Shown here: positions 1 through 64,000 of the stretch, piece after piece
Layout: each line of letters opens with the position of its first letter
How positions within the stretch are numbered: position 1 is the first letter of the stretch
Source: a virus
DNA: 64,000 nucleotides
Strand: one strand, 5' to 3'
IMG/VR virus record: IMGVR_UViG_3300029908_000016
Coordinates: 1 to 64,000 of that record
Notes under the pieces: generated by a model
Told to the model about the DNA's origin: nothing
What the model saw: the letters and a program-made list of their open reading frames with translations, nothing else
Databases searched by the model: none
Made by a program: the position numbers and the translations under genes

Positions 1-1
1 T

Positions 2-145
2 TGGGGAAATAGCCAAGTAACAGCTAGGGAAAATAGCCAAGTAACAGCTAGGGAAAATAGCCAAGTAACAGCTTGGGAAAATAGCCAAGTAACAGCTTGG
101 GAAAATAGCCAAGTAACAGCTTGGGGAAATAGCCAAGTAACAGCT
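2..145 (+). repeat. 24-bp coding tandem repeat, 6 copies visible
   Basis: Unit (T/A)GGG(A/G)AAATAGCCAAGTAACAGCT repeated head to tail; may continue beyond the window start. Confidence 0.95.
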
Positions 146-670
146 TATAATTATGTTTCAGTTAGAATTGAATCACCTAATGTAGTAGGTATAATATTTG
201 GATTTGTATGTGTATTGGTTTATATGAGAGCAAAGATTACACTCAATACCGCAACCGCTAAAATAGTTGAAATTGATAGACCACTACCTAAATGGACAAC
301 TGCTGAGTATCTGGAGAAATTTGCTATAAAAAATAATAACCACAAAGTTGTTTTGTATAAAAAAGTTTCAAAAGATTTCAAGACACAAGAAAATACAAGA
401 AACGAAACACATTGGGAAATTGGTAAAACATTAGACCATCCAAATTGGAGTCCTTCTACTCAAGAATGTGGAGAAGGTAAGTTTCATGCTTGCAGTTACC
501 CCTATTTTTGTGATGAATTCAGGAATTTACCAAATGATAGATATGTAGCTATTGAGATAGATATTCAGGATTTATATTCCTGGCCAAATCCTAGTTACCC
601 CACAAAAATTGCATTTCGTAAGGGCACAGTGCTCTATGAATGTGATAAGTATGGAAATAAAAAACAATAG
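2..670 (+). CDS. 5'-truncated phage protein with 8-aa repeats ((W/R)(E/G)NSQVTA) and a conserved C-terminal domain
   Basis: Frame of ORF 215..670 is open back to position 2, giving WGNSQVTARENSQVTA...; C-terminal ECGEGKFHAC...KIAFRKG resembles a common phage domain. Confidence 0.75.
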   Translation, partial: WGNSQVTARENSQVTARENSQVTAWENSQVTAWENSQVTAWGNSQVTAYNYVSVRIESPNVVGIIFGFVCVLVYMRAKITLNTATAKIVEIDRPLPKWTTAEYLEKFAIKNNNHKVVLYKKVSKDFKTQENTRNETHWEIGKTLDHPNWSPSTQECGEGKFHACSYPYFCDEFRNLPNDRYVAIEIDIQDLYSWPNPSYPTKIAFRKGTVLYECDKYGNKKQ

Positions 671-863
671 ATATATGGCAAATAAAAATCAAGCAAATAT
701 CAATCTGGCTAATCGTAAAGCGTTAAAGACGATTGGAAAACCCATCGATTCAAAATATGGTTCACCTACAAATTTACGCAAGCGGGGTCCAAAAGTTTAT
801 GGTAAAAATAAACTAGGCTCACGTAACGATCACTCAACATAACCAACTGTTAAATTAACTTTA

Positions 864-948
864 GCGAGTATGATGGAATGGCAGACATACGGGACTTAAA
901 ATCCCGAGGGAAGAGATTCCCGTGAGAGTTCGAATCTCTCTACTCGTA
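864..948 (+). tRNA. tRNA-Leu(UAA)
   Basis: Acceptor GCGAGTA/TACTCGT, anticodon arm CGGGA-CTTAAAA-TCCCG, long variable arm, T arm GAGAG-TTCGAAT-CTCTC; no encoded CCA. Confidence 0.93.
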
Positions 949-1202
949 AAGTTATAGTCGATATGAAAAAATAACATAACTTATGAAATGGATTATTAAA
1001 CGGCATTTAGCATATCAATTCCATCCTGTGTTCTTTAGGTTTGAGGGTACAGAAGAAGACGTTAAACAGGTTATAGCACACAGAGACAGAGACCCTTGGT
1101 TCGCAGGGAATGAAAAAACGGAACATACCTATATCTCATTAGATGCTTGGTATAACAAACTTCAAGAAGCAAAAATAAAGTTATAGTCAATATGAAAAAA
1201 TA
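947..1202 (+). repeat. 27-bp direct repeat (947-973 and 1176-1202) flanking ORF 983..1186
   Basis: TAAAGTTATAGTC(G/A)ATATGAAAAAATA, one mismatch. Confidence 0.9.
983..1186 (+). CDS. hypothetical protein, 67 aa
   Basis: ORF with AACTTATG start context, in a co-oriented small-gene array. Confidence 0.7.
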   Translation: MKWIIKRHLAYQFHPVFFRFEGTEEDVKQVIAHRDRDPWFAGNEKTEHTYISLDAWYNKLQEAKIKL

Positions 1203-1362
1203 TAAATCCACCAGTATTGAGTATAGTTACTTTATTTATGCCCCAGATGGTAAAACAATTATTGGTGACGTTTTTATAGGAATTTATAAAAGACATAAAC
1301 AAAAAAAAACAATAATGAACCAAGAGATTAAGAAGAAGTCTCGTATTGTAATACATCTATGA
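1192..1362 (+). CDS. hypothetical protein, 56 aa (MKKYKSTSIEYSYFIY...)
   Basis: Translated manually; its stop overlaps the ATG of 1359..1574 (ATGA). Confidence 0.55.
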   Translation: MKKYKSTSIEYSYFIYAPDGKTIIGDVFIGIYKRHKQKKTIMNQEIKKKSRIVIHL

Positions 1363-1574
1363 TCACTCACATTATCACTAATAAACCAACTACAACATTC
1401 AAAGATTTAAACCAGAGGGATTTGTTTATTTATAATAGCATACTGTATGTAAAAATGGATATTGCTGAGTTTAACGCATTCTCCATTACACATCTTGAGT
1501 TCACGAGTATAAATGATGATAATGAAATAACAAAAGTTAAAATATCCAAAGATATTGAATTGGAAGAAATATGA
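1359..1574 (+). CDS. hypothetical protein
   Basis: ORF track; coupled to neighbours. Confidence 0.65.
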   Translation: MITHIITNKPTTTFKDLNQRDLFIYNSILYVKMDIAEFNAFSITHLEFTSINDDNEITKVKISKDIELEEI

Positions 1575-1722
1575 GTAACGATATTGTTGGATTAACAATT
1601 CTTGTCTTGTCATTAATTGGTATTTTAATTTTATTCTTATCTTTCGTATTGGAAACTATTAAAACTCGAAAACAAGATATTAACGATAACAATAAAAATA
1701 CTAGCAAACCGAAAGGAGTCTT

Positions 1723-2160
1723 TTGATTCTACAACTATTGTTTCATTGGATAGGCGACTATTTACTACAAAGTGATTGGATGGCTTTAAACAAAACAAAA
1801 AAAGATATTCCATGTTATATCCATTGTTTTTTATACACTCTACCATTTTGGTTACTTACCAGTGAAGGATGGAATACTTGGCTATTGGGAAGTCTATCAT
1901 TTATATTTTGGAGCCATTTTATAATTGATAGGTTTAGTCTGGTAAAGTATTTGATTTACTTCAAAAATCACATAAATCCAAGTTTCAGTTATAAACCTTG
2001 GAAATACTGTAATACAACCGGTTACTTCGACAATCTAAAACAATTACCGATTATTGGGTATGCCGACATACGACCAGGTTATATAACTATATGGCTGTAT
2101 ATCATTACTGATAATGGGTTACATCTGATCTGCAATTATCTCGCATTAAAATATCTATGA
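1723..2160 (+). CDS. DUF3307-like membrane protein
   Basis: HWIGDYLLQSDWMA.NK, HCFLY, SHFIID and DNGLH motifs. Confidence 0.75.
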   Translation: MILQLLFHWIGDYLLQSDWMALNKTKKDIPCYIHCFLYTLPFWLLTSEGWNTWLLGSLSFIFWSHFIIDRFSLVKYLIYFKNHINPSFSYKPWKYCNTTGYFDNLKQLPIIGYADIRPGYITIWLYIITDNGLHLICNYLALKYL

Positions 2161-3302
2161 CTGCAAGATATGCACCAGTAATCGACTTAGACTTATGAAC
2201 GTTAGAATAAACTGGGGCAAAGTATAGTAAAATCATGAAAAAGAATATATTTGAAGCATATTGCTATATTACAGATGGAGAAACACAACCTAAAGCGGTA
2301 AGATTTACAGTTGAAGAGCTTGTGCACCATAACTGTCCACTCCATTCTATATATTCATGTTTAGTCACAGTGAAATCAAATAAGAAACTGCTTAGTGAAA
2401 AACCAGGTTTCAAATACGACGAATGGATTAATACTGTACCACTTATAACGTTGGAGTAGTTGTTAGTTCCAGTTGGCGAGTCAATCCAGTCAAATGGAAT
2501 GCTCTTTTAGCAGAATGTAAGCTATTACAATTTCTAGTAATGGATTGGAGAACAGCCATAAAATTTTATAATGTGTGACATGTGGAATGGACTATCCGGT
2601 AAAAGTATGGAAACAATGATTAACTGGGGGAGATATAACAAAAAAGTATATATAGAATAAAATTATGATTATTGAAGATATAAAAAAATTAATTAACGAG
2701 CTTAAAAAAGAAGAAGATCTAAAAAATATTCAAGCAGATTTCACTACGCATTTTCAGATTTATCAAAGAGATATTCAAGAATTCTTGGATACACAATTTA
2801 AGAATAGTTCACAAACAGAAGAAGAATTAAATGAATTAAAGGAATTTATTCACAATCAACTCACCATGAATTTGTTTAATGATCTGTTTGCTACTAATTG
2901 TGACGATCAAAGACTATGTGTAGTAGAGGACAATGATTAACTTATGAAATGGACAAACGCAAAAGTATTGATGTTGGTATTGTATGTTGAATGGTTAAAT
3001 TTTTTGATAGGTAATTTAATATTCAATCCTTATTGTCAAGATCAAAATAGTTTTTGGAGTAACCTTTTATTTTTTACGGAAATAACTTTCGTCATGAATT
3101 TAGGGTCAATATTTATATGGATAATTGAAAACTGGAATAAATCTGAATAATCAAATGAACGAAAAAGACGCATACACAGTTAAAATAAACGCATTACAAG
3201 ATATTGAAGAAGCATTATCTGATTATTTTCAAGCTTGTGCAATATTGGATATTGCTACTCCTGCCATGTGTGAGGAATTGACCGAAGTTTTGTAAATAAC
3301 TT

Positions 3303-4181
3303 ATGAAAACATTAACTATTGAGCGTACCAACGATGAGCCACCTCACTTCGTATCCACAAAAAAGTTTGAAATGAATGATAGATGCTACTTATCAGATGG
3401 AACGGTAGCTTATTTTATGGCTTACTTGGGTGATGGTGATGAATGCTTAGTCTCCATCATTTGCTGTAACGAGAATTACACTACTTACGAACCAAATTTT
3501 AAAGACGTTTATATTAAAGTAGCTCGTGTGTTTTCAAGCCCTCCTGAATATGAAATGGTGAAAGAGATTACTGAGGCTAAAAAAGAGCTTGAACAACTTC
3601 TGGAGAAACAAAGTAAAGCCCGCCAATCATTAATTGAGATAGAACAATCTTGCCAAGATCGACGTAAAGCGTTGGCTAAATGGGATGGTTTTCAACTTCT
3701 TGAAGCTTTTCTTGAAAAAAGAATTACCCATCTGGTTTTCGTTAATTATTCTACTGTTAAGATTATGACATTTGAGGAGGGAATGGCTTATCGGAATGAT
3801 TTTGGAAGAACAAAGGGGATAAAGCTACTTTCTCTTTTTGGAAAATCCGATGGTTGCCTTGAATGGCAGTTAAATGAATATTATGACGGTTCAGGTAGTC
3901 ACATTCAAGTATACCCTGCACGATCTTTGGAAGAAGCTATAGAGCAATGTAGAAAGTTTTTTTATGAGCATATGGATGAAGCTTTAGCGGATACCAATAA
4001 AACATATCTCGTTAATAACTGGCTACCAATGGCAAAAGCTTACGGGTTTAATATTCCTGAAGAATTGTTAAAGCGTGATAAAGAATTAAAAATTAAAAAT
4101 GCTACAGAAAATCTGGACAAAGCTAAAAAAGATTTAGCAACAAAAGAAGCTGCACTACTAGAAATTCAAAACAGTCTATAA
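3303..4181 (+). CDS. hypothetical protein with coiled coils
   Basis: 292-aa ORF with AACTTATG start. Confidence 0.75.
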   Translation: MKTLTIERTNDEPPHFVSTKKFEMNDRCYLSDGTVAYFMAYLGDGDECLVSIICCNENYTTYEPNFKDVYIKVARVFSSPPEYEMVKEITEAKKELEQLLEKQSKARQSLIEIEQSCQDRRKALAKWDGFQLLEAFLEKRITHLVFVNYSTVKIMTFEEGMAYRNDFGRTKGIKLLSLFGKSDGCLEWQLNEYYDGSGSHIQVYPARSLEEAIEQCRKFFYEHMDEALADTNKTYLVNNWLPMAKAYGFNIPEELLKRDKELKIKNATENLDKAKKDLATKEAALLEIQNSL

Positions 4182-4193
4182 CTAAAAAAAATT

Positions 4194-4661
4194 ATGAAAC
4201 TTGGACAAAAAACAACAGAATTACTAACAGGATTAACTGTTACACCTATCGTACTGTATGTACTAAGTAAAGATGGGTTAAATCGACGAATTAATTGTCA
4301 GCCTCATGGAATCAATCCAAAAACAGGAGAACCGGTTGAAACAATCTGGACGTGTGACGAACATTTAAAAGATGGTCCAATTGAGGGAGACCTACCTTTT
4401 CATTTAATTGGAGAATGCGCAGAAGATGAAGCAACAGGGTTTAATGGAAGAATTAGCGAAATTTGTCTGCATATCAATGGTTGTGTGCATGTAGTAATTA
4501 CACCAAAAGGAGTTGCAGAAAATGGTAATGCAATTCGAAGTATCAATTTTGATATTCGCCGTGTAAAGGGAAAGAATATTCCAAAGTTTAACGCACAAGA
4601 ATTAAATAAAAGTATCAAGGAAAAACCTTCTCCTACTTCATGTAGCCGCCCAAATAGATAA
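4194..4661 (+). CDS. hypothetical phage protein
   Basis: 155-aa ORF; ATGFNGRISEICLHINGC motif is familiar from phage hypotheticals. Confidence 0.7.
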   Translation: MKLGQKTTELLTGLTVTPIVLYVLSKDGLNRRINCQPHGINPKTGEPVETIWTCDEHLKDGPIEGDLPFHLIGECAEDEATGFNGRISEICLHINGCVHVVITPKGVAENGNAIRSINFDIRRVKGKNIPKFNAQELNKSIKEKPSPTSCSRPNR

Positions 4662-4672
4662 TATTTATAAAT

Positions 4673-4696
4673 AAAAATGGTTCGATCCCATTTTTT
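4673..4696 (+). terminator. intrinsic terminator closing the first small-gene island
   Basis: AAAAATGG-TTCGATC-CCATTTTTT. Confidence 0.75.
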
Positions 4697-4967
4697 ACTT
4701 TATTATAAGTTATGTTGTTTGATGTACCTTGGAAGGATATGGTTGCCTATCATTACGAACAATGTTCCAAGAATATTTCAATCGTGCGTTATTACTTTTT
4801 TATTGAGAGCAATCAAGAATTAAAGAATTGTTATAAACTTGTCATGCACTCGGTAGTCAATCAACATGAAAATTATCTAAAAAAAGAAGCTAGAGACAAG
4901 GGACTAGATTATGATAAACTGGATTTTGGCTGGATCGCTCAGCTTCATTCAAAAATAGATTTATTAA

Positions 4968-5789
4968 ATGACAATTTTACAAGTAGATAAATTAAAGCTA
5001 TACCTTCAAAAAACAGCAGACCTAGCTTTACCATTAGCTGCTTTGGAAGCTACACCATTTCATTCGGCTTCTACGCCCCCTACAACGAATTATAATGATA
5101 ATACAGCAAGTTCATTCGCAGCCAATGTAGGAGCTTCAGGAGGAGTATCAGCATTACAAAATGCTACAACACCATTTGCTAAGCCTTCAATGTGGAAAAG
5201 CCTTGTTTCCTCTCCTTTAATATCTCCTTCAGGTATTGGTGCTGCTCTGACAAATGTAGCAAAAGGAGGCTTACAAGGAATAGGATACGGAGCAATATCT
5301 CATGGTCTACCAATTATTGAAAATGGATTGGAAAGCTCCGTTGGTTATACACCGAGTAATAATGTATTGAGTAATGCTTATTCAGGTATTCCACAAAAAG
5401 ATGTATCTTCCTTATATTTGGATCATGCTCCCGATCAACAACCTGGATCGCCTACTCGTACATGGGGAAACTGGTTAGACCAAAGTATGACAAGTGGAGG
5501 AGGGATCAAAAATACGGTTAATGATGCAGCAGCAGGCTCAGTATGGGGAGGATTAGGGTCTGTATTAAATTCTATTCCAAATGCTTTATCGAATATCTAT
5601 TCAGCTGGTAAAGGTGTAGCTGATTTGATGAGTGTCAATTCTCCAAAAAATCAGATAAGTCGTTACATGCAAAGAATGGAAAACGATGAGACAGAACGAG
5701 AAGCAAGTCAAAATGCTCCTCAAGTCAAACAAAGCGAATTCCAGAATTTAAAAAATCGAATTCGCTCAAATTTAAAAACAAGAAATTAA
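4968..5789 (+). CDS. putative virion/internal protein (Gly/Ser/Ala/Asn-rich)
   Basis: Low-complexity composition with glycine-zipper-like segments. Confidence 0.55.
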   Translation: MTILQVDKLKLYLQKTADLALPLAALEATPFHSASTPPTTNYNDNTASSFAANVGASGGVSALQNATTPFAKPSMWKSLVSSPLISPSGIGAALTNVAKGGLQGIGYGAISHGLPIIENGLESSVGYTPSNNVLSNAYSGIPQKDVSSLYLDHAPDQQPGSPTRTWGNWLDQSMTSGGGIKNTVNDAAAGSVWGGLGSVLNSIPNALSNIYSAGKGVADLMSVNSPKNQISRYMQRMENDETEREASQNAPQVKQSEFQNLKNRIRSNLKTRN

Positions 5790-5790
5790 T

Positions 5791-5824
5791 CCCCTCTGTA
5801 GGGTGGATTAAAATTTGGTATAAT
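5791..5824 (+). promoter_or_regulatory. island-start promoter motif, copy 1
   Basis: CCCCTCTG 5791-5798 ... TTGGTATAAT with TATAAT at 5819-5824. Confidence 0.85.
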
Positions 5825-5829
5825 CTTTT

Positions 5830-5970
5830 ATGATAAACTTTTTAATCTTTGCAAATATATTTATGTTGGTAGCAAATACATTATGCCTTTGCTTATACGG
5901 TCAGCCTATATCTATCATCGGAATACTCTTTCCTCTTATGGGGTTAATATGTCTTGCTATAACGACATAG
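5830..5970 (+). CDS. 46-aa membrane peptide MINFLIFANIFMLVANTLCLCLYGQPISIIGILFPLMGLICLAITT
   Basis: Translated manually; ATG 5 nt after TATAAT; two hydrophobic segments. Confidence 0.65.
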   Translation: MINFLIFANIFMLVANTLCLCLYGQPISIIGILFPLMGLICLAITT

Positions 5971-5981
5971 CTATTAATATC

Positions 5982-6015
5982 AAGAGGTTCAATCCCTCTT
6001 TTTTTAGCTATCGGA
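5982..6015 (+). terminator. island-end motif, copy 1
   Basis: AAGAGG-TTCAATC-CCTCTT-TTTTTAGCTATCGGA. Confidence 0.85.
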
Positions 6016-6043
6016 AGTTAGTATATCTTGATAACATTGGTGT

Positions 6044-7147
6044 ATGAATTTACGATATTTGCTAAAAAAGAATTTATTGCATAAGGTTGGATTTGATTTT
6101 GAGGATTTTAATGATAAAGGTCAAGTCACTGCACATTCACAGGGGTATAACGAAATGTTTAATCCTCCCCCTACCCCTGCCCCAACTGCTCCAACTCAAA
6201 CAATGGGTGATCCTCATGATACAGAAAAATATGGTCCTCGCTTAAGTGGAACAAAAGGTTATTTAGACATTAATGGTATACCCTTCAATGATTTACCATC
6301 TGGTCAAGCCGGAAAAATGATTCCCGGTACGGTGACCTCTCCTTTTAGTTCTACAAATCTAAATACTTTAAATAATGAAAGTAATAAAGCGCAGGCTGAT
6401 ATGAATCAGCAAGTAGCTAATACAAATTTTGATAAATCACACCCAGGTATTCAATCCATTCCTGAATATAAAGATATAAGTTCTCCTGGCAATTTAACAA
6501 CTAGTAATCCAAGTACTACACCTACACAAGTAGCTTCTAATTTACCAGTGACTAATCCTCCTGCTCCAACTCAAACAATGGGTTCTCCCCCTCCTTCAGG
6601 TGGGGGAATGAAATCACCATCTGTCGGTGCTCCTGCAGCAGGTACGGTTTCGGCATCTGGTAAACCAATCAGTAAAACATCGGAATTGAATGAAACACAG
6701 CGTTTTGCAATCGGATTCATCAAATCAGCAATTGATAATGGGTTAAATGAAAATCAAGCTATTCATTTGTTACATAAAATATCAAATGTAAGCCCAATGC
6801 CTGGGGCATCAAATATGCTTGGTAATGCTGTAAATAAAATGAAAAACATTGCTCCAGGATTACAATATACTCCAAAACCTCAGAATACTCCGAATAATGT
6901 ACAGGGTAATATCTCTTCAATGGCGCAGGCTGCTCCTCCAATCGCCAAACCCGTACAGCCAATTCCAAGTCTAGCTACTAATCCAGGACAACAGGATTTA
7001 CAGCAATTTGAACAACAACAAAGAACAAAGATTAATCCTAATATTACTCCCCTAATTAATAATCAAGTTGACCAACAATTAACTAATTTACCTCCTTTAC
7101 AAGCTCAAGAGTTGATTAGATATTTACAAAGTAAGCAAATGCAGTAG
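6044..7147 (+). CDS. putative virion/internal protein (Pro/Gln/Asn-rich)
   Basis: 367-aa low-complexity ORF. Confidence 0.55.
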   Translation: MNLRYLLKKNLLHKVGFDFEDFNDKGQVTAHSQGYNEMFNPPPTPAPTAPTQTMGDPHDTEKYGPRLSGTKGYLDINGIPFNDLPSGQAGKMIPGTVTSPFSSTNLNTLNNESNKAQADMNQQVANTNFDKSHPGIQSIPEYKDISSPGNLTTSNPSTTPTQVASNLPVTNPPAPTQTMGSPPPSGGGMKSPSVGAPAAGTVSASGKPISKTSELNETQRFAIGFIKSAIDNGLNENQAIHLLHKISNVSPMPGASNMLGNAVNKMKNIAPGLQYTPKPQNTPNNVQGNISSMAQAAPPIAKPVQPIPSLATNPGQQDLQQFEQQQRTKINPNITPLINNQVDQQLTNLPPLQAQELIRYLQSKQMQ

Positions 7148-7372
7148 ATTATAATTACATGATCATCCAATTCAAAGACTTGGAAAATAATGTTACTTAT
7201 TTAAGAATCGTTGAAGGTTATACACAATCGTTAATTAGTAAGCATGCTCACGCTTATTATAAAAAACAGTATAATGAAAATAAAGTTGATAATTTATCAA
7301 TTATTGAATTTGCTATTCGGCAGCAAATGATGGTTTTACTTACCGATGAGGAAGTCGAAGAATTAAAAGCTA

Positions 7373-8137
7373 ATGAAAAAACGTTCGAAAAATCTGGAAA
7401 ATAAAGCTGACAAAACATTAAGAGTTTATCAACGAGAAAAAATTGGCTTCGAATTAAAAATTGCTCAACCAAACTGGACGGAAAAACAATTAAGATATAT
7501 TGATATCATCAAGGACAAGAATACAAAAATCGTTCTTAACACTGGTCCTGCTGGTTCATCGAAAACTTTTTGTCCTGTAGCTGTAGGGCTGGATTTATTA
7601 AATACTGGCAGAGTAAAAGAATTTATTTATGTTCGATCCGTTGTGGAGTCATCAGGTACAGGCTTAGGTTATTTACCAGGTGAAATATCTTCCAAAATGG
7701 CTCCCTACGCCGAACCATTTCTGGACAAAGCTCGTCAATTATTACCTAGAGAACAGATTGATGAATTGATTAAAGATAAACGAATACAATTTATACCTGT
7801 AAATTTCTTAAGGGGTAGAGAATATAATGCAGCATTTGTGTTGATTGACGAAGCCCAAAATTTTAGTGAAAGTGAGTTGGCTACTATTTTAACTCGCTAT
7901 GGTACCGCTTCCAAAATGGTTATATGTGGGGATTATCTACAATCCGATTTGGAAAACTATCGTAAAGTGCCAAGCGGCTTTCGTCCTGTCTTTGATTTAT
8001 TTAATACTGAAGAATATGTGGCACACGGCATTCGATGCTTTGAGTTCGGCATTGAAGACATTAAAAGAGATCCAGTTATTGGTATAATTGTCGAAGCTTT
8101 CAAAAAACATAAATCCTCGCTCGCCAAACCTAAGTAA
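7373..8137 (+). CDS. phoH: PhoH family ATPase
   Basis: GPAGSSKT, LGYLPG, FLRGR, IDEAQN and GDYLQSD motifs. Confidence 0.93.
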   Translation: MKKRSKNLENKADKTLRVYQREKIGFELKIAQPNWTEKQLRYIDIIKDKNTKIVLNTGPAGSSKTFCPVAVGLDLLNTGRVKEFIYVRSVVESSGTGLGYLPGEISSKMAPYAEPFLDKARQLLPREQIDELIKDKRIQFIPVNFLRGREYNAAFVLIDEAQNFSESELATILTRYGTASKMVICGDYLQSDLENYRKVPSGFRPVFDLFNTEEYVAHGIRCFEFGIEDIKRDPVIGIIVEAFKKHKSSLAKPK

Positions 8138-8157
8138 ACTACTTAATATAGATATAT

Positions 8158-8850
8158 ATGGTTGCTGAAATAATCTCCGGTTTGATTCAAGGATTGTATG
8201 CTATTATCGATAGCATCATCAATTCAGGTCGTGCGAAAGAAACGGTCAAAGAACATATCGTTAAAAACGAATTTATTCATCAAAGGCTAGTAAATCTTTT
8301 ACATGATATTGAGGCTGATCGACTTAGCATTCGTCAATACCACAATGGAGGATATTATTATTCCGGCTTACCTTTGCAAAAGTATTCGTGTACTTACGAG
8401 GTTGTCACAGAAGGTATTTCCGCAGAATTACCAAATAATCAAAATAAATTAGTTTCCGAAACACCTACACTGCATTCTGCGATTATTAGAGAAAAAGAAT
8501 ATATTATTGAGAATGTTGATAATGTTACAGACATTACCTTTAAACAAAAATTACAAAATCGTGGAGTAAAAAGCTTCTATGCTCAAGGTATCTGGGATCT
8601 ACAAGATAATTTAATTGGTCTGTTATGTGTTGATTATGTGATTGATGAACATACGATTACTGAAGATGAGAGAATAGAATTGGATAATTTTACAAAATTA
8701 GTATCCGGTTATTTGGTGGCTTCTCCGTCCAAGCAACCAAAAAGTTTAGTAGTTACGGTAATGATATTTTCCATAGCTTTAACAATACTATTAAGTCAAA
8801 TCGCCTTTCTGATTTCAAGTATTTATAATTTACTTAAATTTTGGTTATAA
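8158..8850 (+). CDS. GAF-domain membrane protein (possible holin-like)
   Basis: ADR.SIRQYHNG...SCTYEVV...GLLCVDY GAF pattern, with C-terminal hydrophobic helix. Confidence 0.6.
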   Translation: MVAEIISGLIQGLYAIIDSIINSGRAKETVKEHIVKNEFIHQRLVNLLHDIEADRLSIRQYHNGGYYYSGLPLQKYSCTYEVVTEGISAELPNNQNKLVSETPTLHSAIIREKEYIIENVDNVTDITFKQKLQNRGVKSFYAQGIWDLQDNLIGLLCVDYVIDEHTITEDERIELDNFTKLVSGYLVASPSKQPKSLVVTVMIFSIALTILLSQIAFLISSIYNLLKFWL

Positions 8851-8853
8851 TCT

Positions 8854-11574
8854 ATGGCCTCCCCACAAATATTATCAGCTTTACCAATTCTAGGTGGAGC
8901 AACGGCAGGAGGAGCAGGATTTGCCAATTATATTCCAATTCTTAATGAAAGTGGACTATTAGATTTATCATTTTTTCCATCTTCTATAGTAGGTGATTTA
9001 CAGTATCAGGGTACATGGAATGCAAGTACCAACACTCCTACCTTAGCCAGTTCAGTAGGTACACAAGGATTCTATTATATTGTTTCAGTAGCAGGTAATG
9101 CTGTATTGGATGGTGAAACAAATTGGTTTCCTGGGGATTGGGTAATCTTTAGTGGTACAGTCTGGAATAAACTAGATGCGAATACTACTCAAGTGATATC
9201 TGTGGCAGGTCGAACAGGGGCCGTTACCTTAACAAGTGCCGACCTTACAGATGCTACTACGGCTGGTAAAGCAGCAATTACAGCCTCCAATTCGACGGGA
9301 ACAAATTATGTAGTTTTCAATAATTCACCTTCTTTTATAACACCTAATTTGGGTGTGGCTACTGCTACGAGTATTAATGGATTAACCATAACTACCAGTA
9401 CAGGTACATTGACTGTAGCAAATGGTAAAACTGCATATATTGGCAATAGTTTGAATTTTAGTGGATCAGATGGTGCATCCTTAAATATTGGAGCAGGTGG
9501 AACATTGGGTACAGGTGCGTTTAATCCAATATATTCATTACCACCAGCTACCAGTTTAGCATTGGGTGGTGTGATTATTGGTAATGGATTGAACATAAAT
9601 TCTGGTACTGTGTCTGTAGCTGTACTTGGTTCAGCTGGTTTAAGGTATAATAGTGGTAGTGGTGCAGATACAACCGCTACTAGCTCACAGTTGCAAACAA
9701 TTATTGGCGGTGGAGTTTATCAAGCACCTATAAGCTTAACAACTACAGGTAGTGGGGTGGCTACATTTTCAGGTAATGTATTAAACATTCCCAATACTAC
9801 CTATACATTACCAAATGCTACTACAAGTACATTGGGTGGTGTAATTGTAGGTAATGGACTGAATGTAACAACTGGTACTGTATCTGTAGCATATGGTACA
9901 ACCGCTAATACAGCTTTACAAGGAAGTTTATTGGGCGCAAATTCAGGTGTCGCGTCATTAACTGTAGGAGGAATTTTAACAACTTCTCAATTTCCAGCTT
10001 TAACAGGAGATGTTACCAATACAGCTGGTAGTTTATCGACAACCGTTGGTAAGATTAATGGTACTTCCTTGGCCTCGTTAGCATCTGGACTGTTATACAA
10101 TACAACAACTACTGGTGTACCGAGTATTGCTACCAGCAATCAAATACAGACTGTAATAGGTAGTAATGTTTACCAAAGTTATAACGCTAATACTACAACG
10201 TTAGGTAACACAACAACTGGCTCTGGTAATATTGTATTGGCTACATCTCCTAGTTTGACAACACCAAATATCGGAGCAGCTACTGCCACATCGGTAAATT
10301 CATTAACCATAACTACTTCGACAGGTACATTAAGTATTACTAATGGAAAAACAGTTACCGTAAATAATACTTTAACATTTAGTGGTACAGATAGTTCTAC
10401 ATTAAATATAGGTACAGGAGGTACTTTAAATACAGGAGCTTTTACAGCCGCTTATACTCTACCTAATTCTACTACAAGTACTTTAGGAGGTGTAATTGTA
10501 GGTAATGGATTGAATGTAACGACTGGTACTGTATCTGTAGCTTATGGTACAATCTCCAATACAGCTTTACAAGGTAGCACATTAGGAGCAGCTTCAGGTG
10601 TTGCCTCATTGACAGCCGGTAGTTTACTTACGACAGCCCAATTTCCAGCTTTAACAGGAGATGTTACCAATACAGCTGGTAGTTTATCGACAACCGTTGG
10701 TAAGATTAATGGTACATCATTATCAGGACTAGCTTCAGGTGTACTTTACAATACAACAACTACTGGTGTACCGAGTATTGCTACCAGTAGTCAAATACAG
10801 ACTGCAATAGGTAGTAATGTTTATAATGCGTATAACGCTAATACTACAACATTAGGTAACACAACAACTGGCTCTGGTAATATTGTATTGGCTACATCTC
10901 CTAGTTTGACAACACCAAATATTGGGGCAGCTACCGGAACGAGCCTGACGCTCACCTCTACCTCGGTGGCTCCTCTCACCGTCGATTACACCGGCACCAT
11001 TTCTGCCACCGGCATATTTCTCGAAGCACCGAACTTGGCCACGGGGTCTGAGGCAGCAATCAACATCGGACTTTCCACGACGACAAATAACCGTGTCTTA
11101 TTTCAATTTTACAACAACGGAGGAGCAGGATCATCTCTTAACTGCGGTTCACTAATCTTACAAGGTGCTACCAATGGTCTTTATGTTTTTGGTTCAGGTC
11201 ACATTTCCAACACCTCAACCGATGGTGGCAGTGCTCTTAACATAACAGGTTCACTTTCTGCTTCAAGCAATATTACGACGACGGGAGGTGCGTTTGTCAC
11301 TCAGTTTACTACGGGGGTATCGTCGTTCACGTTGACACCAGGGTTCAACACTTCGACAGGCTCAAATTCAAGCCAGACGGTGACGCTACCCGCACCTGCG
11401 TCAGGTCAATTAGTAATCTTTAAAAATGCGGGTAGCCAGACATGGACGGTGGCGAGCAATTCGGGCAGCCAAATTGAGGCTACAGGAGCGATAACAGCAA
11501 CCGCCACCACGACCGTTACATCAGGCACTTGTGTGCGTTTTTCTTCTGACGGCACCTATTGGTTCGAATGGTAA
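8854..11574 (+). CDS. tail fibre protein 1
   Basis: YQGTWNASTNTPTL, GDW and SVAGRTGAVTL motifs; Thr/Gly/Ser-rich internal repeats. Confidence 0.85.
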   Translation: MASPQILSALPILGGATAGGAGFANYIPILNESGLLDLSFFPSSIVGDLQYQGTWNASTNTPTLASSVGTQGFYYIVSVAGNAVLDGETNWFPGDWVIFSGTVWNKLDANTTQVISVAGRTGAVTLTSADLTDATTAGKAAITASNSTGTNYVVFNNSPSFITPNLGVATATSINGLTITTSTGTLTVANGKTAYIGNSLNFSGSDGASLNIGAGGTLGTGAFNPIYSLPPATSLALGGVIIGNGLNINSGTVSVAVLGSAGLRYNSGSGADTTATSSQLQTIIGGGVYQAPISLTTTGSGVATFSGNVLNIPNTTYTLPNATTSTLGGVIVGNGLNVTTGTVSVAYGTTANTALQGSLLGANSGVASLTVGGILTTSQFPALTGDVTNTAGSLSTTVGKINGTSLASLASGLLYNTTTTGVPSIATSNQIQTVIGSNVYQSYNANTTTLGNTTTGSGNIVLATSPSLTTPNIGAATATSVNSLTITTSTGTLSITNGKTVTVNNTLTFSGTDSSTLNIGTGGTLNTGAFTAAYTLPNSTTSTLGGVIVGNGLNVTTGTVSVAYGTISNTALQGSTLGAASGVASLTAGSLLTTAQFPALTGDVTNTAGSLSTTVGKINGTSLSGLASGVLYNTTTTGVPSIATSSQIQTAIGSNVYNAYNANTTTLGNTTTGSGNIVLATSPSLTTPNIGAATGTSLTLTSTSVAPLTVDYTGTISATGIFLEAPNLATGSEAAINIGLSTTTNNRVLFQFYNNGGAGSSLNCGSLILQGATNGLYVFGSGHISNTSTDGGSALNITGSLSASSNITTTGGAFVTQFTTGVSSFTLTPGFNTSTGSNSSQTVTLPAPASGQLVIFKNAGSQTWTVASNSGSQIEATGAITATATTTVTSGTCVRFSSDGTYWFEW
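9802..10940 (+). repeat. internal in-frame duplication, 651-bp offset
   Basis: TTTCCAGCTTTAACAGGAGATGTTACC at 9991 and 10642; GTAATTGTAGGTAATGG at 9841 and 10492. Confidence 0.9.
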
Positions 11575-11706
11575 TTTTCTTATTTATACTCATTATGGTC
11601 ATTATATTACAACGCGTTAAATACTTTAATGACTGCCTTGGGTAGAACAATTCCTACTTAATTTCCTTGTTTAACTGATTTAATAAATTTATACTAATCA
11701 TATTAT

Positions 11707-14700
11707 ATGGCCACTCCTCAAGTGTTAGCATCATTACCAATTTTAGGTGGAACAACAACGGCTGGATCTTCTGCTTACGCCAATTATATTCCAATTCTTA
11801 ATGGAAGTGGACTATTAGATTTATCATTTTTTCCATCTTCTATAGTAGGTGATTTACAGTATCAAGGTACATGGAATGCGAATACCAATACACCTACATT
11901 GATCAGTTCTACAGGAACAAAAGGATTCTTTTATGTAGTAGCGACAGCGGGTACTACGACATTAGATGGTATTTCTATTTGGAATATTGGTGATTGGGCA
12001 ATATTCAATGGTACGACATGGAATAAACTAGATGGAGCAGCTGCTCCTGTTACATCTGTGGCAGGTCGTACTGGGGCTGTAACTTTAACAAGTAATGATT
12101 TAACAGACGCAACATCAATAGGTAAATCATTAATTACATCCTCAACAACTTCGAATGCTCGTAGTACAATAAGGGCTAATAATGTATATTATAGTGTTAC
12201 AGTCAATTCGGGCTTAACAAGTTTAATAGGTTCTGATGGCTTAAATAATGTAAACAGTTATACTTTTCAAGCAGGATCGGGGGCTTATACCTATGTTATT
12301 AATTTATCTGCCGTAAGTGCAGCTAATGGTGATGTAATCCAAATTTTAGCAAATCTACCAGCTTCGACAAATCCGACTTTACAGGTTTATGATCAAGCCA
12401 GTACTACGTTATTAACTAACTTATTAAGTAATGGAACAGCTACAGCTATTACGTTAAGTTATGTATTTAATGGCAGCAATTGGGTAGCTTTCAATACTGG
12501 TGCCTTGTTAGCGTATAATAATTTGAGTGATCTGACATCTACTTCAACAGCCAGAACCAATTTAGGATTGACCGCATTAGCTACAACCACACCAGGTACA
12601 GGTGTTGTTGCGGCTTTAGGGAATTCAGCAAACATAACTGGAGGTTTCGCGTTAGCTCCCTCTTATTCTTCGAGCTTCACTTACTCCGCTGGAGCACTTG
12701 CAATCGGCTCTGACGGGAACACCTATCGGGCTTTAGGTTCCACAACGGGGAATGATCCAACGACGGATGCAGGAACCAACTGGGAACTCGCGCTAGTGAA
12801 GGTCAATACGACACTCAATATTCCGTCGCGTTTTTCGACTATTGCCACTGCTTGGACTTTCTTGAAAAACGCAACGATTGTATCTGCTGCAACGGCGACA
12901 ATGAAGGTTGCCGATGGGACTTACAATCTAGGTACGGTTCAATATATTTTCAATCACCCGCAAGGAGCTAACATCCAGTTAATAGGTAATACAACAACCC
13001 CTGCGAACTGCGTCTTGAATGTCACGGGCATTGGTTTCACTCCCTCGGGTTACGTTCAAAATAACTGGGGCTTTATTTGTGTTAATCAAGGGCACTCGTT
13101 TGGGCTTATTGATGGTTTCACGATGAACGGGCCTGGGCATGCGGCATCTAATTTTTATGGGACGATGGGGATACTGGCCAGCGATCACTCTTTTGTCGCG
13201 CTCGGGAATCACGTGATAATCAATAATTTTTATTCTGGCTGGGCGGCTTTCTACCATTCGGAATTTAATGGGGGATCGGGCAACACCGTGACCGGTGGCG
13301 GTGACGGAAACATCTGGGCATATATGGGATCACACATATATGCCGATCATTTGACGACCTCGGGCGCATCGACTTTCTATTCTCAATCCGGCGTCTTGCT
13401 GGAGCACGGTTCTAGCGCCTTTTTGTCGAATCTGACGACGCAAAATAACGGGGTACCTTCTAGTCCGTATAATGGAAATGGAATCCTGCTGACCTTCGGC
13501 TCGACGGTTTGGTGTCAGTATATGACTAATTCCGGTAACAATATTGGAATTAGTGTTGGTGATGGTTGCAGTTTCGATGACAGCAACGCAACTTATTCAA
13601 GCATCGGAACGACAAAATATGCGACGGTAAATACCACTCTTGGTCTTAATCCTGGTACTGGTGCCATCGCGCAGAACGCAACCAACGCAACTTATTCTCT
13701 GACCACGGCTTCTTCTGTGAATCCTTTTTCCGTAACAGATACTGGAACAACAAATGCTTTGGCTTTGGCTACCTTTTTTCAGCCTAACCTGCCTTCCAAT
13801 GATTATAACTATATTGGTGGTGGAGCATCGACGGGAGGTTATGGGTGGTCTTTAGGATTTACCAACGCGAGTACGACGCCCTACGCCTGGTTTGCGAACA
13901 ACAACGGGGCAAGCGGCATCGCTTTCTACAAGAATGGCGATACGACGATTGGAGGTTACGGTGCTGATCTTGGCTATCCTATTGGACTCAATGGCAACAC
14001 TAACGTCAATGGTACCTTGTCGATTAATGGTAATACTTTAACCGCATTAGCTACAACCACACCAGGTACAGGTGTTGTTGCGGCTTTAGGGAATACCTTG
14101 AGCGGGCCGGGTGGGGTGTACGGGCTGGGCAGCGATGGAGGCGCGACTTTCCCTTATGGCATTTCTCAGATTGGAGCGACAACGGGAATGGCTTCGTCTG
14201 CCATCGGCAACGTCACATGGTTTGTCAACGGTGGCCCAACGGGATATTCTTCCGCAGGCGACTCGACGGTGATTTTCGCCAACCTGTCGTCTAGCTCATC
14301 AAATTCCGGGGCCGGGTTCACGAATTCGGTGGCGACGGTGGCTGGGGTTTATGGAGTGTGTTCATGGAGTGCAGGAACGAACACGTTGACGCTGGCGGGG
14401 GCCTCTACGACGCAAAACGGGACGCTTTCTTCGTCCAGCACGGCGGTCACGCTTTCGGCGAGCAATAGTTCGATTGCGGTGGGACAGTGGGTATCGGGAA
14501 CGAATATCGCCTATGGGACGCGTGTTACGGCGATTTCAGGAACGAGCCTGACCCTCTCCATCACTCCAACAGGCAACGGGGTCTCACTCTTGAGCTTTAC
14601 GCCATATGTCGTCAACGTCGGAAGTAATGTGACCAGTATAGCGGTCGGCCAGATGGTTATGGGCAAAGGCATCTACAACGGCACGACGGTTTCCTCGATT

Positions 14701-16320
14701 TCGGGTACTACCATCACCTTGACACCACCGACTGGGGCGACGTATGCCACGTATGCAGCCAACACTACAAATGCTGCCCTCTACTTCTTTTATCCAAACA
14801 CGTCGCAGGCGTGTACGTGGTCTTCGCTCGGTACGACGGTAACATTGTCGGCGACAAATCCAGCCATTGCAGCGGGGCAATTCGTTTCAGAGGCGGGTAG
14901 TAATAATTCCGGGGGTGCGTTTGGGACGTACATCACGGCTGGTACGACGGTCGTTTCGGTGACTGGCACTACGGTAGTCCTGTCTGCTCCTGTGTTGAGT
15001 GGGTCGGGGGCTACGTTGTTTTTTTGCCCGCCCGCCCTCTACTACTCGCAGAAGGGAAATACCGGGTACAACTACAACGGGCTGGTCGGATGCTCGTTCA
15101 ACCACGTTCCATGCAACCGGATTGCACCGCAGAACACAAGCGGGTTGATAGCCGGAAACGCCATGCTGGTATTTAACGAGAACGACGTGGACATGCGCGG
15201 GCTGGCGATTTGCGCACCGAACCTTTCGGGCTTCGATTCGGGTAACTATTCTCTCGCGTATTTTGATCTCGCCAACGGATTGTTTCGGGTGCCGTATTGG
15301 GTATCGAGAGCGTACCAGCCATCTGACTACGGATGGCTGGACGCCTTCAGTGTCAATCCCGCGACTGGTGCAGCAAAGGTGCTGACGAGCCTCACAATCG
15401 GGAATACCGGCATCAGCGCGGGGTCGCAGACACCCTACCTCGACATCGAGGCGCAGGGGCCGAGGATTCAACTGCACAACACCAACGACACGCTGGCGTG
15501 CCAGATGATCAGCACGAACAATTCTTTCGCTTTCGGGATGTTCAACCCGTCCGGTTCGACATTAGAGGGTATCGCCGCAAATACTCTCCAGTATGTGTTC
15601 GGGGGGGATTATACCGGCAAGTGTGGCAGTGTGACCAATACGCTAACCGGCTATGGTGGCAGTGCGCTGACATATCGAAATATACTCGACGACGGATCGG
15701 GCAATTTCATCATGCCGTACAACATTTCGACGGCAAACAACCAGCTTTTGCTTTCGGCTTATCCGGGCGGCGGGGTGGACAACTCGTGTTCGATCATTTT
15801 GCGGCACGGCAGTTACAACGTGAACGATTACTACGTTTACGGAGGGAACGCTTCTTCCGGTTACGGCCACCAGTTTTGGACAGGTGGGGCGCAGGGGTCG
15901 CAAACGGTCAAGCTTGGCATCTACAACGACAAGACGGTGATTAATAACAACCTGGTTTTGAGTGGTACAAATAGTCTGACAGCTAGCCAATTTTTATCAC
16001 CAACTGGTACTCCAAGTGCAGTTAATGGTACAAATGTCACTACAACCGTTACAGGAACAAACCAAGCAGGTACTATTCAAATTGTTGTAGCTGGAGGAGC
16101 GACAACTGGAGTAATTTCAACAATTACTTTGGCCAACTCATTAGCTTATCCAAATAAAGCTATTATGACAATCACACCTGCAAATGCAACAACTGCAAAT
16201 TTAGTCATCGGTGATGATCCCTATATCACAGGAACAACCACTACAGTAGTTTTAAATACTAGTGGAACTGGAATACCTGTTGGTACATACTTATACAACT
16301 ACATTATCTCTGGATACTAA
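11707..16320 (+). CDS. tail fibre/tailspike protein 2 with beta-helix-like module
   Basis: N-terminus paralogous to fibre 1; TIATAW...VADGTY...IQLIGN pectin-lyase-like entry; GC-richer internal modules. Confidence 0.85.
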   Translation: MATPQVLASLPILGGTTTAGSSAYANYIPILNGSGLLDLSFFPSSIVGDLQYQGTWNANTNTPTLISSTGTKGFFYVVATAGTTTLDGISIWNIGDWAIFNGTTWNKLDGAAAPVTSVAGRTGAVTLTSNDLTDATSIGKSLITSSTTSNARSTIRANNVYYSVTVNSGLTSLIGSDGLNNVNSYTFQAGSGAYTYVINLSAVSAANGDVIQILANLPASTNPTLQVYDQASTTLLTNLLSNGTATAITLSYVFNGSNWVAFNTGALLAYNNLSDLTSTSTARTNLGLTALATTTPGTGVVAALGNSANITGGFALAPSYSSSFTYSAGALAIGSDGNTYRALGSTTGNDPTTDAGTNWELALVKVNTTLNIPSRFSTIATAWTFLKNATIVSAATATMKVADGTYNLGTVQYIFNHPQGANIQLIGNTTTPANCVLNVTGIGFTPSGYVQNNWGFICVNQGHSFGLIDGFTMNGPGHAASNFYGTMGILASDHSFVALGNHVIINNFYSGWAAFYHSEFNGGSGNTVTGGGDGNIWAYMGSHIYADHLTTSGASTFYSQSGVLLEHGSSAFLSNLTTQNNGVPSSPYNGNGILLTFGSTVWCQYMTNSGNNIGISVGDGCSFDDSNATYSSIGTTKYATVNTTLGLNPGTGAIAQNATNATYSLTTASSVNPFSVTDTGTTNALALATFFQPNLPSNDYNYIGGGASTGGYGWSLGFTNASTTPYAWFANNNGASGIAFYKNGDTTIGGYGADLGYPIGLNGNTNVNGTLSINGNTLTALATTTPGTGVVAALGNTLSGPGGVYGLGSDGGATFPYGISQIGATTGMASSAIGNVTWFVNGGPTGYSSAGDSTVIFANLSSSSSNSGAGFTNSVATVAGVYGVCSWSAGTNTLTLAGASTTQNGTLSSSSTAVTLSASNSSIAVGQWVSGTNIAYGTRVTAISGTSLTLSITPTGNGVSLLSFTPYVVNVGSNVTSIAVGQMVMGKGIYNGTTVSSISGTTITLTPPTGATYATYAANTTNAALYFFYPNTSQACTWSSLGTTVTLSATNPAIAAGQFVSEAGSNNSGGAFGTYITAGTTVVSVTGTTVVLSAPVLSGSGATLFFCPPALYYSQKGNTGYNYNGLVGCSFNHVPCNRIAPQNTSGLIAGNAMLVFNENDVDMRGLAICAPNLSGFDSGNYSLAYFDLANGLFRVPYWVSRAYQPSDYGWLDAFSVNPATGAAKVLTSLTIGNTGISAGSQTPYLDIEAQGPRIQLHNTNDTLACQMISTNNSFAFGMFNPSGSTLEGIAANTLQYVFGGDYTGKCGSVTNTLTGYGGSALTYRNILDDGSGNFIMPYNISTANNQLLLSAYPGGGVDNSCSIILRHGSYNVNDYYVYGGNASSGYGHQFWTGGAQGSQTVKLGIYNDKTVINNNLVLSGTNSLTASQFLSPTGTPSAVNGTNVTTTVTGTNQAGTIQIVVAGGATTGVISTITLANSLAYPNKAIMTITPANATTANLVIGDDPYITGTTTTVVLNTSGTGIPVGTYLYNYIISGY
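12571..14094 (+). repeat. perfect 54-bp direct repeat (12571-12624 and 14041-14094)
   Basis: ACCGCATTAGCTACAACCACACCAGGTACAGGTGTTGTTGCGGCTTTAGGGAAT twice, 1470 bp apart. Confidence 0.95.
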
Positions 16321-16333
16321 AAAATAAAAAAAT

Positions 16334-16777
16334 ATGTCACTAACCGCAATTCCTCTTTATAACGCAGTAACTGTAGGTTCAACCGCTACACCCGCTGCTC
16401 CTTATCAGGCTACCCAAATTTCTCCAGGAGTAAACAATACAATTGTAGGTAATGCTATTTCCTTTAATTTCGTAATGACCAATGGAGCTAATCAAGCAGG
16501 ATCAAACGCCCGTATTGTTTTTCATTGGGGTTTCTCTATGGCTAGCTATACAGCTACTAACGCAGCTACATTAGGCATTATATCGGCTAATCAAATAAAT
16601 TTAAGATTTCCTAAAAACCCTAATGCTACCATTGATTTGACTCATCAAATTACTTATCCAATTCTTGGTAATTATTTATACTATTGGTTTGATGCTTTTG
16701 AACTTACTTCTCCCGCTACTCTGACTGTTAATGCGGAAGTTGTAGCCTTAGCCAATCAGTGTTATAGTATCACTTAA
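16334..16777 (+). CDS. putative structural protein
   Basis: Beta-rich composition, follows the fibre genes. Confidence 0.55.
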   Translation: MSLTAIPLYNAVTVGSTATPAAPYQATQISPGVNNTIVGNAISFNFVMTNGANQAGSNARIVFHWGFSMASYTATNAATLGIISANQINLRFPKNPNATIDLTHQITYPILGNYLYYWFDAFELTSPATLTVNAEVVALANQCYSIT

Positions 16778-17496
16778 TGATACATTTAATGTCTACATGG
16801 TCAACGGATTATCAAGTCCTTGCCAACCTTACTTTCACAAACAATAAAGTAAAATACGCTGAAAAGCATGGGTATAAAACTCATTTTAAAATTCATACAG
16901 ATCCAAATGATATTTTATGGGACCGTCCAAGACAATGGGAACAAGTATTGTTAAGTATTCCCGAAAATGATTGGCTATGGGTATCAGGAACCGATCTATT
17001 CATTACTCGTCCAGATTATCGATTAGAAGATTTTATTGATGATACAGCAGAATTTATGTGTGCAGTCGATCATCATCAAGTATTTGGTGATTGTTTCATT
17101 ATTAAGAATTGTCCAAATTCTATCAGATTGATTCGTGAAGTATTGGCAAGGCGTAATGAATTTCCAAATGAACAATGGGCATTTTCTACAATATTATCCA
17201 AATCACAAACATTTGGTCATTATTGTGAGAAAGCTGGTTATTCGAACGGTACAACAGAATTTTATAAACGTAGTGAGGATATACTAAACAGTAACTATGT
17301 TAAAGTAAAAGTATGGGATGTCTCACAACCTAAAAAAATCAGTGGAGATATTCCTTGGTTACATGATGACCCAAATGTAGTTCCTCCTTGTCATGCTTGG
17401 TATGAAGATACCTTTTCTTTACATGTTGGAGGCAAGTCCTTAAAATTTCGATTGGGGTTTATTCCATTGATGACCGAAAATCTAAAGTTTGACTAA
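16777..17496 (+). CDS. glycosyltransferase-like protein (GT-A fold, GT34-like)
   Basis: K.KYAEKHGY, DWLWVSGTDLFIT and EQWAF motifs. Confidence 0.65.
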   Translation: MIHLMSTWSTDYQVLANLTFTNNKVKYAEKHGYKTHFKIHTDPNDILWDRPRQWEQVLLSIPENDWLWVSGTDLFITRPDYRLEDFIDDTAEFMCAVDHHQVFGDCFIIKNCPNSIRLIREVLARRNEFPNEQWAFSTILSKSQTFGHYCEKAGYSNGTTEFYKRSEDILNSNYVKVKVWDVSQPKKISGDIPWLHDDPNVVPPCHAWYEDTFSLHVGGKSLKFRLGFIPLMTENLKFD

Positions 17497-17643
17497 TCAG
17501 TTTTAGGTTTTATATTATATTCCCTTATTGGAGTGTTTGTGATTGAAGAAATAGTAATCGTAAGCTTTCTTTTAGCTATTCCGATTACTTTTGTAATTTT
17601 ATATTATTTTGACAAGGAATAATAAATATACTAAATTAAATAC

Positions 17644-17718
17644 TGCGCGGTAGAGAAGTAGTAACTCATTTGGCTCATAACCAAAAGATCGTCGGTGCAA
17701 ATCCGACCTGCGCTACCA
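17644..17718 (+). tRNA. tRNA-Met(CAU), possibly initiator type
   Basis: Anticodon arm TTTGG-CTCATAA-CCAAA, 1:72 mismatch, T arm GTCGG-TGCAAAT-CCGAC, encoded ACCA. Confidence 0.88.
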
Positions 17719-17726
17719 CTTTATAT

Positions 17727-17759
17727 AAAAAACTCTGGAATAAAAATCCAGAGTTTTTT
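17727..17759 (+). terminator. intrinsic terminator
   Basis: AAAAAACTCTGGA-ATAAAAA-TCCAGAGTTTTTT. Confidence 0.8.
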
Positions 17760-17766
17760 ATCATTT

Positions 17767-17838
17767 TATGAGATATCTTAATTGGTAAAGAATCACAATG
17801 TACATGTGAATATAAGGGTTCAAGCCCCTTTCTCATAT
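17767..17838 (+). tRNA. non-canonical tRNA-like cloverleaf, GTA at the anticodon position
   Basis: TATGAGA/TCTCATA acceptor, TCTT/AAGA D stem, TCACA-ATGTACA-TGTGA, AAGGG-TTCAAGC-CCCTT. Confidence 0.65.
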
Positions 17839-17854
17839 TTTATATACCACATAA

Positions 17855-17890
17855 CCCCCCTCTGTAGAGTGAATCGAATTTTGGTATAAT
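17855..17890 (+). promoter_or_regulatory. island-start promoter motif, copy 2
   Basis: CCCCCCTCTGTAG ... TTGGTATAAT, TATAAT at 17885-17890. Confidence 0.85.
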
Positions 17891-17895
17891 ACTTT

Positions 17896-18003
17896 ATGGA
17901 TAATGCATATAAAGAGACATTAGTTTTTGGCGCAATCGTTGTTGCAATGATGGTGATTATAACAATATTGTTTCTATCCCTAATTCGTATATTTGGTAAC
18001 TAG
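17896..18003 (+). CDS. 35-aa membrane peptide MDNAYKETLVFGAIVVAMMVIITILFLSLIRIFGN
   Basis: Translated manually; ATG 5 nt after TATAAT; one hydrophobic helix. Confidence 0.65.
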   Translation: MDNAYKETLVFGAIVVAMMVIITILFLSLIRIFGN

Positions 18004-18009
18004 AAAATT

Positions 18010-18450
18010 ATGAAAACAATTGAAGGAAATATTTTGGATATACCTCGGGGTATAATCTGTCATCAAGTCAATCTACTGGGAATTATGGGTGGAGGATTGG
18101 CATTACAAATTAAAAACAAATGGCCTAGAGTCTATGAATATTATGCTAGATACTGTCAACTTAGTCCAGAACTGGGTGACGTGTGTTATGCTGATGCGAA
18201 CAAAAACATAATGGTAGCAAACTTGTTTGGTCAATGCCGCATTGGTGGAAATAAGAATAACACTGTTTATGGTGTATACCCAAAGATGTTAGAAGATGTG
18301 GTTTCTGCAAGTTTAGCAGCTGAACTCCCAATCTATATTCCTTATGGTATTGGTTGTGGATTGGCAGGTGGTGATTGGAATATCATGCTTCCTATTTTGG
18401 AAAAACATCTTCTTGAGAGTGCAACAATTGTTAAATATAACGGAGTATAA
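18010..18450 (+). CDS. macrodomain ADP-ribosylhydrolase (DarG/TARG1-like)
   Basis: IEGNIL, CHQVN..GIMGGGLALQIK, NLFGQ and IPYGIGCGLAGGDW motifs. Confidence 0.88.
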   Translation: MKTIEGNILDIPRGIICHQVNLLGIMGGGLALQIKNKWPRVYEYYARYCQLSPELGDVCYADANKNIMVANLFGQCRIGGNKNNTVYGVYPKMLEDVVSASLAAELPIYIPYGIGCGLAGGDWNIMLPILEKHLLESATIVKYNGV

Positions 18451-18455
18451 AAATT

Positions 18456-18950
18456 ATGCTACTAGAATGGACAACTTGTATAGGTGGTGAAATGGCAGAG
18501 ACCAGAAATGTGACTTATAAGATTACAAAATATTTGCCCAACTACAATATTTTTAACCTTGCCGTAATTAAAAACAATCAAATTGTAAGCGAACACCACT
18601 TTTATTCGATAAATGAAGCCAAAGATAAAGCGGAAGGACATCATCTTCATGAATTAACTTCAACCAATATTGATGTTACAGAGCTTGCTCAACAACCAAA
18701 GTGTTTATCTGACTACGATAAAGGTTATAACGAAGGTTATAACAATAGTTTGAAAGACTTAACCGCACTAGTAAAGCGTTTAGCTGAAAAAAATAGAATT
18801 CTTGAGGATGATCATTTGAGTTTATCGCAGGACAAGGCTAAGCAAATAGAGGAGATTGAAAGATTAAATGCCATTAATCTTAAATTAGTAACTACTCTTG
18901 ATAAAATAGTTGAGTCAGTAGAAAAAGTGTTACCTGATCTTCAGAAATAA
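18456..18950 (+). CDS. hypothetical coiled-coil protein
   Basis: ORF track. Confidence 0.65.
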   Translation: MLLEWTTCIGGEMAETRNVTYKITKYLPNYNIFNLAVIKNNQIVSEHHFYSINEAKDKAEGHHLHELTSTNIDVTELAQQPKCLSDYDKGYNEGYNNSLKDLTALVKRLAEKNRILEDDHLSLSQDKAKQIEEIERLNAINLKLVTTLDKIVESVEKVLPDLQK

Positions 18951-18980
18951 TAAAAAAGGGAAGTAACTAACCTTTTTTTA
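18951..18980. terminator. bidirectional terminator between convergent genes
   Basis: TAAAAAAGG-GAAGTAACTAA-CCTTTTTTTA. Confidence 0.6.
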
Positions 18981-19219
18981 TATGTTAATATCATTGTTCT
19001 CAAAGTCACCATGATAAGCTGTGGCTACTTCAAATTCTTGTTTTATGATGTCTGTCAGTTCTTCGTATTTTTCCATACTTAGATAAAATGACTTACCACG
19101 AGGTACAATGAATCCTTCATTCAAAGCTTCAAAGAAACGATCTTCAATTGTTCGATTATTCGCGTAATATCGATCCAAAAATAACTTTAATTTATCTGAT
19201 AAGGATATCGTTATATTAA

Positions 19220-20386
19220 TCATGGTTTATAGCCAAAACCAATTGGATTTAGATTTTTGGTATTGAAGCTTTCTTTCACTTGATTAACAGCTTCTGCGAA
19301 ATTGTCATTTAACGACTTTTTATTGACTAAAGATAGTATCTCACATGTTCGTTTGATTTCTTTGATATGTGAGCCTGTAAATCGAGAATGGTAGCATAAA
19401 GCCTTTAATTCGTTGTTTAATGATTTTTTAAAAAAGAAATCTAATATTGCATCGATTTCAGTAGGAGCCGGATAATCAAATAAAAACTTACGATTAAATC
19501 TCATTGGTCGGGATTTGATAGCATCGTCAAGATTCTTTAAAAAATTGGTTGTAGCTATGAATATAATTTTATTTTCATCATCAGACAATCCACTTATTAA
19601 TTGTAGGAAGTTACTTAATTCAGGATTGTCTTTGTCTTCTCGACTGCCTGCATAGCTATCGATATCTTCAAAAACAACCAAACAAGGTGATAAGTATTTC
19701 CTTAAAAATAATCCAAATTGTGTAAAATCAATTAATGAAGACACATAACAAGAGCTATATCCTTTCGTAATTGCTTCATAAATTAAACTCTTACAAGTTA
19801 GGCTCTTACCACTACCAGGTATACCATGAAATATCAGCCCGTTATTCAAATCCAGATTTTCCATCTGGAATATGGTATTTTCCCATATTTGATTTTTAAT
19901 TGCGGGGTCAATAATCAATGTTTCCCATTTGACAGGTGTAATTGGATGATAAGCAATAGTGATATCCCCACCTTTTGCGTAAACTTGTAAATTTTTTCTT
20001 TTTAAAGGATTATTGAACTTTATGTAATTTTCAAAATAATCCTTCATTTTACTTACATCTTTTTTGGTAGATAGTGTAATGGTACTTACCTTATGATCAA
20101 AAACTAAGGTATAATTTTTTGATTTTTGATGAAACACAATCATTCCACTAATGATGATTGTTGCATTTTTATCTACATCGATTTCAAAATCAGCGGAATT
20201 GTCATCATCGTATACAAAGTAATGTTTGTCGATTTCTTTAATGGCTTGTTGAATACAATAACAATTCATTCGATATTCAAAACCAAAATCATCAAAACTC
20301 CAGGTAAAATCATTTTCTCCTGTGGGTGAGTTATAATTGTCCACGTTCTCTACTTCAACAAGGAGTTCTTCAAAGCCCATACTCAA
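19220..20386 (-). CDS. AAA+ ATPase
   Basis: Walker A GIPGSGKS, Walker B VFEDID, ATTN and RPMRFNR. Confidence 0.9.
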   Translation of the reverse strand: MSMGFEELLVEVENVDNYNSPTGENDFTWSFDDFGFEYRMNCYCIQQAIKEIDKHYFVYDDDNSADFEIDVDKNATIIISGMIVFHQKSKNYTLVFDHKVSTITLSTKKDVSKMKDYFENYIKFNNPLKRKNLQVYAKGGDITIAYHPITPVKWETLIIDPAIKNQIWENTIFQMENLDLNNGLIFHGIPGSGKSLTCKSLIYEAITKGYSSCYVSSLIDFTQFGLFLRKYLSPCLVVFEDIDSYAGSREDKDNPELSNFLQLISGLSDDENKIIFIATTNFLKNLDDAIKSRPMRFNRKFLFDYPAPTEIDAILDFFFKKSLNNELKALCYHSRFTGSHIKEIKRTCEILSLVNKKSLNDNFAEAVNQVKESFNTKNLNPIGFGYKP

Positions 20387-20427
20387 AGTTAAGCTGATTG
20401 ATCATTAATGTCAAAAATGATTATTCA

Positions 20428-20463
20428 CCCCCCTCTGAAAAAAGATATAAATATTGGTATAAT
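20428..20463 (+). promoter_or_regulatory. island-start promoter motif, copy 3
   Basis: CCCCCCTCTG ... TTGGTATAAT, TATAAT at 20458-20463. Confidence 0.85.
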
Positions 20464-20525
20464 ACTAAGTAGTAGAATTTACTAATCAGTAAATTCATTT
20501 TTAAATAATAAATAAATCAGTAGTC

Positions 20526-21473
20526 ATGAATAATGTAACCACAAAACAAAAACGTTGGAAAAGCGGTACAAAAGAAATTCTATTAAAGGAGATTATTCGC
20601 CTTTATAAAGATAACGCTTTTGGTCTGTCTGCTGATCATGGACTGATTGTGCGGAAAGCAATGGAGATACTCTCTCCAGAAGAGCGCAGAGATCCTGAAT
20701 ATGTGTCTCGTAGAAGTAATTTCTGCAAATCGTATATTCGTAGTTTATATACTTTGGAATTGCAGAAAGATAATCTGGAATTAGTAAAAAAGAATTATCA
20801 ATCTGAACCTATGTGTGGGATTCCCTCGCATACACCCACACAAAAGATAGATGAAATTGATAATGATCTGGTTCTTGGTTTATTGAAAGATGGTATTGAT
20901 AGTCGTTTAAATAAATTATTTGAGTCTATCACACCGAAAATTGAAAGTTCGGTTGATAACTTTATTACCAATAGTCTGACTAACTTTGAGAATCGTTTAC
21001 AGCTTATTCTTACCAATGTTGCGGATTTATCATCTTTGGTAAATGTCAGTCTTAAGCCAAATATCATTAAGCTTAGCGAAAAGCCTTCAGTCATCAACAC
21101 AACGACTGAAGATGATTATGATAACGCAATTGAAGAACCCTCCGTATTTGTTAATAAAATCAAAATTGGTGTGTTTGGTGTAAGGAAAGAACAGCATTCT
21201 GAAATTGAAAAACGAATGCTCATTCACAAACATATCAAAATATTGTTTTATAACGAAGACATTGGGCATAAACCTGTTGCACCATCTGCGTATCTTCGTA
21301 AAATATTTATTTACTTGGCTAACGGAAATGGTCATAACGAACGACAGACCATTCTTAGTAATGGATATACAGGTAAAGATATTGTATTAATCAATAAAGG
21401 AGGATTATGCAAGATTATCGATGCACTGGAAGAGTATGCTCAAGAAACATATCGGGAACTACAAACAGCATAA
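20526..21473 (+). CDS. hypothetical protein, 315 aa
   Basis: First long ORF after promoter copy 3. Confidence 0.75.
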   Translation: MNNVTTKQKRWKSGTKEILLKEIIRLYKDNAFGLSADHGLIVRKAMEILSPEERRDPEYVSRRSNFCKSYIRSLYTLELQKDNLELVKKNYQSEPMCGIPSHTPTQKIDEIDNDLVLGLLKDGIDSRLNKLFESITPKIESSVDNFITNSLTNFENRLQLILTNVADLSSLVNVSLKPNIIKLSEKPSVINTTTEDDYDNAIEEPSVFVNKIKIGVFGVRKEQHSEIEKRMLIHKHIKILFYNEDIGHKPVAPSAYLRKIFIYLANGNGHNERQTILSNGYTGKDIVLINKGGLCKIIDALEEYAQETYRELQTA

Positions 21474-21937
21474 GGAACATGAATGATTTATTTGATCATC
21501 TTTACATTAACAGTCATTGTACTGACCAACACTAACATGACTCCAAAATCATAAATTTTAACATGATAAAATTAACATTAACCGATAATTCTACGGTAGT
21601 TATAGCAACATCTTATATTATCAGTCTTCGAAGTTTAAAATCTGTGTCAACAAGCTATACTCAAGGTGGGCGTACTATAATAAATTGTATGGAAGATAAC
21701 CAATATATTGTAAAAGAAAGTGTTACTGCGATATGGGAAACCCTCGGTAACTGATATTAATTATATGTACAATGAAGATATAGTTAAAGAGTTATTGGAA
21801 ATCATAGAGCTACGTACAAAAGGATTAACCGCTGAGAATATGATACACAGCTATTATTACTTAATCGATGAATTGACGAATAAAATTGAGTTGCTGGAGC
21901 ACCATATTGAAAACACTAGAAACGGATTTTAATAAAC

Positions 21938-22312
21938 ATGTATAAAGAATCATTTGATAATAAACAAGATAGGGAAACAACTGAAAAAACAACAGAACTA
22001 AACAAAAGTATGTCTAATTCTGCTGCACATAAATCTGTTAACTCTCCGCCCTTTCCAAGATTACCTGTACGAGAATATAAAGATGATAATGGCAAAACAT
22101 TGTTTATCTATGTATTCAATGAGGACATTGTAAAGTTTCATGGTGAGGAATGGGCAAAGAAATATTTTGATGTAGCGGGTGTCAATACCTGTCCGGTAAT
22201 TGATAAGAATATTCCTGAAGGATATACCGCGAATAGTTTTGCAATGTATTACTGGGATTACTCAAGATTTGCAGATGTTGTAGATAAAGGTATAACCACT
22301 TACTGGGACTAA
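21938..22312 (+). CDS. hypothetical protein
   Basis: ORF track. Confidence 0.65.
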   Translation: MYKESFDNKQDRETTEKTTELNKSMSNSAAHKSVNSPPFPRLPVREYKDDNGKTLFIYVFNEDIVKFHGEEWAKKYFDVAGVNTCPVIDKNIPEGYTANSFAMYYWDYSRFADVVDKGITTYWD

Positions 22313-22315
22313 ATT

Positions 22316-22750
22316 ATGAAAATTAAAACAATTAGAAAATCGATATTTGAAACTAATAGTAGTTCTACTCATTCAATTTCCGTAGCAGATTTAACACCTG
22401 AAGACATTAATAGAAAGAGTTATGGTTTTAGGAAAGGAACAACATTAAAAATTCATGGAGGTCAGTTTGGTTGGGAGATTGAAGAATATCGTGATTGGGA
22501 AACCAAAGCTTCGTATTGTGCGGTTGATAACTGGTGTGATCAAAAACGAATTGCGTTATTGACCGAAGTATTAAAAGAAGTTACTGGTGCTTCAGATGTA
22601 GAATATTTGATTACCACAGAGTTAGAAGTTTCATATATTGATCATCAAAGCAGTGGAGTATCTTCCATACTCTTCGAAAACAAAGAAACATTAAAAAAGT
22701 TTATTTTTGGGAGTAATTCCGTATTATACACTGATAATGACAATCATTAA
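22316..22750 (+). CDS. FETNSSS-motif protein (putative radical SAM partner)
   Basis: IRKSIFETNSSSTHS N-terminus, GQFGWE and YIDHQS motifs. Confidence 0.7.
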   Translation: MKIKTIRKSIFETNSSSTHSISVADLTPEDINRKSYGFRKGTTLKIHGGQFGWEIEEYRDWETKASYCAVDNWCDQKRIALLTEVLKEVTGASDVEYLITTELEVSYIDHQSSGVSSILFENKETLKKFIFGSNSVLYTDNDNH

Positions 22751-22984
22751 GATTAAGGAAGCTTCTGGAAACAAAACCAATATGACAACCTGCAAGGGCA
22801 CGCTAATCATACCCATGAAATCTTTAGGTCACATTTTATGTGACGAACTCTACCATGATAACCCCGATTACACACCCGATTTTTATTCTAAGCTCGACTC
22901 GGAAGCTAGATCGGAATTGGATCGCATCGCCAATGGCATCGGAACCGAAGCCATTCAGCGGAGCAATGCCGAAGGGAGGACACT

Positions 22985-23503
22985 ATGAGCTGGAGCAACG
23001 AACTTCACAAGTTAGATACTGATTCTCAGGTATTTTTTTATGAACAGGACTTCTACTGTTTATCAAACTTTTCGTCATTCTCCCTTCTTTGGGAAGGATT
23101 AAGATTTGATACCTCAGAAGCTGCTTACCACTGGGAAAAATTCAGACACCATGATCCCGTCGTAGCAGCTCAAATTCATCAAGCTATTTCCGCTCATGAT
23201 GCATTTAAAATTGCCCAAGCAAATAAGGCACGGCAATTGACCAACTGGGATGAACTCAAGTTGGTCGTCATGCGTCGAATACTACAAGCGAAAACAGATC
23301 AGCACGAATACGTTAGACGGAAGCTCTTTGCTACTGGGGAACGTGAATTGATCGAAGACTCGTGGCGCGATGCCTATTGGGGATGGGGGCCAAACCGAGA
23401 CGGGAAAAACCATCTAGGCAAGCTATGGATGGAGATTCGGTCAGAACTTTGTTTTAAAATTTATTTCTTACGTAACTTAGGAGTAACTACTTACAATCAT
23501 TAA
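22985..23503 (+). CDS. NADAR family N-glycosidase
   Basis: LSNFS, TSEAAY..EKF, K.DQH, ELIEDS..DAYWG.G..G.NHLG.LWMEIR motifs. Confidence 0.92.
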   Translation: MSWSNELHKLDTDSQVFFYEQDFYCLSNFSSFSLLWEGLRFDTSEAAYHWEKFRHHDPVVAAQIHQAISAHDAFKIAQANKARQLTNWDELKLVVMRRILQAKTDQHEYVRRKLFATGERELIEDSWRDAYWGWGPNRDGKNHLGKLWMEIRSELCFKIYFLRNLGVTTYNH

Positions 23504-23505
23504 TT

Positions 23506-24522
23506 ATGACGTACGTTAATGGAGATTATAAGATTGAAATTCAAGACGATGGTACGTTAATTAGAACAGTTGATTCCAATATCAAAAATCCAAAAGTTGA
23601 TTATCCATGTAGTATTGATGTAAAGATTACTAATCATTGCGATCAAGCGGATATCTGTACCTACTGCCATGAACGTAGCAATAAATCTGGTAAGCATGGT
23701 GATCTGGATTTAGGGTTGAAATTATTTGCTTCGTTACCTTCAGGTACAGAAATAGCTATTGGTGGAGGTAATCCACTGGATCATCCAAATCTTGTTAACT
23801 TCTTATGGCATTTAAAGAATAAAAAATTAATAAGTAATCTAACCATTAATTCCAGGCATTTAACTGCTTACTCACGATTCATCAATAAACTGTTGGACGA
23901 AAAATTAATTAAAGGATTAGGTGTAAGCTGGACAGCTAATACCAACGACGATCCACGTTATTGCATTTATAACCGTAAGAATATTGTTTATCATCTAATC
24001 ATCGGTGTTGATACTCCTTATGATTACGAATTATTAGTAAATGCTTCAAAATCAAGAGTAGGTAAGCCTGAGCAAATAAAGGTACTATTACTGGGGTTTA
24101 AAAACTTTGGTAATGGTGCTAAATATTTGAATCGATTAGGTAAGAAGGTTCAAAATAACATTGATTTATGGAAAAGTAGATTACCTAACTATCTGTTGAG
24201 GGAAGATGGAAATGTTATATCTTTTGATAATCTTGCAATCCTTCAACTTGAAATTCAAGAATTATTAAAGCCAGAAGTTTATAATAAATTCTACATGGGA
24301 GACGACGGTAAATTTTCCATGTACGTAGATTTGGTAAATAAGCAATATGCCAAAACATCAACAAGTGGTGAACGATTCGATATTGGTGAACTTGAGTTTA
24401 TTAACATTAAAAATTGGAAAAGAAGTATCTCAATGAATAACTTTAATAATTTTGACCTTCCTAAAAATGATAAAAATGAACCTCGTATGCATGAAATCTT
24501 TCAAAACATAAGGAGCTTATGA
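23506..24522 (+). CDS. radical SAM enzyme
   Basis: ITNHCDQADICTYCHE (Cx5Cx2C variant), EIAIGGGNPL and NLTIN motifs. Confidence 0.88.
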   Translation: MTYVNGDYKIEIQDDGTLIRTVDSNIKNPKVDYPCSIDVKITNHCDQADICTYCHERSNKSGKHGDLDLGLKLFASLPSGTEIAIGGGNPLDHPNLVNFLWHLKNKKLISNLTINSRHLTAYSRFINKLLDEKLIKGLGVSWTANTNDDPRYCIYNRKNIVYHLIIGVDTPYDYELLVNASKSRVGKPEQIKVLLLGFKNFGNGAKYLNRLGKKVQNNIDLWKSRLPNYLLREDGNVISFDNLAILQLEIQELLKPEVYNKFYMGDDGKFSMYVDLVNKQYAKTSTSGERFDIGELEFINIKNWKRSISMNNFNNFDLPKNDKNEPRMHEIFQNIRSL

Positions 24523-25087
24523 CCAGGTACTCTAACGATCCTGACGCTCCTGCTTTCCCAACAGACAGTGAACACCAATCGGGTAAAAATACATATCATA
24601 TGACAGGGATGACTATACGACAATATGCAGCTATTCATTTACGAGTAGCTGATAGTGGTGAAAAATGGTTGAATGATATGATTTGTAAAAGTTTAGAAAA
24701 CGAAAATACGCTTAAAGAACTAAATCAATCCCCCTAAATGAAATATAAAATACAGGTAGAAGGAATAATTCATTGGGAAGATTTGGTTGATTCTGAGAAT
24801 AAGGTTTTAGTGGTATACAATACTTATGATGAAGCTTTAGAGGACTATAACGATATTGTAAAGTTATTATTTAAGTCAGATGGTCGTTTTCGAATTGTTG
24901 CAATTGAGAATTAATAAATTATGCGTTCGCTGTTGTACTTTAGTGGATTATGTTTTCTGCTTTTTGTAATTATTCCTTATTATATTGTTATTGGAATATT
25001 CATCAAACAGCGTTCTTCAAGGATACATGAATGGAGTAACGACCAGTTGAATAGATTTTACTGGTTTTTCATTCGTGAATAAATTTT

Positions 25088-25201
25088 GGGCAGTCTACGA
25101 TGAACAACGGAAAGCCGTTCTTATCGAAAGACACAAGCTTTAAAAATGTGAAATAACAAAGCTATGTGTATCAAGGATCGTTTCGACAGTCGTAGGTACC
25201 A
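25088..25201 (+). ncRNA. candidate structured RNA, unassigned
   Basis: Nested pairings 25093-25101/25189-25197, 25124-25129/25181-25186 and 25131-25141/25158-25169, plus hairpin 25106-25119; intergenic; strand uncertain. Confidence 0.4.
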
Positions 25202-25261
25202 ACTCAAAAATACAATTATTAAAATAAAATAATTATTTATGCGTATCGGTGAATACGCAGG

Positions 25262-25301
25262 AACAGGGAGGTTAAATCCTCCCTGTTTTTTAGCTATTGG
25301 A
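25262..25301 (+). terminator. island-end motif, copy 2
   Basis: AACAGGGAGG-TTAAAT-CCTCCCTGTT-TTTTAGCTATTGGA. Confidence 0.85.
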
Positions 25302-26253
25302 AAGCATGATAATCAACCGTCAATAAATCTTGGAGCTTATTACCACCAGCATACGATATGCTGCTCTGTAAATGCTCTTCAAAGTATTTCATTTTCTCAA
25401 GGTAGGTAGAGTTATTCAAAGGTACCATTGTCGATTTACCTTCAATATGGGTTAATGATTTTTTTCCATTTGAAGAAGCAGAACCATAATAATGTTTACT
25501 ATCTCCAGTATAGCTGTCCAACCTAGCAGGTGAATCATTACAAGCAGCAAACAAACTACCTATCATAATCATTGTATAACCAGCTACCAGCCCTTTTGTA
25601 ATATCACCTGGACATTGTACTCCCCCATCACCAATTAATGGTACTACGGAAGCATTGGAAGCTTCTACCCCTGCACTAAACATTGGGCTAGTAAATCCTG
25701 TGCAATCATAAGTTGTACAAGCCAACCCCATACCTATTCCAACTTTGATGGCATGAACACCCCAGTACTGTAAATTGATAATTGAGTCATAATCACCTGC
25801 TACATTACCAGCAATAATCTTAACTTCAGGTAAATTATGTCGAATGAACTCAATCATTTCATTCATTAAACGACAATAACCATGAGCAATATCAATAGTA
25901 ATGATTAGAGAATGTTGATTATAAGGTGTTAAAATATTCCTTAATTTGGTAAGAAAATCTCGATCTTTATCATTTACACCAACGGATAAGGAAAATATAA
26001 ACTTTGAATATTTATTAGCCATTTGGTTTACCCATTGAAGAATATCATGTGGTTCGTAAAAACGATGGAGTATGTAGAAATATCCATTATTATACAATTC
26101 TTCAGCCAAACGAAAGTCTATAACACATTCCATATTTGCAGGAATGATAGGAGCTTTAAAGGTATGCCCTAAAAATGAGACAGAAGTATCAGCCAATGAT
26201 CTACTCGATAATTGGCTATATTTTGGAGTTAGGTAAATATCACTATATTTCAT
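25294..26253 (-). CDS. guaC: GMP reductase
   Basis: PIIPANM, IDIAHG, IAGNV, KVGIG.G.ACTT, IGDGG, YYGSAS and SSISYAG motifs. Confidence 0.9.
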   Translation of the reverse strand: MKYSDIYLTPKYSQLSSRSLADTSVSFLGHTFKAPIIPANMECVIDFRLAEELYNNGYFYILHRFYEPHDILQWVNQMANKYSKFIFSLSVGVNDKDRDFLTKLRNILTPYNQHSLIITIDIAHGYCRLMNEMIEFIRHNLPEVKIIAGNVAGDYDSIINLQYWGVHAIKVGIGMGLACTTYDCTGFTSPMFSAGVEASNASVVPLIGDGGVQCPGDITKGLVAGYTMIMIGSLFAACNDSPARLDSYTGDSKHYYGSASSNGKKSLTHIEGKSTMVPLNNSTYLEKMKYFEEHLQSSISYAGGNKLQDLLTVDYHAFQ

Positions 26254-26266
26254 TTTATGATATTTA

Positions 26267-26860
26267 TTAATTATTGTCTTTTACATGGTGGCAAACACCG
26301 TGTTCATCTGGAGCTTTCCATTTACGTGATTTATTCTTCTCCAGCTTTGATTTACAAGAGGCTAATATGCTTTCAGGTGTTAATCCCATTTTATTGGCAT
26401 AATGTAATAGCAACATGAAACAATCAGCATATTCTTCTGCATCGTTATCGGAATTTTCAAGTTCTATCAATTCTCTACGTAAATGAGTGAGTATGGAATG
26501 TTTATTAGCTTTAGTGAATGTAGCATTAGCCCATTCCATTTGCTCGTTAAAGTAGTTTTCAAATTTCGTAAGTGACTTATTTTCTATTTCTTCCGCAATT
26601 TTAAAACAAAGATTAACGGCCACCTTAGATGCTTGCTCAGCGTTAAATACTTTGTTTCCTGTCCCCTCATGCCAACACATAGAAGCTGAGCCTATAGACT
26701 CAAAAACGGTGTGGTATAAATCACTTGAAATACGATAATTAAGAGGTCTTTCCTTGATTGGAAGATTCATCGCTTCTTCCTTAGATAGTATTGTTTCAGT
26801 AAAGAAGCCCGATCCATCTGGTAAAACATGAATATTGTTGTTACAGGTTGTTGAATTCAT
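26267..26860 (-). CDS. protein with C-terminal DUF550-like dNTP pyrophosphohydrolase domain
   Basis: HLRRELIE...EEYADC..LL...KLEKNKSRKW. Confidence 0.7.
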   Translation of the reverse strand: MNSTTCNNNIHVLPDGSGFFTETILSKEEAMNLPIKERPLNYRISSDLYHTVFESIGSASMCWHEGTGNKVFNAEQASKVAVNLCFKIAEEIENKSLTKFENYFNEQMEWANATFTKANKHSILTHLRRELIELENSDNDAEEYADCFMLLLHYANKMGLTPESILASCKSKLEKNKSRKWKAPDEHGVCHHVKDNN

Positions 26861-26869
26861 ATAATTTTG

Positions 26870-27148
26870 TTATAATTTATAATTGTGTAGGTCTTCGGGG
26901 CTTCTTTCAATAGCTCCATGCCGTTCCATAGCCGCTACACCTAAAGCAGTAATCTTTGTAATCATTTCCCTAGTGGTATAATGTGAATTACTTTTCAATA
27001 ATGATTGTTTAGCTTTCAAAAGATACAATTCCATATAAACCAAAAAATCACCAATTGATGTATTCTCGTCATCTCCATGTTGGGCTATCTGGTATTCTCT
27101 TTCCTTACGAAGAACAGCAAATACTTTTTCAATATCCGATCTATTCAT
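26870..27148 (-). CDS. small all-alpha protein, possibly MazG-like
   Basis: EREYQ...KITALGVAAME pattern. Confidence 0.45.
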   Translation of the reverse strand: MNRSDIEKVFAVLRKEREYQIAQHGDDENTSIGDFLVYMELYLLKAKQSLLKSNSHYTTREMITKITALGVAAMERHGAIERSPEDLHNYKL

Positions 27149-27452
27149 TGTCTACCTTCTTGTTCTTATATTCTTTGATAAGTTCTTTTAGATACCATTC
27201 TGCCTTTTCTAAATCTTGTAACCCGTTTTTTGATTTGTATCTCCAAAGATACTTTCGAACATTATTAATCAAAAAGCCTTCAAACTCTTCAGGTGTCGAT
27301 AAGTCTCTCAATACGTCAATGCATTCATATTTAGAAGAATTATAATGGGAAGGATGATTAACGGCATCTGATTTTGTGAGGAGTTTAGGTGATTCGTTAG
27401 TATGTTCGTTGATATTCATGCCACTTACCTTTTTATAATATTTATTATTCAT
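27141..27452 (-). CDS. DUF3310 (T7 gp1.7-like nucleotide kinase family)
   Basis: DAVNHPSHY, ECID, KYLWR...KNG.QDLEKA.WYL. Confidence 0.9.
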   Translation of the reverse strand: MNNKYYKKVSGMNINEHTNESPKLLTKSDAVNHPSHYNSSKYECIDVLRDLSTPEEFEGFLINNVRKYLWRYKSKNGLQDLEKAEWYLKELIKEYKNKKVDNE

Positions 27453-27934
27453 AAAAATTTTGGTTTATTTATTTCTAGCAACTGTGGTTGTAATTTTTGG
27501 TTAAAGGTTAAAATTCGGTGCCAGATGATTCCGGTGAATAATACTTTTATTCTTTCTAACCAAGACAGCTTCCAGCAAGCAATCAACTCACCATCAATAT
27601 TTCTAAAACAAGGAAATGGTAAATAAGGCTGTTGATTTTTAGCAATCACAGTATTCATTTCTTTAAATTCAATAATTTTCATAATTCTTTATTCTCATCA
27701 TCATTGTTATTCAATTCAAGCATATTTGAGCATTCTTCAAATTCACAGTAATCTAATCCTAATTGATAGGTTAAGGGTAACAAGTTCAGACATATTAGCG
27801 AAATGATAAATCCCAACACATTACTATAGGCAAGAAGAGATATAACAAACAGCCCTACAGAAAAGATGAAATAAGTCATCCACAGCAAATATAACAATCT
27901 GAACAATAATTTTTTCACATAACCTTTGATTGAA

Positions 27935-28837
27935 CTACAAAGTAATCCAATCAGGTTTCTTTGCAAGTACTTCTTTCAAATTTATGGTAGTAATATTTTC
28001 CTGAGGATGATCTTTACGTAATTGCCTCCAACTAGAATGGAAATTGGATTCCACGATTTTCGGATTATCATAATCGTAAATATTGAATGCTTGAGCTACA
28101 TGTTCTAAAGCTGAAGCATGTAAAGGTGTTTGACCAACCAAACGATTATATAGTTCTAAGTCTTTATCCACATTTCTTTTACCGTCATGCGTAAGGTAAG
28201 ATACTCTAGCACATCTAGCAGCACTGATTTTTGATAAATTTGAAAAATCAGGATTATCCTTAGTATTCAATACGTCTGATAATTCGTCATTTTGTATATA
28301 CGGTAAATGCCATTCTTTCCATTTTAATTGTTTAGGGATTGAATTCAAATAAGAATTTAACATTCGATAAGCTAGTACCTGAAATTCAGGTTGAGCCATT
28401 GGATGCGCCCGCAAGGAGAAGAAGTTGTTAAAGTATGTACCTGTGCAAACAACTGTGATATGTGACCATGGTTCAAGTACACGATTGGCGATTTGTTTAT
28501 GGACATCGAGTTTATTTAAAGTCCAGGCAATAGCCACTCCAAACCACCTTGATTCTTTCCAAACGAATTGAGCTATTTTTTTAGCTAATCCCGTTAATTC
28601 TGAATTAGCCTGCATACCCTTCTCATTAGCCCCCCAGAATTCTGGAACAGCTGGTTCATTGATTACAGCTTTAATCATCTTATGAATTGGTATTGCTCTA
28701 CTGCTAGCAGCATTACGTGACAATGCTCGATGGGTCATTATTTCACTATGAATATAACGAGGGTAGGTAATTTCAAAAGTAGTTAACCTTACACCAATTG
28801 GATTAATTGAATCACAGATTATTTTTGCTTTGATCAT
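27935..28837 (-). CDS. thyX: FAD-dependent thymidylate synthase
   Basis: THRALSRNAASSRA, NFFSLR and ARCARVSY motifs. Confidence 0.88.
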   Translation of the reverse strand: MIKAKIICDSINPIGVRLTTFEITYPRYIHSEIMTHRALSRNAASSRAIPIHKMIKAVINEPAVPEFWGANEKGMQANSELTGLAKKIAQFVWKESRWFGVAIAWTLNKLDVHKQIANRVLEPWSHITVVCTGTYFNNFFSLRAHPMAQPEFQVLAYRMLNSYLNSIPKQLKWKEWHLPYIQNDELSDVLNTKDNPDFSNLSKISAARCARVSYLTHDGKRNVDKDLELYNRLVGQTPLHASALEHVAQAFNIYDYDNPKIVESNFHSSWRQLRKDHPQENITTINLKEVLAKKPDWITL

Positions 28838-28840
28838 ATT

Positions 28841-29053
28841 TTATAGTTTTATGGAAGGAGTTAAATAGGCTATCTCTTCTTTTGTACTTGTAAGTCTAAT
28901 GCGGTTGTAGTATCTGGTTATTAATTCGGTTTCTGCCTTGAACCAATCATTCCAGTCGTCACCATCTGGTTTATTGCGTTCTTCCCATAGCTTATGAGCG
29001 TAATGTTTAATATCGTGATGCTTTGGATAATGATTGTTTAGTATTTTTAGCAT
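28841..29053 (-). CDS. DUF2934-like protein
   Basis: AHKLWEER.KP.G....DWFKAE. Confidence 0.7.
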   Translation of the reverse strand: MLKILNNHYPKHHDIKHYAHKLWEERNKPDGDDWNDWFKAETELITRYYNRIRLTSTKEEIAYLTPSIKL

Positions 29054-29149
29054 AAATTGTATGTCTGTATAAAAAGATATATTTGATCATTTGAATAAAA
29101 TAATAGTATAGTTCAACTATAAAAAATTTTATCAGCTTAATATTTCTAT

Positions 29150-29458
29150 TCATATATCCCCGTTTTCCATCATTTTATTTGTTTCGTAAATATTTACTTT
29201 ACGGCGAATGAATTCCTGTTTTACGCATTCCAATACACCTACCAATGTATTTGCTTTAGTGTAAGATTGATTGTTATCAAAGATTGTCCAAATGATTTTT
29301 GAAATGAAATAATTAAGTTCTCCAGGTGTAAAGTCCATTCCATCATTTAATCCCGCAATAATAGGGTCTAGAATTGGGCTTAATTTGTCTCGTTCTTCTT
29401 TTTTAATGTAAGGCATAAGTAATGTGTATGTGAGTTGATAACCAGATGATAATATCAA
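29150..29458 (-). CDS. conserved phage protein (MPYI...GELNY...EF.RR family)
   Basis: Motif recognition; true start probably at MPYIKK. Confidence 0.65.
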   Translation of the reverse strand: MILSSGYQLTYTLLMPYIKKEERDKLSPILDPIIAGLNDGMDFTPGELNYFISKIIWTIFDNNQSYTKANTLVGVLECVKQEFIRRKVNIYETNKMMENGDI

Positions 29459-30171
29459 TAAGCTTCCAAATACCTAGCGGTATGAATATTAATAATAGTA
29501 TAGCCATTAAGAAAAATAGTGATATAGCTACACTAATAAAATCGGATAATGATCGAAAATCCATATTAATTTTTAAAGAAGTATTGACGATTTAAACAAT
29601 TCCTACGTAATGTCTTTCGTTTACGAGGAGGTAATATTGGCGATTCATCCAATATGGATTTACGTTTACCAAATATATCCTCGTAATTGTCTCTGTATTT
29701 TTCTAAGTCGATTGCTCGTGCTGCGTCTCTTGATCCTGCCATATATTTATTTTGTTGATTGATAAATTGTTAATACTATAAAAAAAGGCCAAAATACCCA
29801 AATAATCAAAAATGCTGAAATCACAACAAAATTGGTTATCAATTCATAAAAGCTCGTAAACCCTAATTCTTCAGTAAAATAACCTCTTTCGACTTCTGCG
29901 TTAATAAACAGAAAAATAGTTATTATCACCCCAATTAGGAAATACAGTTCTATCATGAGTATTGTTCTTTGAACCTTTTGATCTCTCTTCCAAACTGTCC
30001 AATACGCTTTTCTAATTCTGCCAATAAATTAGTATTTTTTGGACGTTCTGTTTTTGCTTTCTTTAATTCGTCTTCCAGCCATTGACGTACTTTTTGGAAC
30101 ATTTCCTTTTGGAATTTAATATCTTTTGTCATGCTGTAAAGTATATCCGATTAGTAAATTGTCAAATGAGA

Positions 30172-33100
30172 TTACGAGCATTTTGTCCAACCACATTCTT
30201 TACATTTAACACACCCACTTTCTCGTACAAGCGTACCAGATTCTTCACAAGAAGGACATTCCTCTCCCTTTACCAAAGTTCCATCCTTGATATATTTTTT
30301 TAGATTACGGGCAACGACCTTAGCAAAGCTTTGCATGTCTCCCTTTGTCTTTTCTAATTGATGTACGATAAACGATACGTCAGAGCCATGTCTGAGAGCG
30401 GTGGAAAGTATACGTGTCAATGCGTCTATATCCTCGTGCTTGGCTATATCGTTAAGTTGTACTTCTAATTCGTTAACTACTAAGAAGTATTGCCCTCTAG
30501 CTTTTTTGACTGTTTTCCCTTCTTTAATATCGGAGGGTATAACATCGTTTAAATTTCTACCCGTAAAGACTTCATAAGGCTTGTTGTGCATTAATCCCAC
30601 TACTACGTAAAACTGCTCACCTTTTATTCTAGAATGATAAACATCACAAGATAGCTCTTTTGGTCGTTTAATTACATTAGAGGGTTTAATTTCTTCAGTT
30701 TTGTTTTGGACTAAAACACCCGTTCTACAACCGTCACGATAAACAGTAACACCTTTCAAACCATGCTCCCAAGCGGCTGTATATATTTCGGAAATTTTAG
30801 ACTCCTCTACATCGTTTGGTAAATTTAATGTACTGGAAATGGCATGGTCGATGTTCTGTTGGGCAACTGCTTGTAGTTTTACACGTTTAATCCAGTCGAT
30901 GTCTTCAGCACAATTGCCAAACCAAGGAGATTTTTTCCAATCGGTTTCTCCAGTCACCTCCATCCACAGTTTTAATTTAGGATGGTAGACCTCAAATTCT
31001 TGCCAGCAGTCACCATTCTGATCGATGAAATCTACTTTGCCGTGTTTATCGCTTGGGTTGATTTTCTTGCGACGGGTATAAGGCTTAATTGTGTACACTG
31101 GTTCAATGCCTGAAGATGTTTGTGTAAGTATGCTTACCGACCCAGCAGGTGCGATAGTTAAGTTGGCTATATTCCTACGACCATACTTTGAAATATTATT
31201 GTATAATTCAATGTTTTCTTCTTTGATCTTTAGTAGGAACGCCGAGTTCTTTTCTTTTTCCCAATTCCAAATTGGAAATGCTCCAATCTCCTTCGCCATT
31301 TCCATAGATGATTGAAACGAAGCGAGTTTCATTGCCTTATGAATGTCTCCTACGTGTTTAATTGCTTCTTCACTACTATAAGGAATATTTAAGGCCGCTA
31401 ACGCATCTCCCTCTGCTGTAATGCCCAATCCTGTTCTACGACCTTTCAAGCATTTATCTTTAACTTTAGTCCACACGTATAACTCTTCTGCTTTTACCGT
31501 ATCACTTTCAGGGTCATCTTTAATTTTGTTGATGATTGCTTCGATCTTTTCAAGTTCTAGGTCTACCAAGTCATCCATTAAACGTTGAGCAACCTTGGTA
31601 TATTCTATAAACTTTTCAAAATCAAAACTGGCTTCTTTAGTGAATGGATTGGTTATAAAGCTAAAAAGATTAATTAGCAGTAATCGACAGCTATCGAATT
31701 CACATAACCCAATCTCTGAACAATTACTAATATTAAACCCTTCGCACCAAAAGGTATGTGAGTCGTTATCTACCGTAATATCCCATACTTCTTCTGTTGC
31801 AACAAATTGTTTAGATATAATTTCCTTATTAATAACCTCGGGTTTATCACACAAAACCTTAGATAGATTGTTCATTCTTTCTTGTTTATCTAATTGAATA
31901 AATCCAACCATTTGTGCAAATAACCATTTGTCTCTTGTGATATTCAGGTCATAACTCTGTTTGCATAGATATGTGCCGTTTGTAAACGTAACATTCTTTT
32001 GTTTATTAACAGTATAATAAGACGCAATACCTAAAGAATTAAGCATGAGTTGTACAGTCTGTATTACTTCAAATGAAGCAGCTTTTAAAGTAATTCTCCC
32101 CCCTGCGATACTTCCGTTTGCTGAATAAAGCCCACGTAAAAATCCACATTTCTTACTCCTACTTCCATAAATAAATCTATCAGGAATTATTCTTTTAAAT
32201 GTGAGAGGTATTTCTAAATCCGTAATAGTTGTAGTTATATGCCAAGCGCAATCTTGTATAGTGTAGGCATCCTCATGAATTAAATGACTTATTTCACTTT
32301 GAAAATAGTCTTTATCTTTTTCTCCAATACATAATAGTTTATTTTTAGAAGCTTTATGATATGTACCGTCTCCTATAACTAGTCCGTCCATAATATCTTG
32401 AGGGTCTAATATAATTTCTTTTTCATAAGAAACACCTCGCAGGATATCTATACCTTCGGCGTCTTTGGCTTGTACCTTCTTACCTTTAAATACAAGTTCG
32501 TGATTTTCCGTACAAGTAATGGACCCATGAGTCGTGCTATATTTATAAGTATCTTTAATGCCTGTTTTGAATTTATTTATAACATTCGTCCAACCTTCCG
32601 AAGACCAAATTTTATCCCCTATTTTGATATCTCTTAGTTGTTTTATTCCTTCTTTTGTTAGAAGATGTGTGCTTAAAGGCAGGCAAGGATTCGTAGACAC
32701 TGTTTTGAACCCTTCGTCAGCATAACAATCGACAGCATTATAGTTAGTAATTCTATCCCAGAATAGAATTCCTGGCTCTGCCCGTAACCAAGCGGAGTTA
32801 ATAATCAATTTCCAGATATGAGAAGCTCTTACTTTTTTACTAATTAAAGGAGTTATACCCTTTTCTTTATAGTCTACTGGAAAACATTGTTCGTACTCTT
32901 CATCATTCTTTAAAGCATTTAAAAAGTCGTCGGTTAATCTCACCGATATATTAGCCCCTGTTACTTCCTTATCGTCATTTTTTATAGTTATAAATTGTTC
33001 TATATCAGGATGATGAACAGACAGTGTAAGCATTAAGGCCCCTCGTCTACCATCTTGACAGACTTCACGAATACTATTAGAATACCTACGCATCCAACTT

Positions 33101-33588
33101 ACAATCCCTGTGGAAGTCCTGGCTGCATTGCTGGTTAGTGTACCACTTGGGCGTAAGTTACTTAAATCCGTACCGTTACCCCCTCTTCTCTTACTTATTT
33201 GTACTAGCTGCTGGTCGGTCTTCATGATTCCTCCATAGGAGTCAGTTGGAGATTCCACAACAAAACAATTGCTAAGAGAAACAATTTGATGGTTGTTTCC
33301 AATTCCGTTCATTGGGCTACCTTGAGGCACTAAATATTTAAACTTATCAAAATAACTAAATATTTCTTCTTCTGTGTAAGGAGCTTTAAATTTAGTCTTT
33401 TCTATTCTTGCGAATTCTTTAGCCAGTCTCCAATGCATGTCTGTAGGCGATTGTTCTAATAACTCTTGGTTGTTATTTCTTAAAGCGTACTTATCAATAA
33501 ATACTTTGGCTGCTAATTCATCTCCTTTGAAATACTCAAGAGATTTTTCAAAAGCTTCCTGATAACTAAAAACTGTTGCCATGCACAT
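30172..33588 (-). CDS. nrdJ: class II (B12-dependent) ribonucleotide reductase with intein, C-terminal domain and Zn ribbon
   Basis: LSNCF, RRGA.M, HPDI, NISV, EPG, TNP|C.E, TIAPAGS, SSGIEP, KGVTVYRDG and CPSC...CKEC motifs. Confidence 0.93.
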   Translation of the reverse strand: MCMATVFSYQEAFEKSLEYFKGDELAAKVFIDKYALRNNNQELLEQSPTDMHWRLAKEFARIEKTKFKAPYTEEEIFSYFDKFKYLVPQGSPMNGIGNNHQIVSLSNCFVVESPTDSYGGIMKTDQQLVQISKRRGGNGTDLSNLRPSGTLTSNAARTSTGIVSWMRRYSNSIREVCQDGRRGALMLTLSVHHPDIEQFITIKNDDKEVTGANISVRLTDDFLNALKNDEEYEQCFPVDYKEKGITPLISKKVRASHIWKLIINSAWLRAEPGILFWDRITNYNAVDCYADEGFKTVSTNPCLPLSTHLLTKEGIKQLRDIKIGDKIWSSEGWTNVINKFKTGIKDTYKYSTTHGSITCTENHELVFKGKKVQAKDAEGIDILRGVSYEKEIILDPQDIMDGLVIGDGTYHKASKNKLLCIGEKDKDYFQSEISHLIHEDAYTIQDCAWHITTTITDLEIPLTFKRIIPDRFIYGSRSKKCGFLRGLYSANGSIAGGRITLKAASFEVIQTVQLMLNSLGIASYYTVNKQKNVTFTNGTYLCKQSYDLNITRDKWLFAQMVGFIQLDKQERMNNLSKVLCDKPEVINKEIISKQFVATEEVWDITVDNDSHTFWCEGFNISNCSEIGLCEFDSCRLLLINLFSFITNPFTKEASFDFEKFIEYTKVAQRLMDDLVDLELEKIEAIINKIKDDPESDTVKAEELYVWTKVKDKCLKGRRTGLGITAEGDALAALNIPYSSEEAIKHVGDIHKAMKLASFQSSMEMAKEIGAFPIWNWEKEKNSAFLLKIKEENIELYNNISKYGRRNIANLTIAPAGSVSILTQTSSGIEPVYTIKPYTRRKKINPSDKHGKVDFIDQNGDCWQEFEVYHPKLKLWMEVTGETDWKKSPWFGNCAEDIDWIKRVKLQAVAQQNIDHAISSTLNLPNDVEESKISEIYTAAWEHGLKGVTVYRDGCRTGVLVQNKTEEIKPSNVIKRPKELSCDVYHSRIKGEQFYVVVGLMHNKPYEVFTGRNLNDVIPSDIKEGKTVKKARGQYFLVVNELEVQLNDIAKHEDIDALTRILSTALRHGSDVSFIVHQLEKTKGDMQSFAKVVARNLKKYIKDGTLVKGEECPSCEESGTLVRESGCVKCKECGWTKCS
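31723..32685 (-). mobile_element. 321-aa intein with LAGLIDADG endonuclease in the nrdJ NPC motif
   Basis: STNP|CLPLSTHL...TENHEL...VWDITV...HTF...ISN|CSEIGL; GLVIGDG and FLRGLYSANG motifs. Confidence 0.92.
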
Positions 33589-33729
33589 CCTTTTCTTGAT
33601 TGTTGTGAACCCTTATTCTTACTGAACTTTCATTTAAAATCCAGCCTTTTAAAGGAAAACAATCTACTTCTTCTTGTTCTTTACGCAACTGATTTTTTCA
33701 ACTAAGATTAGATAAGGAGAACTGTATTC

Positions 33730-34482
33730 ATGGCTCGAAAATTAAAGAATGGCTGGCTTCCTGACCTACCGGACCACAGGGACTATTCTGTAGACTATGA
33801 GAGAATAGTCGATCTACCCTCTGTCATAGATTTACGAGCATCTATGCCTCCTGTCTATGATCAACAAGACAGTTCAAGTTGTACAGCTAACGCTATAGCG
33901 GGAGCAATTGAACATCAATTGATTACGCAAAAGTTAGAAGAGTTTACACCCTCTCGCTTGTTTATTTATTACAACGAAAGAGCTTTAGAAAATAGTGTTA
34001 CTTCCGATAGTGGGGCACAAATCAGAGATGGTATCAAAACTGTAGTTTCTGCAGGTGTTTGTGCTGAAAAAGAGTGGCCTTTTGATTTGACTAATTTATT
34101 TACCAAACCGAATGATAATTGTTATGTAGAGGCTAAAAAGAATATTGTAGAAAGTTATACTCGATTAGGACAAAATTTACCCACATTAAAATCAGCATTA
34201 ATTAAAGGTTATCCTATTGTTTGCGGTATAACTTTGTATAACTCATTTGAATCCGATGATGTAGCTAAGTCCGGTATTGTACCTCTCCCTTCTAAAAAGG
34301 AAGAATGTCTAGGAGGTCATGCTGTTTTGATTTGTGGTTATAACGATGCGAATCATTCTTTTATAGTAAGAAATAGCTGGGGAGCAGATTGGGGTATGGG
34401 GGGTTATTTTTCTCTTCCTTACGATTACATATTGAATAATGACCTAGCTTCGGATTTCTGGGTTATTAAGCTTGTTTCTTAA
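33730..34482 (+). CDS. papain-like C1A cysteine peptidase
   Basis: DQ..SSSCTANA, SRLFIYYNER, GGHAV and RNSWG..WG..GYF motifs. Confidence 0.92.
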   Translation: MARKLKNGWLPDLPDHRDYSVDYERIVDLPSVIDLRASMPPVYDQQDSSSCTANAIAGAIEHQLITQKLEEFTPSRLFIYYNERALENSVTSDSGAQIRDGIKTVVSAGVCAEKEWPFDLTNLFTKPNDNCYVEAKKNIVESYTRLGQNLPTLKSALIKGYPIVCGITLYNSFESDDVAKSGIVPLPSKKEECLGGHAVLICGYNDANHSFIVRNSWGADWGMGGYFSLPYDYILNNDLASDFWVIKLVS

Positions 34483-34484
34483 GC

Positions 34485-36947
34485 ATGAAACCTATTCCTC
34501 CATATGGTGAAGGCTTTGGTAAATGGAAGCCCAACAGTAGACAAGAATTACATTTATCATTATTGAAAAGTTTCAAGAAGCATATGAATAGTCCTGATGT
34601 TCAACATGTACAAAGTTGGCATGAAAAAGATTTAAGTAAGCTAAAAAAAGAATCTATTGATTTAGCTAAAGAAGAAATGTTTTCAAAAAAAGAATTGGGT
34701 GATGTAAATACCTATATTCTTGGTAAAGATGAATTAGAGAAACCTAGAGAATTATCAGAAGAAGAGAAGAATAGAATAAATCTTCGTAAACGAATAGGGT
34801 GGACTTTGTTTGATCCATTGGTGACCAATCAAAAGATGGACGCTACTCAGATTATTCAAAATCCTATTTATCGAGGGGCTTTAAATACTGTAGGAACAGC
34901 TACTCCTGCTTTTATAACTGGAACGATGATGGGTGCAGGGCTAGTGTCCTTGCTAGCTAAGAAGCCTAGCCTTTTAAAAACTTTAGGAACGGGGTTAGCC
35001 ACAGGTACGTTAGCCGCCTTACCTTCTACTTTAAACATTCACGACAACTACAAAAAGCAAAAACTGTATAACGATATAACTGAAGAGTTCATTAAACACC
35101 ATCCAGAAGGACAGATAACGACAATGCCAACAATTCTAAAAGATATGTTGGATAAACCAAGATCGGTTAGTAAACTAAAATTAGATAATAAGAAAATTGT
35201 TAAAAAATCGGATGATCAATGGGAACACGTTTATCATTCTAGAGAAAAAGGCTTTGAAAAAATGCCTTGGCAACACCGAGTAGGGTTAAGGATAGGTGAA
35301 AATCCGTATAGGATGGTATCTGCGATTTCAGGTGGTCTGAACCTTCCGTTATCATTATATGAAGGGTTTAAAACACATGCGAGTAAGAAACAAGAATATA
35401 ATGATCTAAAAGACAGATTTGAGCAGAGAATGAAAAAGAAACGGGAAGCTGAAGTATTTCTTACAAAAGTCAAAACACCAATTTATAAAAAACATCATGG
35501 TCAGAAAGAAAAGATTAAAGATTTTGATAATTTGTTTAAGACTTCGGTAGATAAAGAGCCACTGTTAGAACATCAGAAACGAGTTGTAGAACGGTTATCT
35601 AAATCTGATCAACCAGGCTTAATATTGATGCATGGTTTGGGGTCAGGAAAAACGAGATCTAGTATTGAAGCCTACAAATCATTAGGATTACCTACCGAAG
35701 CAATTGTACCCGCTGCTCTAAAAGGTAATTTCGAAAAGGAATTACATAAATGGGTAGGTAAACATCCAAAAGACTTGGATATTACTTCTCAGCAAGAAAT
35801 AGCACGTAATGGTCTACCCGAACATGCGTTAGATGGTAAATTGATGATTGTTGACGAAGCTCATCGTTTGCGTAATGAAGATACCAAACTTTATAAAAAT
35901 CTCAAGACACAGAATCCTGCTAAGCGTTTATTGTTATCTGGAACTCCAATTTATAATAACCCATCGGATATATCAAAATTAATTAATTTAGCAGCTGGTA
36001 AAGATATTCTTCCAGAACGTAAGCCGGAATTTGAACAGGAATATATTGGTCAACGGACAGTATTTCCTACTCTAGTGCATCGCATGTTAGGTGTAAGTCC
36101 AGGGCAGGAACAGTATGTTAAAAATCCTGAATATCTAAAAAAAGTATTTCATAAGTTAATTGATTATCACGCTGGTAATTCTGAAGGATTCCCTGATGTT
36201 AAGGAAGAACGTATCAATGTACCAATGGGTAAAGATCAACAGCATATATACAAAGCTTTGATGAAAGATTTACCATGGTATTTAAGATTAAAAGTATCTG
36301 CTGGATTACCTCCTGATAAGAAAGAGTTGGATAAACTGATACCATTCCTATCAGGTGCAAGAATGATTTCAAATTCAACTTCAGGATTCAAGAAAGATAA
36401 TACGGAAATTGAATCTCCAAAAATTGATAAAGCTGTAGAATATCTAAAGCAGAAAATGCAGGAAGATCCTGAATATAAAGGTGTAGTTTATTCAAATTAC
36501 TTAAATAATGGTGTAAATGAATATAAACATAAGTTAGATGAAGCAAAGATACCTTACGGGGAATTTACTGGTGAGATTAATGAAAAGAAAAGAAATCAGT
36601 TAGTCAAAGATTACAATGCTAATAAAATAAAAGCGTTATTACTATCATCGGCTGGAGGAGAAGGTTTGGATTTGCGCGGGACAAGATTAATCCAAATTTT
36701 AGAACCACATTTTAATAATCCTAAAGTTGATCAAGTAATTGGTAGAGCAGCTAGATATAAATCACATGAAGGATTAGCTAAGGACAAACAAAATGTGTTA
36801 GTACAACGATATTTTTCTACATTAAATCCTGGTATGCTTGATAAGTTAAGAGGCAAGAAACCTACAAGTTCCGATGAATATCTTCAAAATCTAGCCGATC
36901 AAAAAACTCAATTGAATAATGAGTTTATCAATCTAATAAAAAATTAA
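34485..36947 (+). CDS. SNF2-like SF2 helicase with long N-terminal extension
   Basis: HGLGSGKT, DEAH, SGTP, GEGLDL and QVIGRAAR motifs; hydrophobic segments in the first ~350 aa. Confidence 0.9.
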   Translation: MKPIPPYGEGFGKWKPNSRQELHLSLLKSFKKHMNSPDVQHVQSWHEKDLSKLKKESIDLAKEEMFSKKELGDVNTYILGKDELEKPRELSEEEKNRINLRKRIGWTLFDPLVTNQKMDATQIIQNPIYRGALNTVGTATPAFITGTMMGAGLVSLLAKKPSLLKTLGTGLATGTLAALPSTLNIHDNYKKQKLYNDITEEFIKHHPEGQITTMPTILKDMLDKPRSVSKLKLDNKKIVKKSDDQWEHVYHSREKGFEKMPWQHRVGLRIGENPYRMVSAISGGLNLPLSLYEGFKTHASKKQEYNDLKDRFEQRMKKKREAEVFLTKVKTPIYKKHHGQKEKIKDFDNLFKTSVDKEPLLEHQKRVVERLSKSDQPGLILMHGLGSGKTRSSIEAYKSLGLPTEAIVPAALKGNFEKELHKWVGKHPKDLDITSQQEIARNGLPEHALDGKLMIVDEAHRLRNEDTKLYKNLKTQNPAKRLLLSGTPIYNNPSDISKLINLAAGKDILPERKPEFEQEYIGQRTVFPTLVHRMLGVSPGQEQYVKNPEYLKKVFHKLIDYHAGNSEGFPDVKEERINVPMGKDQQHIYKALMKDLPWYLRLKVSAGLPPDKKELDKLIPFLSGARMISNSTSGFKKDNTEIESPKIDKAVEYLKQKMQEDPEYKGVVYSNYLNNGVNEYKHKLDEAKIPYGEFTGEINEKKRNQLVKDYNANKIKALLLSSAGGEGLDLRGTRLIQILEPHFNNPKVDQVIGRAARYKSHEGLAKDKQNVLVQRYFSTLNPGMLDKLRGKKPTSSDEYLQNLADQKTQLNNEFINLIKN

Positions 36948-36949
36948 TT

Positions 36950-37528
36950 ATGAAAAAGGAAGCAATCAATCCAGGAGCGATTTATGGTGAAGTAGTAGAA
37001 ACACTGGCCAATATGTTACGAACGCCTCCTACCCCACCCCCTGCTCCAACAACAACATCGAACGATAAGAATACTAATCCTACATCTGGAGACAGCTTAT
37101 TGATCAATAATAAAACAGCTGAAGAAAATGGTTTGTCATTTATGGGTGAAGCGTTTGAAAACGCAAAACCTTTAAATAAAGAAAAGAAGCCAATCACAAA
37201 AAAGGAAAAACCAGCTGTTGATCCCAATTGGCGTAAAAATATGAATAGTATGCATACGCCTGTTGATGAACCAAAAAACTTTAAACAGGAAGTTTTGGAA
37301 AGATTAAAGATCAATCCAAAGAAACATATGCCTGTAAAGAATCTTCAAAAGAATCATAAGCCATTTATGGATTTATCGAAAGCCAAGCATAATAAACTAT
37401 TGGCTCATTTAACAAAACATAAGTTACCTTACGGTGTGGCAGCTATTGGATTGGGTGCATTGGGTACAAAAGCAGTGTTCGATCATTTGAATAAAGAAGA
37501 ACAAACAGATAGTCATGCAAAAGTTTAG
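36950..37528 (+). CDS. putative virion/internal protein
   Basis: C-terminal glycine-zipper-like segment. Confidence 0.5.
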   Translation: MKKEAINPGAIYGEVVETLANMLRTPPTPPPAPTTTSNDKNTNPTSGDSLLINNKTAEENGLSFMGEAFENAKPLNKEKKPITKKEKPAVDPNWRKNMNSMHTPVDEPKNFKQEVLERLKINPKKHMPVKNLQKNHKPFMDLSKAKHNKLLAHLTKHKLPYGVAAIGLGALGTKAVFDHLNKEEQTDSHAKV

Positions 37529-37789
37529 TAGTCTACCAATGGATTTCAATACACGTATTATACAACAATTGCGTACTTTACGCAGACCAAAAGGTAATAC
37601 GTATAATCTACTATCGAGTATTACTCAAGACCCTGCAGGTAGTGGATATATCAAAGATTTGAATGATAAGCCCCTATTGGCTACATTCCGTGATAATAAA
37701 ACGAATGGCAACTTTTCAATCAACCCAGATTTTCAGCCTATTGATATTGCTTTAAAATTACGTAAACTTCGAAATGCTTTTCGTAATTC

Positions 37790-38335
37790 TCAAATACAGT
37801 AGTCTTCAAAATCTTCGAAGCTAACTGTTGCTCTACATTTATCATTGTCGTTATGCGTATAGACCTTGATATTTACACCATTTGGTCTATTAAAACCAAT
37901 TCTACGTAAAATTGAGATTAATTGACTCATTTCTCGTTTACGATTGTATTTGGTAAAGAATGTAGGTTCTTTGATTTTATGCACTTTTGATCCCCAGCAT
38001 TCTAATAATCCCCATTGTTTGGGAATAAGAAAAGGATTCAATAATCCTTTAGGAGTAAGGTAATAACGTGTATACCCCATACCCGCCTCAACATCAGTAC
38101 GGAACGACTTATTACTATCCGCACGAAAATCAGAAACAGAGGTTTTACATTCAATCAAAGTGGATAATCCATTAGCTCGATAGCCTATGGCGTCTGCTGA
38201 TTCGTAATCTGTAAGTTCTGTAACAACAATACAATGATCTCGTTTTAACCATTTTGCAGCCCGTTGTACTAGATCATCGTGTGTCATGTTATAGACTTGG
38301 AAATTCTTTAGCAAATATAGCATTAATTGAATCAT
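37790..38335 (-). CDS. PD-(D/E)XK nuclease-fold protein (MmcB-like)
   Basis: ADAIG...LIECKTS.SDF.AD and WGLL motifs. Confidence 0.65.
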   Translation of the reverse strand: MIQLMLYLLKNFQVYNMTHDDLVQRAAKWLKRDHCIVVTELTDYESADAIGYRANGLSTLIECKTSVSDFRADSNKSFRTDVEAGMGYTRYYLTPKGLLNPFLIPKQWGLLECWGSKVHKIKEPTFFTKYNRKREMSQLISILRRIGFNRPNGVNIKVYTHNDNDKCRATVSFEDFEDYCI

Positions 38336-38936
38336 TCAATGGAATGTCTCGTACTTTATCGTTCACTACTGAATGAGTAAATATACTATACTTGTCCCAG
38401 ACTTTTTTATTGAATTCATATTTATCATACCAGATTGGAAAGATATTATGTTTAGAAGATAAGTGTTTAATCAAGTCTAGTAGACTGGCCATCTGTGTCT
38501 TATTCAGATCAGCATAATGATAGTAACCTCGAAATTCTTTTTCGATTACCGGGCCAGTATAAATATTTTGATGATGAACATAACCATTGATGTAGTAGTT
38601 ACCATTTTCTTTGATTAAATTATTTTCATTGAGTAGTTCAATCCCGATACTCATTTTATCATATACACCATAACGATCATTGATATTTAGATGATAGCTC
38701 CAGTATTGATCATCATATGTTTGAACTATGTTACCATTACGTTCAATGATGTAGGGAGATGAGAATTTATCAGAATTATCATTCCAGCGATCAATTAGAT
38801 TTTGTGCATTGCCTCTTACACCTTTTAATGGAGAGAATTCTGTACGAGTATTACTACCGTGAATAACAATATATTTCTTTTCTGTAATCGTAGAAATATA
38901 TGCTTTAGGGGATAATTCTTTTTTAATATGTGGCAT
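38289..38936 (-). CDS. N-acetylmuramoyl-L-alanine amidase-like protein (Amidase_2)
   Basis: IVIHGS, YIIERNG.I.Q, WSYH, SIGIEL and FTHS motifs. Confidence 0.8.
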   Translation of the reverse strand: MPHIKKELSPKAYISTITEKKYIVIHGSNTRTEFSPLKGVRGNAQNLIDRWNDNSDKFSSPYIIERNGNIVQTYDDQYWSYHLNINDRYGVYDKMSIGIELLNENNLIKENGNYYINGYVHHQNIYTGPVIEKEFRGYYHYADLNKTQMASLLDLIKHLSSKHNIFPIWYDKYEFNKKVWDKYSIFTHSVVNDKVRDIPLNDSINAIFAKEFPSL

Positions 38937-39002
38937 AGAGTATATTGATTAATGTTAAGTAAAAGATGGCTCTAACTTGACATTATCGGGAGGTAATAGT
39001 TA

Positions 39003-39500
39003 TTATTTCGTCCATGCCAAGGTTGCTCCTCGTTGATGATTATAATGTCCAACTTCTTGATATTTCTTGATTTCTGGAGCATCATTTTCAAAAAACATAA
39101 TCTGACATATCGGTTCACCGACCCTTAGACTCACTGGCCAACAGATTAGATTCTTAATTTCCAAAGTAATATTACCTTCAAAACCTGGGTCGATCAATCC
39201 AGCAAATTCTACAGAAATTCCAGTTCTTGCTTTCGAAGATTTTCCACAAACAATACCTGTTAAATTATCAGGTATTTTGACAATCTCCTTTGTACCTCCT
39301 AATACAAATTGATTAGCTTCTAATGTAAACCAACTACTATTATTGGTCATGTCAAAGTAACCAACGATTCTTGGGTCAGGTATTCGAAATTCAGAACATA
39401 AGGTCAGATCATAACTTACAGGGTTCAATAACCGTTCATCATAAGGAGTAATGAGATCACTAGACAATGCGAGTTCTTTGATTTTTTTATCATTTAACAT
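39003..39500 (-). CDS. dcd: dCTP deaminase
   Basis: NPVSYDL, GKSSKAR.G, AGLIDPGFEGNITLEI and ICQI motifs. Confidence 0.9.
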   Translation of the reverse strand: MLNDKKIKELALSSDLITPYDERLLNPVSYDLTLCSEFRIPDPRIVGYFDMTNNSSWFTLEANQFVLGGTKEIVKIPDNLTGIVCGKSSKARTGISVEFAGLIDPGFEGNITLEIKNLICWPVSLRVGEPICQIMFFENDAPEIKKYQEVGHYNHQRGATLAWTK

Positions 39501-39791
39501 AAATATTATTGTGAGGTTTGTTTAGATGATGTTTAAAAGAGCTTTAGCAAATTTTTTAATTTCTTCAGATAGCTCTTCACCTTCATCTTCAATCTTATGA
39601 AAGTTACTGTATTTATAAGTATCATTTTCTAACTTGGATACTTTCAATAAAGTAGTATTATCGAAAATAATCATAATCTCTTCGGCTTCAGGATCTACAG
39701 TAATATCAAAATTCATAAGCTTGGTTTATGCATCAAAAATAAGGTAGAATTGATCCTTTGTCAAAGATTATTTTTATGTTAAGTTATTAAT

Positions 39792-40487
39792 ATGAACGAT
39801 GTTCTGACTCGCCAGGAAAAGATACAACAAATACGTGACTTCTTTAATAAAACAAAAATCGATAAATCAGTTACGCAGCATACGTTGAATAAAGAATATA
39901 GTAATGTTAATCCTGAATTATTAACTACTACTTCTGGTAAATTACTAAGAATTCATAAAAATGAAGTAGATCCCGATGATCGAGATAATCTGCTGTTCTC
40001 AAAGTTTCATGGACTAGAAGATCATCTAGTACAACATGTACAAAAAGATGCCGGAAAGCTTAATGCTAAAGCTAGAATGAAGATGGAGCAGAAGAAAAAT
40101 TTAAGTTGGTTAGACGCTGGGTTTTGGAGTCCTCAACTACGCAGTGTACTGGTATCTAATAGTTTAACCCAACCAATTGACGGTATAAATCCAATAGAAT
40201 TTTTATCGTTGTCGCATAAAGTAACCAAAATGGGAGAAGGTGGGATTTTTTCTTCAGAATCCGTGCCTCAAGAAAGCCATCAAATCAGTGACTCATCCTT
40301 TGGTTGGATCGACCCTATGCAAGTTCCAGAATCTTTAGATATTGGAGTTACAAGTTATTTTACTCAAGGTACAAGAAAAGGTTTTGATAATAAACTTTAT
40401 AAATTAGTGAAAGATAAAAATGGTAATAAAGTTTGGAAGGACCACGAGACTTTATTGAACAGTGTGGTGGATATCCCGGAATACTAA
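39792..40487 (+). CDS. RNA polymerase beta subunit, middle fragment
   Basis: DDRDNL, QPIDGINPIE...HKVTKMGEGG and FGWIDPMQVPES..IG correspond to RpoB DDIDHL, NPL..ITH.RRLSALGPGG and GRICPIETPEG.NIG. Confidence 0.85.
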   Translation: MNDVLTRQEKIQQIRDFFNKTKIDKSVTQHTLNKEYSNVNPELLTTTSGKLLRIHKNEVDPDDRDNLLFSKFHGLEDHLVQHVQKDAGKLNAKARMKMEQKKNLSWLDAGFWSPQLRSVLVSNSLTQPIDGINPIEFLSLSHKVTKMGEGGIFSSESVPQESHQISDSSFGWIDPMQVPESLDIGVTSYFTQGTRKGFDNKLYKLVKDKNGNKVWKDHETLLNSVVDIPEY

Positions 40488-41161
40488 CTCCAATAACTTG
40501 AACTTATAATCGTAGTGTTACCTGTTTTTGTTCCTCCATCAATACCAGTAGTATCATCATACATTGGAGATACTGTTTTACCAAATACTGAACAAGTATA
40601 ACCAGGGCACACAACAGAACCTATATTTGTAACGTTGTTAGCCCCCGTACCTCCAACAGATATAAGCAGTCGAGGATAATATAACCCAGTTCCTAACTTA
40701 TCCCAGTAGGTACCACCCCAAATGATAGCAAGCCCAAAGTTTGCTTCTTCTGCTTCACTGCCTGTAGAATATGCATTATAATTTAAACTAAGTCCATTAC
40801 CTAGTCCAATTAAATTATTATTCGTTCTTATCGCCGGTGACCATGGAGTAGAAGGAATTGATGTAGGTGCTCCAGTTAAAGGCTGATTATATAGCCCTAA
40901 ACTTGGACCGGCGGCACTACCATTAAAATAAATAGTTTCTGTAGGATCAATGTTTGGTATGTAAGTCCATGTCCAAGTGCATTCAATATTTTTGGATAGC
41001 CAATATTCTTTAACAATCTCCTGAGTGGTTAATCCAATATTATAACCATAATTTGCAGGAGGAACTCCTATAATAGGAGTAAAGGGTAAGAATCCTTGAT
41101 TATAATATAATGCTACACTCATTCTATACTGGTTCAGGATAAATAGCCGCGTTACCACCAA
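40484..41161 (-). CDS. putative tail/baseplate protein
   Basis: Gly/Thr/aromatic-rich, coupled to the Cys-rich gene. Confidence 0.5.
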   Translation of the reverse strand: MVVTRLFILNQYRMSVALYYNQGFLPFTPIIGVPPANYGYNIGLTTQEIVKEYWLSKNIECTWTWTYIPNIDPTETIYFNGSAAGPSLGLYNQPLTGAPTSIPSTPWSPAIRTNNNLIGLGNGLSLNYNAYSTGSEAEEANFGLAIIWGGTYWDKLGTGLYYPRLLISVGGTGANNVTNIGSVVCPGYTCSVFGKTVSPMYDDTTGIDGGTKTGNTTIISSSYWS

Positions 41162-42326
41162 TAGCTGTATTTACGATATTCAAATTATTGAAGCAGCTTT
41201 GTAATGATATGGAAGATGTGATTGTTGCAATAGGATATTGTGCGTATGTTTGATTAGGTGGTGTAGAGCCATCAAATTGTGCAATTGTAGGAGACGAGAA
41301 CACAATTCCACTTGGGCCTAGATTATTTGTTGTACATATTTTTGCAGCGGTAGGTGATAATCCCGAAACTGTTAATTCCAACCAAACCAAGTCATTAGAA
41401 TTTATCGAAGAAATCGAAGTGTTTAAACTTGTAATTGATATTGAAGAGGATGTTGGAAATTGCGAAAGATTTCCAGGTAATACGGTTAATGATGCACCAC
41501 TTGGAGACAAAACTACATAGAACGGTGTTTTTGGGCAGTTATTACTAATTTGTCGGGCGTAGTAAGTTATTTCCTCTACTGTGAAATCAATGACTTGTGT
41601 TGTCGAAGCCAAGGGGCAACTACCATCACATGTAGAAGTTGGGCTAGGACTACCAACTACTTCATAGACAAAGTTACATAGACTAATAATATCCCCTTGT
41701 TTAGGGGTTGTACCCAACGTAGAGTACCTACTTTGTATATTTGTGCGAACTTGACAACAAGTAGCAGTACAATCCAGACAAGTAGCTGCCACGTCATTGC
41801 CCCCACCTCCTCCCCCAATATTACCAACCAAAGCAAAATTACAAGGACCACCAACAACGTTTAAACTATTTGGCTGGGTTGGATCATTACTCACACTACT
41901 TGAAAAATTGGTACCCGATGAACAGGGTATGGTAGGTACGTTGATATCGATAATTCCACCAATTACAAAATTACAAGGACCACCCACTACACTGATACTA
42001 CCAGTTGTACTTGCTGAACCACTACCCACAATCGTAATTGCGGATTCAAAAGTAACACCCTGAGGGCAAGGTATGTTGATATTGATCTTCGGTATGTGTA
42101 TTGGAGGAATGGGAAAAACATTATTGAACGTATATTTGCATCCTCCTTGTGGAGTAGTCAGCACACCACTGACATTCAAATCATTAGTGATTAGTGCAGG
42201 GAGATTACATTCAGCAGGCTGGCAGGAAGGATCAGGTGTAATATAAGCAGCCTGATAACCTGTATTACCTGCGTTAAAATCAATACTACTGACATTAACG
42301 CTTAGAGGAGGGTAACAGGTAGCCAT
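41124..42326 (-). CDS. Cys/Pro-rich putative tail-tip protein
   Basis: Repeated VVGGPCNF and many Cys residues. Confidence 0.5.
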   Translation of the reverse strand: MATCYPPLSVNVSSIDFNAGNTGYQAAYITPDPSCQPAECNLPALITNDLNVSGVLTTPQGGCKYTFNNVFPIPPIHIPKININIPCPQGVTFESAITIVGSGSASTTGSISVVGGPCNFVIGGIIDINVPTIPCSSGTNFSSSVSNDPTQPNSLNVVGGPCNFALVGNIGGGGGGNDVAATCLDCTATCCQVRTNIQSRYSTLGTTPKQGDIISLCNFVYEVVGSPSPTSTCDGSCPLASTTQVIDFTVEEITYYARQISNNCPKTPFYVVLSPSGASLTVLPGNLSQFPTSSSISITSLNTSISSINSNDLVWLELTVSGLSPTAAKICTTNNLGPSGIVFSSPTIAQFDGSTPPNQTYAQYPIATITSSISLQSCFNNLNIVNTAIGGNAAIYPEPV

Positions 42327-42703
42327 TAATCGAGTTTATGAATAACTCGATATAAAAACAAGTTCAAAAAAGCCAAAGGAAAAACACTGACCAATGTTGA
42401 TAAATCGATATCTGAATAAGTGTCAAATAATGAATAGACTACAAATATATTAAATACCGCGAACCAGAATGATAGGCATGTAGCACATATTAGTAATCTA
42501 ACAATAAAACAATCATGATACTCAGAAAGATACCCTACATAATTATGAGGGTACCCTTCTTTTTTTAATTTGAAGTACTCGTCTAATCGAAAAAAATACC
42601 GAAAGCCAAATAAACACATATACTCAATAAATGCATTTGTATTCAACCAAACTTCTATTACATAAGCAGAAGATAGTGTATTGATTAGGAGTAATTCAAG
42701 CAT
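42326..42703 (-). CDS. membrane protein with CxxC..FW motif
   Basis: Hydrophobic segments and LICATCLSFW. Confidence 0.55.
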   Translation of the reverse strand: MLELLLINTLSSAYVIEVWLNTNAFIEYMCLFGFRYFFRLDEYFKLKKEGYPHNYVGYLSEYHDCFIVRLLICATCLSFWFAVFNIFVVYSLFDTYSDIDLSTLVSVFPLAFLNLFLYRVIHKLD

Positions 42704-43866
42704 TTTATTAACCGGTTGCAGGTGGAGTATCTGTTACTTTTGAATAACCCAAAAGGTCAGAAATTTTTGCTTTCAACTCTTCAACTAACGCTTTTTGAGC
42801 AGATAGTGCAGAATCATTAATAGTTACTTGATTTAGTTGTTTTTGAACATCGTTAAAGGTTTGTTGAAGCTGTTGCTTATAACCATTGTTCTTGGTTATA
42901 CGTTCATTGACTTGACGAAGAGCGTCGTTCAATACTTCAATAGAGATGTGAGGGGCAGGTTCATTTGAACCTACTACAGGTAGTACAATTGGAGAGGGAT
43001 CAGGCATTTTTCTTTTTAAGTATTAGTGTTTTGGTCTTGTAGGTCTTCGCCATCAGATTTGAGAATGTCTTTAATTTCGTTTTCAATTCTTTTGATTTCA
43101 TCGCGAAAACCAGCTGCGGCATCTTTCTTCTGGCTTTTAATCTGCTGCATTTCTACATAAAGATTGTACACTCGTTCTGCGTTCGTGACAACCGGTGTAG
43201 TAGAATTGGCTGCTGTTGTTTCTGTAGTATTACTCATATTAAATTTTGATATTCTTCTTAAAGTAGATTTCTCGGTTCTTTAACACCAAAACAAAATTTT
43301 CTTTTCCGCTCTCGTCTTTTACTACAATGTTTTGACCATTCTCGTTTCGAAGAAACACTAACGCAATATTGGTGTTACGATTAGCATAAAATACATCTTC
43401 AACAACACGGTTGGTTTCCTTATCGTAAACCGAGTATGCTCGTGAAAGCTTGTCATCCGCCGCTAAAGTAAAGGGTGCGTCATCATCACTATATGATAGC
43501 CTTTGTCCACCTACGATTGTCAGATCCTTAGGTACTTCTTTCAAAGCAGCTTTCGGAGGTTCATCTACATTATTCTCAAATTCTGGACGAGAAGATTTGG
43601 AGATAATAGTATTTTCATCCTTCTTAGCATTTTCAAAAATTTCATCAACCGTATTACTATCCAGAATCGTATTCAGATTCTCTACTGAATTGTTATTCTT
43701 AGAAACTTCTGAATCATTAGTCTTTTGTGTATCTCCGTTAAAAAGCTGAACTAGTCGATCATGTTCTTTTTCAGCTACAGTCTTTTCTTTAAAAGTGTTT
43801 GTTGTTACTGGTGTAACAGGTGTTTGGTTGGTTACTTCGCGGTTTTTCTTGGGTCGTCCCATATGT

Positions 43867-44865
43867 TTAATTTCCTTTGTTTGAGTTAAATCCTTCTTCC
43901 AAATATACGGGTTTTCTTAAAGGTGTCAACAGACTGTTCAATTCTTTTTTTGTTATTGTTAGTAATTTTAAGCTTTTGTCCATCCACCCATAAGACAGTT
44001 TAAATTGCTTTTCTTCATAAACCACTCCACAAGGGAATACTGAAGCATTACCCCATAATACAACTTCTTCCGTATAATCTCCCATAACTAATGGAATACG
44101 AGTTTGGCTTAGAAGTTCAAATTTTTCTGCATTTCTTTTAAAGGTATAACATCCTAGATAATAAACCCTGCCAATACCGTATTCTTCTGTATTACTAAAA
44201 GGATCTGCTTTTGCAGAACTATGAAAAAAATGATAAAAGATACCATCAATTTCGATAGCGGAAGCTCCTCCTCTTATTTCACCAAAAGGCCAATTGAATA
44301 ATCGGCTATCACCTTGTTCTTTAATTAGTATATCATTTTCAAATTCAGCGATAATTGTAACAGGTTGCGTTTTATAAATGAATGTAGGATTTTTTTGATT
44401 ATTTAGAAAGCACCAGTTCTTCTCAAAAGTCATGGGTGTCTGAAAATTAAAAAAATGTTCATTAGCTTTCTTGGTAGCATTCTGACGTTCTTCAATTGTC
44501 CAATTATCTTGATAGTTTAATTTTTTATATCCTTTATAATGCAGGTTTTCTGTTAATTCTACCAGCCCTTGAAATTGGCAGTTTGTTTTCAGATTTATCT
44601 GACTGACGGCTAAATAAGGTTTATCATCTATAATAATAAATCGAGGGTCTTCAAATAGATGATTAAGAATGGGTATTTTTATTTCCCAATTGGCACCTGT
44701 AGGTTGCCAATCTTTATTCATTCTAGTAATGTATAATTTACATTTCCAAGTATCCCAATTAGCCCTATAAGCCATGTAGTTCTCGACCTTATATTTAAAA
44801 ATAGCTCCATTAAATAGGTAAGGAGCATTGACCAGCTTTTCCAAAGGTATATTAGTTATATCCAT
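43867..44865 (-). CDS. beta-propeller glycoside hydrolase-like protein (GH130-like)
   Basis: EDPRF, EKNW, RGG, FFHS, VFPCG and SYG.MD motifs. Confidence 0.7.
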   Translation of the reverse strand: MDITNIPLEKLVNAPYLFNGAIFKYKVENYMAYRANWDTWKCKLYITRMNKDWQPTGANWEIKIPILNHLFEDPRFIIIDDKPYLAVSQINLKTNCQFQGLVELTENLHYKGYKKLNYQDNWTIEERQNATKKANEHFFNFQTPMTFEKNWCFLNNQKNPTFIYKTQPVTIIAEFENDILIKEQGDSRLFNWPFGEIRGGASAIEIDGIFYHFFHSSAKADPFSNTEEYGIGRVYYLGCYTFKRNAEKFELLSQTRIPLVMGDYTEEVVLWGNASVFPCGVVYEEKQFKLSYGWMDKSLKLLTITKKELNSLLTPLRKPVYLEEGFNSNKGN

Positions 44866-44905
44866 GCGAATACAATCTAAATTACACTCAAGGAATATGC
44901 AAATG

Positions 44906-44937
44906 AAAAGACGCCAAATATTAACTTGGCGTCTTTT
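44906..44937. terminator. intrinsic terminator downstream of 44960..45331
   Basis: AAAAGACGCCAA-ATATTAAC-TTGGCGTCTTTT. Confidence 0.8.
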
Positions 44938-44959
44938 TCTAATCGACTAAAATTTTATA

Positions 44960-45331
44960 CTAGTTTGCCTGTACAGTAAAAACTTTACCAGGAATTCCTG
45001 AGAAGTTGGAGTCATATTCGATGACATAATTAAACCCAATTGCCCCGCCAGCTGTAGACTGTGTAATAGATATAGGGGCAGCAGTAGAAATATTGTAATT
45101 TGGATAAACGTCTACTTTTACAGGAGTAGCATCAAGTGTAGCAATAGTTGCTTTAATAATCTTTTTAGATGGTATAGTTCCAAAATAGAAAAAATCTCCA
45201 CGAGTGTATGAACCTGCTGGTACGGTTCCGTATTCGCAGTTATAATTTCCATAACGGGTCCACGATGCTCCATTTACCTGAGTTAATGAATTAGTTACGA
45301 CACCTTTGATTACTAGTCTACTATTAGCCAT
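44960..45331 (-). CDS. putative structural protein
   Basis: SD-like AAAGGA upstream, own terminator, beta-rich composition. Confidence 0.5.
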   Translation of the reverse strand: MANSRLVIKGVVTNSLTQVNGASWTRYGNYNCEYGTVPAGSYTRGDFFYFGTIPSKKIIKATIATLDATPVKVDVYPNYNISTAAPISITQSTAGGAIGFNYVIEYDSNFSGIPGKVFTVQAN

Positions 45332-45457
45332 ATTGTTGTTTCCTTTATAATTTGTTAATTGAATCAGCTATTAAAATTAGACTAACATGAAAATAAAGTG
45401 TACACAATATTTTATTTAGACTATTTGACTTATAATTACCATATAGTATAGTCAATT

Positions 45458-46801
45458 ATGTTTGTAAATTACGATGAGTTTAAAAAATACTCAAAAGGTT
45501 CTGGAAGGAAAGTTGAAATAACTTGTGAAAAGTGTAAAAAAACAAGACTTAAAACAGTTGCAGAATTATATAAATTTAATAGACATTTGCCAGACTCCAC
45601 ACATGGCTGCGTGCACTGTAAAAAAGATGTCGCAGAAAGAAATAATTTATTAAAATATGGTGTAAAGAATACATCGCAATTACCTGAAGTTAGAGCAAAA
45701 CATAGAGCATCTTGTTTAAAAAACTTAGGTGTAGAATTCCCTATGCAAAATAAGGACGTACAATCTAAGAATAAAAAAACAAATTTAATACGTTATGGAG
45801 TAGAATGCTCTCTTCAAAATCCTGAAATTAGAAAGAAAAGTTTAACTACATTATTTAATAATTATGGGGTAGATAGCGCAAATAAAAATGAAAGTATAAA
45901 ACTAAAGGGTATAAAAACTAAATTAAGAATATATGGAACATTACATCCTAGGATTAATAAAGAGGAGAATAAATTAAAGGATTTTTTAAATTCTTTTGGG
46001 TTTAATTTTATTTCTGATTATGACTTATTAAGTGGTAAAGAAATAGATGCTTACGACATTAATCTAAAATTGGGGATAGAGTATTGTGGGCTTTATTATC
46101 ATAATGAGCTATCTCCCAACCCGAGAGATAAAGATTATCACAATAATAAAAGATTAAAATGTGAAGCCCAGGGAGTTAGACTAATTACTATATTTGAAGA
46201 TGAATGGAGACGTAGAAACAGCCAAGTTAAAGGTTATTTAAAGGCAATTTTAAATAAAACAAATTTTAAGATATACGCTCGAAAATGTTTAGTTAAGGAT
46301 ATAGATAAAAAAGAAGCTAACGCCTTTATCAATAAATACCATATACAAGGAGCAAACCTTTTAGGTATTTATTTTGCAGGATTGTATTATAAAGAAGAAT
46401 TAGTTGGAGTTATGAGTTTTGGAAAACATCCTAGAAACTTTCGAAAATTAACTTTAGATCGTTTATGTTTTAGAGAAGATTATTCAATAATAGGAGGGGC
46501 TTCTAAGATGTTTGTCTATTTAACCAAAAAATTTGATATACACGAGATTATTAGTTGGTCGGATAATCGATGGTCGCAAGGTAATGTGTATAACGCTTTA
46601 GGATTTAACTTAGACGAAGAATTACCTCCAGATTATAGCTACGTATATATTAAAAATCCTGTAGAACGTTTATCTAAACATTCTCAAATGAAAAGAAATA
46701 CTAAGTGTCCTATTGATAAAACAGAACTAGAGTGGGCAACTGAAAGAGGGTTAGCAAGAATTTGGGACTGTGGTAAAAAAAGATGGATATGGAAATCGTA
46801 A
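45458..46801 (+). CDS. Hef-like free-standing homing endonuclease
   Basis: Zn finger, (K/R)YGV repeats, EID.Y...GIEY.G.YYH nuclease motif, IYARKC...IWDCG C-terminal domain. Confidence 0.8.
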   Translation: MFVNYDEFKKYSKGSGRKVEITCEKCKKTRLKTVAELYKFNRHLPDSTHGCVHCKKDVAERNNLLKYGVKNTSQLPEVRAKHRASCLKNLGVEFPMQNKDVQSKNKKTNLIRYGVECSLQNPEIRKKSLTTLFNNYGVDSANKNESIKLKGIKTKLRIYGTLHPRINKEENKLKDFLNSFGFNFISDYDLLSGKEIDAYDINLKLGIEYCGLYYHNELSPNPRDKDYHNNKRLKCEAQGVRLITIFEDEWRRRNSQVKGYLKAILNKTNFKIYARKCLVKDIDKKEANAFINKYHIQGANLLGIYFAGLYYKEELVGVMSFGKHPRNFRKLTLDRLCFREDYSIIGGASKMFVYLTKKFDIHEIISWSDNRWSQGNVYNALGFNLDEELPPDYSYVYIKNPVERLSKHSQMKRNTKCPIDKTELEWATERGLARIWDCGKKRWIWKS

Positions 46802-46803
46802 GC

Positions 46804-47484
46804 TTATTTATACTTCTCAAAAAGCTTTGAATGCAGCTTTTCAATTTCATTTGGATTGTAGTTTTTTCTATTTCTATCCAATAAATCTTTACCCCATTCA
46901 TCAGCAATCGTTTTATCTTGAATACCAAAATCGTGTAATAATGAGTAGAGATGAAACTTACTATTAGCAATTTGGTAATGAAATTGTTGATTATCTGGAG
47001 AAAATATTACTTTTCCACCAATGCCCGAACCAGGTTCAACATTGATTTGTCCTTCAATCAATCCAGATTTTGCTCTTCGACAATATACACCCGATTTTAA
47101 CAGCGATTGAATTAAACTAATACTCTCAACACCATGCATGATGGTTGTATTTCGTTCAGTGACCCATGGTACTCTGGCTAATACAGTTTCTTTACTATCT
47201 ATTACCCCACCATCTTTTTTATTGATTAATTCAATTTTTGCTCTTAATGGTACGGATAAATCCTTCTTTTCAAGAATAGCGTTCTTTTGTTCTTGAATAC
47301 TGAACACTTGATTAGGGTCTGGATACTTTAAATCACTGACCTTTAATTTAAAGTTATTTGACTCCAATCGATTCAATCGATCTTCATAAGCTTCTTTAAC
47401 ATTACTAAGCACTTTATGCCTTACCGTTATAGGGTCAAAGAAACCCCGAGTATTCTCAGGAGGAGATACTTTCGCAGAAGCCAT
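46804..47484 (-). CDS. RNA polymerase beta subunit, N-terminal fragment
   Basis: LSVPLRAKIEL...LARVPWVTERNT.IMHG.E...Q..LKSGVY corresponds to RpoB PL.V...G.IP.MT..GTF.ING.E...Q..RSPGVY. Confidence 0.8.
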   Translation of the reverse strand: MASAKVSPPENTRGFFDPITVRHKVLSNVKEAYEDRLNRLESNNFKLKVSDLKYPDPNQVFSIQEQKNAILEKKDLSVPLRAKIELINKKDGGVIDSKETVLARVPWVTERNTTIMHGVESISLIQSLLKSGVYCRRAKSGLIEGQINVEPGSGIGGKVIFSPDNQQFHYQIANSKFHLYSLLHDFGIQDKTIADEWGKDLLDRNRKNYNPNEIEKLHSKLFEKYK

Positions 47485-47485
47485 A

Positions 47486-50400
47486 TTAATTATTGATTAA
47501 ACTGTCTACGTATTCTTTTACAGCAGGGTGAGATAATAGTTTTTTTGTACGCTCATCTTCTGCTTGAATTGTATTTTCTTGTTTCGTCGCTACGGATACA
47601 GGTTTCTTGTTTAATTGATTATCAATGATCGCACCTGTCACTAATGAAGACAAGTTATGTTTAGCAGTTTTGGACTGCCCAAAATATTGAGGAATGATTG
47701 GTTGTCTTGGAATATAACCATTATTCATCGGGTAGCTTCCCATTGCTCCCTGAGAAGGTTGAGAAGTAGGATTATCGGTTTGGCTGTTCAATAACCCATA
47801 CGCGATGGGTAACATCAAATACGGAGCAGCTTCACCCATCAATCCTTTAACCATATTCTCACCACCTGTTAATGTATTATTAATGGTTGTGGATAAACCG
47901 TTAGGTTGCATCAATGGTTTTACGTTGTTGTAAATATTTTCGGCAGAAGACACACCTGGTATCTGTTTGAGATAATCGTTAAACCCAGAAAGCTTATTCA
48001 TTAAATTGCTTCAATATTAACATTCAATGGACTATTTGAAGAACGATGTTCTTCTTTACCTATATTACTTTTTAAAATAATAGAGGCTAATGTTGTTGCT
48101 AATAATGGTTTATCAACAAAATCTTCTCTTACTTTCTGAGAAGATGGAAAATGCTTGGTTACAGGATGTGCCAAATTCTTTAAGCTTCTACTCAGTGCAC
48201 CATCAGAAATTGTTTCTTCAGCAGATTTCTCAATAGCCTTTAACATACCTATACACATTGCATCAACATGAGGAACATCCATTTCATCCAATGAAGCTTT
48301 CTTTTCTCTGGTTAACGCTTTCAAATAATCTTCATGAGCTTTTTCCAATTCTTTATGAAGATTGTTTTTCTTATAGCTATAATGTTCAGTTTCTTTTTCT
48401 TTGAAGCCTTTATAGATATGACCAATGTTATTCAAATGTTCTGTTAAGGAAGCTTTCTTGGCTTGCTGTAAGCGTTCTTTTGGAAGTTTGATTACAAATT
48501 TTTCTTCCTCTTCTTCTTTACGAGGTTCATTCAATATGTTCTTTAATTGAATACCACCATACAATCCCTTTCCTAACAAATAAGAATGTATACGTTTTTC
48601 TTCAGGTGAAAGGGGTCGTTCGGTCATAAAATTAATCTTCTGGTATTATCAAGGCAGGTTTTTCGGAATCAAGATCTTCAAGATAATGACTAACAATTAC
48701 ATACTTGCTGGTCACATTACTAAAATGGCTTTCCCATTTCGTTACATAATAACGAGGACTATTGATTAGTTCTTCGTAAAGCTTCTTTTCTTCAGGAATC
48801 GTAATATCAAATATTTGGACGTGGTTCTTGAAATTGGAAAATTTTTTCTTTTTTTGTTTGATACCCTTTTCTTCTTCAAAAGCATCAGCAATTTCTTCGT
48901 TTGATCTTCCTCCAAAACCAACCTTCTCAAATATTTCTTTTTCAAAGTCACGGTCATTCCGACGTTTGACTTTCAAATCGGACAGTTCACCAGCGTCATA
49001 AGCATCAACTACAAAAGATTCAGTATTAGGATTCATGTTCTTGATTAATTTTATTTGTTAATTTCTTTAACAAATTAATCTTGTCCTGATAAGTTTTCAA
49101 CTTTTTATTTTTTTCTGATATATCTTTGTCTAGATGTTCATAACCTGTAGCCATCCCATAACCACCCAAAGCAAGTGTACCCGCATACGCGCCTCCTGCC
49201 TTTGCACCAATGTCCAGAGGATTGAGCTTATCAAGGAAAGCGAGCTTCAATAAACTAGCTGCTTTTGTAACACCTGCTTCTGTGTGCATCGCCTGCAAAG
49301 CGTTTTCAAGCTCTTCCAATGAAGAACCTTGTTTTTCGAGATTTTCCGCAAAATTGGCTTTAAGTAGATTTAGAGGGTCCATGATTATTTAATAAACTAT
49401 TACTTATGATAACCCCAGCACCAAAGCCAGCCAAGGATAAAAGAATTTGTGTCTCTTTTTTAAATTGCAGAAATCTTGAAATTGCCAAGGCTGTCAAAGC
49501 ACCAGTTGAGCCTATAAATAAATTTTCTAAGGGATGTGGATTATCAATTATGGATAATATATGATTACGAGCATGATCGTCAACATGAGGATCGAGAGCA
49601 ACCAAAGTCGATAAATGTTGTCGATTGGTTGCTTCATTTAATATCTGTAAAGTATTATTCATATTAAACAGGACTAAAAGAAGCACTCGCTGCAGGTGTT
49701 AAAGCACCTTTTCCACCATAATACAAAGCCATGATTGTTGCTAACGGAATACCATAATCCATCAATTTTGAAACTAACGGATGTTGCACATCAAATGGGT
49801 CATTGTCCTTACGATTTTTATTTAACAGATAACTAGCTCCCATTGCACCCCCTGCAACAACCGGAGCAGGTAGATTTGTAAAATTATTAAAGGTATTTAC
49901 AGCCCCAGAGTATATATTAGCTGTTTTATTGATATCCACTTGTTCAGCTATTAAATCTTTAATCTGCTTATTGATTTTCTTTTTTAAAATGGCTTTCCAA
50001 ACATTCTCATTTTGATGCTTTAAAGTATAAGTAGGATTACGTTTACCTTCGTGCAGCGTAATATACAACTGACCAGGATGACTACGATGTACTTGCGCAG
50101 TACGTTCATGTGTAGCGATATTTGAATAATTATTATCGTTTAATCTTTTGATTTCGAAAGAATGATTGTCTTCTTCTTTGTCGGGTACCAATTTATCAGG
50201 GAATGAAAAACTATAAATTGTCTCTCCATTCTTTAAAGATAGTTTACCATCCTTATGCTTATATTTCCAATTTTGCTGATTATTGGAGAATGGAAAATGG
50301 GATGTTACTTCATGACTGGGTGGAAAGTCGAGGACTTCAGCCAATTTATAAAGTAATATCGCTTTTCCAAAATTCATGATTATTAAGGATAGGAATGTTC

Positions 50401-51693
50401 ACCCGATAAAGCAGCTATTGAATCAGGTGTGATTGTACCTGACTGTGGATAACCTGCTCCATATCCCGGATTTAACATTCCTCCAAAATTACCTTCGTTA
50501 TTTTTAATATTTGATAACAATGAAGGAAGATACTTATCACCACCATAAGCCCCTAATAATGTGGTAGCTAATCCAGGTAAACCAGATAGACCATAATGTT
50601 TCGCTAACAACATCGCTCCCAATCCACCTGCCAATGTTCCTGTCCAACCATTGTCCAATCCAGGAATTAAATCATTTTGTTTTGATATAGGATCTGCAGG
50701 ATTAGTATTCGTACCACTGATGTTATCTTTAATCCCCTGTTCCACCCCACCGGTAATACCTGAATAATCCAATAACTTTTTACCCCCATATAATGCACCT
50801 GCCCCAATAGCTCCTGCTGTACCAAGTTGTCGAGCACCGTATCGAGCTAATAAAGCTGCTGGAGCAGCAGCGGCTGTACCAATTGGTCCAAACATTGCAC
50901 CAGTTCCAAGTATTGAAGCAGGTGCCATATTACGTTCAATGAATCCTCGATTACCTTCTCGGTTCGTACCGTTCCATAACAAATCAGTTAATGAGTTATC
51001 TAACGGAGCTTTACCAATTAGTTTATTAAATAATGTTGGATCGGATGGTTGTGGAGTGGACTCTGGTGTTGATGTATTTACAGGATTGGATTTTCCTTTA
51101 TTGGAATAAGCTTCTTCTGCTGCATTTCGAGCATCAATACCTACAGGTGCTTGTAATCCTGGTTCTTTGTTTTGTGGGGCATAAGAGGTATTATCAATAT
51201 CTGTGGATGCTGCGTTAGATTGTGCCCTTGCTCTTGCTCGGTCATAAGTTGGATTTACCGATGTAGGTTGTTTCACAACCTTTGCTGGGTTTACGATTGG
51301 GTCAGGGCGTAAATATTTTCCAAATGATCGTTCAATTTGTGTCATTCTTGGCAATGCTTGTTCAATCGCAGGTAAAGCTGCATCACCCAATTCTCCAAGA
51401 CCTGCTGCGTTTTTAAATAACTTTTCTGCTGTATCGAATACACCTTGAATATATTCTTTTGAATAGCCGGATTGTATAGCAGCTATCTTAAATTGTTTCT
51501 GAAAATGCATTGAAGCTTTTTTTAGCTCTTCAATTGGATTTTCAATTTCTCCAATCTCATAAGATATCTTTGTAAACAATGCATTATCAGATAGTTGGCT
51601 ATCAATATACTCTTCTGCCTTTTTTTGAATGGAGGATAGAGAATGTAATAAAGGATAAATAAAGGGAGGAAGAGTTTCCATATACTTAATCAA
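47486..51693 (-). other. operon of seven putative internal virion proteins (47486..48001, 48001..48627, 48632..49036, 49026..49382, 49360..49686, 49664..50377, 50383..51693)
   Basis: Tightly coupled ORFs, several with glycine-zipper segments and recurring K-x-(A/S/G) motifs; co-oriented with beta-N. Confidence 0.6.
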
Positions 51694-51736
51694 TACTAGC
51701 AGAATTTTGATATCGTCTACAAGTCATTAGATTTGA

Positions 51737-51772
51737 CCCCCTCCCAGAATATTCATTATAAATTGGTATAAT
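51737..51772 (+). promoter_or_regulatory. island-start promoter motif, copy 4
   Basis: CCCCCTCCC ... TTGGTATAAT, TATAAT at 51767-51772. Confidence 0.85.
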
Positions 51773-51815
51773 AAGTTGTGAAGGATTTTACTTACTCAAT
51801 TAATATACAAAAATT

Positions 51816-52034
51816 ATGAAAAACAATACAAATAATGAACTAGATGTTTACTACACAATACGGTTATTAACTATAACATGGTTATTATTTCTTACAATTA
51901 TACCAGCTATTATGTTGCTTCTTGATGGAACAATTGATGTTTCAGTAGCTAAAGATGTTGAGTCAGCGTGCTTGTCAATGTGCATGATTCTAATGGCTTT
52001 GGAATGCATTCTCAAATTAATAATCTCAGAATAA
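51816..52034 (+). CDS. small two-helix membrane protein
   Basis: Two hydrophobic segments; first gene after promoter copy 4. Confidence 0.65.
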   Translation: MKNNTNNELDVYYTIRLLTITWLLFLTIIPAIMLLLDGTIDVSVAKDVESACLSMCMILMALECILKLIISE

Positions 52035-52046
52035 TCAAATAAATAT

Positions 52047-52484
52047 ATGTTAACCGAACAACAAAAACAAGAAACCATCGAAGCGATTACACATTTCATC
52101 AAAACAGGAAGTACAAAAGGTATTGAAGTTTTTTATGAGAACAAATGGAATGCATTGGAAAACTATGTAGTGCCTCAAGTAAATTTTTTTAACAGCTATT
52201 TACCTCATCGATTAATCAAAAAAAAAGTTAAGGTAATTAATCGTTATCAACTTCCAAGTGTTATTTGGGTGTCTTCCAATGATTTTATTAAAAGTGCAAT
52301 GGTTGATCGTATTTTTGATAACAGCTTGCAATTGACTTTCTCTATTCATATCGACAATGACTATGTATCTGTAATACATCTTACAGACAAAGAGGAAGAC
52401 CTTCGAGTGTTAAGGCAGTTAAAATATTCATCTACGCATACTCCAAGTCCCTGTGATATACACTCCTTCATAATTGAAGAATAA
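52047..52484 (+). CDS. hypothetical protein
   Basis: ORF track. Confidence 0.65.
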   Translation: MLTEQQKQETIEAITHFIKTGSTKGIEVFYENKWNALENYVVPQVNFFNSYLPHRLIKKKVKVINRYQLPSVIWVSSNDFIKSAMVDRIFDNSLQLTFSIHIDNDYVSVIHLTDKEEDLRVLRQLKYSSTHTPSPCDIHSFIIEE

Positions 52485-52828
52485 TTTGGAACGACATAAC
52501 GTTGTTCCGTTAACCAACAACACAACAACAAAGGACGATATGTTCATTCGTGGTGTCTACTGGACTCGCAGTGAATGGTTGGATTATATTCATAATCGAT
52601 GACCGATTGTGAATCAACACATCCCACTACGGTCATTCCGTAGTGGGTAATATTACAACACTTTATGGAAGATATAAATAATTACGAATTCTACAGCTAT
52701 TCATTAGATGCGTTGAAAATGTTGGTGGATTTACGTTGGATACGTATCTTTGAAAGAGATAGCCTATATGATTGGAAAACCGAAATAAAACATTATGAAA
52801 ATTGTAATATCATCGAATAATCAACATT

Positions 52829-53263
52829 ATGGGTACAAATTATTATAGCATTGTAAAGGAATCAGAAGAATGTCCTCACTGTAATCACAGTACTCCTCGA
52901 ACGGAAAAACATATTGGAAAATCCTCTTTTGGATGGTGTTTTCAATTACATGTTTATCCCGAAGAATCCATCAATAGTCTGAATGATTGGCTACCATATT
53001 TTGACAAATACATCATTGAAGATGAGTATGGAAAAACAGTTTCCAAAGAAGATATTCTGAGAATTATTACCGAACCTAAACGGTCGAATAATCGAAATAA
53101 TTCTTCATCACAAATAGGATCATCATTAATTCGAAGCCAATTTCTAGACCACTATCAGGCTGTCGAAGGGCCATATAATCTATTGAGATCAAGAATCGAT
53201 AATACTCATTGTATTGGGCATGGAGAAGGTACTTACGATTATATCGTAGGAGAATTTAGTTAA
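52829..53263 (+). CDS. conserved phage protein (MGTNYY...HIGKSS.GW.F family)
   Basis: Motif recognition. Confidence 0.7.
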   Translation: MGTNYYSIVKESEECPHCNHSTPRTEKHIGKSSFGWCFQLHVYPEESINSLNDWLPYFDKYIIEDEYGKTVSKEDILRIITEPKRSNNRNNSSSQIGSSLIRSQFLDHYQAVEGPYNLLRSRIDNTHCIGHGEGTYDYIVGEFS

Positions 53264-53273
53264 CCCCTCCCCA

Positions 53274-53309
53274 CCCCCCTTGGAGGATTAGGCTACAAAT
53301 TGGTATACT
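53274..53309 (+). promoter_or_regulatory. island-start promoter motif, copy 5
   Basis: CCCCCCT ... TTGGTATACT, TATACT at 53304-53309. Confidence 0.8.
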
Positions 53310-53341
53310 AGTATATCAGGAAAGGATTTATCTCTTGTGAG

Positions 53342-53764
53342 GTGAATTCTGGAAAACAAAAACAACGAAAGGATCATATGATTAATATCGACGAACTCAC
53401 ATTAAAAGATATCAAAGCAATTCAACAAATTGTTGTTCCAACGATTGGAACACCTAACCATAATACTAATCCAGATCAACCGTATCACCCAATGTTGGGT
53501 AAACGTTGTTTGGTACGTACTTACAGTGCAGGTGTACACATTGGGGATATCTCTTATGTGAACGGTATGGAAGTGAAATTGACAAATGCACTGCGCCTGT
53601 GGAAATGGGAAGGCGGCGGTTTGTCGTTGTCGGCAATTGCCAATGTTGGAATGAAAGGTGGACGTATCGACGTAACCAATGAAGTATACCTCACCAATGT
53701 AATCGAAATTATCCCCACAACCAAGGAAGCAGAAAAAACCTATGTCAAATTCATTGAAAAATAA
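53342..53764 (+). CDS. DUF6948-like protein
   Basis: LVRTYSAGVH.G...LTNALRLW.W.G..SLS.IA...IEIIP.T; start probably at the later ATG. Confidence 0.75.
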   Translation: MNSGKQKQRKDHMINIDELTLKDIKAIQQIVVPTIGTPNHNTNPDQPYHPMLGKRCLVRTYSAGVHIGDISYVNGMEVKLTNALRLWKWEGGGLSLSAIANVGMKGGRIDVTNEVYLTNVIEIIPTTKEAEKTYVKFIEK

Positions 53765-54065
53765 ACATCATGGCCACGATTTACATCATGGCCACGATTT
53801 AAAAGATGGCTCTGATGGCTCTGATGGCTCTGGCTCTGGCGATGGCTCTGGCTCTGGCTCTGGCGATGGCTCTGGCTCTGGCTATGGCTATGGCGAGGGC
53901 GAGGGCTCTGGCTATGGCTCTGGCTATGGCGATGGCTATGGCTATGGCGATGGCTATGGCTATGGCTCTGGCTATGGCTCTGGCTATGGCTCTGGCTCTG
54001 GCGATGGCTATGGCTATGGCTATGGCGATGGCTATGGCGATGGCGATGGCTCTGGCGGAGGTTAA
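53742..54065 (+). CDS. Gly-X repeat protein (GS/GD/GY)
   Basis: Hexamer microsatellite (TCT/GAT/TAT)GGC at 53805-54057, preceded by an 18-bp duplication at 53765-53800. Confidence 0.65.
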   Translation: MSNSLKNKHHGHDLHHGHDLKDGSDGSDGSGSGDGSGSGSGDGSGSGYGYGEGEGSGYGSGYGDGYGYGDGYGYGSGYGSGYGSGSGDGYGYGYGDGYGDGDGSGGG

Positions 54066-54069
54066 TGGC

Positions 54070-54109
54070 AAAATGAGGTTCCACCCCTCATTTTTTAGCT
54101 ATCAGACAG
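54070..54109 (+). terminator. island-end motif, copy 3
   Basis: AAAATGAGG-TTCCACC-CCTCATTTT-TTAGCTATCAGACAG. Confidence 0.85.
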
Positions 54110-55054
54110 CGGATTACGAAAATAACCCAAAGCATCCTTTCTCCGTTTATTATATAATAATTGGAGTATCTCCATATCGTTTCTGACCCTTCGATATAAC
54201 ATCGATGAACGCTCGGGTGTCCAGTGTACCCTGTACTGGTCTTTCAGAGTACCTGTCATCGGTTTACATAAATACCGTAAACAATTATCAAAATAACTCT
54301 TCGTCAATATCGGCTTACTTAAATTGTCCATACCCAAATCGTCAAAGTAGGATAAATCGAGCACAGACCCTTTTGGACAGGCGATTATACAATGAAGGTG
54401 TGAGGACCAGGTATTGTGCAGAAGATTCAAGCAGGAGGCTTCCTCGCTCCAAAGAGCACCCAGTAGATAACGATAACGAGTACGGGAATGTAGAAGATTA
54501 CTCAGTTTTACATGAATACGACGATTCTTGGAATGAAAATTCAATAATAAAGAATCAATATTCTGTAAATCAAAAACATGAAAATCGGATGGCTCACCAA
54601 ATGTTATATGATAAAAGTCCAATCCACTAGTCCAGTAACCAGAATATTTTCTCCAAAAAGATTGTTCAGCCCGAAAAGCACAACGAGGACAGTAACGAGA
54701 TTTACCACATGGACGATTAGGAGTAGTGTATCGATCAGGATATAAAGGATTAGTTCTCATCTCACAGCAAATACAACAGTCCCAAGTATAAGAATCCAGT
54801 AGATTAAAAGCTTGGTCTTCCAGTTTACCCACTTGATACCTTTTGGAATATCCTTTGTCCAATTGGATTAGATTACCGTTAACAATAGAATCAAGTATGC
54901 GATCATGGATTACAGGATCACGTTCGGACAGAAGATTCCAGCTATCACGTAGAGACTGGAAGTTTAGAAAGTTGAGATTTTCATACCCCCTAATATGTTC
55001 CGACGACGTATGTAGCTGTAAAGGCACTACAGGAGGTACAGTAAGAGAGGACAT
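54095..55054 (-). CDS. rolling-circle replication initiator-like HUH endonuclease
   Basis: Zn site C..C / CG...CPRC, motif I HITF, motif II HLHCII, motif III YLCK. Confidence 0.7.
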   Translation of the reverse strand: MSSLTVPPVVPLQLHTSSEHIRGYENLNFLNFQSLRDSWNLLSERDPVIHDRILDSIVNGNLIQLDKGYSKRYQVGKLEDQAFNLLDSYTWDCCICCEMRTNPLYPDRYTTPNRPCGKSRYCPRCAFRAEQSFWRKYSGYWTSGLDFYHITFGEPSDFHVFDLQNIDSLLLNFHSKNRRIHVKLSNLLHSRTRYRYLLGALWSEEASCLNLLHNTWSSHLHCIIACPKGSVLDLSYFDDLGMDNLSKPILTKSYFDNCLRYLCKPMTGTLKDQYRVHWTPERSSMLYRRVRNDMEILQLLYNKRRKDALGYFRNPLSDS

Positions 55055-55838
55055 ACGAAGTCGAGCAATATAATGGGGAAACGGCTGTTAAGCAAGATAG
55101 AGGTATAGAAAGAGTAAGAATAGCTATTCGACAGAGAGGTAAGCTGGAACTATTCGATTAACCAAGTAAACGGCAGGCCTGCGAAAAGTAGAGAATGGAA
55201 AATAAAGTTTAGCTTAGAAAGAGCTATAAAATAGGGGCTGAGACTAATCATTGGCCAACTAATCTAGTACTACATATATAAGGTATATAATATTCTATAA
55301 AGACAGGTATACCGAATTGCTTGAAAAACATTCGTTAGATATAGTTTTATTGAGTTTATTTAATGTAAATAAGGCAGTTGACAACATATGTATTCAGATT
55401 TACGTTAATGTAAAAACACTAATTCAGTGGATGGTTAATACAAGTTAAGTATATACATAAAATTTGACTGTGGTGCCTTTATACGTATATTCAACAATGC
55501 ATAAATCTTATATCGTACTTCCAGATATCGTAGAATTGACTAGGGATAATTTAGCAGAGTTTTATAAAACATTTGTCAAAGTTACACGTATCCCATTATT
55601 TAAATCGTCAATAACAGATCACCTAATAACTGTACAATTTTCGGATAAACATATTTTGGATATGTTGAGCTTTTGTCCTATTGAGGACATTTCAAAAGTA
55701 GACCCACTTAGGCAAGAATTTCAAAAATGTAATCCTACAGTATTTGGTGTACCTGTTTCTGTGGAGGGTAATTATACAGCTATTATTTTCCAATATGGCA
55801 TTTGACAGCTATAAATATAAGGTTAGATTGTAGAACTT

Positions 55839-56903
55839 ATGAAATTTGCTTTTAAAGAACAGCGGTCGATTGTTGAAAAGTCTATAGAACGAGTATTCGC
55901 ATTATTGTCAAACAATCCTTATAGTAAACCTACACTTTATCTATCTGGCCCAATGTCTGGTAAGCCTGACCATAACTTTCCAGAGTTTAATCGGTTGGCT
56001 AAACATTTCCGTGAGCAAGGGTTTTTCGTATTAAACCCAGCCGAGAATTTTGATGGTGTAACCAATCTTCCTTACGAAACACATTTTCTGGAAGATGTTG
56101 TATTGTTATTGTTTGCTACTCACATTTATATGCTGGATGGTTGGGAGACATCAAGAGGAGCTTATTGTGAATATCTGTTATCTCGTAGATTAAATCATAT
56201 ATTTGTTGATGTTAATGGATTACGCATTGACCCACCACCAGCTAGGGAAACCGCAAAGGATATTGCTACAACAGGATTTATTAATGTTTTAGAACCAAGT
56301 ACCGACAAGTTGACTAAGGATATAGCTGATGCAGTCAATAAACGTTTACGGGAATACGCCTTTCAAGAAAAGAAAAATGAACATGTTGAGAATACAATAA
56401 CAACAGCTAATAAACAGTTTTTTAAGAATTGTAGTATTGAAGATTATGAAGTTTTCAATGCTAGGTTAAATAATCGGGTCAAAGAGTTATTGGTTGAAAA
56501 CGAAAAGCTAAAAAAGGAAAGAGATGAATTTAAGAAGGCATTAGATGTAGCATTATTGGAAAATGTAGGTAATGCTTTATTGGAGATATCTGCTGTTTCT
56601 AAAGAGGAAGAGAAATCATTAGCTCAACAATCAATAGATATTGTTAATAAAGCTCGCTCTGCTCAATATGGTAATCCTAAAGATGATTTCTTAAGAACGG
56701 TAGGAATGTTAAATTCATTAGGTTATCGTTTTGAGACACCTACAGGAGAGATTAAGAACTTAGATTGTTATGATTTTCCAATAATTATGAACGTTGTAAA
56801 ATTATCTAGATTGGTTCATACCATTAATAAAGAAACATTTCATAAGGATTCGGTATTAGATATTCATGGTTATATGAATACATTAGAAATGTTGTATAAG
56901 TAG
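55839..56903 (-). other. placeholder check: no minus-strand gene called here
   Basis: See the + strand CDS at the same coordinates; the ORF track lists no minus-strand ORF in this interval. Confidence 0.05.
55839..56903 (+). CDS. DUF4406 (nucleoside deoxyribosyltransferase-like) + coiled coil + DUF6378-like fusion
   Basis: YLSGPMSG.P.HNFPEF...LNPAE...LDGWETSRGA..E; R.AQYGNP.DDF...KLSR...DS.LDI.GY; upstream TTGACA-17-TAGATT. Confidence 0.8.
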   Translation: MKFAFKEQRSIVEKSIERVFALLSNNPYSKPTLYLSGPMSGKPDHNFPEFNRLAKHFREQGFFVLNPAENFDGVTNLPYETHFLEDVVLLLFATHIYMLDGWETSRGAYCEYLLSRRLNHIFVDVNGLRIDPPPARETAKDIATTGFINVLEPSTDKLTKDIADAVNKRLREYAFQEKKNEHVENTITTANKQFFKNCSIEDYEVFNARLNNRVKELLVENEKLKKERDEFKKALDVALLENVGNALLEISAVSKEEEKSLAQQSIDIVNKARSAQYGNPKDDFLRTVGMLNSLGYRFETPTGEIKNLDCYDFPIIMNVVKLSRLVHTINKETFHKDSVLDIHGYMNTLEMLYK

Positions 56904-56943
56904 TAAATAACCTTGATTTCTACCCTTATGGTTAAGTTATAAT

Positions 56944-57252
56944 TTGAGCATGGCCAAATTGGACTTAACCAAGCTAAAGAAAATCAAGTCACATACTTTT
57001 GCAGGTAAAAAGTATAAGGTAAAAGTCAAATACCTTCCACCTGACCGGATGGCTCAATGTGATCATCCGGAAACAAAAGAAAAAGCCATTATTATCGATC
57101 CCCGACATCACGAAGAAAGGGATTTACTAAAATCCCTTTTGGATGAATCTCTACATTGTTTTGATTTTCGAATTGAAAATGATGTTGTCGATAAATTTGC
57201 TTTGGATATAGCAAATTTTTTAATTAGAGCAGGATTTGGATTAAAGAATTAA
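56944..57252 (+). CDS. small zincin-like hypothetical protein
   Basis: CD.P....I.ID...LLDESLH (degenerate HExxH). Confidence 0.45.
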   Translation: MSMAKLDLTKLKKIKSHTFAGKKYKVKVKYLPPDRMAQCDHPETKEKAIIIDPRHHEERDLLKSLLDESLHCFDFRIENDVVDKFALDIANFLIRAGFGLKN

Positions 57253-57504
57253 GCTTCTTCAAAAAACCGATTAACAGATTCAAGTTTTGAGTTTTCCAGA
57301 GATTCAAGCATTTCCATAATCTTATAATCTTCGGTATTGGATTTTTTACAAAGTTCAACAAACGATTGAATGAGTTCTTCGTCAGCAAATTTATAAAGAC
57401 TACCGTTTGCTTTTTTCGTTAAATCCATAAATGAATGATAACATTGTTTTTTGTAAACACAACACAGACTTGTGGACATTGCTAAAATACGCTAACTTTA
57501 AATA

Positions 57505-60471
57505 ATGTCCGATACTCATAAAGTTGTTCTCGATCATGGCAAGTTGGCAAAATCTCCAATTGATAAAAAATCCGATTATAGTTTTTTATCCCCTTCTTCG
57601 TTTTTCTCACCAACTACCAATTTGATTCCTCAGTTGTCAGGTATATCCGGTGGTCGTGTATTATTGGGGGACAAAGCTAGCCTACAGGCAATATCGTTAG
57701 TGCACCGTGAAGCCCCTTTAGTCAAATCACGTAATGAAGAAACTGACGAATCATTTGTAAAAGAATATGCCAAACCAATGGCAGCTGTTTTTTCGAAAGT
57801 TAAGGGAAAGGTAAACAGTATAAAAGATAACATAATTATGGTTGGTGACACTCCACACCATATTTACGACAATTTCCTGACGGGACATAAAAGCTTCATT
57901 CATCATGAGCCGATTGTAAAAGTTGGAGATGAGGTTAAAGAAGGTGATTTATTAGCCAAAAGTAACTTTACAGATTCCCACGGTAATTTGGCGTTGGGAG
58001 TCAATTTAACAACTGCTGTCATGCCTTATCGTTCTTCGAATTACGAAGATGCGTATGTTATTACCGAGGCAGGTGCTAAGAAACTGGCAGGTGAGCAAAT
58101 GATTCCCCTGACGGTTGAAAAGGAAAGAGGGCTGGATTTCAATAAGAATAAATATATTTCGTTGTTCCCCAATAAATACGTCAATTCTCAACTTGAAAAT
58201 GTTGATTCTGATGGTGTGATTAAAAAGGGTACAACGGTAAAGAACGGTGACCCGTTGCTTTTGAGCTTCGAACCCAGAACATTGAGAACGACCGATGCGC
58301 AGCTTGGTAATATTTCAGGTATATTAAAGAACGCATTTTCTGATCGTTCACAAAAATGGGAATATGATTCTCCGGGTGAAGTAATGGATGTGGCAAAGAC
58401 TAATAAATTGGTCACGATTACTATAAAAACGAGAAGACCGATATCAGTGGCAGACAAGCTATCCGTAAGTGCTGGTGCAAAAGGTGTGGTTGGCGCGATA
58501 CTATCGGATAGTCAATCCCCAGTAACGAAAGATGGAAAACCAGTAGATATTATCTTGAATTCCATGTCCGTTGTTTCGCGGGTAGCTCCAGGGTTGTTAA
58601 CATCGATAGCTTTAGGTAAAGTTGCTCAAAAAACTGGTAGAGCACTATCTATTAATGGCTTTGATGAAAAGTCGAATATTGATAATGCACAAAAGATATT
58701 AAAAGAAAACGGCTTGCATGAAATGGAGGATATTTATGATCCACTATCAAACAAGCATTTGAACGTAATGGTGGGACCAATGTACGTTACTCGCCTACAT
58801 CATATATCGGAAGATAAAGCCTCAAGTAGAGGGCAGGGAGGCAGTTACGATATCAATATGCAACCTGCAAAAGTATCAGGAGGTGATAAGAGTAAACGAC
58901 TAGGTAATCTAGGTACGAATATTTTAATATCTAGAAACATGCGTCATGTTCTCGAAGACGCAGGAACAATACGGGGAACAAAAAATGATGAATATTGGCG
59001 TAAATTGAAATTAGGTGAAGATTTACCAAATCCAGAAGTTCCATTTATTTTCAATAAATTTATTTCTCATCTTGAAGGAGCAGGTATAAAAGTACAACGG
59101 GATGGTACTCGGTTTAATGTACTACCTCAAACAAATAAGGATGTTGAAAATTTATCAAAAGCAGAGATTGAAAATGCTAATATATATAAATTAAAAGCTG
59201 GTGAATTGATACCTGAGGAGGGAGGTTTATTTGATGTTAATAAAGTAGGTATTGGAGGAGATAACTATACACATATTAATTTGAAGTACCCGGTTATTAA
59301 TCCAATTACTGAGGATTATATTCGTAAGACCTTAAATATCACAAAAGATAAATTTAATGATCTGGTAGGCAAAGGACAATTGATCGATTTATTAAAGTCA
59401 ATCAACTTAGATAGTAAAATCAAAGAATTAGAAAAAGATATTAAATCGGCTAGAAAATCAGACAGGGATAATAAACTAAAGGTCTTGGCTTTTCTTAAAA
59501 ATCTAAAGAACAATAACATTGATCTTAAAGATTTGATCATCAATAAAATACCGGTAATACCTGCAAAATTTCGTCCACTGGTTGTACAAGGAGGAAGAGT
59601 AATATCATCTGGTGTTAATGAGTTATACAGAGATTTAATGTTAGTGAATCAAAGCACTGACGGATTGCCAGAAGATATAGCTGAAGGAGTCAGGCGCAAA
59701 CAATACGATGGAGTAAAAGCTGTTTATGGATTAGGTAGCCCAATTTCTACAAGAAATGAAAAAAAGAATTTTAAAGGATTATTGGCATCTGCTTTAGGCT
59801 TACAAGGAGGCTCAGCTAAAGGTAGTATGTTCCAATCAAAGGTTGTCAATAAACCTTTGGATCTAACTGGTAGGGCAGTCTTAACTACGGATTCAAATTT
59901 GGATATTGATGAAGTATCTTTACCTCATGAAGCTGTTTGGAAAAGTTATAGCCCTTTTGTAATTCGTCGATTAGTACAATCAGGGTTACCCGCTGTACAT
60001 GCAAAAGAATATGTTGAAAATAAACATCCTATTGCAAGGGAGCATTTATTGGATGAATTAAAGGATCGACCGATTAATGTTATTCGTGATCCTCAAATTG
60101 CCTTACATTCAAGTCAGGGGTTTTTTGTTAAGATGAATTCCGATCCAAAAGATACGTCGATTAAGTTGAATCCCCTTCTTAGTAAAGGATTCGCATACGA
60201 TCTTGATGGAGATGCGTTAACATACTTCGTACCTTCTAGTGAGAAAGCCAAGGATGAAATTAAGAACAAAATGCTACCATCCAAAAATCTACTTTTTCCT
60301 AGAAATTTTGGGCCTGCCTATATACCTTCCAATGAATCCGCTTTAGGTTTATATCAGGCTTCTACACTGAATAATAAGAATAATCCCAGAAAATTTAATA
60401 ACGTAGACGAAGTGAGGAAGGCTTATGAAAAAGGAGAGTTGCATCTAGGCGATAATGTATTATTGTCTTAG
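57505..60471 (+). CDS. RNA polymerase beta C-terminal / beta' N-terminal fusion with catalytic site
   Basis: beta: NLIP, LALGVN, NYEDA, DKL..GAKGVV, PVDIILN, RLHH..DK; beta': GGLFD, IPVIP..FRP, KPLDLTGRAV, AYDLDGD at 60193-60213. Confidence 0.93.
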   Translation: MSDTHKVVLDHGKLAKSPIDKKSDYSFLSPSSFFSPTTNLIPQLSGISGGRVLLGDKASLQAISLVHREAPLVKSRNEETDESFVKEYAKPMAAVFSKVKGKVNSIKDNIIMVGDTPHHIYDNFLTGHKSFIHHEPIVKVGDEVKEGDLLAKSNFTDSHGNLALGVNLTTAVMPYRSSNYEDAYVITEAGAKKLAGEQMIPLTVEKERGLDFNKNKYISLFPNKYVNSQLENVDSDGVIKKGTTVKNGDPLLLSFEPRTLRTTDAQLGNISGILKNAFSDRSQKWEYDSPGEVMDVAKTNKLVTITIKTRRPISVADKLSVSAGAKGVVGAILSDSQSPVTKDGKPVDIILNSMSVVSRVAPGLLTSIALGKVAQKTGRALSINGFDEKSNIDNAQKILKENGLHEMEDIYDPLSNKHLNVMVGPMYVTRLHHISEDKASSRGQGGSYDINMQPAKVSGGDKSKRLGNLGTNILISRNMRHVLEDAGTIRGTKNDEYWRKLKLGEDLPNPEVPFIFNKFISHLEGAGIKVQRDGTRFNVLPQTNKDVENLSKAEIENANIYKLKAGELIPEEGGLFDVNKVGIGGDNYTHINLKYPVINPITEDYIRKTLNITKDKFNDLVGKGQLIDLLKSINLDSKIKELEKDIKSARKSDRDNKLKVLAFLKNLKNNNIDLKDLIINKIPVIPAKFRPLVVQGGRVISSGVNELYRDLMLVNQSTDGLPEDIAEGVRRKQYDGVKAVYGLGSPISTRNEKKNFKGLLASALGLQGGSAKGSMFQSKVVNKPLDLTGRAVLTTDSNLDIDEVSLPHEAVWKSYSPFVIRRLVQSGLPAVHAKEYVENKHPIAREHLLDELKDRPINVIRDPQIALHSSQGFFVKMNSDPKDTSIKLNPLLSKGFAYDLDGDALTYFVPSSEKAKDEIKNKMLPSKNLLFPRNFGPAYIPSNESALGLYQASTLNNKNNPRKFNNVDEVRKAYEKGELHLGDNVLLS

Positions 60472-62113
60472 TTATATGATTAGAAACGATTTAACAAAAG
60501 AAAAATATGGTTATGTTTTTTCTGATCTAGGTAAATATTCAAGAAATTTTTTAATTTTCCAATGCGACTCTTGTGGGGAAATTATCGAAAAAATTCGAAA
60601 AAATTTTAGAAAGTGGTTTACACTTGAAGATAAGGCTTTCTGTACTAAATGTATGGCAGCGGCCAGAGAGTATGGAATAGCTAAAAAATATACTTCTTAC
60701 GAAGAATACTTAAATACAAGACATCAAAATTTAAAAAAGAATAATTTAGCTAAATATGGAGTAGAAAATGTTTCCCAGTTATCGGAAATTAAGGAAAAAA
60801 AGGTAAATACTTTTTTAAAAAATTATAATCATACCTCCTATATACAATCCGAAGAAGGCAAAAAACATAGAGAAGCAAGACTTTTGGAAGTTTACGGGGT
60901 TAAAAATTGCTCTCAAAGTGATGTGATAAAAGACAAAAAAGAAAAAACTTTTCTAAATAGATACAACGTTAAAAATATTTTTCAAGATGAGGCGATCAAA
61001 CAAAATATACAAAAATATTTTTTAGATAATTATAATGTCGTAAATCCTAGTCAAATACCTGAAGTACAGAATAAAAAAGAAATATCCTGTTTAAAGAGTA
61101 CGGGTTATAAACATAATTTCATAAATCCTGTTATAAGAGAAAAGTCTAGAAAAGGTTGTCTGGCTACAGGTCGTTGGAAATTTCCTGAAGAAGGTTATGT
61201 TAAGAAAATTGCCGAGGAAAAAGGTATAAGTACTGAGACTTTTTATAGTTTTGTCAGAAGATTCGGTGTCGAGCAATTCGAGGAAAGTTTTCGACTGCGA
61301 ATGACAAAAATCGAATTTGTCGTTAAGCAATTTTTAGAGAGTCTCAAGATGCCTTATATATTTAATAAGAGAATAACTACAGATTGCAACCCTAACAAAA
61401 ATAAGAAATTTAGTAGACCTGATTTTATCGTACCTAGTAACAGGGTAATTATAGAATGTGATGGTTTATTTTGGCATTGTGATAAATTTAGAGATAAAGA
61501 TTATCATGTTGATCGCAGAAAATATTTTGTTGATAATAATTATTTTCCGTTATTCTTTAGAGAACATGAAATTTTACATCATCAAAAAATTGTCGAATCC
61601 ATCATTAAAAATAGATTAAATTTAATTACAAATAGAATATTTGCCCGAAAGACTACTTTAAAGGTAGTTGAATTCGAAGAAGCAAAATTGTTTTTTACAA
61701 ATAATCATTTGATGGGTAAGGGGTTGGGTGAAACATTGGGCCTTTATTCTAACGACCGCCTAGTGTTAGCCATGCAATATAGATGGAAAAATAAACAAGA
61801 TAGGTTGCTAGAGATATCGAGGCTTTGCCCTCTGATAGACCATTCGATTATAGGCGGATATTCCAAATTATTAAAATTTCTGATAAAGTTAGAACACCCC
61901 AAACAAGTTGTTAATTTTATAGATAAAAGATATGGTGATGGTAATTACTTATCGCAATTCGGGTTTGTAAAGGAGTCAGAGTTCATCAGTTTTCAATGGA
62001 CTGATTTTATACATACTTTTCATCGTATGAAGTATCCTTCTAATTCCGGTTATGATAACGGGTTGTATAAGATTTGGGATTGTGGTCAAGCCAAATATGT
62101 ACTAACGTTGTAA
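60455..62113 (+). CDS. Hef-like free-standing homing endonuclease
   Basis: Zn finger, KYGV/YNV repeats, RPDF...IECDGLFWH, IFARKT...IWDCGQ motifs. Confidence 0.8.
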   Translation: MYYCLSYMIRNDLTKEKYGYVFSDLGKYSRNFLIFQCDSCGEIIEKIRKNFRKWFTLEDKAFCTKCMAAAREYGIAKKYTSYEEYLNTRHQNLKKNNLAKYGVENVSQLSEIKEKKVNTFLKNYNHTSYIQSEEGKKHREARLLEVYGVKNCSQSDVIKDKKEKTFLNRYNVKNIFQDEAIKQNIQKYFLDNYNVVNPSQIPEVQNKKEISCLKSTGYKHNFINPVIREKSRKGCLATGRWKFPEEGYVKKIAEEKGISTETFYSFVRRFGVEQFEESFRLRMTKIEFVVKQFLESLKMPYIFNKRITTDCNPNKNKKFSRPDFIVPSNRVIIECDGLFWHCDKFRDKDYHVDRRKYFVDNNYFPLFFREHEILHHQKIVESIIKNRLNLITNRIFARKTTLKVVEFEEAKLFFTNNHLMGKGLGETLGLYSNDRLVLAMQYRWKNKQDRLLEISRLCPLIDHSIIGGYSKLLKFLIKLEHPKQVVNFIDKRYGDGNYLSQFGFVKESEFISFQWTDFIHTFHRMKYPSNSGYDNGLYKIWDCGQAKYVLTL

Positions 62114-62368
62114 GAGATATGCTTTATTCAGAATGGAACGAAAAGACGATTGAGGAGCGCACGACGCTTCTTCGTTCTTGGTTACATGAACTGATTGAGT
62201 TGAATAAAAATATCGCTAATCCCATATCTGAATATTATACTAAACATAGGCGTCGAACTGTTTTGCGAAAGAATATTCGCGAGGTTTCCAGCTATATGAG
62301 ATTGAATTACAGACCCGAAGAAATTATTTACGAAGAAGAGCAAGAAGACAATTCACGAAAAAAAGAAT

Positions 62369-63061
62369 ATGCAAAAAATATCCCAAATTTTAGATGAGAT
62401 CGATAACCTAAAAAAGGTTGCGTTCATTCCTAATCCCCAGATATCAAATCCTCAAGCAAACCCTGAATTAGGACAAGCTTATCAACAAGTTGAACAGATG
62501 GCGCAAGGATTGCCTCCTCAAGCGCAACAGCAATTGCAGCAACAGTTACAACAGCTTCAACAATTACCACCTGACCAACAGCAGCAGGCTTTACAGCAAT
62601 TAGCTCAACAAGTGCAGCAAGCGACTGCCCAATCGCAAGGTGGGAGTCAGGGAGCACCAGGTCAAGGTCAATCACAAGCTGGCGATCCAAGTACTCCACC
62701 TCAAGAAAGTGGGCAACCTAGTTCTGGTGGAGGTAATGATCCTGGAGCTTCTAATCTTTCTTCTTTAGATAGCCAGCAAATTACTTTGACTTTATCTGAT
62801 TTGTTAAACCTGGTTTCAGGCGGAAAACATTCGAAAACGACCGCCGCCATTCATGGTTCTAAACGTGATGCGGAATTACAATCTCAAATGCTTGAATTAA
62901 AGCATAAAGAGAAGGTGGAAGATTATAATAAGAAACAGCAAGAAAAAGAATTACAGGAACAGCAGCAACAAGCCATGGCTCAACAACAGGCTTCCGCTGG
63001 TAATGTTGGAGGAGGCGGAATTTATCCTGGTGGTATGAACGGTCAAACACCTCAGCCATGA
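62369..63061 (+). CDS. Gln-rich putative virion/internal protein
   Basis: Poly-Q composition. Confidence 0.55.
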   Translation: MQKISQILDEIDNLKKVAFIPNPQISNPQANPELGQAYQQVEQMAQGLPPQAQQQLQQQLQQLQQLPPDQQQQALQQLAQQVQQATAQSQGGSQGAPGQGQSQAGDPSTPPQESGQPSSGGGNDPGASNLSSLDSQQITLTLSDLLNLVSGGKHSKTTAAIHGSKRDAELQSQMLELKHKEKVEDYNKKQQEKELQEQQQQAMAQQQASAGNVGGGGIYPGGMNGQTPQP

Positions 63062-63867
63062 CAATAATGAATCTCGATCCTCTATCTACATTCCTTGAGA
63101 AAGAAGGGAGTGATAAAGCTTTGGCTTTGAAAGAGGATATAGATAACTTACCCATTAAAGTCTACCACGGTTCTCCTAAGCCTCATTTAAAAGAATTGTA
63201 TAAAGGTAGTTATGTAACAACAGATCCTTCCATTGCTCATAAGATGGGAAGGTTCTACAAATCAACAGGTAAAACTTGGAAAGATGATGATTTAGCAGAA
63301 CGTTATGGTTTTACACCAGACATTAAGTTTAAAGAAGGAAGAGAACCTGACGGTGAACCTACTGTATATGAGGGAGAAATTCATAAAAAAGATATTGATT
63401 TTTTAAACAATCCACACGAGCATAAGACTCTAATTCCTATCCCTATTAAAATATATAAGATGAATAAGACTTCTTCTGCTCATTTTGCCGATGTGAAATT
63501 TTCCAGTTTACCTTCCAAGACTCAGGAAGATATTAAAAGATTTGCTAGTGATATTACCGACGATACATTATTGATTCATGCAGGTTATGTGATTAAAGAA
63601 TTACTCCCGATGGTAGATAAACATAACTTCGATCAAGCTGAGAAACATATTAAGGATACTAAGATTGATGAGAAAGAATTTTATAAATTACTTCCTTCTA
63701 AGTATATTTTGATTAAAGATAATAAGATAATTGATGGCCACCATTACGTGGCAAAGGCTCGTAAACTTGGCGTTACATGTTCCTTAAATGTACTGGATTT
63801 AACACCTATACGTTTTCAGAAAAAAGCTGCGAATCTATGGGAAGTATTAAAGAATAGGATTTCTTAA
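63058..63867 (+). CDS. ADP-ribosyltransferase-like + ParB-like fusion
   Basis: VYHGS...YVTTD..IA N-terminal half; IIDGHH C-terminal half. Confidence 0.5.
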   Translation: MTIMNLDPLSTFLEKEGSDKALALKEDIDNLPIKVYHGSPKPHLKELYKGSYVTTDPSIAHKMGRFYKSTGKTWKDDDLAERYGFTPDIKFKEGREPDGEPTVYEGEIHKKDIDFLNNPHEHKTLIPIPIKIYKMNKTSSAHFADVKFSSLPSKTQEDIKRFASDITDDTLLIHAGYVIKELLPMVDKHNFDQAEKHIKDTKIDEKEFYKLLPSKYILIKDNKIIDGHHYVAKARKLGVTCSLNVLDLTPIRFQKKAANLWEVLKNRIS

Positions 63868-64000
63868 TGGAAACTACCGTAGGTCACATACTTTTAAAAA
63901 ATTTGTTACCTAAAGACTTACAGCATTATGCGAGTAAAACATTAGATAAGAAAAACATCGAAGCACTGTTCAAGGATATTACTGTTCATCATCCTGAACA
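63867..64000 (+). CDS. RNA polymerase beta' C-terminal fragment (3'-truncated)
   Basis: Translated manually: METTVGHILLKNLLP...TLDKKNIEALF, matching RpoC ETTVGR.L....LP...LDKK, the segment that follows the end of the 57505 fusion. Confidence 0.75.
   Translation, partial: METTVGHILLKNLLPKDLQHYASKTLDKKNIEALFKDITVHHPE

Follow-up and report, generated by a model that had tools for sequence, protein, structure and literature searches.

The window analyzed here comprises the first 64,000 nt of an 81-kb virus record (IMG/VR IMGVR_UViG_3300029908_000016), and motif scans also covered a second contig, G001, which abuts the start of the window (155 kb in total for G000 and G001). Two recurrent motifs, designated L and R, flank short units made up of small genes that have no known relatives. 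L consists of a C-rich box (C-box) followed, after 17–21 nt, by TGGTATA(A/C/G)T; R consists of a hairpin, T6, and AGCTATYRGA. There are five copies of L and three of R in the window, with six and two more, respectively, on G001. The window copies and the features next to them are as follows:

5791..5824, plus strand: L1, with C-box CCCCTC (5791-5796), a 19-nt spacer, and extended -10 TGGTATAAT (5816-5824)
5830..5970, plus strand: ORF for a 46-aa hydrophobic protein with no Pfam match
5982..6027, plus strand: R1, with hairpin AAGAGG-TTCAATC-CCTCTT (-5.9 kcal/mol), T-run, and AGCTATCGGA tail to 6015
17855..17890, plus strand: L2, with CCCCCCTC, 19 nt, and TGGTATAAT, beginning 17 nt past tRNA-Tyr
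17896..18003, plus strand: ORF for a 35-aa single-TM protein
20428..20463, plus strand: L3, with CCCCCCTC, 19 nt, and TGGTATAAT, in the divergent gap past a minus-strand AAA ATPase gene (19220-20386)
25261..25301, plus strand: R2, with an 11-bp-stem hairpin (-21.8 kcal/mol, z -5.9), T6, and AGCTATTGGA
25294..26253, minus strand: IMPDH/GMP-reductase-family gene (PF00478, 2.2e-43), convergent on R2
51737..51772, plus strand: L4, with CCCCCTCCC, 18 nt, and TGGTATAAT, in the divergent gap past a minus-strand gene (50383-51693)
53260..53377, plus strand: L5 promoter-leader module, with TTAACCCCTCCCCACCCCCCTTGG, TGGTATACT (53301-53309), and a leader of ~70 nt up to the ATG
54070..54106, plus strand: R3, with hairpin AAAATGAGG-TTCCACC-CCTCATTTT (-12.8 kcal/mol, z -3.8), T-run, and AGCTATCAGA
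54095..55054, minus strand: candidate gene for a 319-aa Rep_1-like (HUH) protein, adjoining R3
55121..55134, plus strand: TAGCTATTCGACAG, a tail-like 14-mer of doubtful significance that lacks a hairpin and T-run and lies 67 nt 5′ of the start of the Rep-like gene

All 11 L copies are intergenic and occur on a single strand, with none on the other strand of G000 and G001. The composite of C-box and extended -10 was observed 11 times, compared with 0.02 on average, and never more than 1, in 200 Markov-1 simulations; this result confirms the five plus-strand window copies described in a first-pass annotation of the DNA. The window C-boxes begin at 5791, 17855, 20428, 51737, and 53264/53275, and C-box and TGGTATA words were the most enriched intergenic 7-mers. 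The bare 10-mer TTGGTATAMT, with up to one mismatch allowed, was not enriched (18 matches, 17.8 expected). Its exact copies lie at 5815, 8079, 17881, 20454, 51763, and 53300, five of which have a C-box (CCCCTC or CCCCCCT) 18–21 nt upstream. The sixth (TTGGTATAAT, 8079..8088, plus strand) has no C-box, lies within a PhoH-like ORF, and was excluded from the L class.

Every L copy contains a consensus extended -10 with the TG extension. A TTGACA-like -35 is absent from all 11, its place being taken by the C-box, and a scanner for consensus sigma70 promoters did not list the L sites. Extended -10 promoters are able to function without a -35. Judged from its anatomy, L is probably a class-specific promoter, in which a near-consensus extended -10 (TGGTATAAT or TGGTATAGT) would act with a C-rich box that replaces TTGACA at about -40 to -35; this box may be read by a phage factor or by an unusual sigma region 4. 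The phage itself encodes a multisubunit RNA polymerase. Because the ATG of the 46-aa ORF (5830-5970) lies 5 nt past the -10 of L1, its mRNA is probably leaderless, and the same holds for the 35-aa ORF (17896-18003), with its ATG 5 nt past the -10 of L2.

The sequence TTTTTTAGCTATYRGA occurs exactly at 6000, 25286, and 54091, preceded by a hairpin in all three cases, in agreement with the right-hand ends previously described. These are forward copies, and the whole 81-kb record contains three forward and no reverse copies. With up to two mismatches allowed, there were five matches compared with 0.58 expected, and none of 100 shuffles reached five. Across both contigs, the tail accompanies 5 of 22 terminator-like hairpins: 5 of 13 on the strand of L and none of 9 on the opposite strand. 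A stop codon lies just 5′ of the hairpin in each of the five tail-bearing copies, and the nearest upstream promoter of each is an L copy, with all intervening ORFs on the same strand (L/R pairs 5791/5982, 20428/25261, and 53274/54071 in the window; 68696/68216 and 12490/11312 on G001).

Predicted energies of the R hairpins range from -5.9 to -21.8 kcal/mol, with z ≤ -3.8 in three of five. R2, R3, and R5 have strong hairpins (z -3.8 to -5.9), whereas those of R1 (-5.9 kcal/mol) and R4 (-6.5 kcal/mol) are weak; the R4 hairpin has a z of -0.66 and folds no better than 47 of 200 shuffles. R shares with intrinsic terminators a G/C-containing hairpin, an immediate T-run, and a position just past a stop codon. 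On this anatomy R is probably an intrinsic terminator, whose hairpin, GC-cored with a TTCNANC loop of 7 nt and followed by a U-tract, would act directly past the last stop codon of an L-driven unit. The plus-strand unit 20428-25301 ends at R2, which also overlaps the convergent gene at its stop codon, and R3 overlaps the stop and last codons of the convergent Rep-like gene. As the first-pass annotation pointed out, the tail falls on these two stops (CTA 25294-25296 and TTA 54095-54097) in different frames. Past the tail of R1 there is a -10-like TAGTAT (6019-6024), and the next gene begins at 6044. Conservation of the tail exceeds that of the hairpin stems, and R5 combines a different hairpin with an identical tail; tail conservation across differing hairpins fits a separate function, which our best explanation leaves out.

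Two further observations concern R. The R3 tail also recurs as an exact 17-nt match inside a coding sequence of G001, on the opposite strand, which counts against our best explanation. The R hairpins resemble T-arms and were considered as tRNA or tRNA-derived sequences; a tRNA covariance model found three true tRNAs only and, even at E values up to 1, nothing in 51600-55500, the interval that includes R3.

The units that begin at L contain mostly ORFs of <150 aa without a family match, and none of 10 first or early ORFs had a Pfam match. The proposal of promoter anatomy on the left and intrinsic terminator anatomy on the right of small family-less genes is supported. For the smallest unit (5791-6015), the arrangement of promoter, 46-aa ORF, and terminator in 225 bp stands; however, the description of its neighbors as virion-type does not, as the flanking genes (4968-5789 and 6044-7147) matched no Pfam or PHROG family.

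It had also been proposed that L and R are matched left and right ends of cassettes. Scanning both contigs did find the motifs enriched on one strand, with each R downstream of an L, but their numbers are unequal (11 compared with 5–6). Because there are 11 L copies, five R copies, and one degenerate R-like site, and because both motifs have one common architecture (C-rich box, 17–21 nt, -10 position), L and R are not supported as matched ends of one element, and we found no sign in the sequence of their being the paired termini of a mobile element. They may instead be two forms of a single composite terminator-promoter module, in which the C-rich 3′ arm of the hairpin would take the place of the C-box, the T-run plus AGCTAT would form the promoter spacer, and a -10 would follow. 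R copies in this phage would have retained the hairpin with a weak or decayed -10, and L copies would have retained the -10 and lost the hairpin. With the T-run and AGCTAT in the spacer position, the conserved tail may be the spacer half of such a module, which is the reading of the tail that we favor, tentatively.

Such a composite was found in two unrelated contigs. Scanning metagenomes for the R pattern returned nine loci, one of which was G001 itself; two of the other eight (L129 and L134) have a hairpin, T5–7, AGCTAT, TAAG(C), and then TGGTATAAT or TGGTATAGT. Both are short contigs from the same assembly, without tblastx similarity. In L134, CCCCTC lies 19 nt 5′ of TGG, a spacing equal to that in L1–L3. 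At the equivalent offset, R copies have TAGTAT, CATGAT, and (TGT)CAAAAT, although these hexamers are weak and were spotted post hoc in AT-rich DNA, and R3 has none. The degenerate R-like site (G001 60342) has TATATT, followed by GGAAGG and an ATG. AGCTAT is absent from the L spacers, so a common origin of L and R is argued from geometry and from two short contigs of a single assembly. A downstream promoter would also have no obvious use at three convergent junctions, which counts against the composite view.

Homology of whole modules beside unrelated genes is directly observed, as are the anatomy and distribution of the motifs. Between the L5 module (53260-53377) and G001 60885-60768, sequence identity is 85.6%, with a third copy found at G001 68696. 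The three share an invariant 24-mer, with homology extending from the end of the upstream gene through to the ATG, and the ORFs 3′ of them are mutually unrelated. Likewise, the intergenic spacers of R1 and R4 are homologous from the hairpin through ATATCT, and the proteins encoded after them are unrelated. Whole intergenic modules may thus have reached the junctions of unrelated genes through duplication or homologous recombination, and their spread would create insulated, self-expressed small-gene cassettes. We consider it somewhat probable that, in a novel peat phage with its own RNA polymerase, L and R mark where transcription starts and stops in one class of short units, and that these modules have spread. 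The activity of the promoters and terminators, its timing, the polymerase used, and any recombination are what we infer from sequence in this account. Searches for relatives returned none.

Alternatively, L and R may be static regulatory signals only, kept alike by one polymerase or factor and never moved, with the neighboring genes having diverged or been replaced independently. In favor of this view, indels, empty sites, and circle junctions were seen at none of the L or R ends, and contigs from three runs span 5791-6015 without a joint, though contigs drop rare forms. Salmonella phage Arash, which has the closest RNA polymerase found (31% identity), has no L and no R-tail copies, and the motifs are therefore lineage-specific. 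Conserved promoter and terminator motifs that do not move are also normal in giant phages (PMC5312081, PMC11512511). However, the homology covers parts without obvious constraint, including a leader of ~70 nt that is ~85% identical before unrelated ORFs and, in R1 and R4, spacers that are alike even past the U-tract. It also begins and ends sharply at gene borders, and two leader-sharing cassettes are ~2.7 sd GC-richer than the genome. We regard purely static signals as rather unlikely. It is less likely still that the tail is an independent signal and no vestigial spacer, serving as a termination or release element for the phage multisubunit polymerase or as a binding site for a phage protein. 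Such a role would account for a tail that is kept in all five copies (even R5, with its different hairpin), is conserved in different frames, opposite coding and noncoding sequence alike, and is restricted to terminators of L-driven units; terminators of the polymerase-encoding phage 201phi2-1 also bear conserved sequence motifs (PMC11512511). By the canonical mechanism, however, the RNA ends before the tail, an identical tail lies within the spacer of strong L-type promoters on two unrelated contigs, and no candidate binding protein was identified.

Several HUH systems act at hairpin-plus-flank sites, among them rolling-circle Rep_1 plasmids, IS200/IS605, and REP/RAYT. The adjacent Rep-like gene had been suggested as possibly serving the motifs. 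On that reading, the hairpin and TAGCTATYRGA would be a single-strand recognition and nick site at which the endonuclease would mobilize or copy DNA between same-strand copies. If so, Rep strand transfer from one copy to another would free or duplicate gene cassettes equipped with promoters, giving an HUH-driven cassette system in a large dsDNA phage, and the terminator role of the hairpin would be a second use. The 319-aa protein has Zn-cysteines plus FYHIT, HLHCII, and RYLCK in the Rep order (motif I, uuTu; II, HUH; III, YxxK), conserved in an alignment of its few homologs. Similarity to Rep_1 clusters was found in the ESM Atlas (feature score 0.96), and the Atlas model of the protein aligns at TM 0.55 to clusters that are 97–99% Rep_1, but the pLDDT of that model is only 0.53. 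The protein matched no Pfam family, including the Rep_1 profile (PF01446), and no PDB sequence; one of eight aligned homologs touches Rep_1, at E 0.0041, below the cut-off. The gene looks like one for a Rep_1-type HUH protein, but nothing connects it with the motifs. As in HUH systems, a repeated hairpin with conserved adjacent sequence occurs on one strand beside a gene with HUH-type motifs, and the tail-like 14-mer lies 5′ of that gene. The copies here mark ends of transcription units, however, not ends of elements, and the link between gene and motif is without statistical support: the 14-mer pair bracketing the gene is no better than ~10 other chance pairs of equal quality within 1.7 kb, and hairpin-less tail-like copies are not above chance (TAGCTATYNGA, five seen and 0.6 expected, three of the five being the terminators). 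The restriction of hairpin-bearing copies to one strand is already accounted for, because every L-driven unit is on that strand. The C-terminus LSDS, kept in a 60% relative, is encoded by the R3 tail, so coding partly explains why the tail lies at the Rep gene. A Rep nick site is consequently very improbable.

For start and stop signals on spreading modules, the closest parallel is the PeSL modules of T4-type phages, which combine a strong sigma70-like early promoter with a G/C-cored terminator stem-loop (Arbiol et al. 2010, PMC2839356; Comeau et al. 2014, PMC4122927). This analogy, drawn in the first-pass annotation, fits, in that whole intergenic modules recur beside unrelated genes. PeSLs share with the present modules conservation across the intergenic span between the upstream stop and the downstream ATG, a place beside small orphan genes, and the occurrence of one module beside unrelated genes, which would yield insulated, self-expressed cassettes. 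Where PeSLs have a strong sigma70-like promoter, the L copies have a consensus extended -10 and no TTGACA-like -35. PeSLs are defined by indels between relatives and by mini-circles, whereas the likeness here is drawn from module sequence. They are also single composites of ~100 bp; here promoter and terminator are mostly separate, with a conserved hairpin in none of the L copies and only weak -10-like hexamers in R, and the full composite was seen only in L129 and L134, with a degenerate version at G001 60342. A C-rich box stands for the -35 hexamer, a conserved tail follows the U-tract, and the phage is not T4-like and has its own multisubunit RNA polymerase.

The morons of lambdoid phages are single genes inserted between core genes, each carrying a promoter and terminator of its own (PMC2839356). 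The units at 5791-6015 and G001 68696-68185 are similarly self-contained expression units between larger genes, but the flanks of morons are not known to be conserved from one to another, whereas the flanks here are repeated families. Giant phages with their own polymerases have conserved promoter and terminator motifs (AR9, PMC5312081; 201phi2-1 and phiKZ, PMC11512511). The likeness extends to a multisubunit polymerase, long, highly conserved promoter motifs of one temporal class, and terminators that share motifs; their early promoters, however, are AT-rich (AAATATATATTAT-N6-G in AR9), in contrast to the C-box and bacterial-type extended -10 of L.

Two motifs had been marked in the first-pass annotation as the ends of small-gene islands: a left motif (L), with a C-rich box, a spacer and an extended -10, and a right motif (R), with a hairpin, a T-run and an AGCTATYRGA tail. 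Both proved to be real, and scans raised the totals to 11 copies of L and 5-6 of R. The window covers the opening 64 kb of a source record of 81,005 bp (40% complete by CheckV estimate), and both motif scans also recovered a second contig, IMGVR_UViG_3300029908_000017 (G001; 74,376 bp, 36% complete). G001 is likely the neighbouring piece of this genome or of one almost identical to it, with the reverse complement of G001 placed before the source record, because it matches the window in both motif families, in G+C (0.345 vs 0.357 in the window) and in a 24-nt tandem repeat; the repeat occupies window positions 1-156, and its reverse complement forms the first ~460 bases of G001 (1-463) with 94-99% identity. 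The repeat sits in an ORF running off the window edge and probably marks the point where the assembly split one genome into two pieces. Strand statements are valid inside each contig without assuming this joint.

The sequence TTGGTATAMT occurs exactly six times in the window, and five of these copies have a C-box 18-21 nt 5' of TGG; the sixth, at 8079, has no C-box and lies inside a PhoH-like ORF. Across the source record and G001, the composite of C-box and -10 has 11 copies on one strand and none on the other, against a chance expectation of 0.02 copies on average and 1 at most (200 Markov-1 simulations).

Copies of L and the ORFs directly behind two of them
Window 5791, 17855, 20428, 51737 and 53264/53275 (L1 to L5), plus strand: C-box starts, upstream of TGG
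G001 68696, 61942, 60881, 59310, 12490 and 2711, minus strand of G001 (the window plus strand after joining): six L copies
Window 5830-5970: ORF behind L1, 46 aa, hydrophobic
Window 17896-18003: ORF behind L2, 35 aa, hydrophobic

All 11 L copies lie outside called ORFs, in a fraction of the DNA that makes up only 5-6% of the total, and C-box and TGGTATA words rank top among the 7-mers enriched in intergenic DNA. The -10 of L is the consensus extended -10, with the C-box at about -40 to -35; no TTGACA is present in the L copies, and L sites were not among the predictions of a consensus promoter scanner. L1 and L2 each have an ATG 5 nt past the -10, which leads us to predict that the 46-aa and 35-aa peptides are probably read from leaderless mRNAs. 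A search of IMG/VR viral contigs with the pattern TTTTAGCTAT plus TGGTATART was set aside, as it returned 13 loci, approximately the chance number; two different sequences in that set proved to be common promoters of the TTGACT or TTGATT kind.

The R tail, TTTTTTAGCTATYRGA, occurs exactly at 6000, 25286 and 54091 in the window, and none of 100 shuffles reached the observed tail count. A hairpin precedes all three exact tails; two of these hairpins begin 6-12 nt past a plus-strand stop, and the other begins ~180 nt past the last called ORF. A census of hairpins followed by a T-run, taken on either strand of the source record and G001, yielded 22 candidates, of which 13 are on the L strand, including all 5 that carry the tail (0 of 9 on the other strand).

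Tail-bearing hairpins (all on the L strand), with the hexamer at the -10 position when R sites are aligned on the tail
R1, window 5982: TAGTAT
R2, window 25261: CATGAT
R3, window 54071: CGGATT
R4, G001 68216: TTAAAT
R5, G001 11312: (TGT)CAAAAT

Four of the five hairpins have a GAGG-TTCNANC-CCTC core with a 7-nt loop, and R5 has a different 16-bp stem and the tail TTTTTTAGTTATCAGG. Folding energies are -5.9 (R1), -21.8 (R2), -12.8 (R3), -6.5 (R4) and -18.7 (R5) kcal/mol; compared with shuffles, R2, R3 and R5 are far lower, R1 is moderately lower (z -2.25) and R4 is not lower (z -0.66). A sixth, degenerate R at G001 60342 consists of a weak hairpin, TTTTTTAGTTATTAAC, TATATT, GGAAGG and ATG. Where a convergent gene ends at an R, its stop codon overlaps the tail, in one frame at R2 and in another at R3 and R5; at R1 and R4 the tail is non-coding. 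Therefore, the claim that protein coding does not explain its conservation holds in general, but at R3 the tail encodes the C-terminal LSDS of the Rep-like protein, which is kept in the sole close homologue.

Several minor features accompany the R sites. The 7-nt loop TTCNANC with its G-C closing pair, found in four of the five hairpins (e.g., 5987-5999, 54075-54089 and G001 68216), resembles a tRNA T-arm; a tRNA-derived origin was rejected, as the hairpins gave no match to the tRNA model. The R pattern was also rejected as a host signal, with 6 unrelated matches in 596 Gb of genomes, a chance level. Directly 5' of R2 is a second hairpin (TGCGTAT-CGGTGA-ATACGCA, 25239-25262) that is followed, when read on the minus strand, by a T-rich stretch, and that may terminate transcription of the convergent GMP-reductase-like gene. 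The R3 T-run and tail recur as an exact 17-nt match, lacking the hairpin, on the G001 strand opposite L (plus strand, 7543-7559), where they fall within a 593-aa ORF and encode DDFFSYQT; with ~1e-4 copies expected (estimated from base composition), this match is an oddity without explanation.

For each R, the nearest upstream promoter is an L, with only same-strand ORFs between them.

Pairs of L and R
Window: L at 5791, R at 5982
Window: L at 20428, R at 25261
Window: L at 53274, R at 54071
G001: L at 68696, R at 68216
G001: L at 12490, R at 11312

The idea that L and R are the matched ends of mobile cassettes would lead one to expect pairing in both directions, and across the two contigs pairing stood only in one: every R has an upstream L, but of the 11 L units just 5 close with an R and 1 with a degenerate R-like site, while 2 run into the next L, 2 stop at convergent genes without an R and 1 meets the contig-end repeat. 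The small-gene islands C and D/E are simply plus-strand units amid minus-strand blocks, with a divergent start and a convergent end. The claim of a matched left-end/right-end pair was accordingly not borne out; judged by position and orientation, the layout fits promoters and terminators of one transcription class, not the end pair of a transposable unit.

The same idea had the cassette ends possibly served by an adjacent HUH Rep, the candidate gene at 54095-55054 (minus strand; 319 aa). It has one relative with 60% identity, to which a search of 1.8 billion representatives added 7 more distant ones, and the alignment retains clustered cysteines together with the motifs FYHIT, HLHCII and RYLCK. 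In the ESM Atlas, the protein adjoins Rep_1 clusters (feature score 0.96; TM 0.55 on a low-confidence model), but Rep_1 itself is touched by only 1 of the 8 homologues, at E 0.004. Based on these motifs and neighbours, HUH Rep-like is a reasonable lead for this gene. Its proposed link to the R tail proved weak: the 14-mer at 55121, upstream of the gene, has neither T-run nor hairpin, equally good 14-mer pairs are frequent in this stretch, and TAGCTATYNGA (5 seen vs 0.6 expected) marks terminators in 3 of 5 cases. A dedicated enzyme for cassette movement is unlikely, and a new type of mobile element is not demonstrated by L and R. Two candidate paralogies were rejected, namely that of the two convergent 319-aa genes (E 0.62) and that of a Rep-like gene at the hairpin-less tail copy of G001, where tblastn found none and the site lies within a plus-strand ORF.

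Scanning metagenome contigs with the R pattern identified 9 loci, one of them G001; 6 of the 9 resemble ordinary terminators plus AGCTAT, about the chance number by our estimate. Two loci from one assembly (G+C 0.43-0.47), L129 and L134, showed no tblastx similarity to this phage.

Composite loci
L129, about 490-580, minus strand
L134, 100-150

Both have the order GAGG..TT..CCTC, T5-7, AGCTAT, TAAG(C) and then TGGTATAAT or TGGTATAGT. In L134, where the loop counterpart is GAGGTTCGACCCCTC, CCCCTC is located 19 nt before TGG, a spacing as in L1-L3; with its hairpin and tail, this site is therefore predicted to be an R-type terminator and an L-type promoter at once. At the -10 position of the R sites, A at position 2 and T at position 6 occur in 4 of 6 hexamers (R1-R5 and TATATT of G001 60342), an agreement to which we give little weight because it was noticed post hoc in AT-rich DNA. 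The C-rich 3' arm of the R hairpin would be the counterpart of the C-box, and the T-run plus AGCTAT that of the promoter spacer. We conclude from this alignment of parts that one composite module would underlie both elements, R being its terminator-proficient and L its promoter-proficient form.

Signs of module spread come from three L copies (window 53264, G001 60881 and G001 68696) that have the invariant TTAACCCCTCCCCACCCCCCTTGG in common and whose homology starts directly after the upstream gene. The first two align with 85.6% identity over 118 nt, including a ~70-nt leader up to the ATG. The ORFs behind the three copies are unrelated to one another (E of at least 3.2, or no alignment at all), and one of the three has a family match (DUF6948). 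G+C is 0.46 in both leader-sharing units (53274-54106; G001 60881-60330); in 1-kb windows of the genome, it has a mean of 0.352 and an sd of 0.038. Likewise, the intergenic spacers of R1 and R4 align from the hairpin to ATATCT, and the downstream proteins are unrelated.

Tiny complete units between larger genes
Window 5791-6015: whole promoter-ORF-terminator unit, 225 bp
G001 68696-68185
Window 53274-54106
G001 12490-11280

The likeness to PeSL, the promoter/stem-loop cassettes of T4-type phages, was upheld on three grounds: the proposed composite terminator/promoter arrangement, modules recurring beside unrelated genes and tiny complete units. Two published accounts describe PeSL as composite terminator/promoter sequences, with stem-loops that "generally involve GGGG...CCCC" (PMC2839356; PMC4122927); terminator and promoter in one sequence is the arrangement that defines PeSL, and the PeSL model arose from the same recurring modules and tiny units. 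Three features set this phage apart from PeSL, namely a C-box, a conserved tail, and promoter and terminator as separate forms; compared with T4-type signals, a C-rich box stands in place of the -35, and a conserved tail follows the U-tract in the terminator.

The phage itself encodes a multisubunit RNA polymerase, in pieces.

RNA polymerase genes
57505-60471: fusion gene with Rpb2 domain 6 (Rpb2_6, beta C-terminal; 8e-51), then Rpb1 domains 1 and 2 (beta-prime N-terminal)
39792-40487: second gene piece, with Rpb2 domain 3

The best cultured match of the fusion is in Salmonella phage Arash (31% identity over 92% of the protein); the Arash genome (180,819 bp) has 0 copies of L. The Arash publication reports the homologous subunit as the most abundant protein detected in virions, along with a sigma-like protein (PMC10585845). 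A sigma factor candidate in the present phage was rejected, as its weak r4 match is an HTH-DUF559 nuclease, and no Sigma70_r2 match was found, with about one quarter of the genome unsampled. The window has three tRNA genes, and the majority of the remaining proteins have no family match or match only families of unknown function. Two DUF7487 paralogues (45458-46801 and 60455-62113) with Mom-like or Vsr-like domains, and the HTH-DUF559 nuclease-like gene beyond the window (71949-73025 of the source record), may be free-standing nuclease genes.

Taken together, the best reading is that L is the promoter and R the terminator in one class of orphan-gene units; both elements would be built from one PeSL-like composite module copied to unrelated junctions. 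If so, a deep-branching, polymerase-encoding phage arranges small orphan genes as insulated promoter-gene-terminator units in T4-type fashion, and one module can give rise to both a class of promoters and a class of terminators. The presence of that module on two unrelated contigs would point to shared transcription machinery or movement between phages, and the copies would supply a small kit of candidate promoters and terminators.

The decisive evidence for PeSL came from indel breakpoints between close relatives and from mini-circles. For this phage, near-identical DNA was found in peat metagenomes from 23 studies. No match was obtained by megablast of 5000-12000 against a phage collection, no relatives of 6044-7147 and 50383-51693 were found among IMG/VR viral contigs, and no related loci were found in metagenome contigs searched with the Rep-like alignment. 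A 20-mer of the L5 module was found in no IMG/VR record besides G001. A loose L pattern matched at least 118 stretches of IMG/VR viral contigs, with a single match in each of the best 80 of these at least 118; among the matches listed, G001 was the sole related contig. When contigs of four peat runs were compared with window 5500-25450, they showed no joint at any L or R end, and contigs of three runs crossed 5791-6015 without a joint. A joint from 16332 to 20498 was not counted, as its short side is 20 letters and A/T-rich.

Around L3 (20402-20526), contigs of the four peat runs have four loose ends, at 20402, 20456, 20494 and 20526, and a back-joint from 24975 to 20494, with 18 letters between, falls in the same cluster; this divergence could stem from mosaic relatives or from paralogues that lie where the genome is unsampled. 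Rfam matches at 53924-54048 are microRNA models on a 12-nt tandem repeat and were discarded as spurious. The repeat itself (53904-54062; ~13 GGCTATGGCGAT-like units) encodes the Gly/Tyr/Asp/Ser-rich tail of the ORF at 53742-54065.

Follow-up and report, generated by a model that had tools for sequence, protein, structure and literature searches.

The window analysed here, a 64,000-nucleotide stretch of an 81 kb contig from peat metagenomes that represents about 40% of the genome of an uncultured phage, encodes its own bacterial-type RNA polymerase, dispersed over four genes; in one of them, the end of beta is joined to the beginning of beta' (Table 1). Beyond this fusion, beta is cut twice, and the pieces are spread over 20 kb and both strands, hence the four genes. 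All four open reading frames lie where a sequence-only reading of the window had placed them, the last one, beta'-C, running on past the end of the window. From sequence and from analogy with a cultured phage, we put at about 0.6 the probability that the four genes make one functional two-barrel RNA polymerase, probably the only one of the phage, which would be made late, packaged and injected.

Table 1. Polymerase genes and neighbouring features (window coordinates; beta'-C also in contig coordinates)
Feature	Coordinates	Strand	Length (aa)	Remarks
SNF2-family helicase	34485..36947	plus	820	Pfam SNF2-rel_dom + Helicase_C
beta-mid	39792..40487	plus	231	
Second homing endonuclease	45458..46801	plus	447	Same family as the first; phrog_3339 E 2e-99, Pfam DUF7487 + Mom-like
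beta-N	46804..47484	minus	226	Last gene of minus-strand operon
Seven ORFs upstream of beta-N	47486..51693	minus		Same operon as beta-N
102-aa ORF	56944..57252	plus	102	Directly upstream of fusion gene; same position in 13/22 related loci
beta-C/beta'-N fusion	57505..60471	plus	988	
First homing endonuclease	60455..62113	plus	552	Free-standing; phrog_3339 E 4.8e-51, Pfam DUF7487
beta'-C	63867..65720 of contig (63867..64000 in window)	plus	617	

Composition of the polymerase

Firstly, we assigned each piece to a region of the cellular enzyme. Beta-N has no Pfam match; it is matched by BLASTP to gp206 of Salmonella phage Arash (E 1e-9) and to RpoB 63-156, and the profile of its 11-sequence family aligns with Salmonella RpoB 27-227 (hhalign probability 75%, E 2.6e-5), that is, with the N-terminal protrusion and the start of the lobe. 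Beta-mid, with a Pfam match to Rpb2_3 at residues 129-192 (E 1.3e-4; 22.4 bits, cut-off 21), a BLASTP match to Arash gp206 (E 2.7e-20) and an alignment to RpoB 419-592 (hhalign probability 92%), corresponds to the remaining lobe and protrusion and to the fork domain. A predicted complex of beta-N and beta-mid scored 0.81, the best of three controls scoring 0.00; 116 of 157 solved complexes attain this mark, as do 2 of 215 mismatched pairs. At least 99% of contacts are shared between the runs, and the partner's pLDDT is at least 81. The model supports, but does not show, binding between the two pieces: both come from one split gene and look like solved bacterial beta, so that the good score may stem from this resemblance to known structures. 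Beta'-C matches Pfam Rpb1_5 (E 5.4e-21) and Rpb1_4 as well as Arash gp216 (BLASTP, E 5.5e-71), and corresponds to RpoC 571-939 and 1152-1320. Column mapping revealed that the second zinc site is kept (C226/C283/C295/C298 for RpoC C814/C888/C895/C898). The ATG of beta'-C and the stop codon of the ORF ahead of it overlap.

Secondly, we analysed the fusion chain. Its Pfam matches, Rpb2_6 at 128-456 (E 8.3e-51), Rpb1_1 at 637-717 and Rpb1_2 at 856-922, bear out the earlier proposal that both catalytic barrels lie on one chain: residues 1 to about 531 correspond to RpoB ~628-1338 with the beta double-psi barrel, and residues 613-987 to RpoC 172-550 with the beta' barrel and the Asp triad D899/D901/D903 (hhalign probability of the profile alignment, 99.8%). 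The roughly 80 junction residues in between are predicted to be ordered, residues 520-690 forming a block of pLDDT ~60-90 in an otherwise poor single-chain model (mean pLDDT 60.7, pTM 0.37). Column-level mapping to Salmonella confirmed the two motif substitutions first noticed in the letters alone, A897-Y-D-L-D-G-D903 standing for RpoC N458-A-D-F-D-G-D464 and S322-A-G-A-K-G327 for RpoB R1069-H-G-N-K-G1074. The 988 residues of the fusion include no cysteine, so that the RpoC zinc finger C70/C72/C85/C88 has no counterpart, as had been claimed. These had been singled out as altered core motifs, but in the alignment of 120 homologues the changes reflect a relaxation of non-catalytic positions across the whole family. 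D899, D901, G902, K318, G324, K326 and G327 are kept in 120/120 and D903 in 118/120; by this alignment, the catalytic Asp triad and two beta lysines are the only fixed residues, while their neighbours vary freely. No other of the 120 shares Y898, the residue beside the first Asp of the triad.

Taken together, beta-N, beta-mid, the fusion and beta'-C would assemble non-covalently into a beta/beta'-like core, in which the fusion chain would covalently join the beta barrel, the end of beta and the N-terminal half of beta', and beta'-C would contribute the Rpb1_5 module and the second zinc site. Neither alpha (PF01000) nor omega (PF01192) was detected in any of five near-complete relatives, against 14/14 control genomes, and the covalent tether may replace the alpha-dimer platform and omega, which the clade would not encode. 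Within the 81 kb contig we found no sigma, alpha or omega, which is weak evidence given that some 60% of the genome lies outside it; Sigma70_r2 matches occur in 2/5 near-complete relatives, and in one of the two the match exceeds the Pfam cut-off. By homology with Arash, the enzyme would transcribe early genes after injection, a small sigma-like factor providing promoter specificity.

Probable packaging in the virion

The case for a virion enzyme comes from Arash, a single relative about 30% identical. As reported for its purified particles (PMC10585845), gp206 gives 3516 spectra, the most of any virion protein, with 100% coverage, gp216 gives 1210 and the sigma factor gp10 gives 467. In addition, both here and in Arash, the polymerase genes have neighbours whose Arash counterparts carry structural annotations. 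By analogy, the window enzyme is probably packaged. A possible but distinctly less favoured explanation is that a functional polymerase stays out of the particle: the host polymerase, possibly with a phage sigma, would read the early genes, leaving the phage enzyme middle or late genes only. The window contains exact TTGGTATA(A/C)T matches at six positions, each on the plus strand, where 0.77 are expected and 0/100 shuffles reached six; five of them lie 16-18 nt downstream of a C-rich box and ahead of small plus-strand genes. These five are promoter-like, with an extended -10 box, and the host polymerase could read them, in which case a virion enzyme would be unnecessary. The Arash authors also allow that abundant infection-phase proteins, the polymerase included, may merely co-purify with particles (PMC10585845). 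Against this stand the top rank and full coverage of gp206, the presence of the sigma-like factor in the same particles and the structural gene neighbourhood, and we retain the packaged enzyme as the preferred reading.

A single enzyme

Together, the four ORFs cover the single-chain homologues of relatives, and Salmonella RpoB/RpoC, with neither overlaps nor gaps between them. In BLASTP, beta-N, beta-mid and the fusion match Arash gp206 at 36-199, 249-469 and 495-1516, and beta'-C matches gp216 at 7-601; on P0128, a metagenomic protein that is not split, the first three fall at 5-215, 223-431 and 460-1454. Their lengths add up to 1445 aa (226 + 231 + 988), compared with 1455-1527 aa for unsplit homologues, and by this comparison no intein lies within the pieces. 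Such end-to-end tiling argues for one enzyme, as the sequence-only reading held, and against fragments of two paralogous polymerases, one virion and one non-virion as in phiKZ, with the rest in the missing 60% of the genome. The incompleteness of the contig leaves room for that arrangement, and phiKZ-like phages are described as having two sets (PMC7598289), but exactly one Rpb2_6 ORF and one Rpb1_5 ORF were found in each of five relatives that are 93-100% complete, where a very divergent set could escape Pfam. We regard two paralogues as very unlikely.

Spread among relatives

Thirdly, we investigated how widely the arrangement occurs. The best 120 of 486 database matches all pair Rpb2_6 with an Rpb1 N-terminal domain, 109 of them as single chains of 935-1008 aa from many independent assemblies. 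Among 18 IMG/VR relatives, 15 have beta-N and 14 have beta-mid as a stand-alone, intact small ORF of ~217-232 aa, and in all 14 records with both the two lie on opposite strands; where beta pieces are missing, the fusion gene (G006, G009, G012) or beta-N (G015) is near a contig end. Judged from sequence, the four-gene layout is standard in a large, barely studied clade of uncultured phages; our literature searches returned no published description of it.

Two homing-endonuclease genes abut two of the pieces. The earlier statement that intein hallmarks are absent holds inside the pieces, yet free-standing endonuclease genes flank two of them. The first shares 17 nt with the 3' end of the fusion gene and sits between it and beta'-C; it has a homologue in only 3/18 relatives, one of which (G010) has it at the same place. 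Fusion and beta'-C lie 3.4 kb apart here and 3.0 kb apart in G010, compared with 1.2-1.6 kb in three relatives lacking the endonuclease, and this gene is a mobile insertion outside the enzyme. The second converges on the 3' end of beta-N and was matched in only 1/22 related loci. One could accordingly picture the pieces as decaying remnants of a gene broken by homing-endonuclease or intein traffic, from which no enzyme is made, all the more as relatives carry large intein-like inserts at at least four sites in their polymerase genes and as Y898 is unusual. This is most improbable: the same breakpoints and intact ORFs recur in 14-15/18 relatives only ~40-50% identical, the catalytic residues are invariant, and the endonuclease genes are sporadic. 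Under the preferred reading of a functional enzyme, the three-way split of beta would be a derived, fixed trait of the clade and not recent damage by the neighbouring endonucleases. An assembly chimera, conceivable for a single metagenomic contig with low depth (~2-8) in other runs, is scarcely credible, since in other runs both the beta/beta' junction (contig X6, 59043-59323) and that between fusion and endonuclease (contig X10, 60296-60645) are spanned with 0 differences, and the fused chain recurs in many assemblies.

Comparison with known polymerases

The same in-frame fusion of the beta end to the beta' N-terminal part occurs in Arash (gp206 + gp216; OQ632216.1; PMC10585845) and in Vibrio phage D69 (VPHD69_0261 + VPHD69_0264; OZ195729.1), where beta'-C is likewise a separate gene (~606-617 aa). 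The window fusion is 31% identical to the Arash chain (over residues 37-948) and 30% to that of D69. Matches in Vibrio phages D148 and D181 are near-identical to those in D69. Both Arash (1525 aa) and D69 (1527 aa) carry the whole of beta on the fusion chain and have two genes in place of four, so the window form is a further-split variant. By sequence, the fusion is already present, unremarked, in these cultured phages: gp206 is annotated just as 'subunit beta' in the Arash paper, the text of which has 0 occurrences of the word stem 'fus' (PMC10585845).

The polymerases of phiKZ and AR9, as described (PMC7598289, PMC7824862), are also phage-encoded in several polypeptides, with beta' cut just after the double-psi barrel, have a virion form and, like the window clade, lack alpha and omega. 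In these descriptions they comprise two paralogous, very divergent sets with beta and beta' on separate chains and no recognisable sigma, whereas the window has one set, a beta/beta' fusion and strong bacterial similarity (Rpb2_6 E 8.3e-51). The suggestion of a distinct enzyme stands in so far as the window differs from phiKZ/AR9 as described, but the pattern belongs to the clade and is not peculiar to the window. For the fusion and for beta'-C, all 60 PDB matches listed for each are named as cellular subunits (beta, beta' or cyanobacterial gamma), none as a phage enzyme. Cyanobacteria split beta' into gamma and beta' in the very inter-domain region, past the barrel, where the window enzyme is cut (fusion 621-981 matches gamma 187-551 of 624, and beta'-C 21-343 matches cyanobacterial beta' 10-352; 8syi chains), the window cut falling ~10-30 residues earlier (RpoC ~551-570) as estimated by transitive mapping; their beta, unlike that of the window, is whole and unfused. 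The fused rpoB-rpoC of Helicobacteraceae and Wolbachia (PMC7483510, citing Zakharova 1999 and Lane & Darst 2010) is described there as a natural covalent link from the beta C-terminus to the beta' N-terminus, as in the window; it links the two subunits at full length, in cells provided with alpha and omega as well, whereas the window chain starts mid-beta, stops mid-beta' and lacks the beta' N-terminal zinc finger. Finally, the tailed mReC phages are described with full-length beta and beta' close to cellular enzymes, selected by beta and beta' matches of at least 800 aa each and an NADxDGD motif (PMC7481178); the window enzyme has neither.

Neighbouring genes

The sequence-only reading had taken the operon that ends in beta-N as possible virion cargo and as a hint of packaging, for which the Arash particle data are the ground here instead. 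The seven ORFs upstream of beta-N gave no Pfam, PHROG or Arash match, and no known virion protein was matched; three of them (48001..48627, 49360..49686 and 49664..50377) are conserved beside beta-N in 11-13 of 22 related loci. The 102-aa ORF has no Pfam or PHROG family match. The SNF2-family helicase, found in 0/5 near-complete relatives, is over residues 360-820 41% identical to Arash gp217, which is encoded directly after beta'-C and is reported among the virion proteins (PMC10585845), making the helicase a possible accessory factor.

Four genes encode the modules of one polymerase

We confirmed that four open reading frames, with the boundaries proposed by the sequence-only reading, encode pieces of a multisubunit RNA polymerase (see table; residue numbers refer to the fusion chain, in which the C-terminal part of beta is joined to the N-terminal part of beta', and RpoB and RpoC numbers to Salmonella). 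The two unusual core motifs that had been read from the sequence are borne out at the level of single alignment columns: A897-Y-D-L-D-G-D903 aligns with RpoC N458-A-D-F-D-G-D464, and S322-A-G-A-K-G327 with RpoB R1069-H-G-N-K-G1074. Both catalytic barrels are present. The beta double-psi barrel is recognized as Rpb2_6, K318 and K326 aligning with RpoB K1065 and K1073; the beta' barrel carries the D-x-D-x-D triad, D899/D901/D903 aligning with RpoC D460/D462/D464. The beta' C-terminal module (Rpb1_4, Rpb1_5) is found in beta'-C. There is no cysteine among the 988 residues of the fusion chain, so the N-terminal beta' zinc finger (RpoC C70/C72/C85/C88) is absent, and about 80 residues take the place of RpoC 1-171. 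The second zinc site is kept: four cysteines of beta'-C align with RpoC C814/C888/C895/C898.

Polymerase pieces and promoter-like sites, with their positions and matches
Feature	Position	Strand	Length	Matches or content
Fusion	57505..60471	+	988 aa	Rpb2_6 128-456 (E 8.3e-51), Rpb1_1 637-717, Rpb1_2 856-922
Beta-mid	39792..40487	+	231 aa	Rpb2_3, marginally above Pfam cut-off
Beta'-C	63867 to 65720 of contig	+	617 aa	Rpb1_5 (E 5.4e-21), Rpb1_4
Beta-N	46804..47484	-	226 aa	No Pfam match; Arash gp206 36-199 (E 1e-9)
Promoter-like site	5792-5824	+		C-rich box + TTGGTATAAT
Promoter-like site	8079-8088	+		TTGGTATAAT without C-rich box
Promoter-like site	17855-17890	+		C-rich box + TTGGTATAAT
Promoter-like site	20428-20463	+		C-rich box + TTGGTATAAT
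Promoter-like site	51737-51772	+		C-rich box + TTGGTATAAT
Promoter-like site	53274-53309	+		C-rich box + TTGGTATAAT

The altered core motifs are real, but they characterize a family rather than this enzyme. A database search gave 486 matches, and in each of the best 120 Rpb2_6 occurs together with an N-terminal Rpb1 domain. In the alignment of these 120, no substitution is seen at D899, D901, G902, K318, G324, K326 or G327, D903 is retained in 118, and the neighbouring positions vary freely. The position of N458 is occupied by G (58), N (45), A (12), T (4) or S (1), that of A459 by A (68), L (27), G (21), F (2), M (1) or Y (1, the window), and the R-H pair of the beta motif occurs in none. Only Y898 is thus particular to the window.

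The pieces tile without overlap

The proposal that the four pieces are collinear parts of one enzyme also stood. Beta-N, beta-mid and the fusion match gp206 of Salmonella phage Arash (1525 aa) at 36-199, 249-469 and 495-1516, and the unsplit metagenomic protein P0128 (1455 aa) at 5-215, 223-431 and 460-1454, so that they cover both end to end and without overlap; a second unsplit protein, P0129 (1458 aa), gives the same tiling, and beta'-C matches Arash gp216 at 7-601. The three chains sum to 226 + 231 + 988 = 1445 residues, hence nothing is missing and nothing overlaps. On the Salmonella enzyme, beta-N, aligned through an 11-sequence family profile, covers about RpoB 27-227, beta-mid about RpoB 419-592, the fusion RpoB 651-1338 and RpoC 172-550, and beta'-C RpoC 571-939 and 1152-1320. 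This coverage places the cuts at RpoB 228-418, within the beta lobe region, at RpoB 593-650 and at RpoC 551-570, the last directly after the beta' barrel. The first of these regions is the site of a lineage-specific insert in enterobacteria, and the archaeal B''/B' split may lie near the cut between beta-mid and the fusion. Two other metagenomic proteins are arranged differently: in P0127 a single chain holds beta-N and beta-mid, separated exactly at the breakpoint by an insert of about 800 aa that bears an acetyltransferase domain, and P0126 looks like a whole beta, unfused to beta'.

The layout is conserved in a large family

The sequence-only reading had suggested that this break pattern sets the window's enzyme apart. 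It does not, since the same layout recurs in related IMG/VR records, which were found by an alignment-based search (a single-protein locus search gave none). Among 18 records with the fusion gene, a separate beta-N is found in 15 and a separate beta-mid in 14; in the others the contig ends close to the fusion gene (G006, G009, G012) or to beta-N (G015). Both pieces are intact open reading frames, about 217-232 aa long and conserved at their ends, encoded on opposite strands in all 14 records that have the two, and beta-mid lies on the strand of the fusion in each of the four examined by coordinates (G002, G005, G007, G010), as in the window. In each of five near-complete relatives (completeness 93-100%), Rpb2_6 is found on a single open reading frame and so is Rpb1_5, which argues for one enzyme rather than a phiKZ-style pair. 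The beta/beta' junction and the junction between the fusion and the adjoining endonuclease gene are spanned by contigs of other runs with no differences. Of the best 120 of the 486 matches, 109 are 935-1008 aa long and 11 are 1296-1689 aa, on contigs of up to 293 kb. The layout is a conserved, further-split variant within a large, barely studied family of fusion polymerases.

Neither homing endonucleases nor split inteins explain the splits

Split inteins at the ends of the pieces are ruled out, as the tiling on unsplit homologues leaves few spare residues and no room for intein halves. Two homing-endonuclease genes of the same family (phrog_3339, DUF7487) adjoin polymerase pieces, one overlapping the 3' end of the fusion gene and the other converging on the end of beta-N. 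A homologue is present in 3 of 18 relatives, that of record G010 at the equivalent spot between the fusion and beta'-C; the distance between these genes is 3.4 kb in the window, 3.0 kb in G010 and 1.2-1.6 kb in three relatives without the endonuclease gene. In the stretches covered by contigs from other runs, we found no joint omitting the homing-endonuclease gene. The splits are clade-wide and the endonuclease genes sporadic; the latter are therefore later arrivals and are rejected as the origin of the shared cuts.

The family of fusion and beta-mid genes is itself heavily used by inteins. In homologues of the two (P0007, P0052, P0056, P0067, P0072, P0098, P0100, P0116, P0118, P0119, P0120, P0124, P0125), inserts of 292-441 aa, as well as shorter inserts (63 and 74 aa), follow reference positions 319, 448/450, 461 and 899; site 319 lies within the lysine motif and site 899 within the Asp triad. 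LAGLIDADG or intein-splicing Pfam domains are found on several of these inserts, and inserts of this kind also occur in some beta-mid homologues. A third endonuclease-like open reading frame lies beyond the window, at 71949-73025 (+) of the contig (9949-11025 of locus L004), with HTH_38 and a weak DUF559 match above the Pfam cut-off and MTES_1575 below it; it is inserted in a conserved block downstream of beta'-C and is absent from 22 of 22 related loci.

Subunits and promoter-like sites

The Pfam families of alpha (PF01000) and omega (PF01192) were matched in none of the five near-complete relatives, versus 14 of 14 control genomes, nor in the 81-kb contig, which holds about 40% of the genome. 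Sigma70_r2 was found in two of the five relatives (open reading frames of 192 and 213 aa, one above the cut-off), and annotated sigma factors are present in the Arash record. In the contig, an incomplete genome, neither Sigma70_r2 nor the sigma homologues of the relatives (loci L027 and L028) gave a match, and a conserved 102-aa open reading frame upstream of the fusion matched no family.

A promoter-like bipartite motif occurs on the plus strand only: a C-rich box (CCCCTCTG-like) is followed after 16-18 nt by TTGGTATAAT, shaped like an extended -10 box. The exact 10-mer TTGGTATAAT occurs six times in the window against 0.77 expected, and five of the six sites lie upstream of small genes without assigned function. 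In 428 kb around the polymerase genes of relatives there are two loose matches, which come from a single place shared by two related loci; as the regions searched are mostly late-gene regions, this is not a fair test.

Predicted assembly and virion delivery

Modelled as a complex, beta-N and beta-mid scored 0.81 (best of three controls, 0.00); of 157 solved complexes, 116 attain this mark, as do 2 of 215 mismatched pairs. Contacts agree at least 99% between runs and partner pLDDT is at least 81. The model supports, rather than shows, binding of beta-N to beta-mid: the two form a one-chain domain in solved bacterial enzymes, and its pass may reflect that likeness. For the fusion chain by itself, AlphaFold2 gave a poor model (pLDDT 60.7, pTM 0.37), in which the junction region is predicted to be ordered.

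In the Arash virion, gp206 has the most spectra of all proteins (3516), with 1210 for gp216, 467 for sigma factor gp10 and 1148 for helicase gp217, according to the available text (PMC10585845), whose authors also state that abundant proteins may be carried over into the particle preparation. Within the sources available, this mass spectrometry is the only record of a fusion-type polymerase in virions (PMC10585845). Downstream of beta'-C, the contig has homologues of Arash gp218 and gp222, and an SNF2 helicase (34485..36947) is 41% identical to gp217; as a universal partner of the polymerase this helicase is ruled out, being absent from all five near-complete relatives. The seven open reading frames upstream of beta-N, in the putative virion-cargo operon from which the sequence-only reading had suggested packaging, gave no Pfam, PHROG or Arash match.

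The four-gene enzyme is very likely functional and, by analogy with Arash, plausibly delivered by the virion. To the fullest reading we give a probability of about one in four. It holds that a bacterial polymerase was re-partitioned, the tether between beta and beta' standing in for alpha2 and omega in assembly, into a self-sufficient, sigma-guided and virion-delivered sole polymerase of a large clade. The relaxation near its active site (N458 and the R-H pair replaced, no zinc finger) would then reflect adaptation to the DNA of the phage itself, which may be modified, and to a separate promoter class (C-rich box, 16-18 nt spacer, TTGGTATAAT).

Relation to known polymerases

Of the systems described, Arash and Vibrio phage D69 come closest: in both, as in the window, the beta C-terminus is fused to the N-terminal half of beta' and beta'-C is separate. 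However, their fusion chain, of about 1525 aa, contains the whole of beta, whereas the window spreads it over three genes of 226, 231 and 988 aa. The four-gene layout is a further-split form of the fusion already present in these phages, which the available text of the Arash paper does not mention (PMC10585845).

Like phiKZ/AR9 enzymes, the window's has beta' cut after the barrel, the fusion ending at about RpoC 550 and beta'-C beginning at about RpoC 571 (site as given in the available part of a review, PMC7598289). The absence of alpha and omega is a further likeness, and a virion form would be another if the window's enzyme is packaged, within the accessible text of PMC7598289 and PMC7824862. 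In contrast, as far as the available descriptions go, phiKZ/AR9 have two paralogous sets, virion and non-virion, and keep beta and beta' parts on separate polypeptides, whereas the window's clade has one set in 5/5 near-complete relatives and the window joins Rpb2_6, Rpb1_1 and Rpb1_2 in one 988-aa frame. The same sources describe the phiKZ/AR9 enzymes as much more divergent and without a sigma-family factor (PMC7598289, PMC7824862).

By transitive mapping through PDB matches, the cyanobacterial gamma/beta' boundary falls in the same inter-domain region as the window's beta' cut. Helicobacteraceae and Wolbachia have fused rpoB-rpoC, but of whole subunits (PMC7483510, in part). For the mReC phage enzymes, beta and beta' of at least 800 aa each and NADxDGD were required, whereas the window has A-Y-D-L-D-G-D and beta' parts of about 390 and 617 aa; the filters of that study, as described in its accessible portions, would have left out the window's clade (PMC7481178). 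The single-chain YonO/crAss-like enzymes also have both barrels on one chain, but they largely lack the accessory modules of cellular enzymes, and no similarity to COG0085/COG0086 is detected in them (PMC7824862, PMC7481178, available parts); the window's enzyme has the full beta/beta' module set, spread over its four genes, and matches Pfam and PDB entries strongly. A literature search of main texts, in the portions available and including PMC10585845, PMC7824862, PMC7481178, PMC7598289 and PMC13282480, gave no published description of the fusion-and-split layout.

Phage multisubunit polymerases serve as natural experiments on the minimum of the cellular enzyme that is needed and on the ways in which its modules may be divided. 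In metagenomes this family is very large, no account of its layout emerged from the literature available to us, and its cultured entry points are Arash and the Vibrio phages. Being much closer to the bacterial polymerase than the phiKZ/AR9 enzymes, the clade's enzyme is easier to interpret; with both barrels tethered on one chain and no alpha or omega, it may be a stepping stone linking the multi-chain and the single-chain two-barrel enzymes. As closely related unsplit, fused and thrice-split versions exist, the effect of each cut is directly testable.

Gene content of the contig

The contig (81,005 bp, GC about 33-37%, CheckV completeness about 40%), of which the window is the first 64 kb, is classed by PHROG and Pfam matches as a large tailed phage; these include PhoH, ribonucleotide reductase, ThyX-like thymidylate synthase, dCTP deaminase, a tail protein and a head-protease-like protein. 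Near-identical DNA is present in contigs from runs labelled peat metagenome: in four peat runs, none flagged as the likely source, most pieces are at least 99% alike to the window, and the listed runs with such DNA include no RNA dataset. Nucleotide-metabolism genes are packed at 22985-29458, 39003-39500 and 55839-56903 (NADAR, radical-SAM, GMP-reductase-like, dATP/dGTP pyrophosphohydrolase, DUF3310 kinase-like, ThyX-like, dCTP deaminase and deoxyribosyltransferase-like), and a Mom-like domain is present on one endonuclease of the contig. As a set, these genes suggest that the DNA may be modified, as would suit a phage carrying its own polymerase. The ribonucleotide reductase large subunit (30172-33588, minus strand, 1138 aa) has a LAGLIDADG domain at residues 480-533, within its barrel domain, and this insert is probably an intein. 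Lastly, a 1537-aa open reading frame at 11707-16320 (+), without a family match, is rich in Thr, Gly, Ser, Ala and Asn, has a GC content of about 0.50 against about 0.33 around it, and comes after a tail-protein-like gene; it may encode a fibre or receptor-binding protein.

Follow-up and report, generated by a model that had tools for sequence, protein, structure and literature searches.

The gene described here lies in the genome of a large uncultured peat phage, IMG/VR record IMGVR_UViG_3300029908_000016, which spans 81 kb and is 40% complete according to CheckV. The first 64,000 nucleotides of this record make up the window that we analyzed. An open reading frame for 319 amino acids occupies positions 54095–55054 of the minus strand and is a genuine gene. 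The initial annotation had called it a rolling-circle HUH Rep-like gene, oriented against its neighbors and preceded by a gene-free region of ~400 bp, and both statements about its setting hold. From 52 kb onward to where the record ends, no other minus-strand ORF reaches 100 amino acids, so that the gene is a single reversed one in a 29-kb plus-strand block, and the region upstream of it contains no ORF of 60 amino acids or more. The features of the gene and its upstream region are as follows.

54095–55054, minus strand: the Rep gene, for a predicted 319-residue Rep_1-like HUH (one-tyrosine) nickase or rolling-circle initiator, from the ORF, its homologues, hhalign, the ESM Atlas and BFVD.
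54680–54769, minus strand: cysteine cluster C96 ... C116-x5-C122-x2-C125, a putative zinc ribbon, from the family alignment.
54596–54616, minus strand: motif I, FYHITFG, residues 147–153 with T151, from alignment and model.
54434–54460, minus strand: the G199 ... E204-E205 strand, from alignment.
54383–54403, minus strand: motif II (HUH), SHLHCII, residues 218–224 with H219-L-H221, from alignment and model.
54260–54280, minus strand: motif III, LRYLCKP, residues 259–265 with Y261-L-C-K264 and the candidate catalytic tyrosine, from alignment and model.
55055–55463: divergent intergenic region, 409 nt, 32% G+C.

Small unrelated genes surround the Rep gene, which lies outside any replication module; no DNA polymerase or helicase partner was seen in the 81 kb of the record, and no integrase or other small-replicon genes were found flanking it. 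The gene is present once in 81 kb and is slightly richer in G+C than the genome (39.1% vs 35.7%). GC skew tracks gene orientation, with no separate inflection at the Rep gene, and the only Rfam matches in the window are three tRNAs. A second ORF of 319 amino acids (25294–26253) is IMPDH/GMP-reductase-like, and its equal length is a coincidence. A 3375-nt contig from another run carries an identical Rep gene joined to its neighbors, and no form that skips the gene occurs in the contigs of four runs, whose sole listed joint (52904 to 53734, in a single RNA contig) lies outside it. Two of the runs are uninformative on its absence or expression, as X3 barely covers the gene and the RNA run X23 lacks any contig there.

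The initial annotation had read zinc-binding cysteines and motifs I, II and III in the protein in the order found in Rep proteins, and the alignment of the 11-member family confirms this reading. C96, C116, C122 and C125 are invariant in 11/11 rows and align with the DC...C-x4-C-P-x-C pattern of the pUB110, pC194, inovirus and LIS04 Reps, suggesting that the four cysteines may bind a metal. Rep-class HUH proteins are defined, in PMC5714925, by motif I, motif II (His-hydrophobic-His) and motif III (Tyr) in the order I-II-III. The family has this order, with T151 of motif I in 10/10 covering rows, H219 and H221 of motif II in 9/9 and Y261 of motif III in 9/9. T151 aligns to the FLTLT of Rep_1 and the two histidines to its H-x-H, while G199 and E205, present in 10/10 covering rows, match its G-x-x-R-x-x-E-v-T strand. 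A lysine follows three residues after Y261 in 7/7 covering rows among those listed. The family has one conserved tyrosine, not two.

The family itself is rare and unnamed, with eight representatives at E ≤ 0.001 among 1.84 billion. Homologues were found at 60%, 40%, 65% and 32% identity, with distant ones at 20–25%; the 60%-identical relative, P0002, ends in ...SDS, as does the window protein. The catalytic motifs are intact in relatives down to ~20% identity, which we count toward retention under selection, together with the identical gene in the 3375-nt contig. The window protein (P0001) has no match in Pfam, tried to E ≤ 10, nor in PHROG, NCBIfam or PDB sequences, and no family member reaches the threshold of a curated family. 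The best Rep_1 score in the family is that of P0004 (17.0 bits, E 0.0041, against a gathering threshold of 33.2 bits), and P0012 has a similarly sub-threshold match to REP_ORF2-G2P (E 0.017); both matches sit at the right place in the protein. A six-frame search of the whole record with Rep_1 gave no match. We recovered no relatives with genomic context from phages, searched by tblastn, nor from IMG/VR, JGI metagenomes or GTDB genomes; the only IMG/VR candidate, L004, proved spurious, since the DNA there is G+C-rich and has a real gene of 630 aa on the other strand. Of the distant relatives, at least one is carried by a 24-kb contig, beyond the size of typical small rolling-circle replicons; P0012 is encoded on a contig of 24 kb and P0002 on one of 2.4 kb.

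In three distant relatives (753, 853 and 880 aa), the Rep domain is followed by a basic linker, then by a segment rich in Gly and Ala that is predicted to be hydrophobic, and finally by a long tail of low complexity. A nickase with a non-replicative target would cut host, plasmid or competitor DNA or serve as a covalent pilot or membrane-anchoring protein; the latter idea was prompted by the transmembrane, Gly-rich extension of these relatives. The lack of a cognate origin adjoining the gene, described below, would also fit this. However, the window protein has no such tail, and nothing related to the tails of P0007, P0010 and P0012 occurs elsewhere in the 81 kb; a Gly-rich 436-aa ORF at 50383–51693, considered as the other half of a fused or split protein, is unrelated to them. 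Since the tail matches no family and no Atlas entry, it is its composition alone that suggests an anchor, and we regard a non-replicative target as unlikely.

That the gene product is an HUH Rep-like protein, as initially annotated, is supported by motif conservation, by profile homology to Rep_1 and by concordant fold comparisons. Using hhalign, we compared the family with a profile of six Rep_1 proteins (pUB110, pC194, Clostridium phage CAK1, an inovirus, bajarodino virus 57 and Listeria phage LIS04) and obtained a probability of 86.2% and an E-value of 4.9e-6 over 117 columns. The alignment runs from the cysteine cluster to the HUH motif with the motifs in register and ends before motif III; the pUB110 Rep alone aligned to the family in the same register (E 0.0073). 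A structure model of the window protein (mean pLDDT 76.7) places motif I on a strand (145–153), HLH on another (215–227) and Y261 as the last residue of a helix (252–261) that K264 follows. In this predicted model the HUH motif is thus on a β-strand and the tyrosine of YxxK/H on a helix.

In the ESM Atlas, where predicted models were compared on both sides (query residues 47/66–318), the protein reached a feature score of 0.96 to Rep_1-bearing clusters and a TM of 0.54–0.55 over 209–224 residues to four clusters that are 97–100% Rep_1. BFVD returned 14 matches at E ≤ 0.001 (best E 3.2e-7), those with names being microvirus replication initiators, 'Inovirus Gp2' and an ORF2/G2P protein. Among solved chains, the top rows include the Vientovirus Rep (Z 7.7, rmsd 3.5, 105 aligned) and SIRV1 ORF119 (7.6), with further HUH rows for Helitron (Z 7.2), circovirus Rep (6.6) and RepB (6.5); these Z-scores are middling, values below 8 are common with the tool, and the HUH rows are interleaved with generic ferredoxin-like folds. 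Foldseek gave nothing at E ≤ 0.001 against the PDB, and a weak row for 4er8 (E 0.31). Together, the profile comparison, the ESM Atlas and BFVD indicate that the nearest neighbors of the family are the pC194/pUB110-type proteins of Pfam Rep_1 and the initiators of inoviruses and microviruses.

Rep_1 (PF01446) includes RepA of pC194 and RepU of pUB110, which are given in PMC5714925 as HUH initiators of rolling-circle plasmids. The window protein resembles them in its cysteine cluster, motif I, G...E strand, H-x-H and Y-x-x-K, all in the same order and spacing, and also in its single tyrosine, similar size, lack of a helicase domain and predicted fold (TM 0.54–0.55). It differs in falling below the Pfam threshold and in having ~95 extra N-terminal residues with a conserved motif of their own; furthermore, its gene has no CTTGATA-type origin upstream and is part of a large tailed phage instead of a 3–5 kb plasmid. 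The ssDNA-phage initiators (inovirus ORF2/G2P-type PF23343, CAK1 Rep and microvirus) provide the best BFVD fold matches, P0012 weakly matches REP_ORF2-G2P, and the matching profile was built in part from the Reps of CAK1, the inovirus and bajarodino virus 57. The rep genes of these phages, however, adjoin their origins in genomes of 4–8 kb, whereas the gene here is in a large dsDNA phage with no adjacent origin.

Tailed phages offer two further comparisons. P2, a tailed dsDNA phage, replicates by rolling circle through its A protein. Protein A of P2 and phiX174 (Phage_GPA, PF05840) is likewise an HUH initiator, but it has two tyrosines and an origin within its gene, and phiX174 protein A has no detectable sequence relation to the family (E 0.71). 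Listeria phage LIS04 (Thornevirus, 181.6 kb) has a gene annotated as 'protein Rep' that scores 133.7 bits with Rep_1 and so provides a precedent for a Rep_1-type gene in a tailed phage whose genome exceeds 180 kb; as in our case, no other small-replicon genes surround it. The LIS04 Rep is a clear Rep_1 member, unlike the window protein, and its gene is co-oriented with its neighbors. It went undetected by the family profile at E ≤ 1, and the two are therefore not close. Judged by RNA polymerase (~30% identity), the closest cultured phages are Arash and Vibrio phage D69, neither of which matches Rep_1 or the family profile. Given that this profile overlooked even the true Rep_1 of LIS04, their lack of a match carries little weight.

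Another candidate identity is an IS91/ISCR- or Helitron-like transposase that moves by rolling circle. The Helitron row in the structural search would point in this direction, as would one Atlas Rep_1 cluster in which 10% of the members carry Zn_Tnp_IS91. However, such transposases would be expected to have two tyrosines, multiple copies with defined ends and, for Helitrons, a helicase, and we found none of these: the protein has one conserved tyrosine and no Y2_Tnp Pfam match, its gene occurs once in the 81 kb, and its 319 residues hold no helicase domain. We consider this explanation highly improbable.

The initial annotation had further proposed that the gene is bracketed by two 14-nucleotide copies of a TAGCTAT motif, that the same core ends two other islands, and that a domesticated nickase might act there. 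The elements concerned are the following.

54070–54102, plus strand: terminator-like hairpin with T-run and TAGCTAT tail, between convergent genes and overlapping the Rep stop codon (−11.6 kcal/mol, z −3.0).
5982–6011, plus strand: second hairpin with T-run and TAGCTAT, the latter at 6005 (−5.9 kcal/mol).
25262–25297, plus strand: third hairpin with T-run and TAGCTAT, the latter at 25291 (−20.4 kcal/mol).
54096–54109, plus strand: first 14-mer, directly after the terminator hairpin; its minus strand is the last four Rep codons, L-S-D-S, and the stop.
55121–55134, plus strand: second 14-mer, in non-coding DNA, with the Rep start 67 nt downstream of it in the direction of the gene; without explanation or a chance match.

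The core does indeed recur, and the combination of hairpin, T-run and TAGCTAT is found exactly three times in 81 kb. All three elements are on the plus strand, have a run of 6–7 T after the hairpin and end a plus-strand gene run; they look like intrinsic terminators. The two 14-mers are both present and identical at 12/14 positions, but the claim that they bracket the gene is not supported beyond chance, as 22/96 genes of the genome have a direct repeat of at least 12/14 between windows at their two ends. Of the 44 families of direct repeats in 53000–56500, moreover, the pair is not in the top 20 by size, and no hairpin is present at the 55121 copy (−2.1 kcal/mol, z −0.18). In a scan of IMG/VR for the motif, one other record (74 kb, 36% complete) had one similar hairpin with TAGCTAT; this single record has no Rep match, and its flanks no protein similarity.

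A domesticated HUH nickase that recognizes hairpin-TAGCTAT island ends and mobilizes cassettes, its own being delimited by the 14-mers, would draw on two counts. A pattern built from both 14-mers, picked after the data had been seen, has three matches at ≤1 mismatch vs 0.25 expected (0/100 shuffles reached three), and TAGCTAT itself occurs 20 times vs 10.1 expected (1/100 shuffles reached 20). Hairpins are indeed the sites of action for the HUH enzymes of IS200/IS605 and REP-associated transposases, and this precedent and the weak 4er8 row would also fit. In contrast, the three hairpins are built and placed like intrinsic terminators, one 14-mer is Rep coding sequence and the other lacks a hairpin, and flanking repeats of equal strength are found at many genes. 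Nor does the protein look TnpA- or RAYT-like: IS200/IS605 TnpA and REP-associated tyrosine transposases are of ~150 aa with flanking hairpins, whereas the window protein is twice that size, has a cysteine cluster and is Rep_1-like. With one copy in 81 kb and no joint that skips the gene, cassette mobilization at such ends is not supported by our data and is very unlikely. The TAGCTAT copies around the gene look like a terminator tail and a chance match, and the one at its 3’ end is probably part of an intrinsic terminator common to the convergent gene rather than a recombination or nick site.

We also searched for an origin on which the protein might act. In pC194, pUB110, an inovirus and bajarodino virus 57, a CTTGATA core is located 140–250 nt upstream of rep. 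The 409-nt region upstream of the Rep gene has no CTTGATA core, no stable structure (fold z-score +0.16) and no iterons, with only two exact direct repeats of 9–10 nt, and we found no origin in it. The family may use another nick sequence. Elsewhere, 13 consecutive minus-strand nucleotides, the last at 5984, match the phiX174 origin core exactly, and nearby, 43 nt off and on the opposite strand, is a second CTTGATA. We treat this candidate (5966–6037) as a chance match, as 27% of 300 order-2 Markov simulations of the genome gave a contiguous match of at least 13 nt to one of five reference origins, and CTTGATA itself occurs 24 times vs 17.1 expected. Because neither an origin nor relatives with genomic context were found, the role of the gene is one that we infer.

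Two readings of this role lead, a replication initiator and a captured gene. In the second, the gene would be an accessory or selfish passenger captured from a plasmid, an inovirus or a microvirus-like element, all small and replicating by rolling circle. It would be a moron-like single-gene insert that has no role in replicating the phage genome or only replicates or mobilizes some other small element. Consistent with this are its lone reversed position with its own upstream region and terminator, its higher G+C, the ssDNA-phage and plasmid initiators as its nearest relatives in fold and sequence, the lack of a matching gene in Arash and D69, and the lack of an origin adjoining it. However, its catalytic residues are intact, as they are in all relatives, there is no flanking integrase, above-chance repeat or other small-replicon gene, the contigs of the four runs contain no Rep-less form, and at least one distant relative is on a contig longer than such replicons typically are. 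We consider a passenger less likely than an initiator.

The reading that we prefer, with moderate confidence, is that of a catalytically intact, highly divergent Rep_1-like HUH nickase that most likely starts phage replication or switches it to a concatemer-forming mode. By analogy with the pC194 and pUB110 Reps and with inovirus and microvirus initiators, the protein would bind a specific site, where H219 and H221 would hold a divalent metal and Y261 would cut one DNA strand. It would then remain covalently attached to the 5’ end, and from the freed 3’-OH a polymerase could begin strand-displacement synthesis of the rolling-circle or sigma type. In the phage, the Rep gene would in this way start replication or shift it to the mode that forms concatemers. 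A broader proposal, which we put forward only tentatively, is that the family is an unnamed clade of Rep_1-like nickases of large tailed phages, some with a membrane-anchored Gly-rich tail, that would start sigma-mode replication at a site other than CTTGATA or covalently tether the genome end to the membrane.

A full-text search of a literature library gave no relevant report that pairs an HUH or Rep_1 initiator with a very large phage; in GenBank, LIS04 is one phage with an annotated Rep_1 gene. To our knowledge, it is not known for most very large phages how DNA replication starts and how concatemers are formed. The family fills an annotation gap, because no Pfam, PHROG or NCBIfam model recognizes it, and the gene offers a testable protein with named putative catalytic residues, H219, H221 and Y261. 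If it is only a captured passenger, it would be an ordinary case of a phage genome acquiring a gene from a small rolling-circle replicon. If it is an initiator, a large phage would be using a nick-primed mechanism that is otherwise typical of tiny replicons.

We confirmed the Rep ORF at 54095..55054 on the minus strand, encoding a product of 319 aa (P0001). The initial annotation had described zinc-binding cysteines followed by motifs I, II (HLH) and III (YLCK) in Rep order, and all of these are present in that order:

Motifs of the Rep ORF product
C96, C116, C122 and C125: Cys cluster, first in motif order
residues 147-153: motif I, FYHITFG
residues 218-224: HUH motif, SHLHCII
residues 259-265: Tyr motif, LRYLCKP

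Its described orientation against its neighbours holds, as this is the sole minus-strand ORF of at least 100 aa from 52 kb to the end of the record, and the supposed ~400-bp gene-free upstream region corresponds to 409 nt without an ORF of at least 60 aa.

The record (81,005 bp, with the window covering bases 1-64000; CheckV completeness 40%) has genes for multisubunit RNA-polymerase pieces, for a ribonucleotide reductase with a probable LAGLIDADG intein and for ThyX, PhoH, an SNF2 helicase and a dCTP-deaminase-like protein, as well as tRNA genes, and because of this gene content we assign it to a large tailed phage. By RNA polymerase, its closest cultured relatives are Salmonella phage Arash and Vibrio phages of ~187 kb, at only ~30% identity. 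Near-identical sequence occurs in contigs of 23 peat-metagenome runs, 8 of which contain half or more of the words sampled.

Other features of the genome (window coordinates unless marked)
864-948: tRNA gene
17644-17715: tRNA gene
17767-17838: tRNA gene
11707-16320: 1537-aa ORF
25294-26253: GMP-reductase/IMPDH-like gene
26267-26860: dATP/dGTP pyrophosphohydrolase-like gene
30172-33588, minus strand: ribonucleotide reductase large subunit
45458-46801, plus strand: one protein combining DUF7487 with a Mom-like domain
53742-54065, plus strand: 107-aa ORF
57505-60471, 60455-62113 and record 63867-65720: RNA-polymerase locus

One 988-aa ORF joins the RNA-polymerase beta and beta-prime domains (Rpb2_6 plus Rpb1_1/2), and the beta-prime domain-5 portion has its own ORF 3.4 kb downstream. 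The intervening DNA carries a DUF7487 and Vsr-like endonuclease gene and two ORFs of unknown kind, so the polymerase gene looks split by a homing-endonuclease-type insert. The LAGLIDADG domain lies within the barrel domain of the reductase large subunit and is probably an intein. The Mom-like domain, together with the pyrophosphohydrolase-like, GMP-reductase/IMPDH-like, ThyX and dCTP-deaminase-like genes, hints at modified DNA bases. The 1537-aa ORF had no match in a Pfam search and reaches 48-55% G+C at 13000-16000, compared with 35.7% genome-wide.

The Rep ORF product had no match in Pfam, PHROGs, NCBIfam or PDB sequences, nor by tblastn of 50,697 phage records. Exhaustive searching of 1.84 billion representatives with HMMER returned 8 proteins at E<=0.001, the Rep ORF product among them, and word-indexed searches added three more, giving an alignment of 11 rows. 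The four cysteines are invariant (11/11), T151, G199 and E205 are kept in all 10 rows that cover them, and H219, H221 and Y261 in all 9. At the level of sequence, these conserved residues are the signature of a one-tyrosine HUH Rep with motifs in the order I-II-III, as defined in PMC5714925.

Profile comparison points the same family towards Rep_1 (PF01446, rolling-circle initiators of the pC194/pUB110 type). In a Pfam scan of all 11 members, two gave sub-threshold hits to rolling-circle families at the matching position, P0004 to Rep_1 (E 0.0041; 17.0 bits, below the cut-off of 33.2) and P0012 to REP_ORF2-G2P (E 0.017). Using hhalign, we aligned the family to a Rep_1 mini-profile of six public-record proteins (pUB110, pC194, Clostridium phage CAK1, an inovirus, bajarodino virus 57 and Listeria phage LIS04) with 86.2% probability and E 4.9e-6 over 117 columns. 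The aligned region begins at the Cys cluster, takes in motif I and the G...E strand and ends at the HUH. The pUB110 Rep on its own gave E 0.0073 in an unchanged register, and phiX174 protein A gave E 0.71.

An AlphaFold2 model built from the 11-row alignment (mean pLDDT 76.7, pTM 0.76) places motif I and the HUH on strands 145-153 and 215-227, respectively, and has helix 252-261 ending with Y261. Foldseek found no PDB match to this model at E<=0.001, with HUH proteins among the weak rows. A VIA-align comparison with 48,161 chains had HUH domains among its top rows at middling Z, interleaved with generic ferredoxin-like folds.

VIA-align Z scores of HUH proteins
Vientovirus Rep: 7.7
SIRV1 ORF119: 7.6
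Helitron: 7.2
circovirus Rep: 6.6
MVM NS1: 6.6
RepB: 6.5
nanovirus M-Rep: 6.5

The BFVD fold search gave 14 matches at E<=0.001 (best 3.2e-7); most rows are nameless, and those named among the first 50 are three microvirus replication initiators, one 'Inovirus Gp2' and one ORF2/G2P-domain protein. In the ESM Atlas, whose own model was used, residues 47/66-318 align to four clusters with a Rep_1 share of 97-100% (TM 0.54-0.55), and a feature search scored 0.96 to Rep_1-bearing clusters. The HUH Rep identity is supported by the profile comparison and by the fold matches to Rep_1 clusters and ssDNA-phage initiators, and the family is very probably an unnamed, divergent sister of Rep_1.

The gene had also been proposed to be bracketed by two 14-mers with a TAGCTAT core and, as one possibility, to act in mobilizing cassettes. 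Both 14-mers are present, at 54096-54109 and 55121-55134, but the bracketing is unsupported: 22 of the 96 genes of the genome have a direct repeat of at least 12/14 between windows at their two ends, 53000-56500 contains 44 repeat families and the pair is not one of the 20 largest, and the pattern was picked post hoc. In favour of the repeat, a pattern derived from the two copies has 3 matches at up to 1 mismatch (0.25 expected; 3 reached in 0/100 shuffles), and TAGCTAT itself occurs 20 times (10.1 expected). Exactly three elements that combine a hairpin (GAGG..CCTC stem ends), 6-7 consecutive T and TAGCTAT occur in 81 kb, always on the plus strand at the end of a plus-strand gene run (-5.9, -20.4 and -11.6 kcal/mol), which is the anatomy of an intrinsic terminator. 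The 54096 copy lies 3' of the stop of a convergent Gly/Tyr-repeat gene and overlaps the last four codons and stop of the Rep gene, whose C-terminal ...SDS is common to P0002, a relative at 60% identity. The 55121 copy is non-coding and without a hairpin (z -0.18); the tail following TAGCTAT is loosely common to all four sites. Nearly the whole of the 107-aa ORF is Gly/Ser/Tyr/Asp repeats, and its DNA is a tandem array (period 6/12/18 nt, 55% G+C) in which other runs' contigs vary (9-nt insertion at 53804, 18-nt deletion at 53765). A further IMG/VR record, of 74 kb (L011), carries one hairpin, T-run and TAGCTAT element at 3001-3027, matching the 6005 copy at 82% identity over 56 nt, with no Rep match and no other similarity in its flanks.

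Mobilization likewise gains no support from the single gene copy in 81 kb or from the contigs of four runs, in which no joint skips the Rep gene; a 3375-nt contig of metagenome run X1 spans 54063-57402 with zero differences. The bracketing-repeat and cassette story is not supported.

By analogy with its family, the enzyme would make a metal-dependent single-strand nick, forming a 5'-phosphotyrosine adduct and leaving a 3'-OH as primer. We tentatively prefer a role in initiating the phage's own rolling-circle or sigma replication, because the catalytic residues are kept down to ~20% identity and because Listeria phage LIS04, a large tailed phage of 181.6 kb, also has a genuine Rep_1 gene (133.7 bits, given as 'protein Rep' in the annotation; 3908-4660 of its record L009, with a dCMP deaminase gene on one side and hypothetical genes on the other). 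In phage P2, rolling-circle replication depends on the A protein. In the full-text papers searched, nothing turned up on HUH or rolling-circle initiators in jumbo phages or on Rep_1 in Caudoviricetes.

The main rival, that this is a captured accessory gene, seems to us less likely; the reversed, isolated position of the gene speaks for it, as does the failure to find an adjoining origin. The 409 nt upstream contain no iterons, no structure beyond shuffles (z +0.16) and no CTTGATA core, whereas pC194, pUB110 and two inoviruses have this core 140-250 nt upstream of rep. The intergenic region at 5966-6037, around the first terminator, holds two inverted CTTGATA cores 43 nt apart, one continuing into 13 nt identical to the phiX174 origin core; we claim no origin there because such a match arises in 27% of simulated random genomes (P = 0.27). 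Capture would also fit the lack of a match in Arash or D69, and this silence is weak evidence because the family profile also missed the LIS04 Rep.

Three distant relatives (P0007, P0010 and P0012) carry 430-540 extra C-terminal residues after the Rep domain, made up of a basic linker, a predicted hydrophobic Gly/Ala-rich segment, in one of them a Pro/Thr-rich stretch, and a long low-complexity tail. This extension belongs to no recognisable family and has no counterpart in the record of this phage; it hints at a possible membrane link. We regard the Rep ORF as a real and intact gene, not named before, for a Rep_1-like HUH nickase of a large peat phage.
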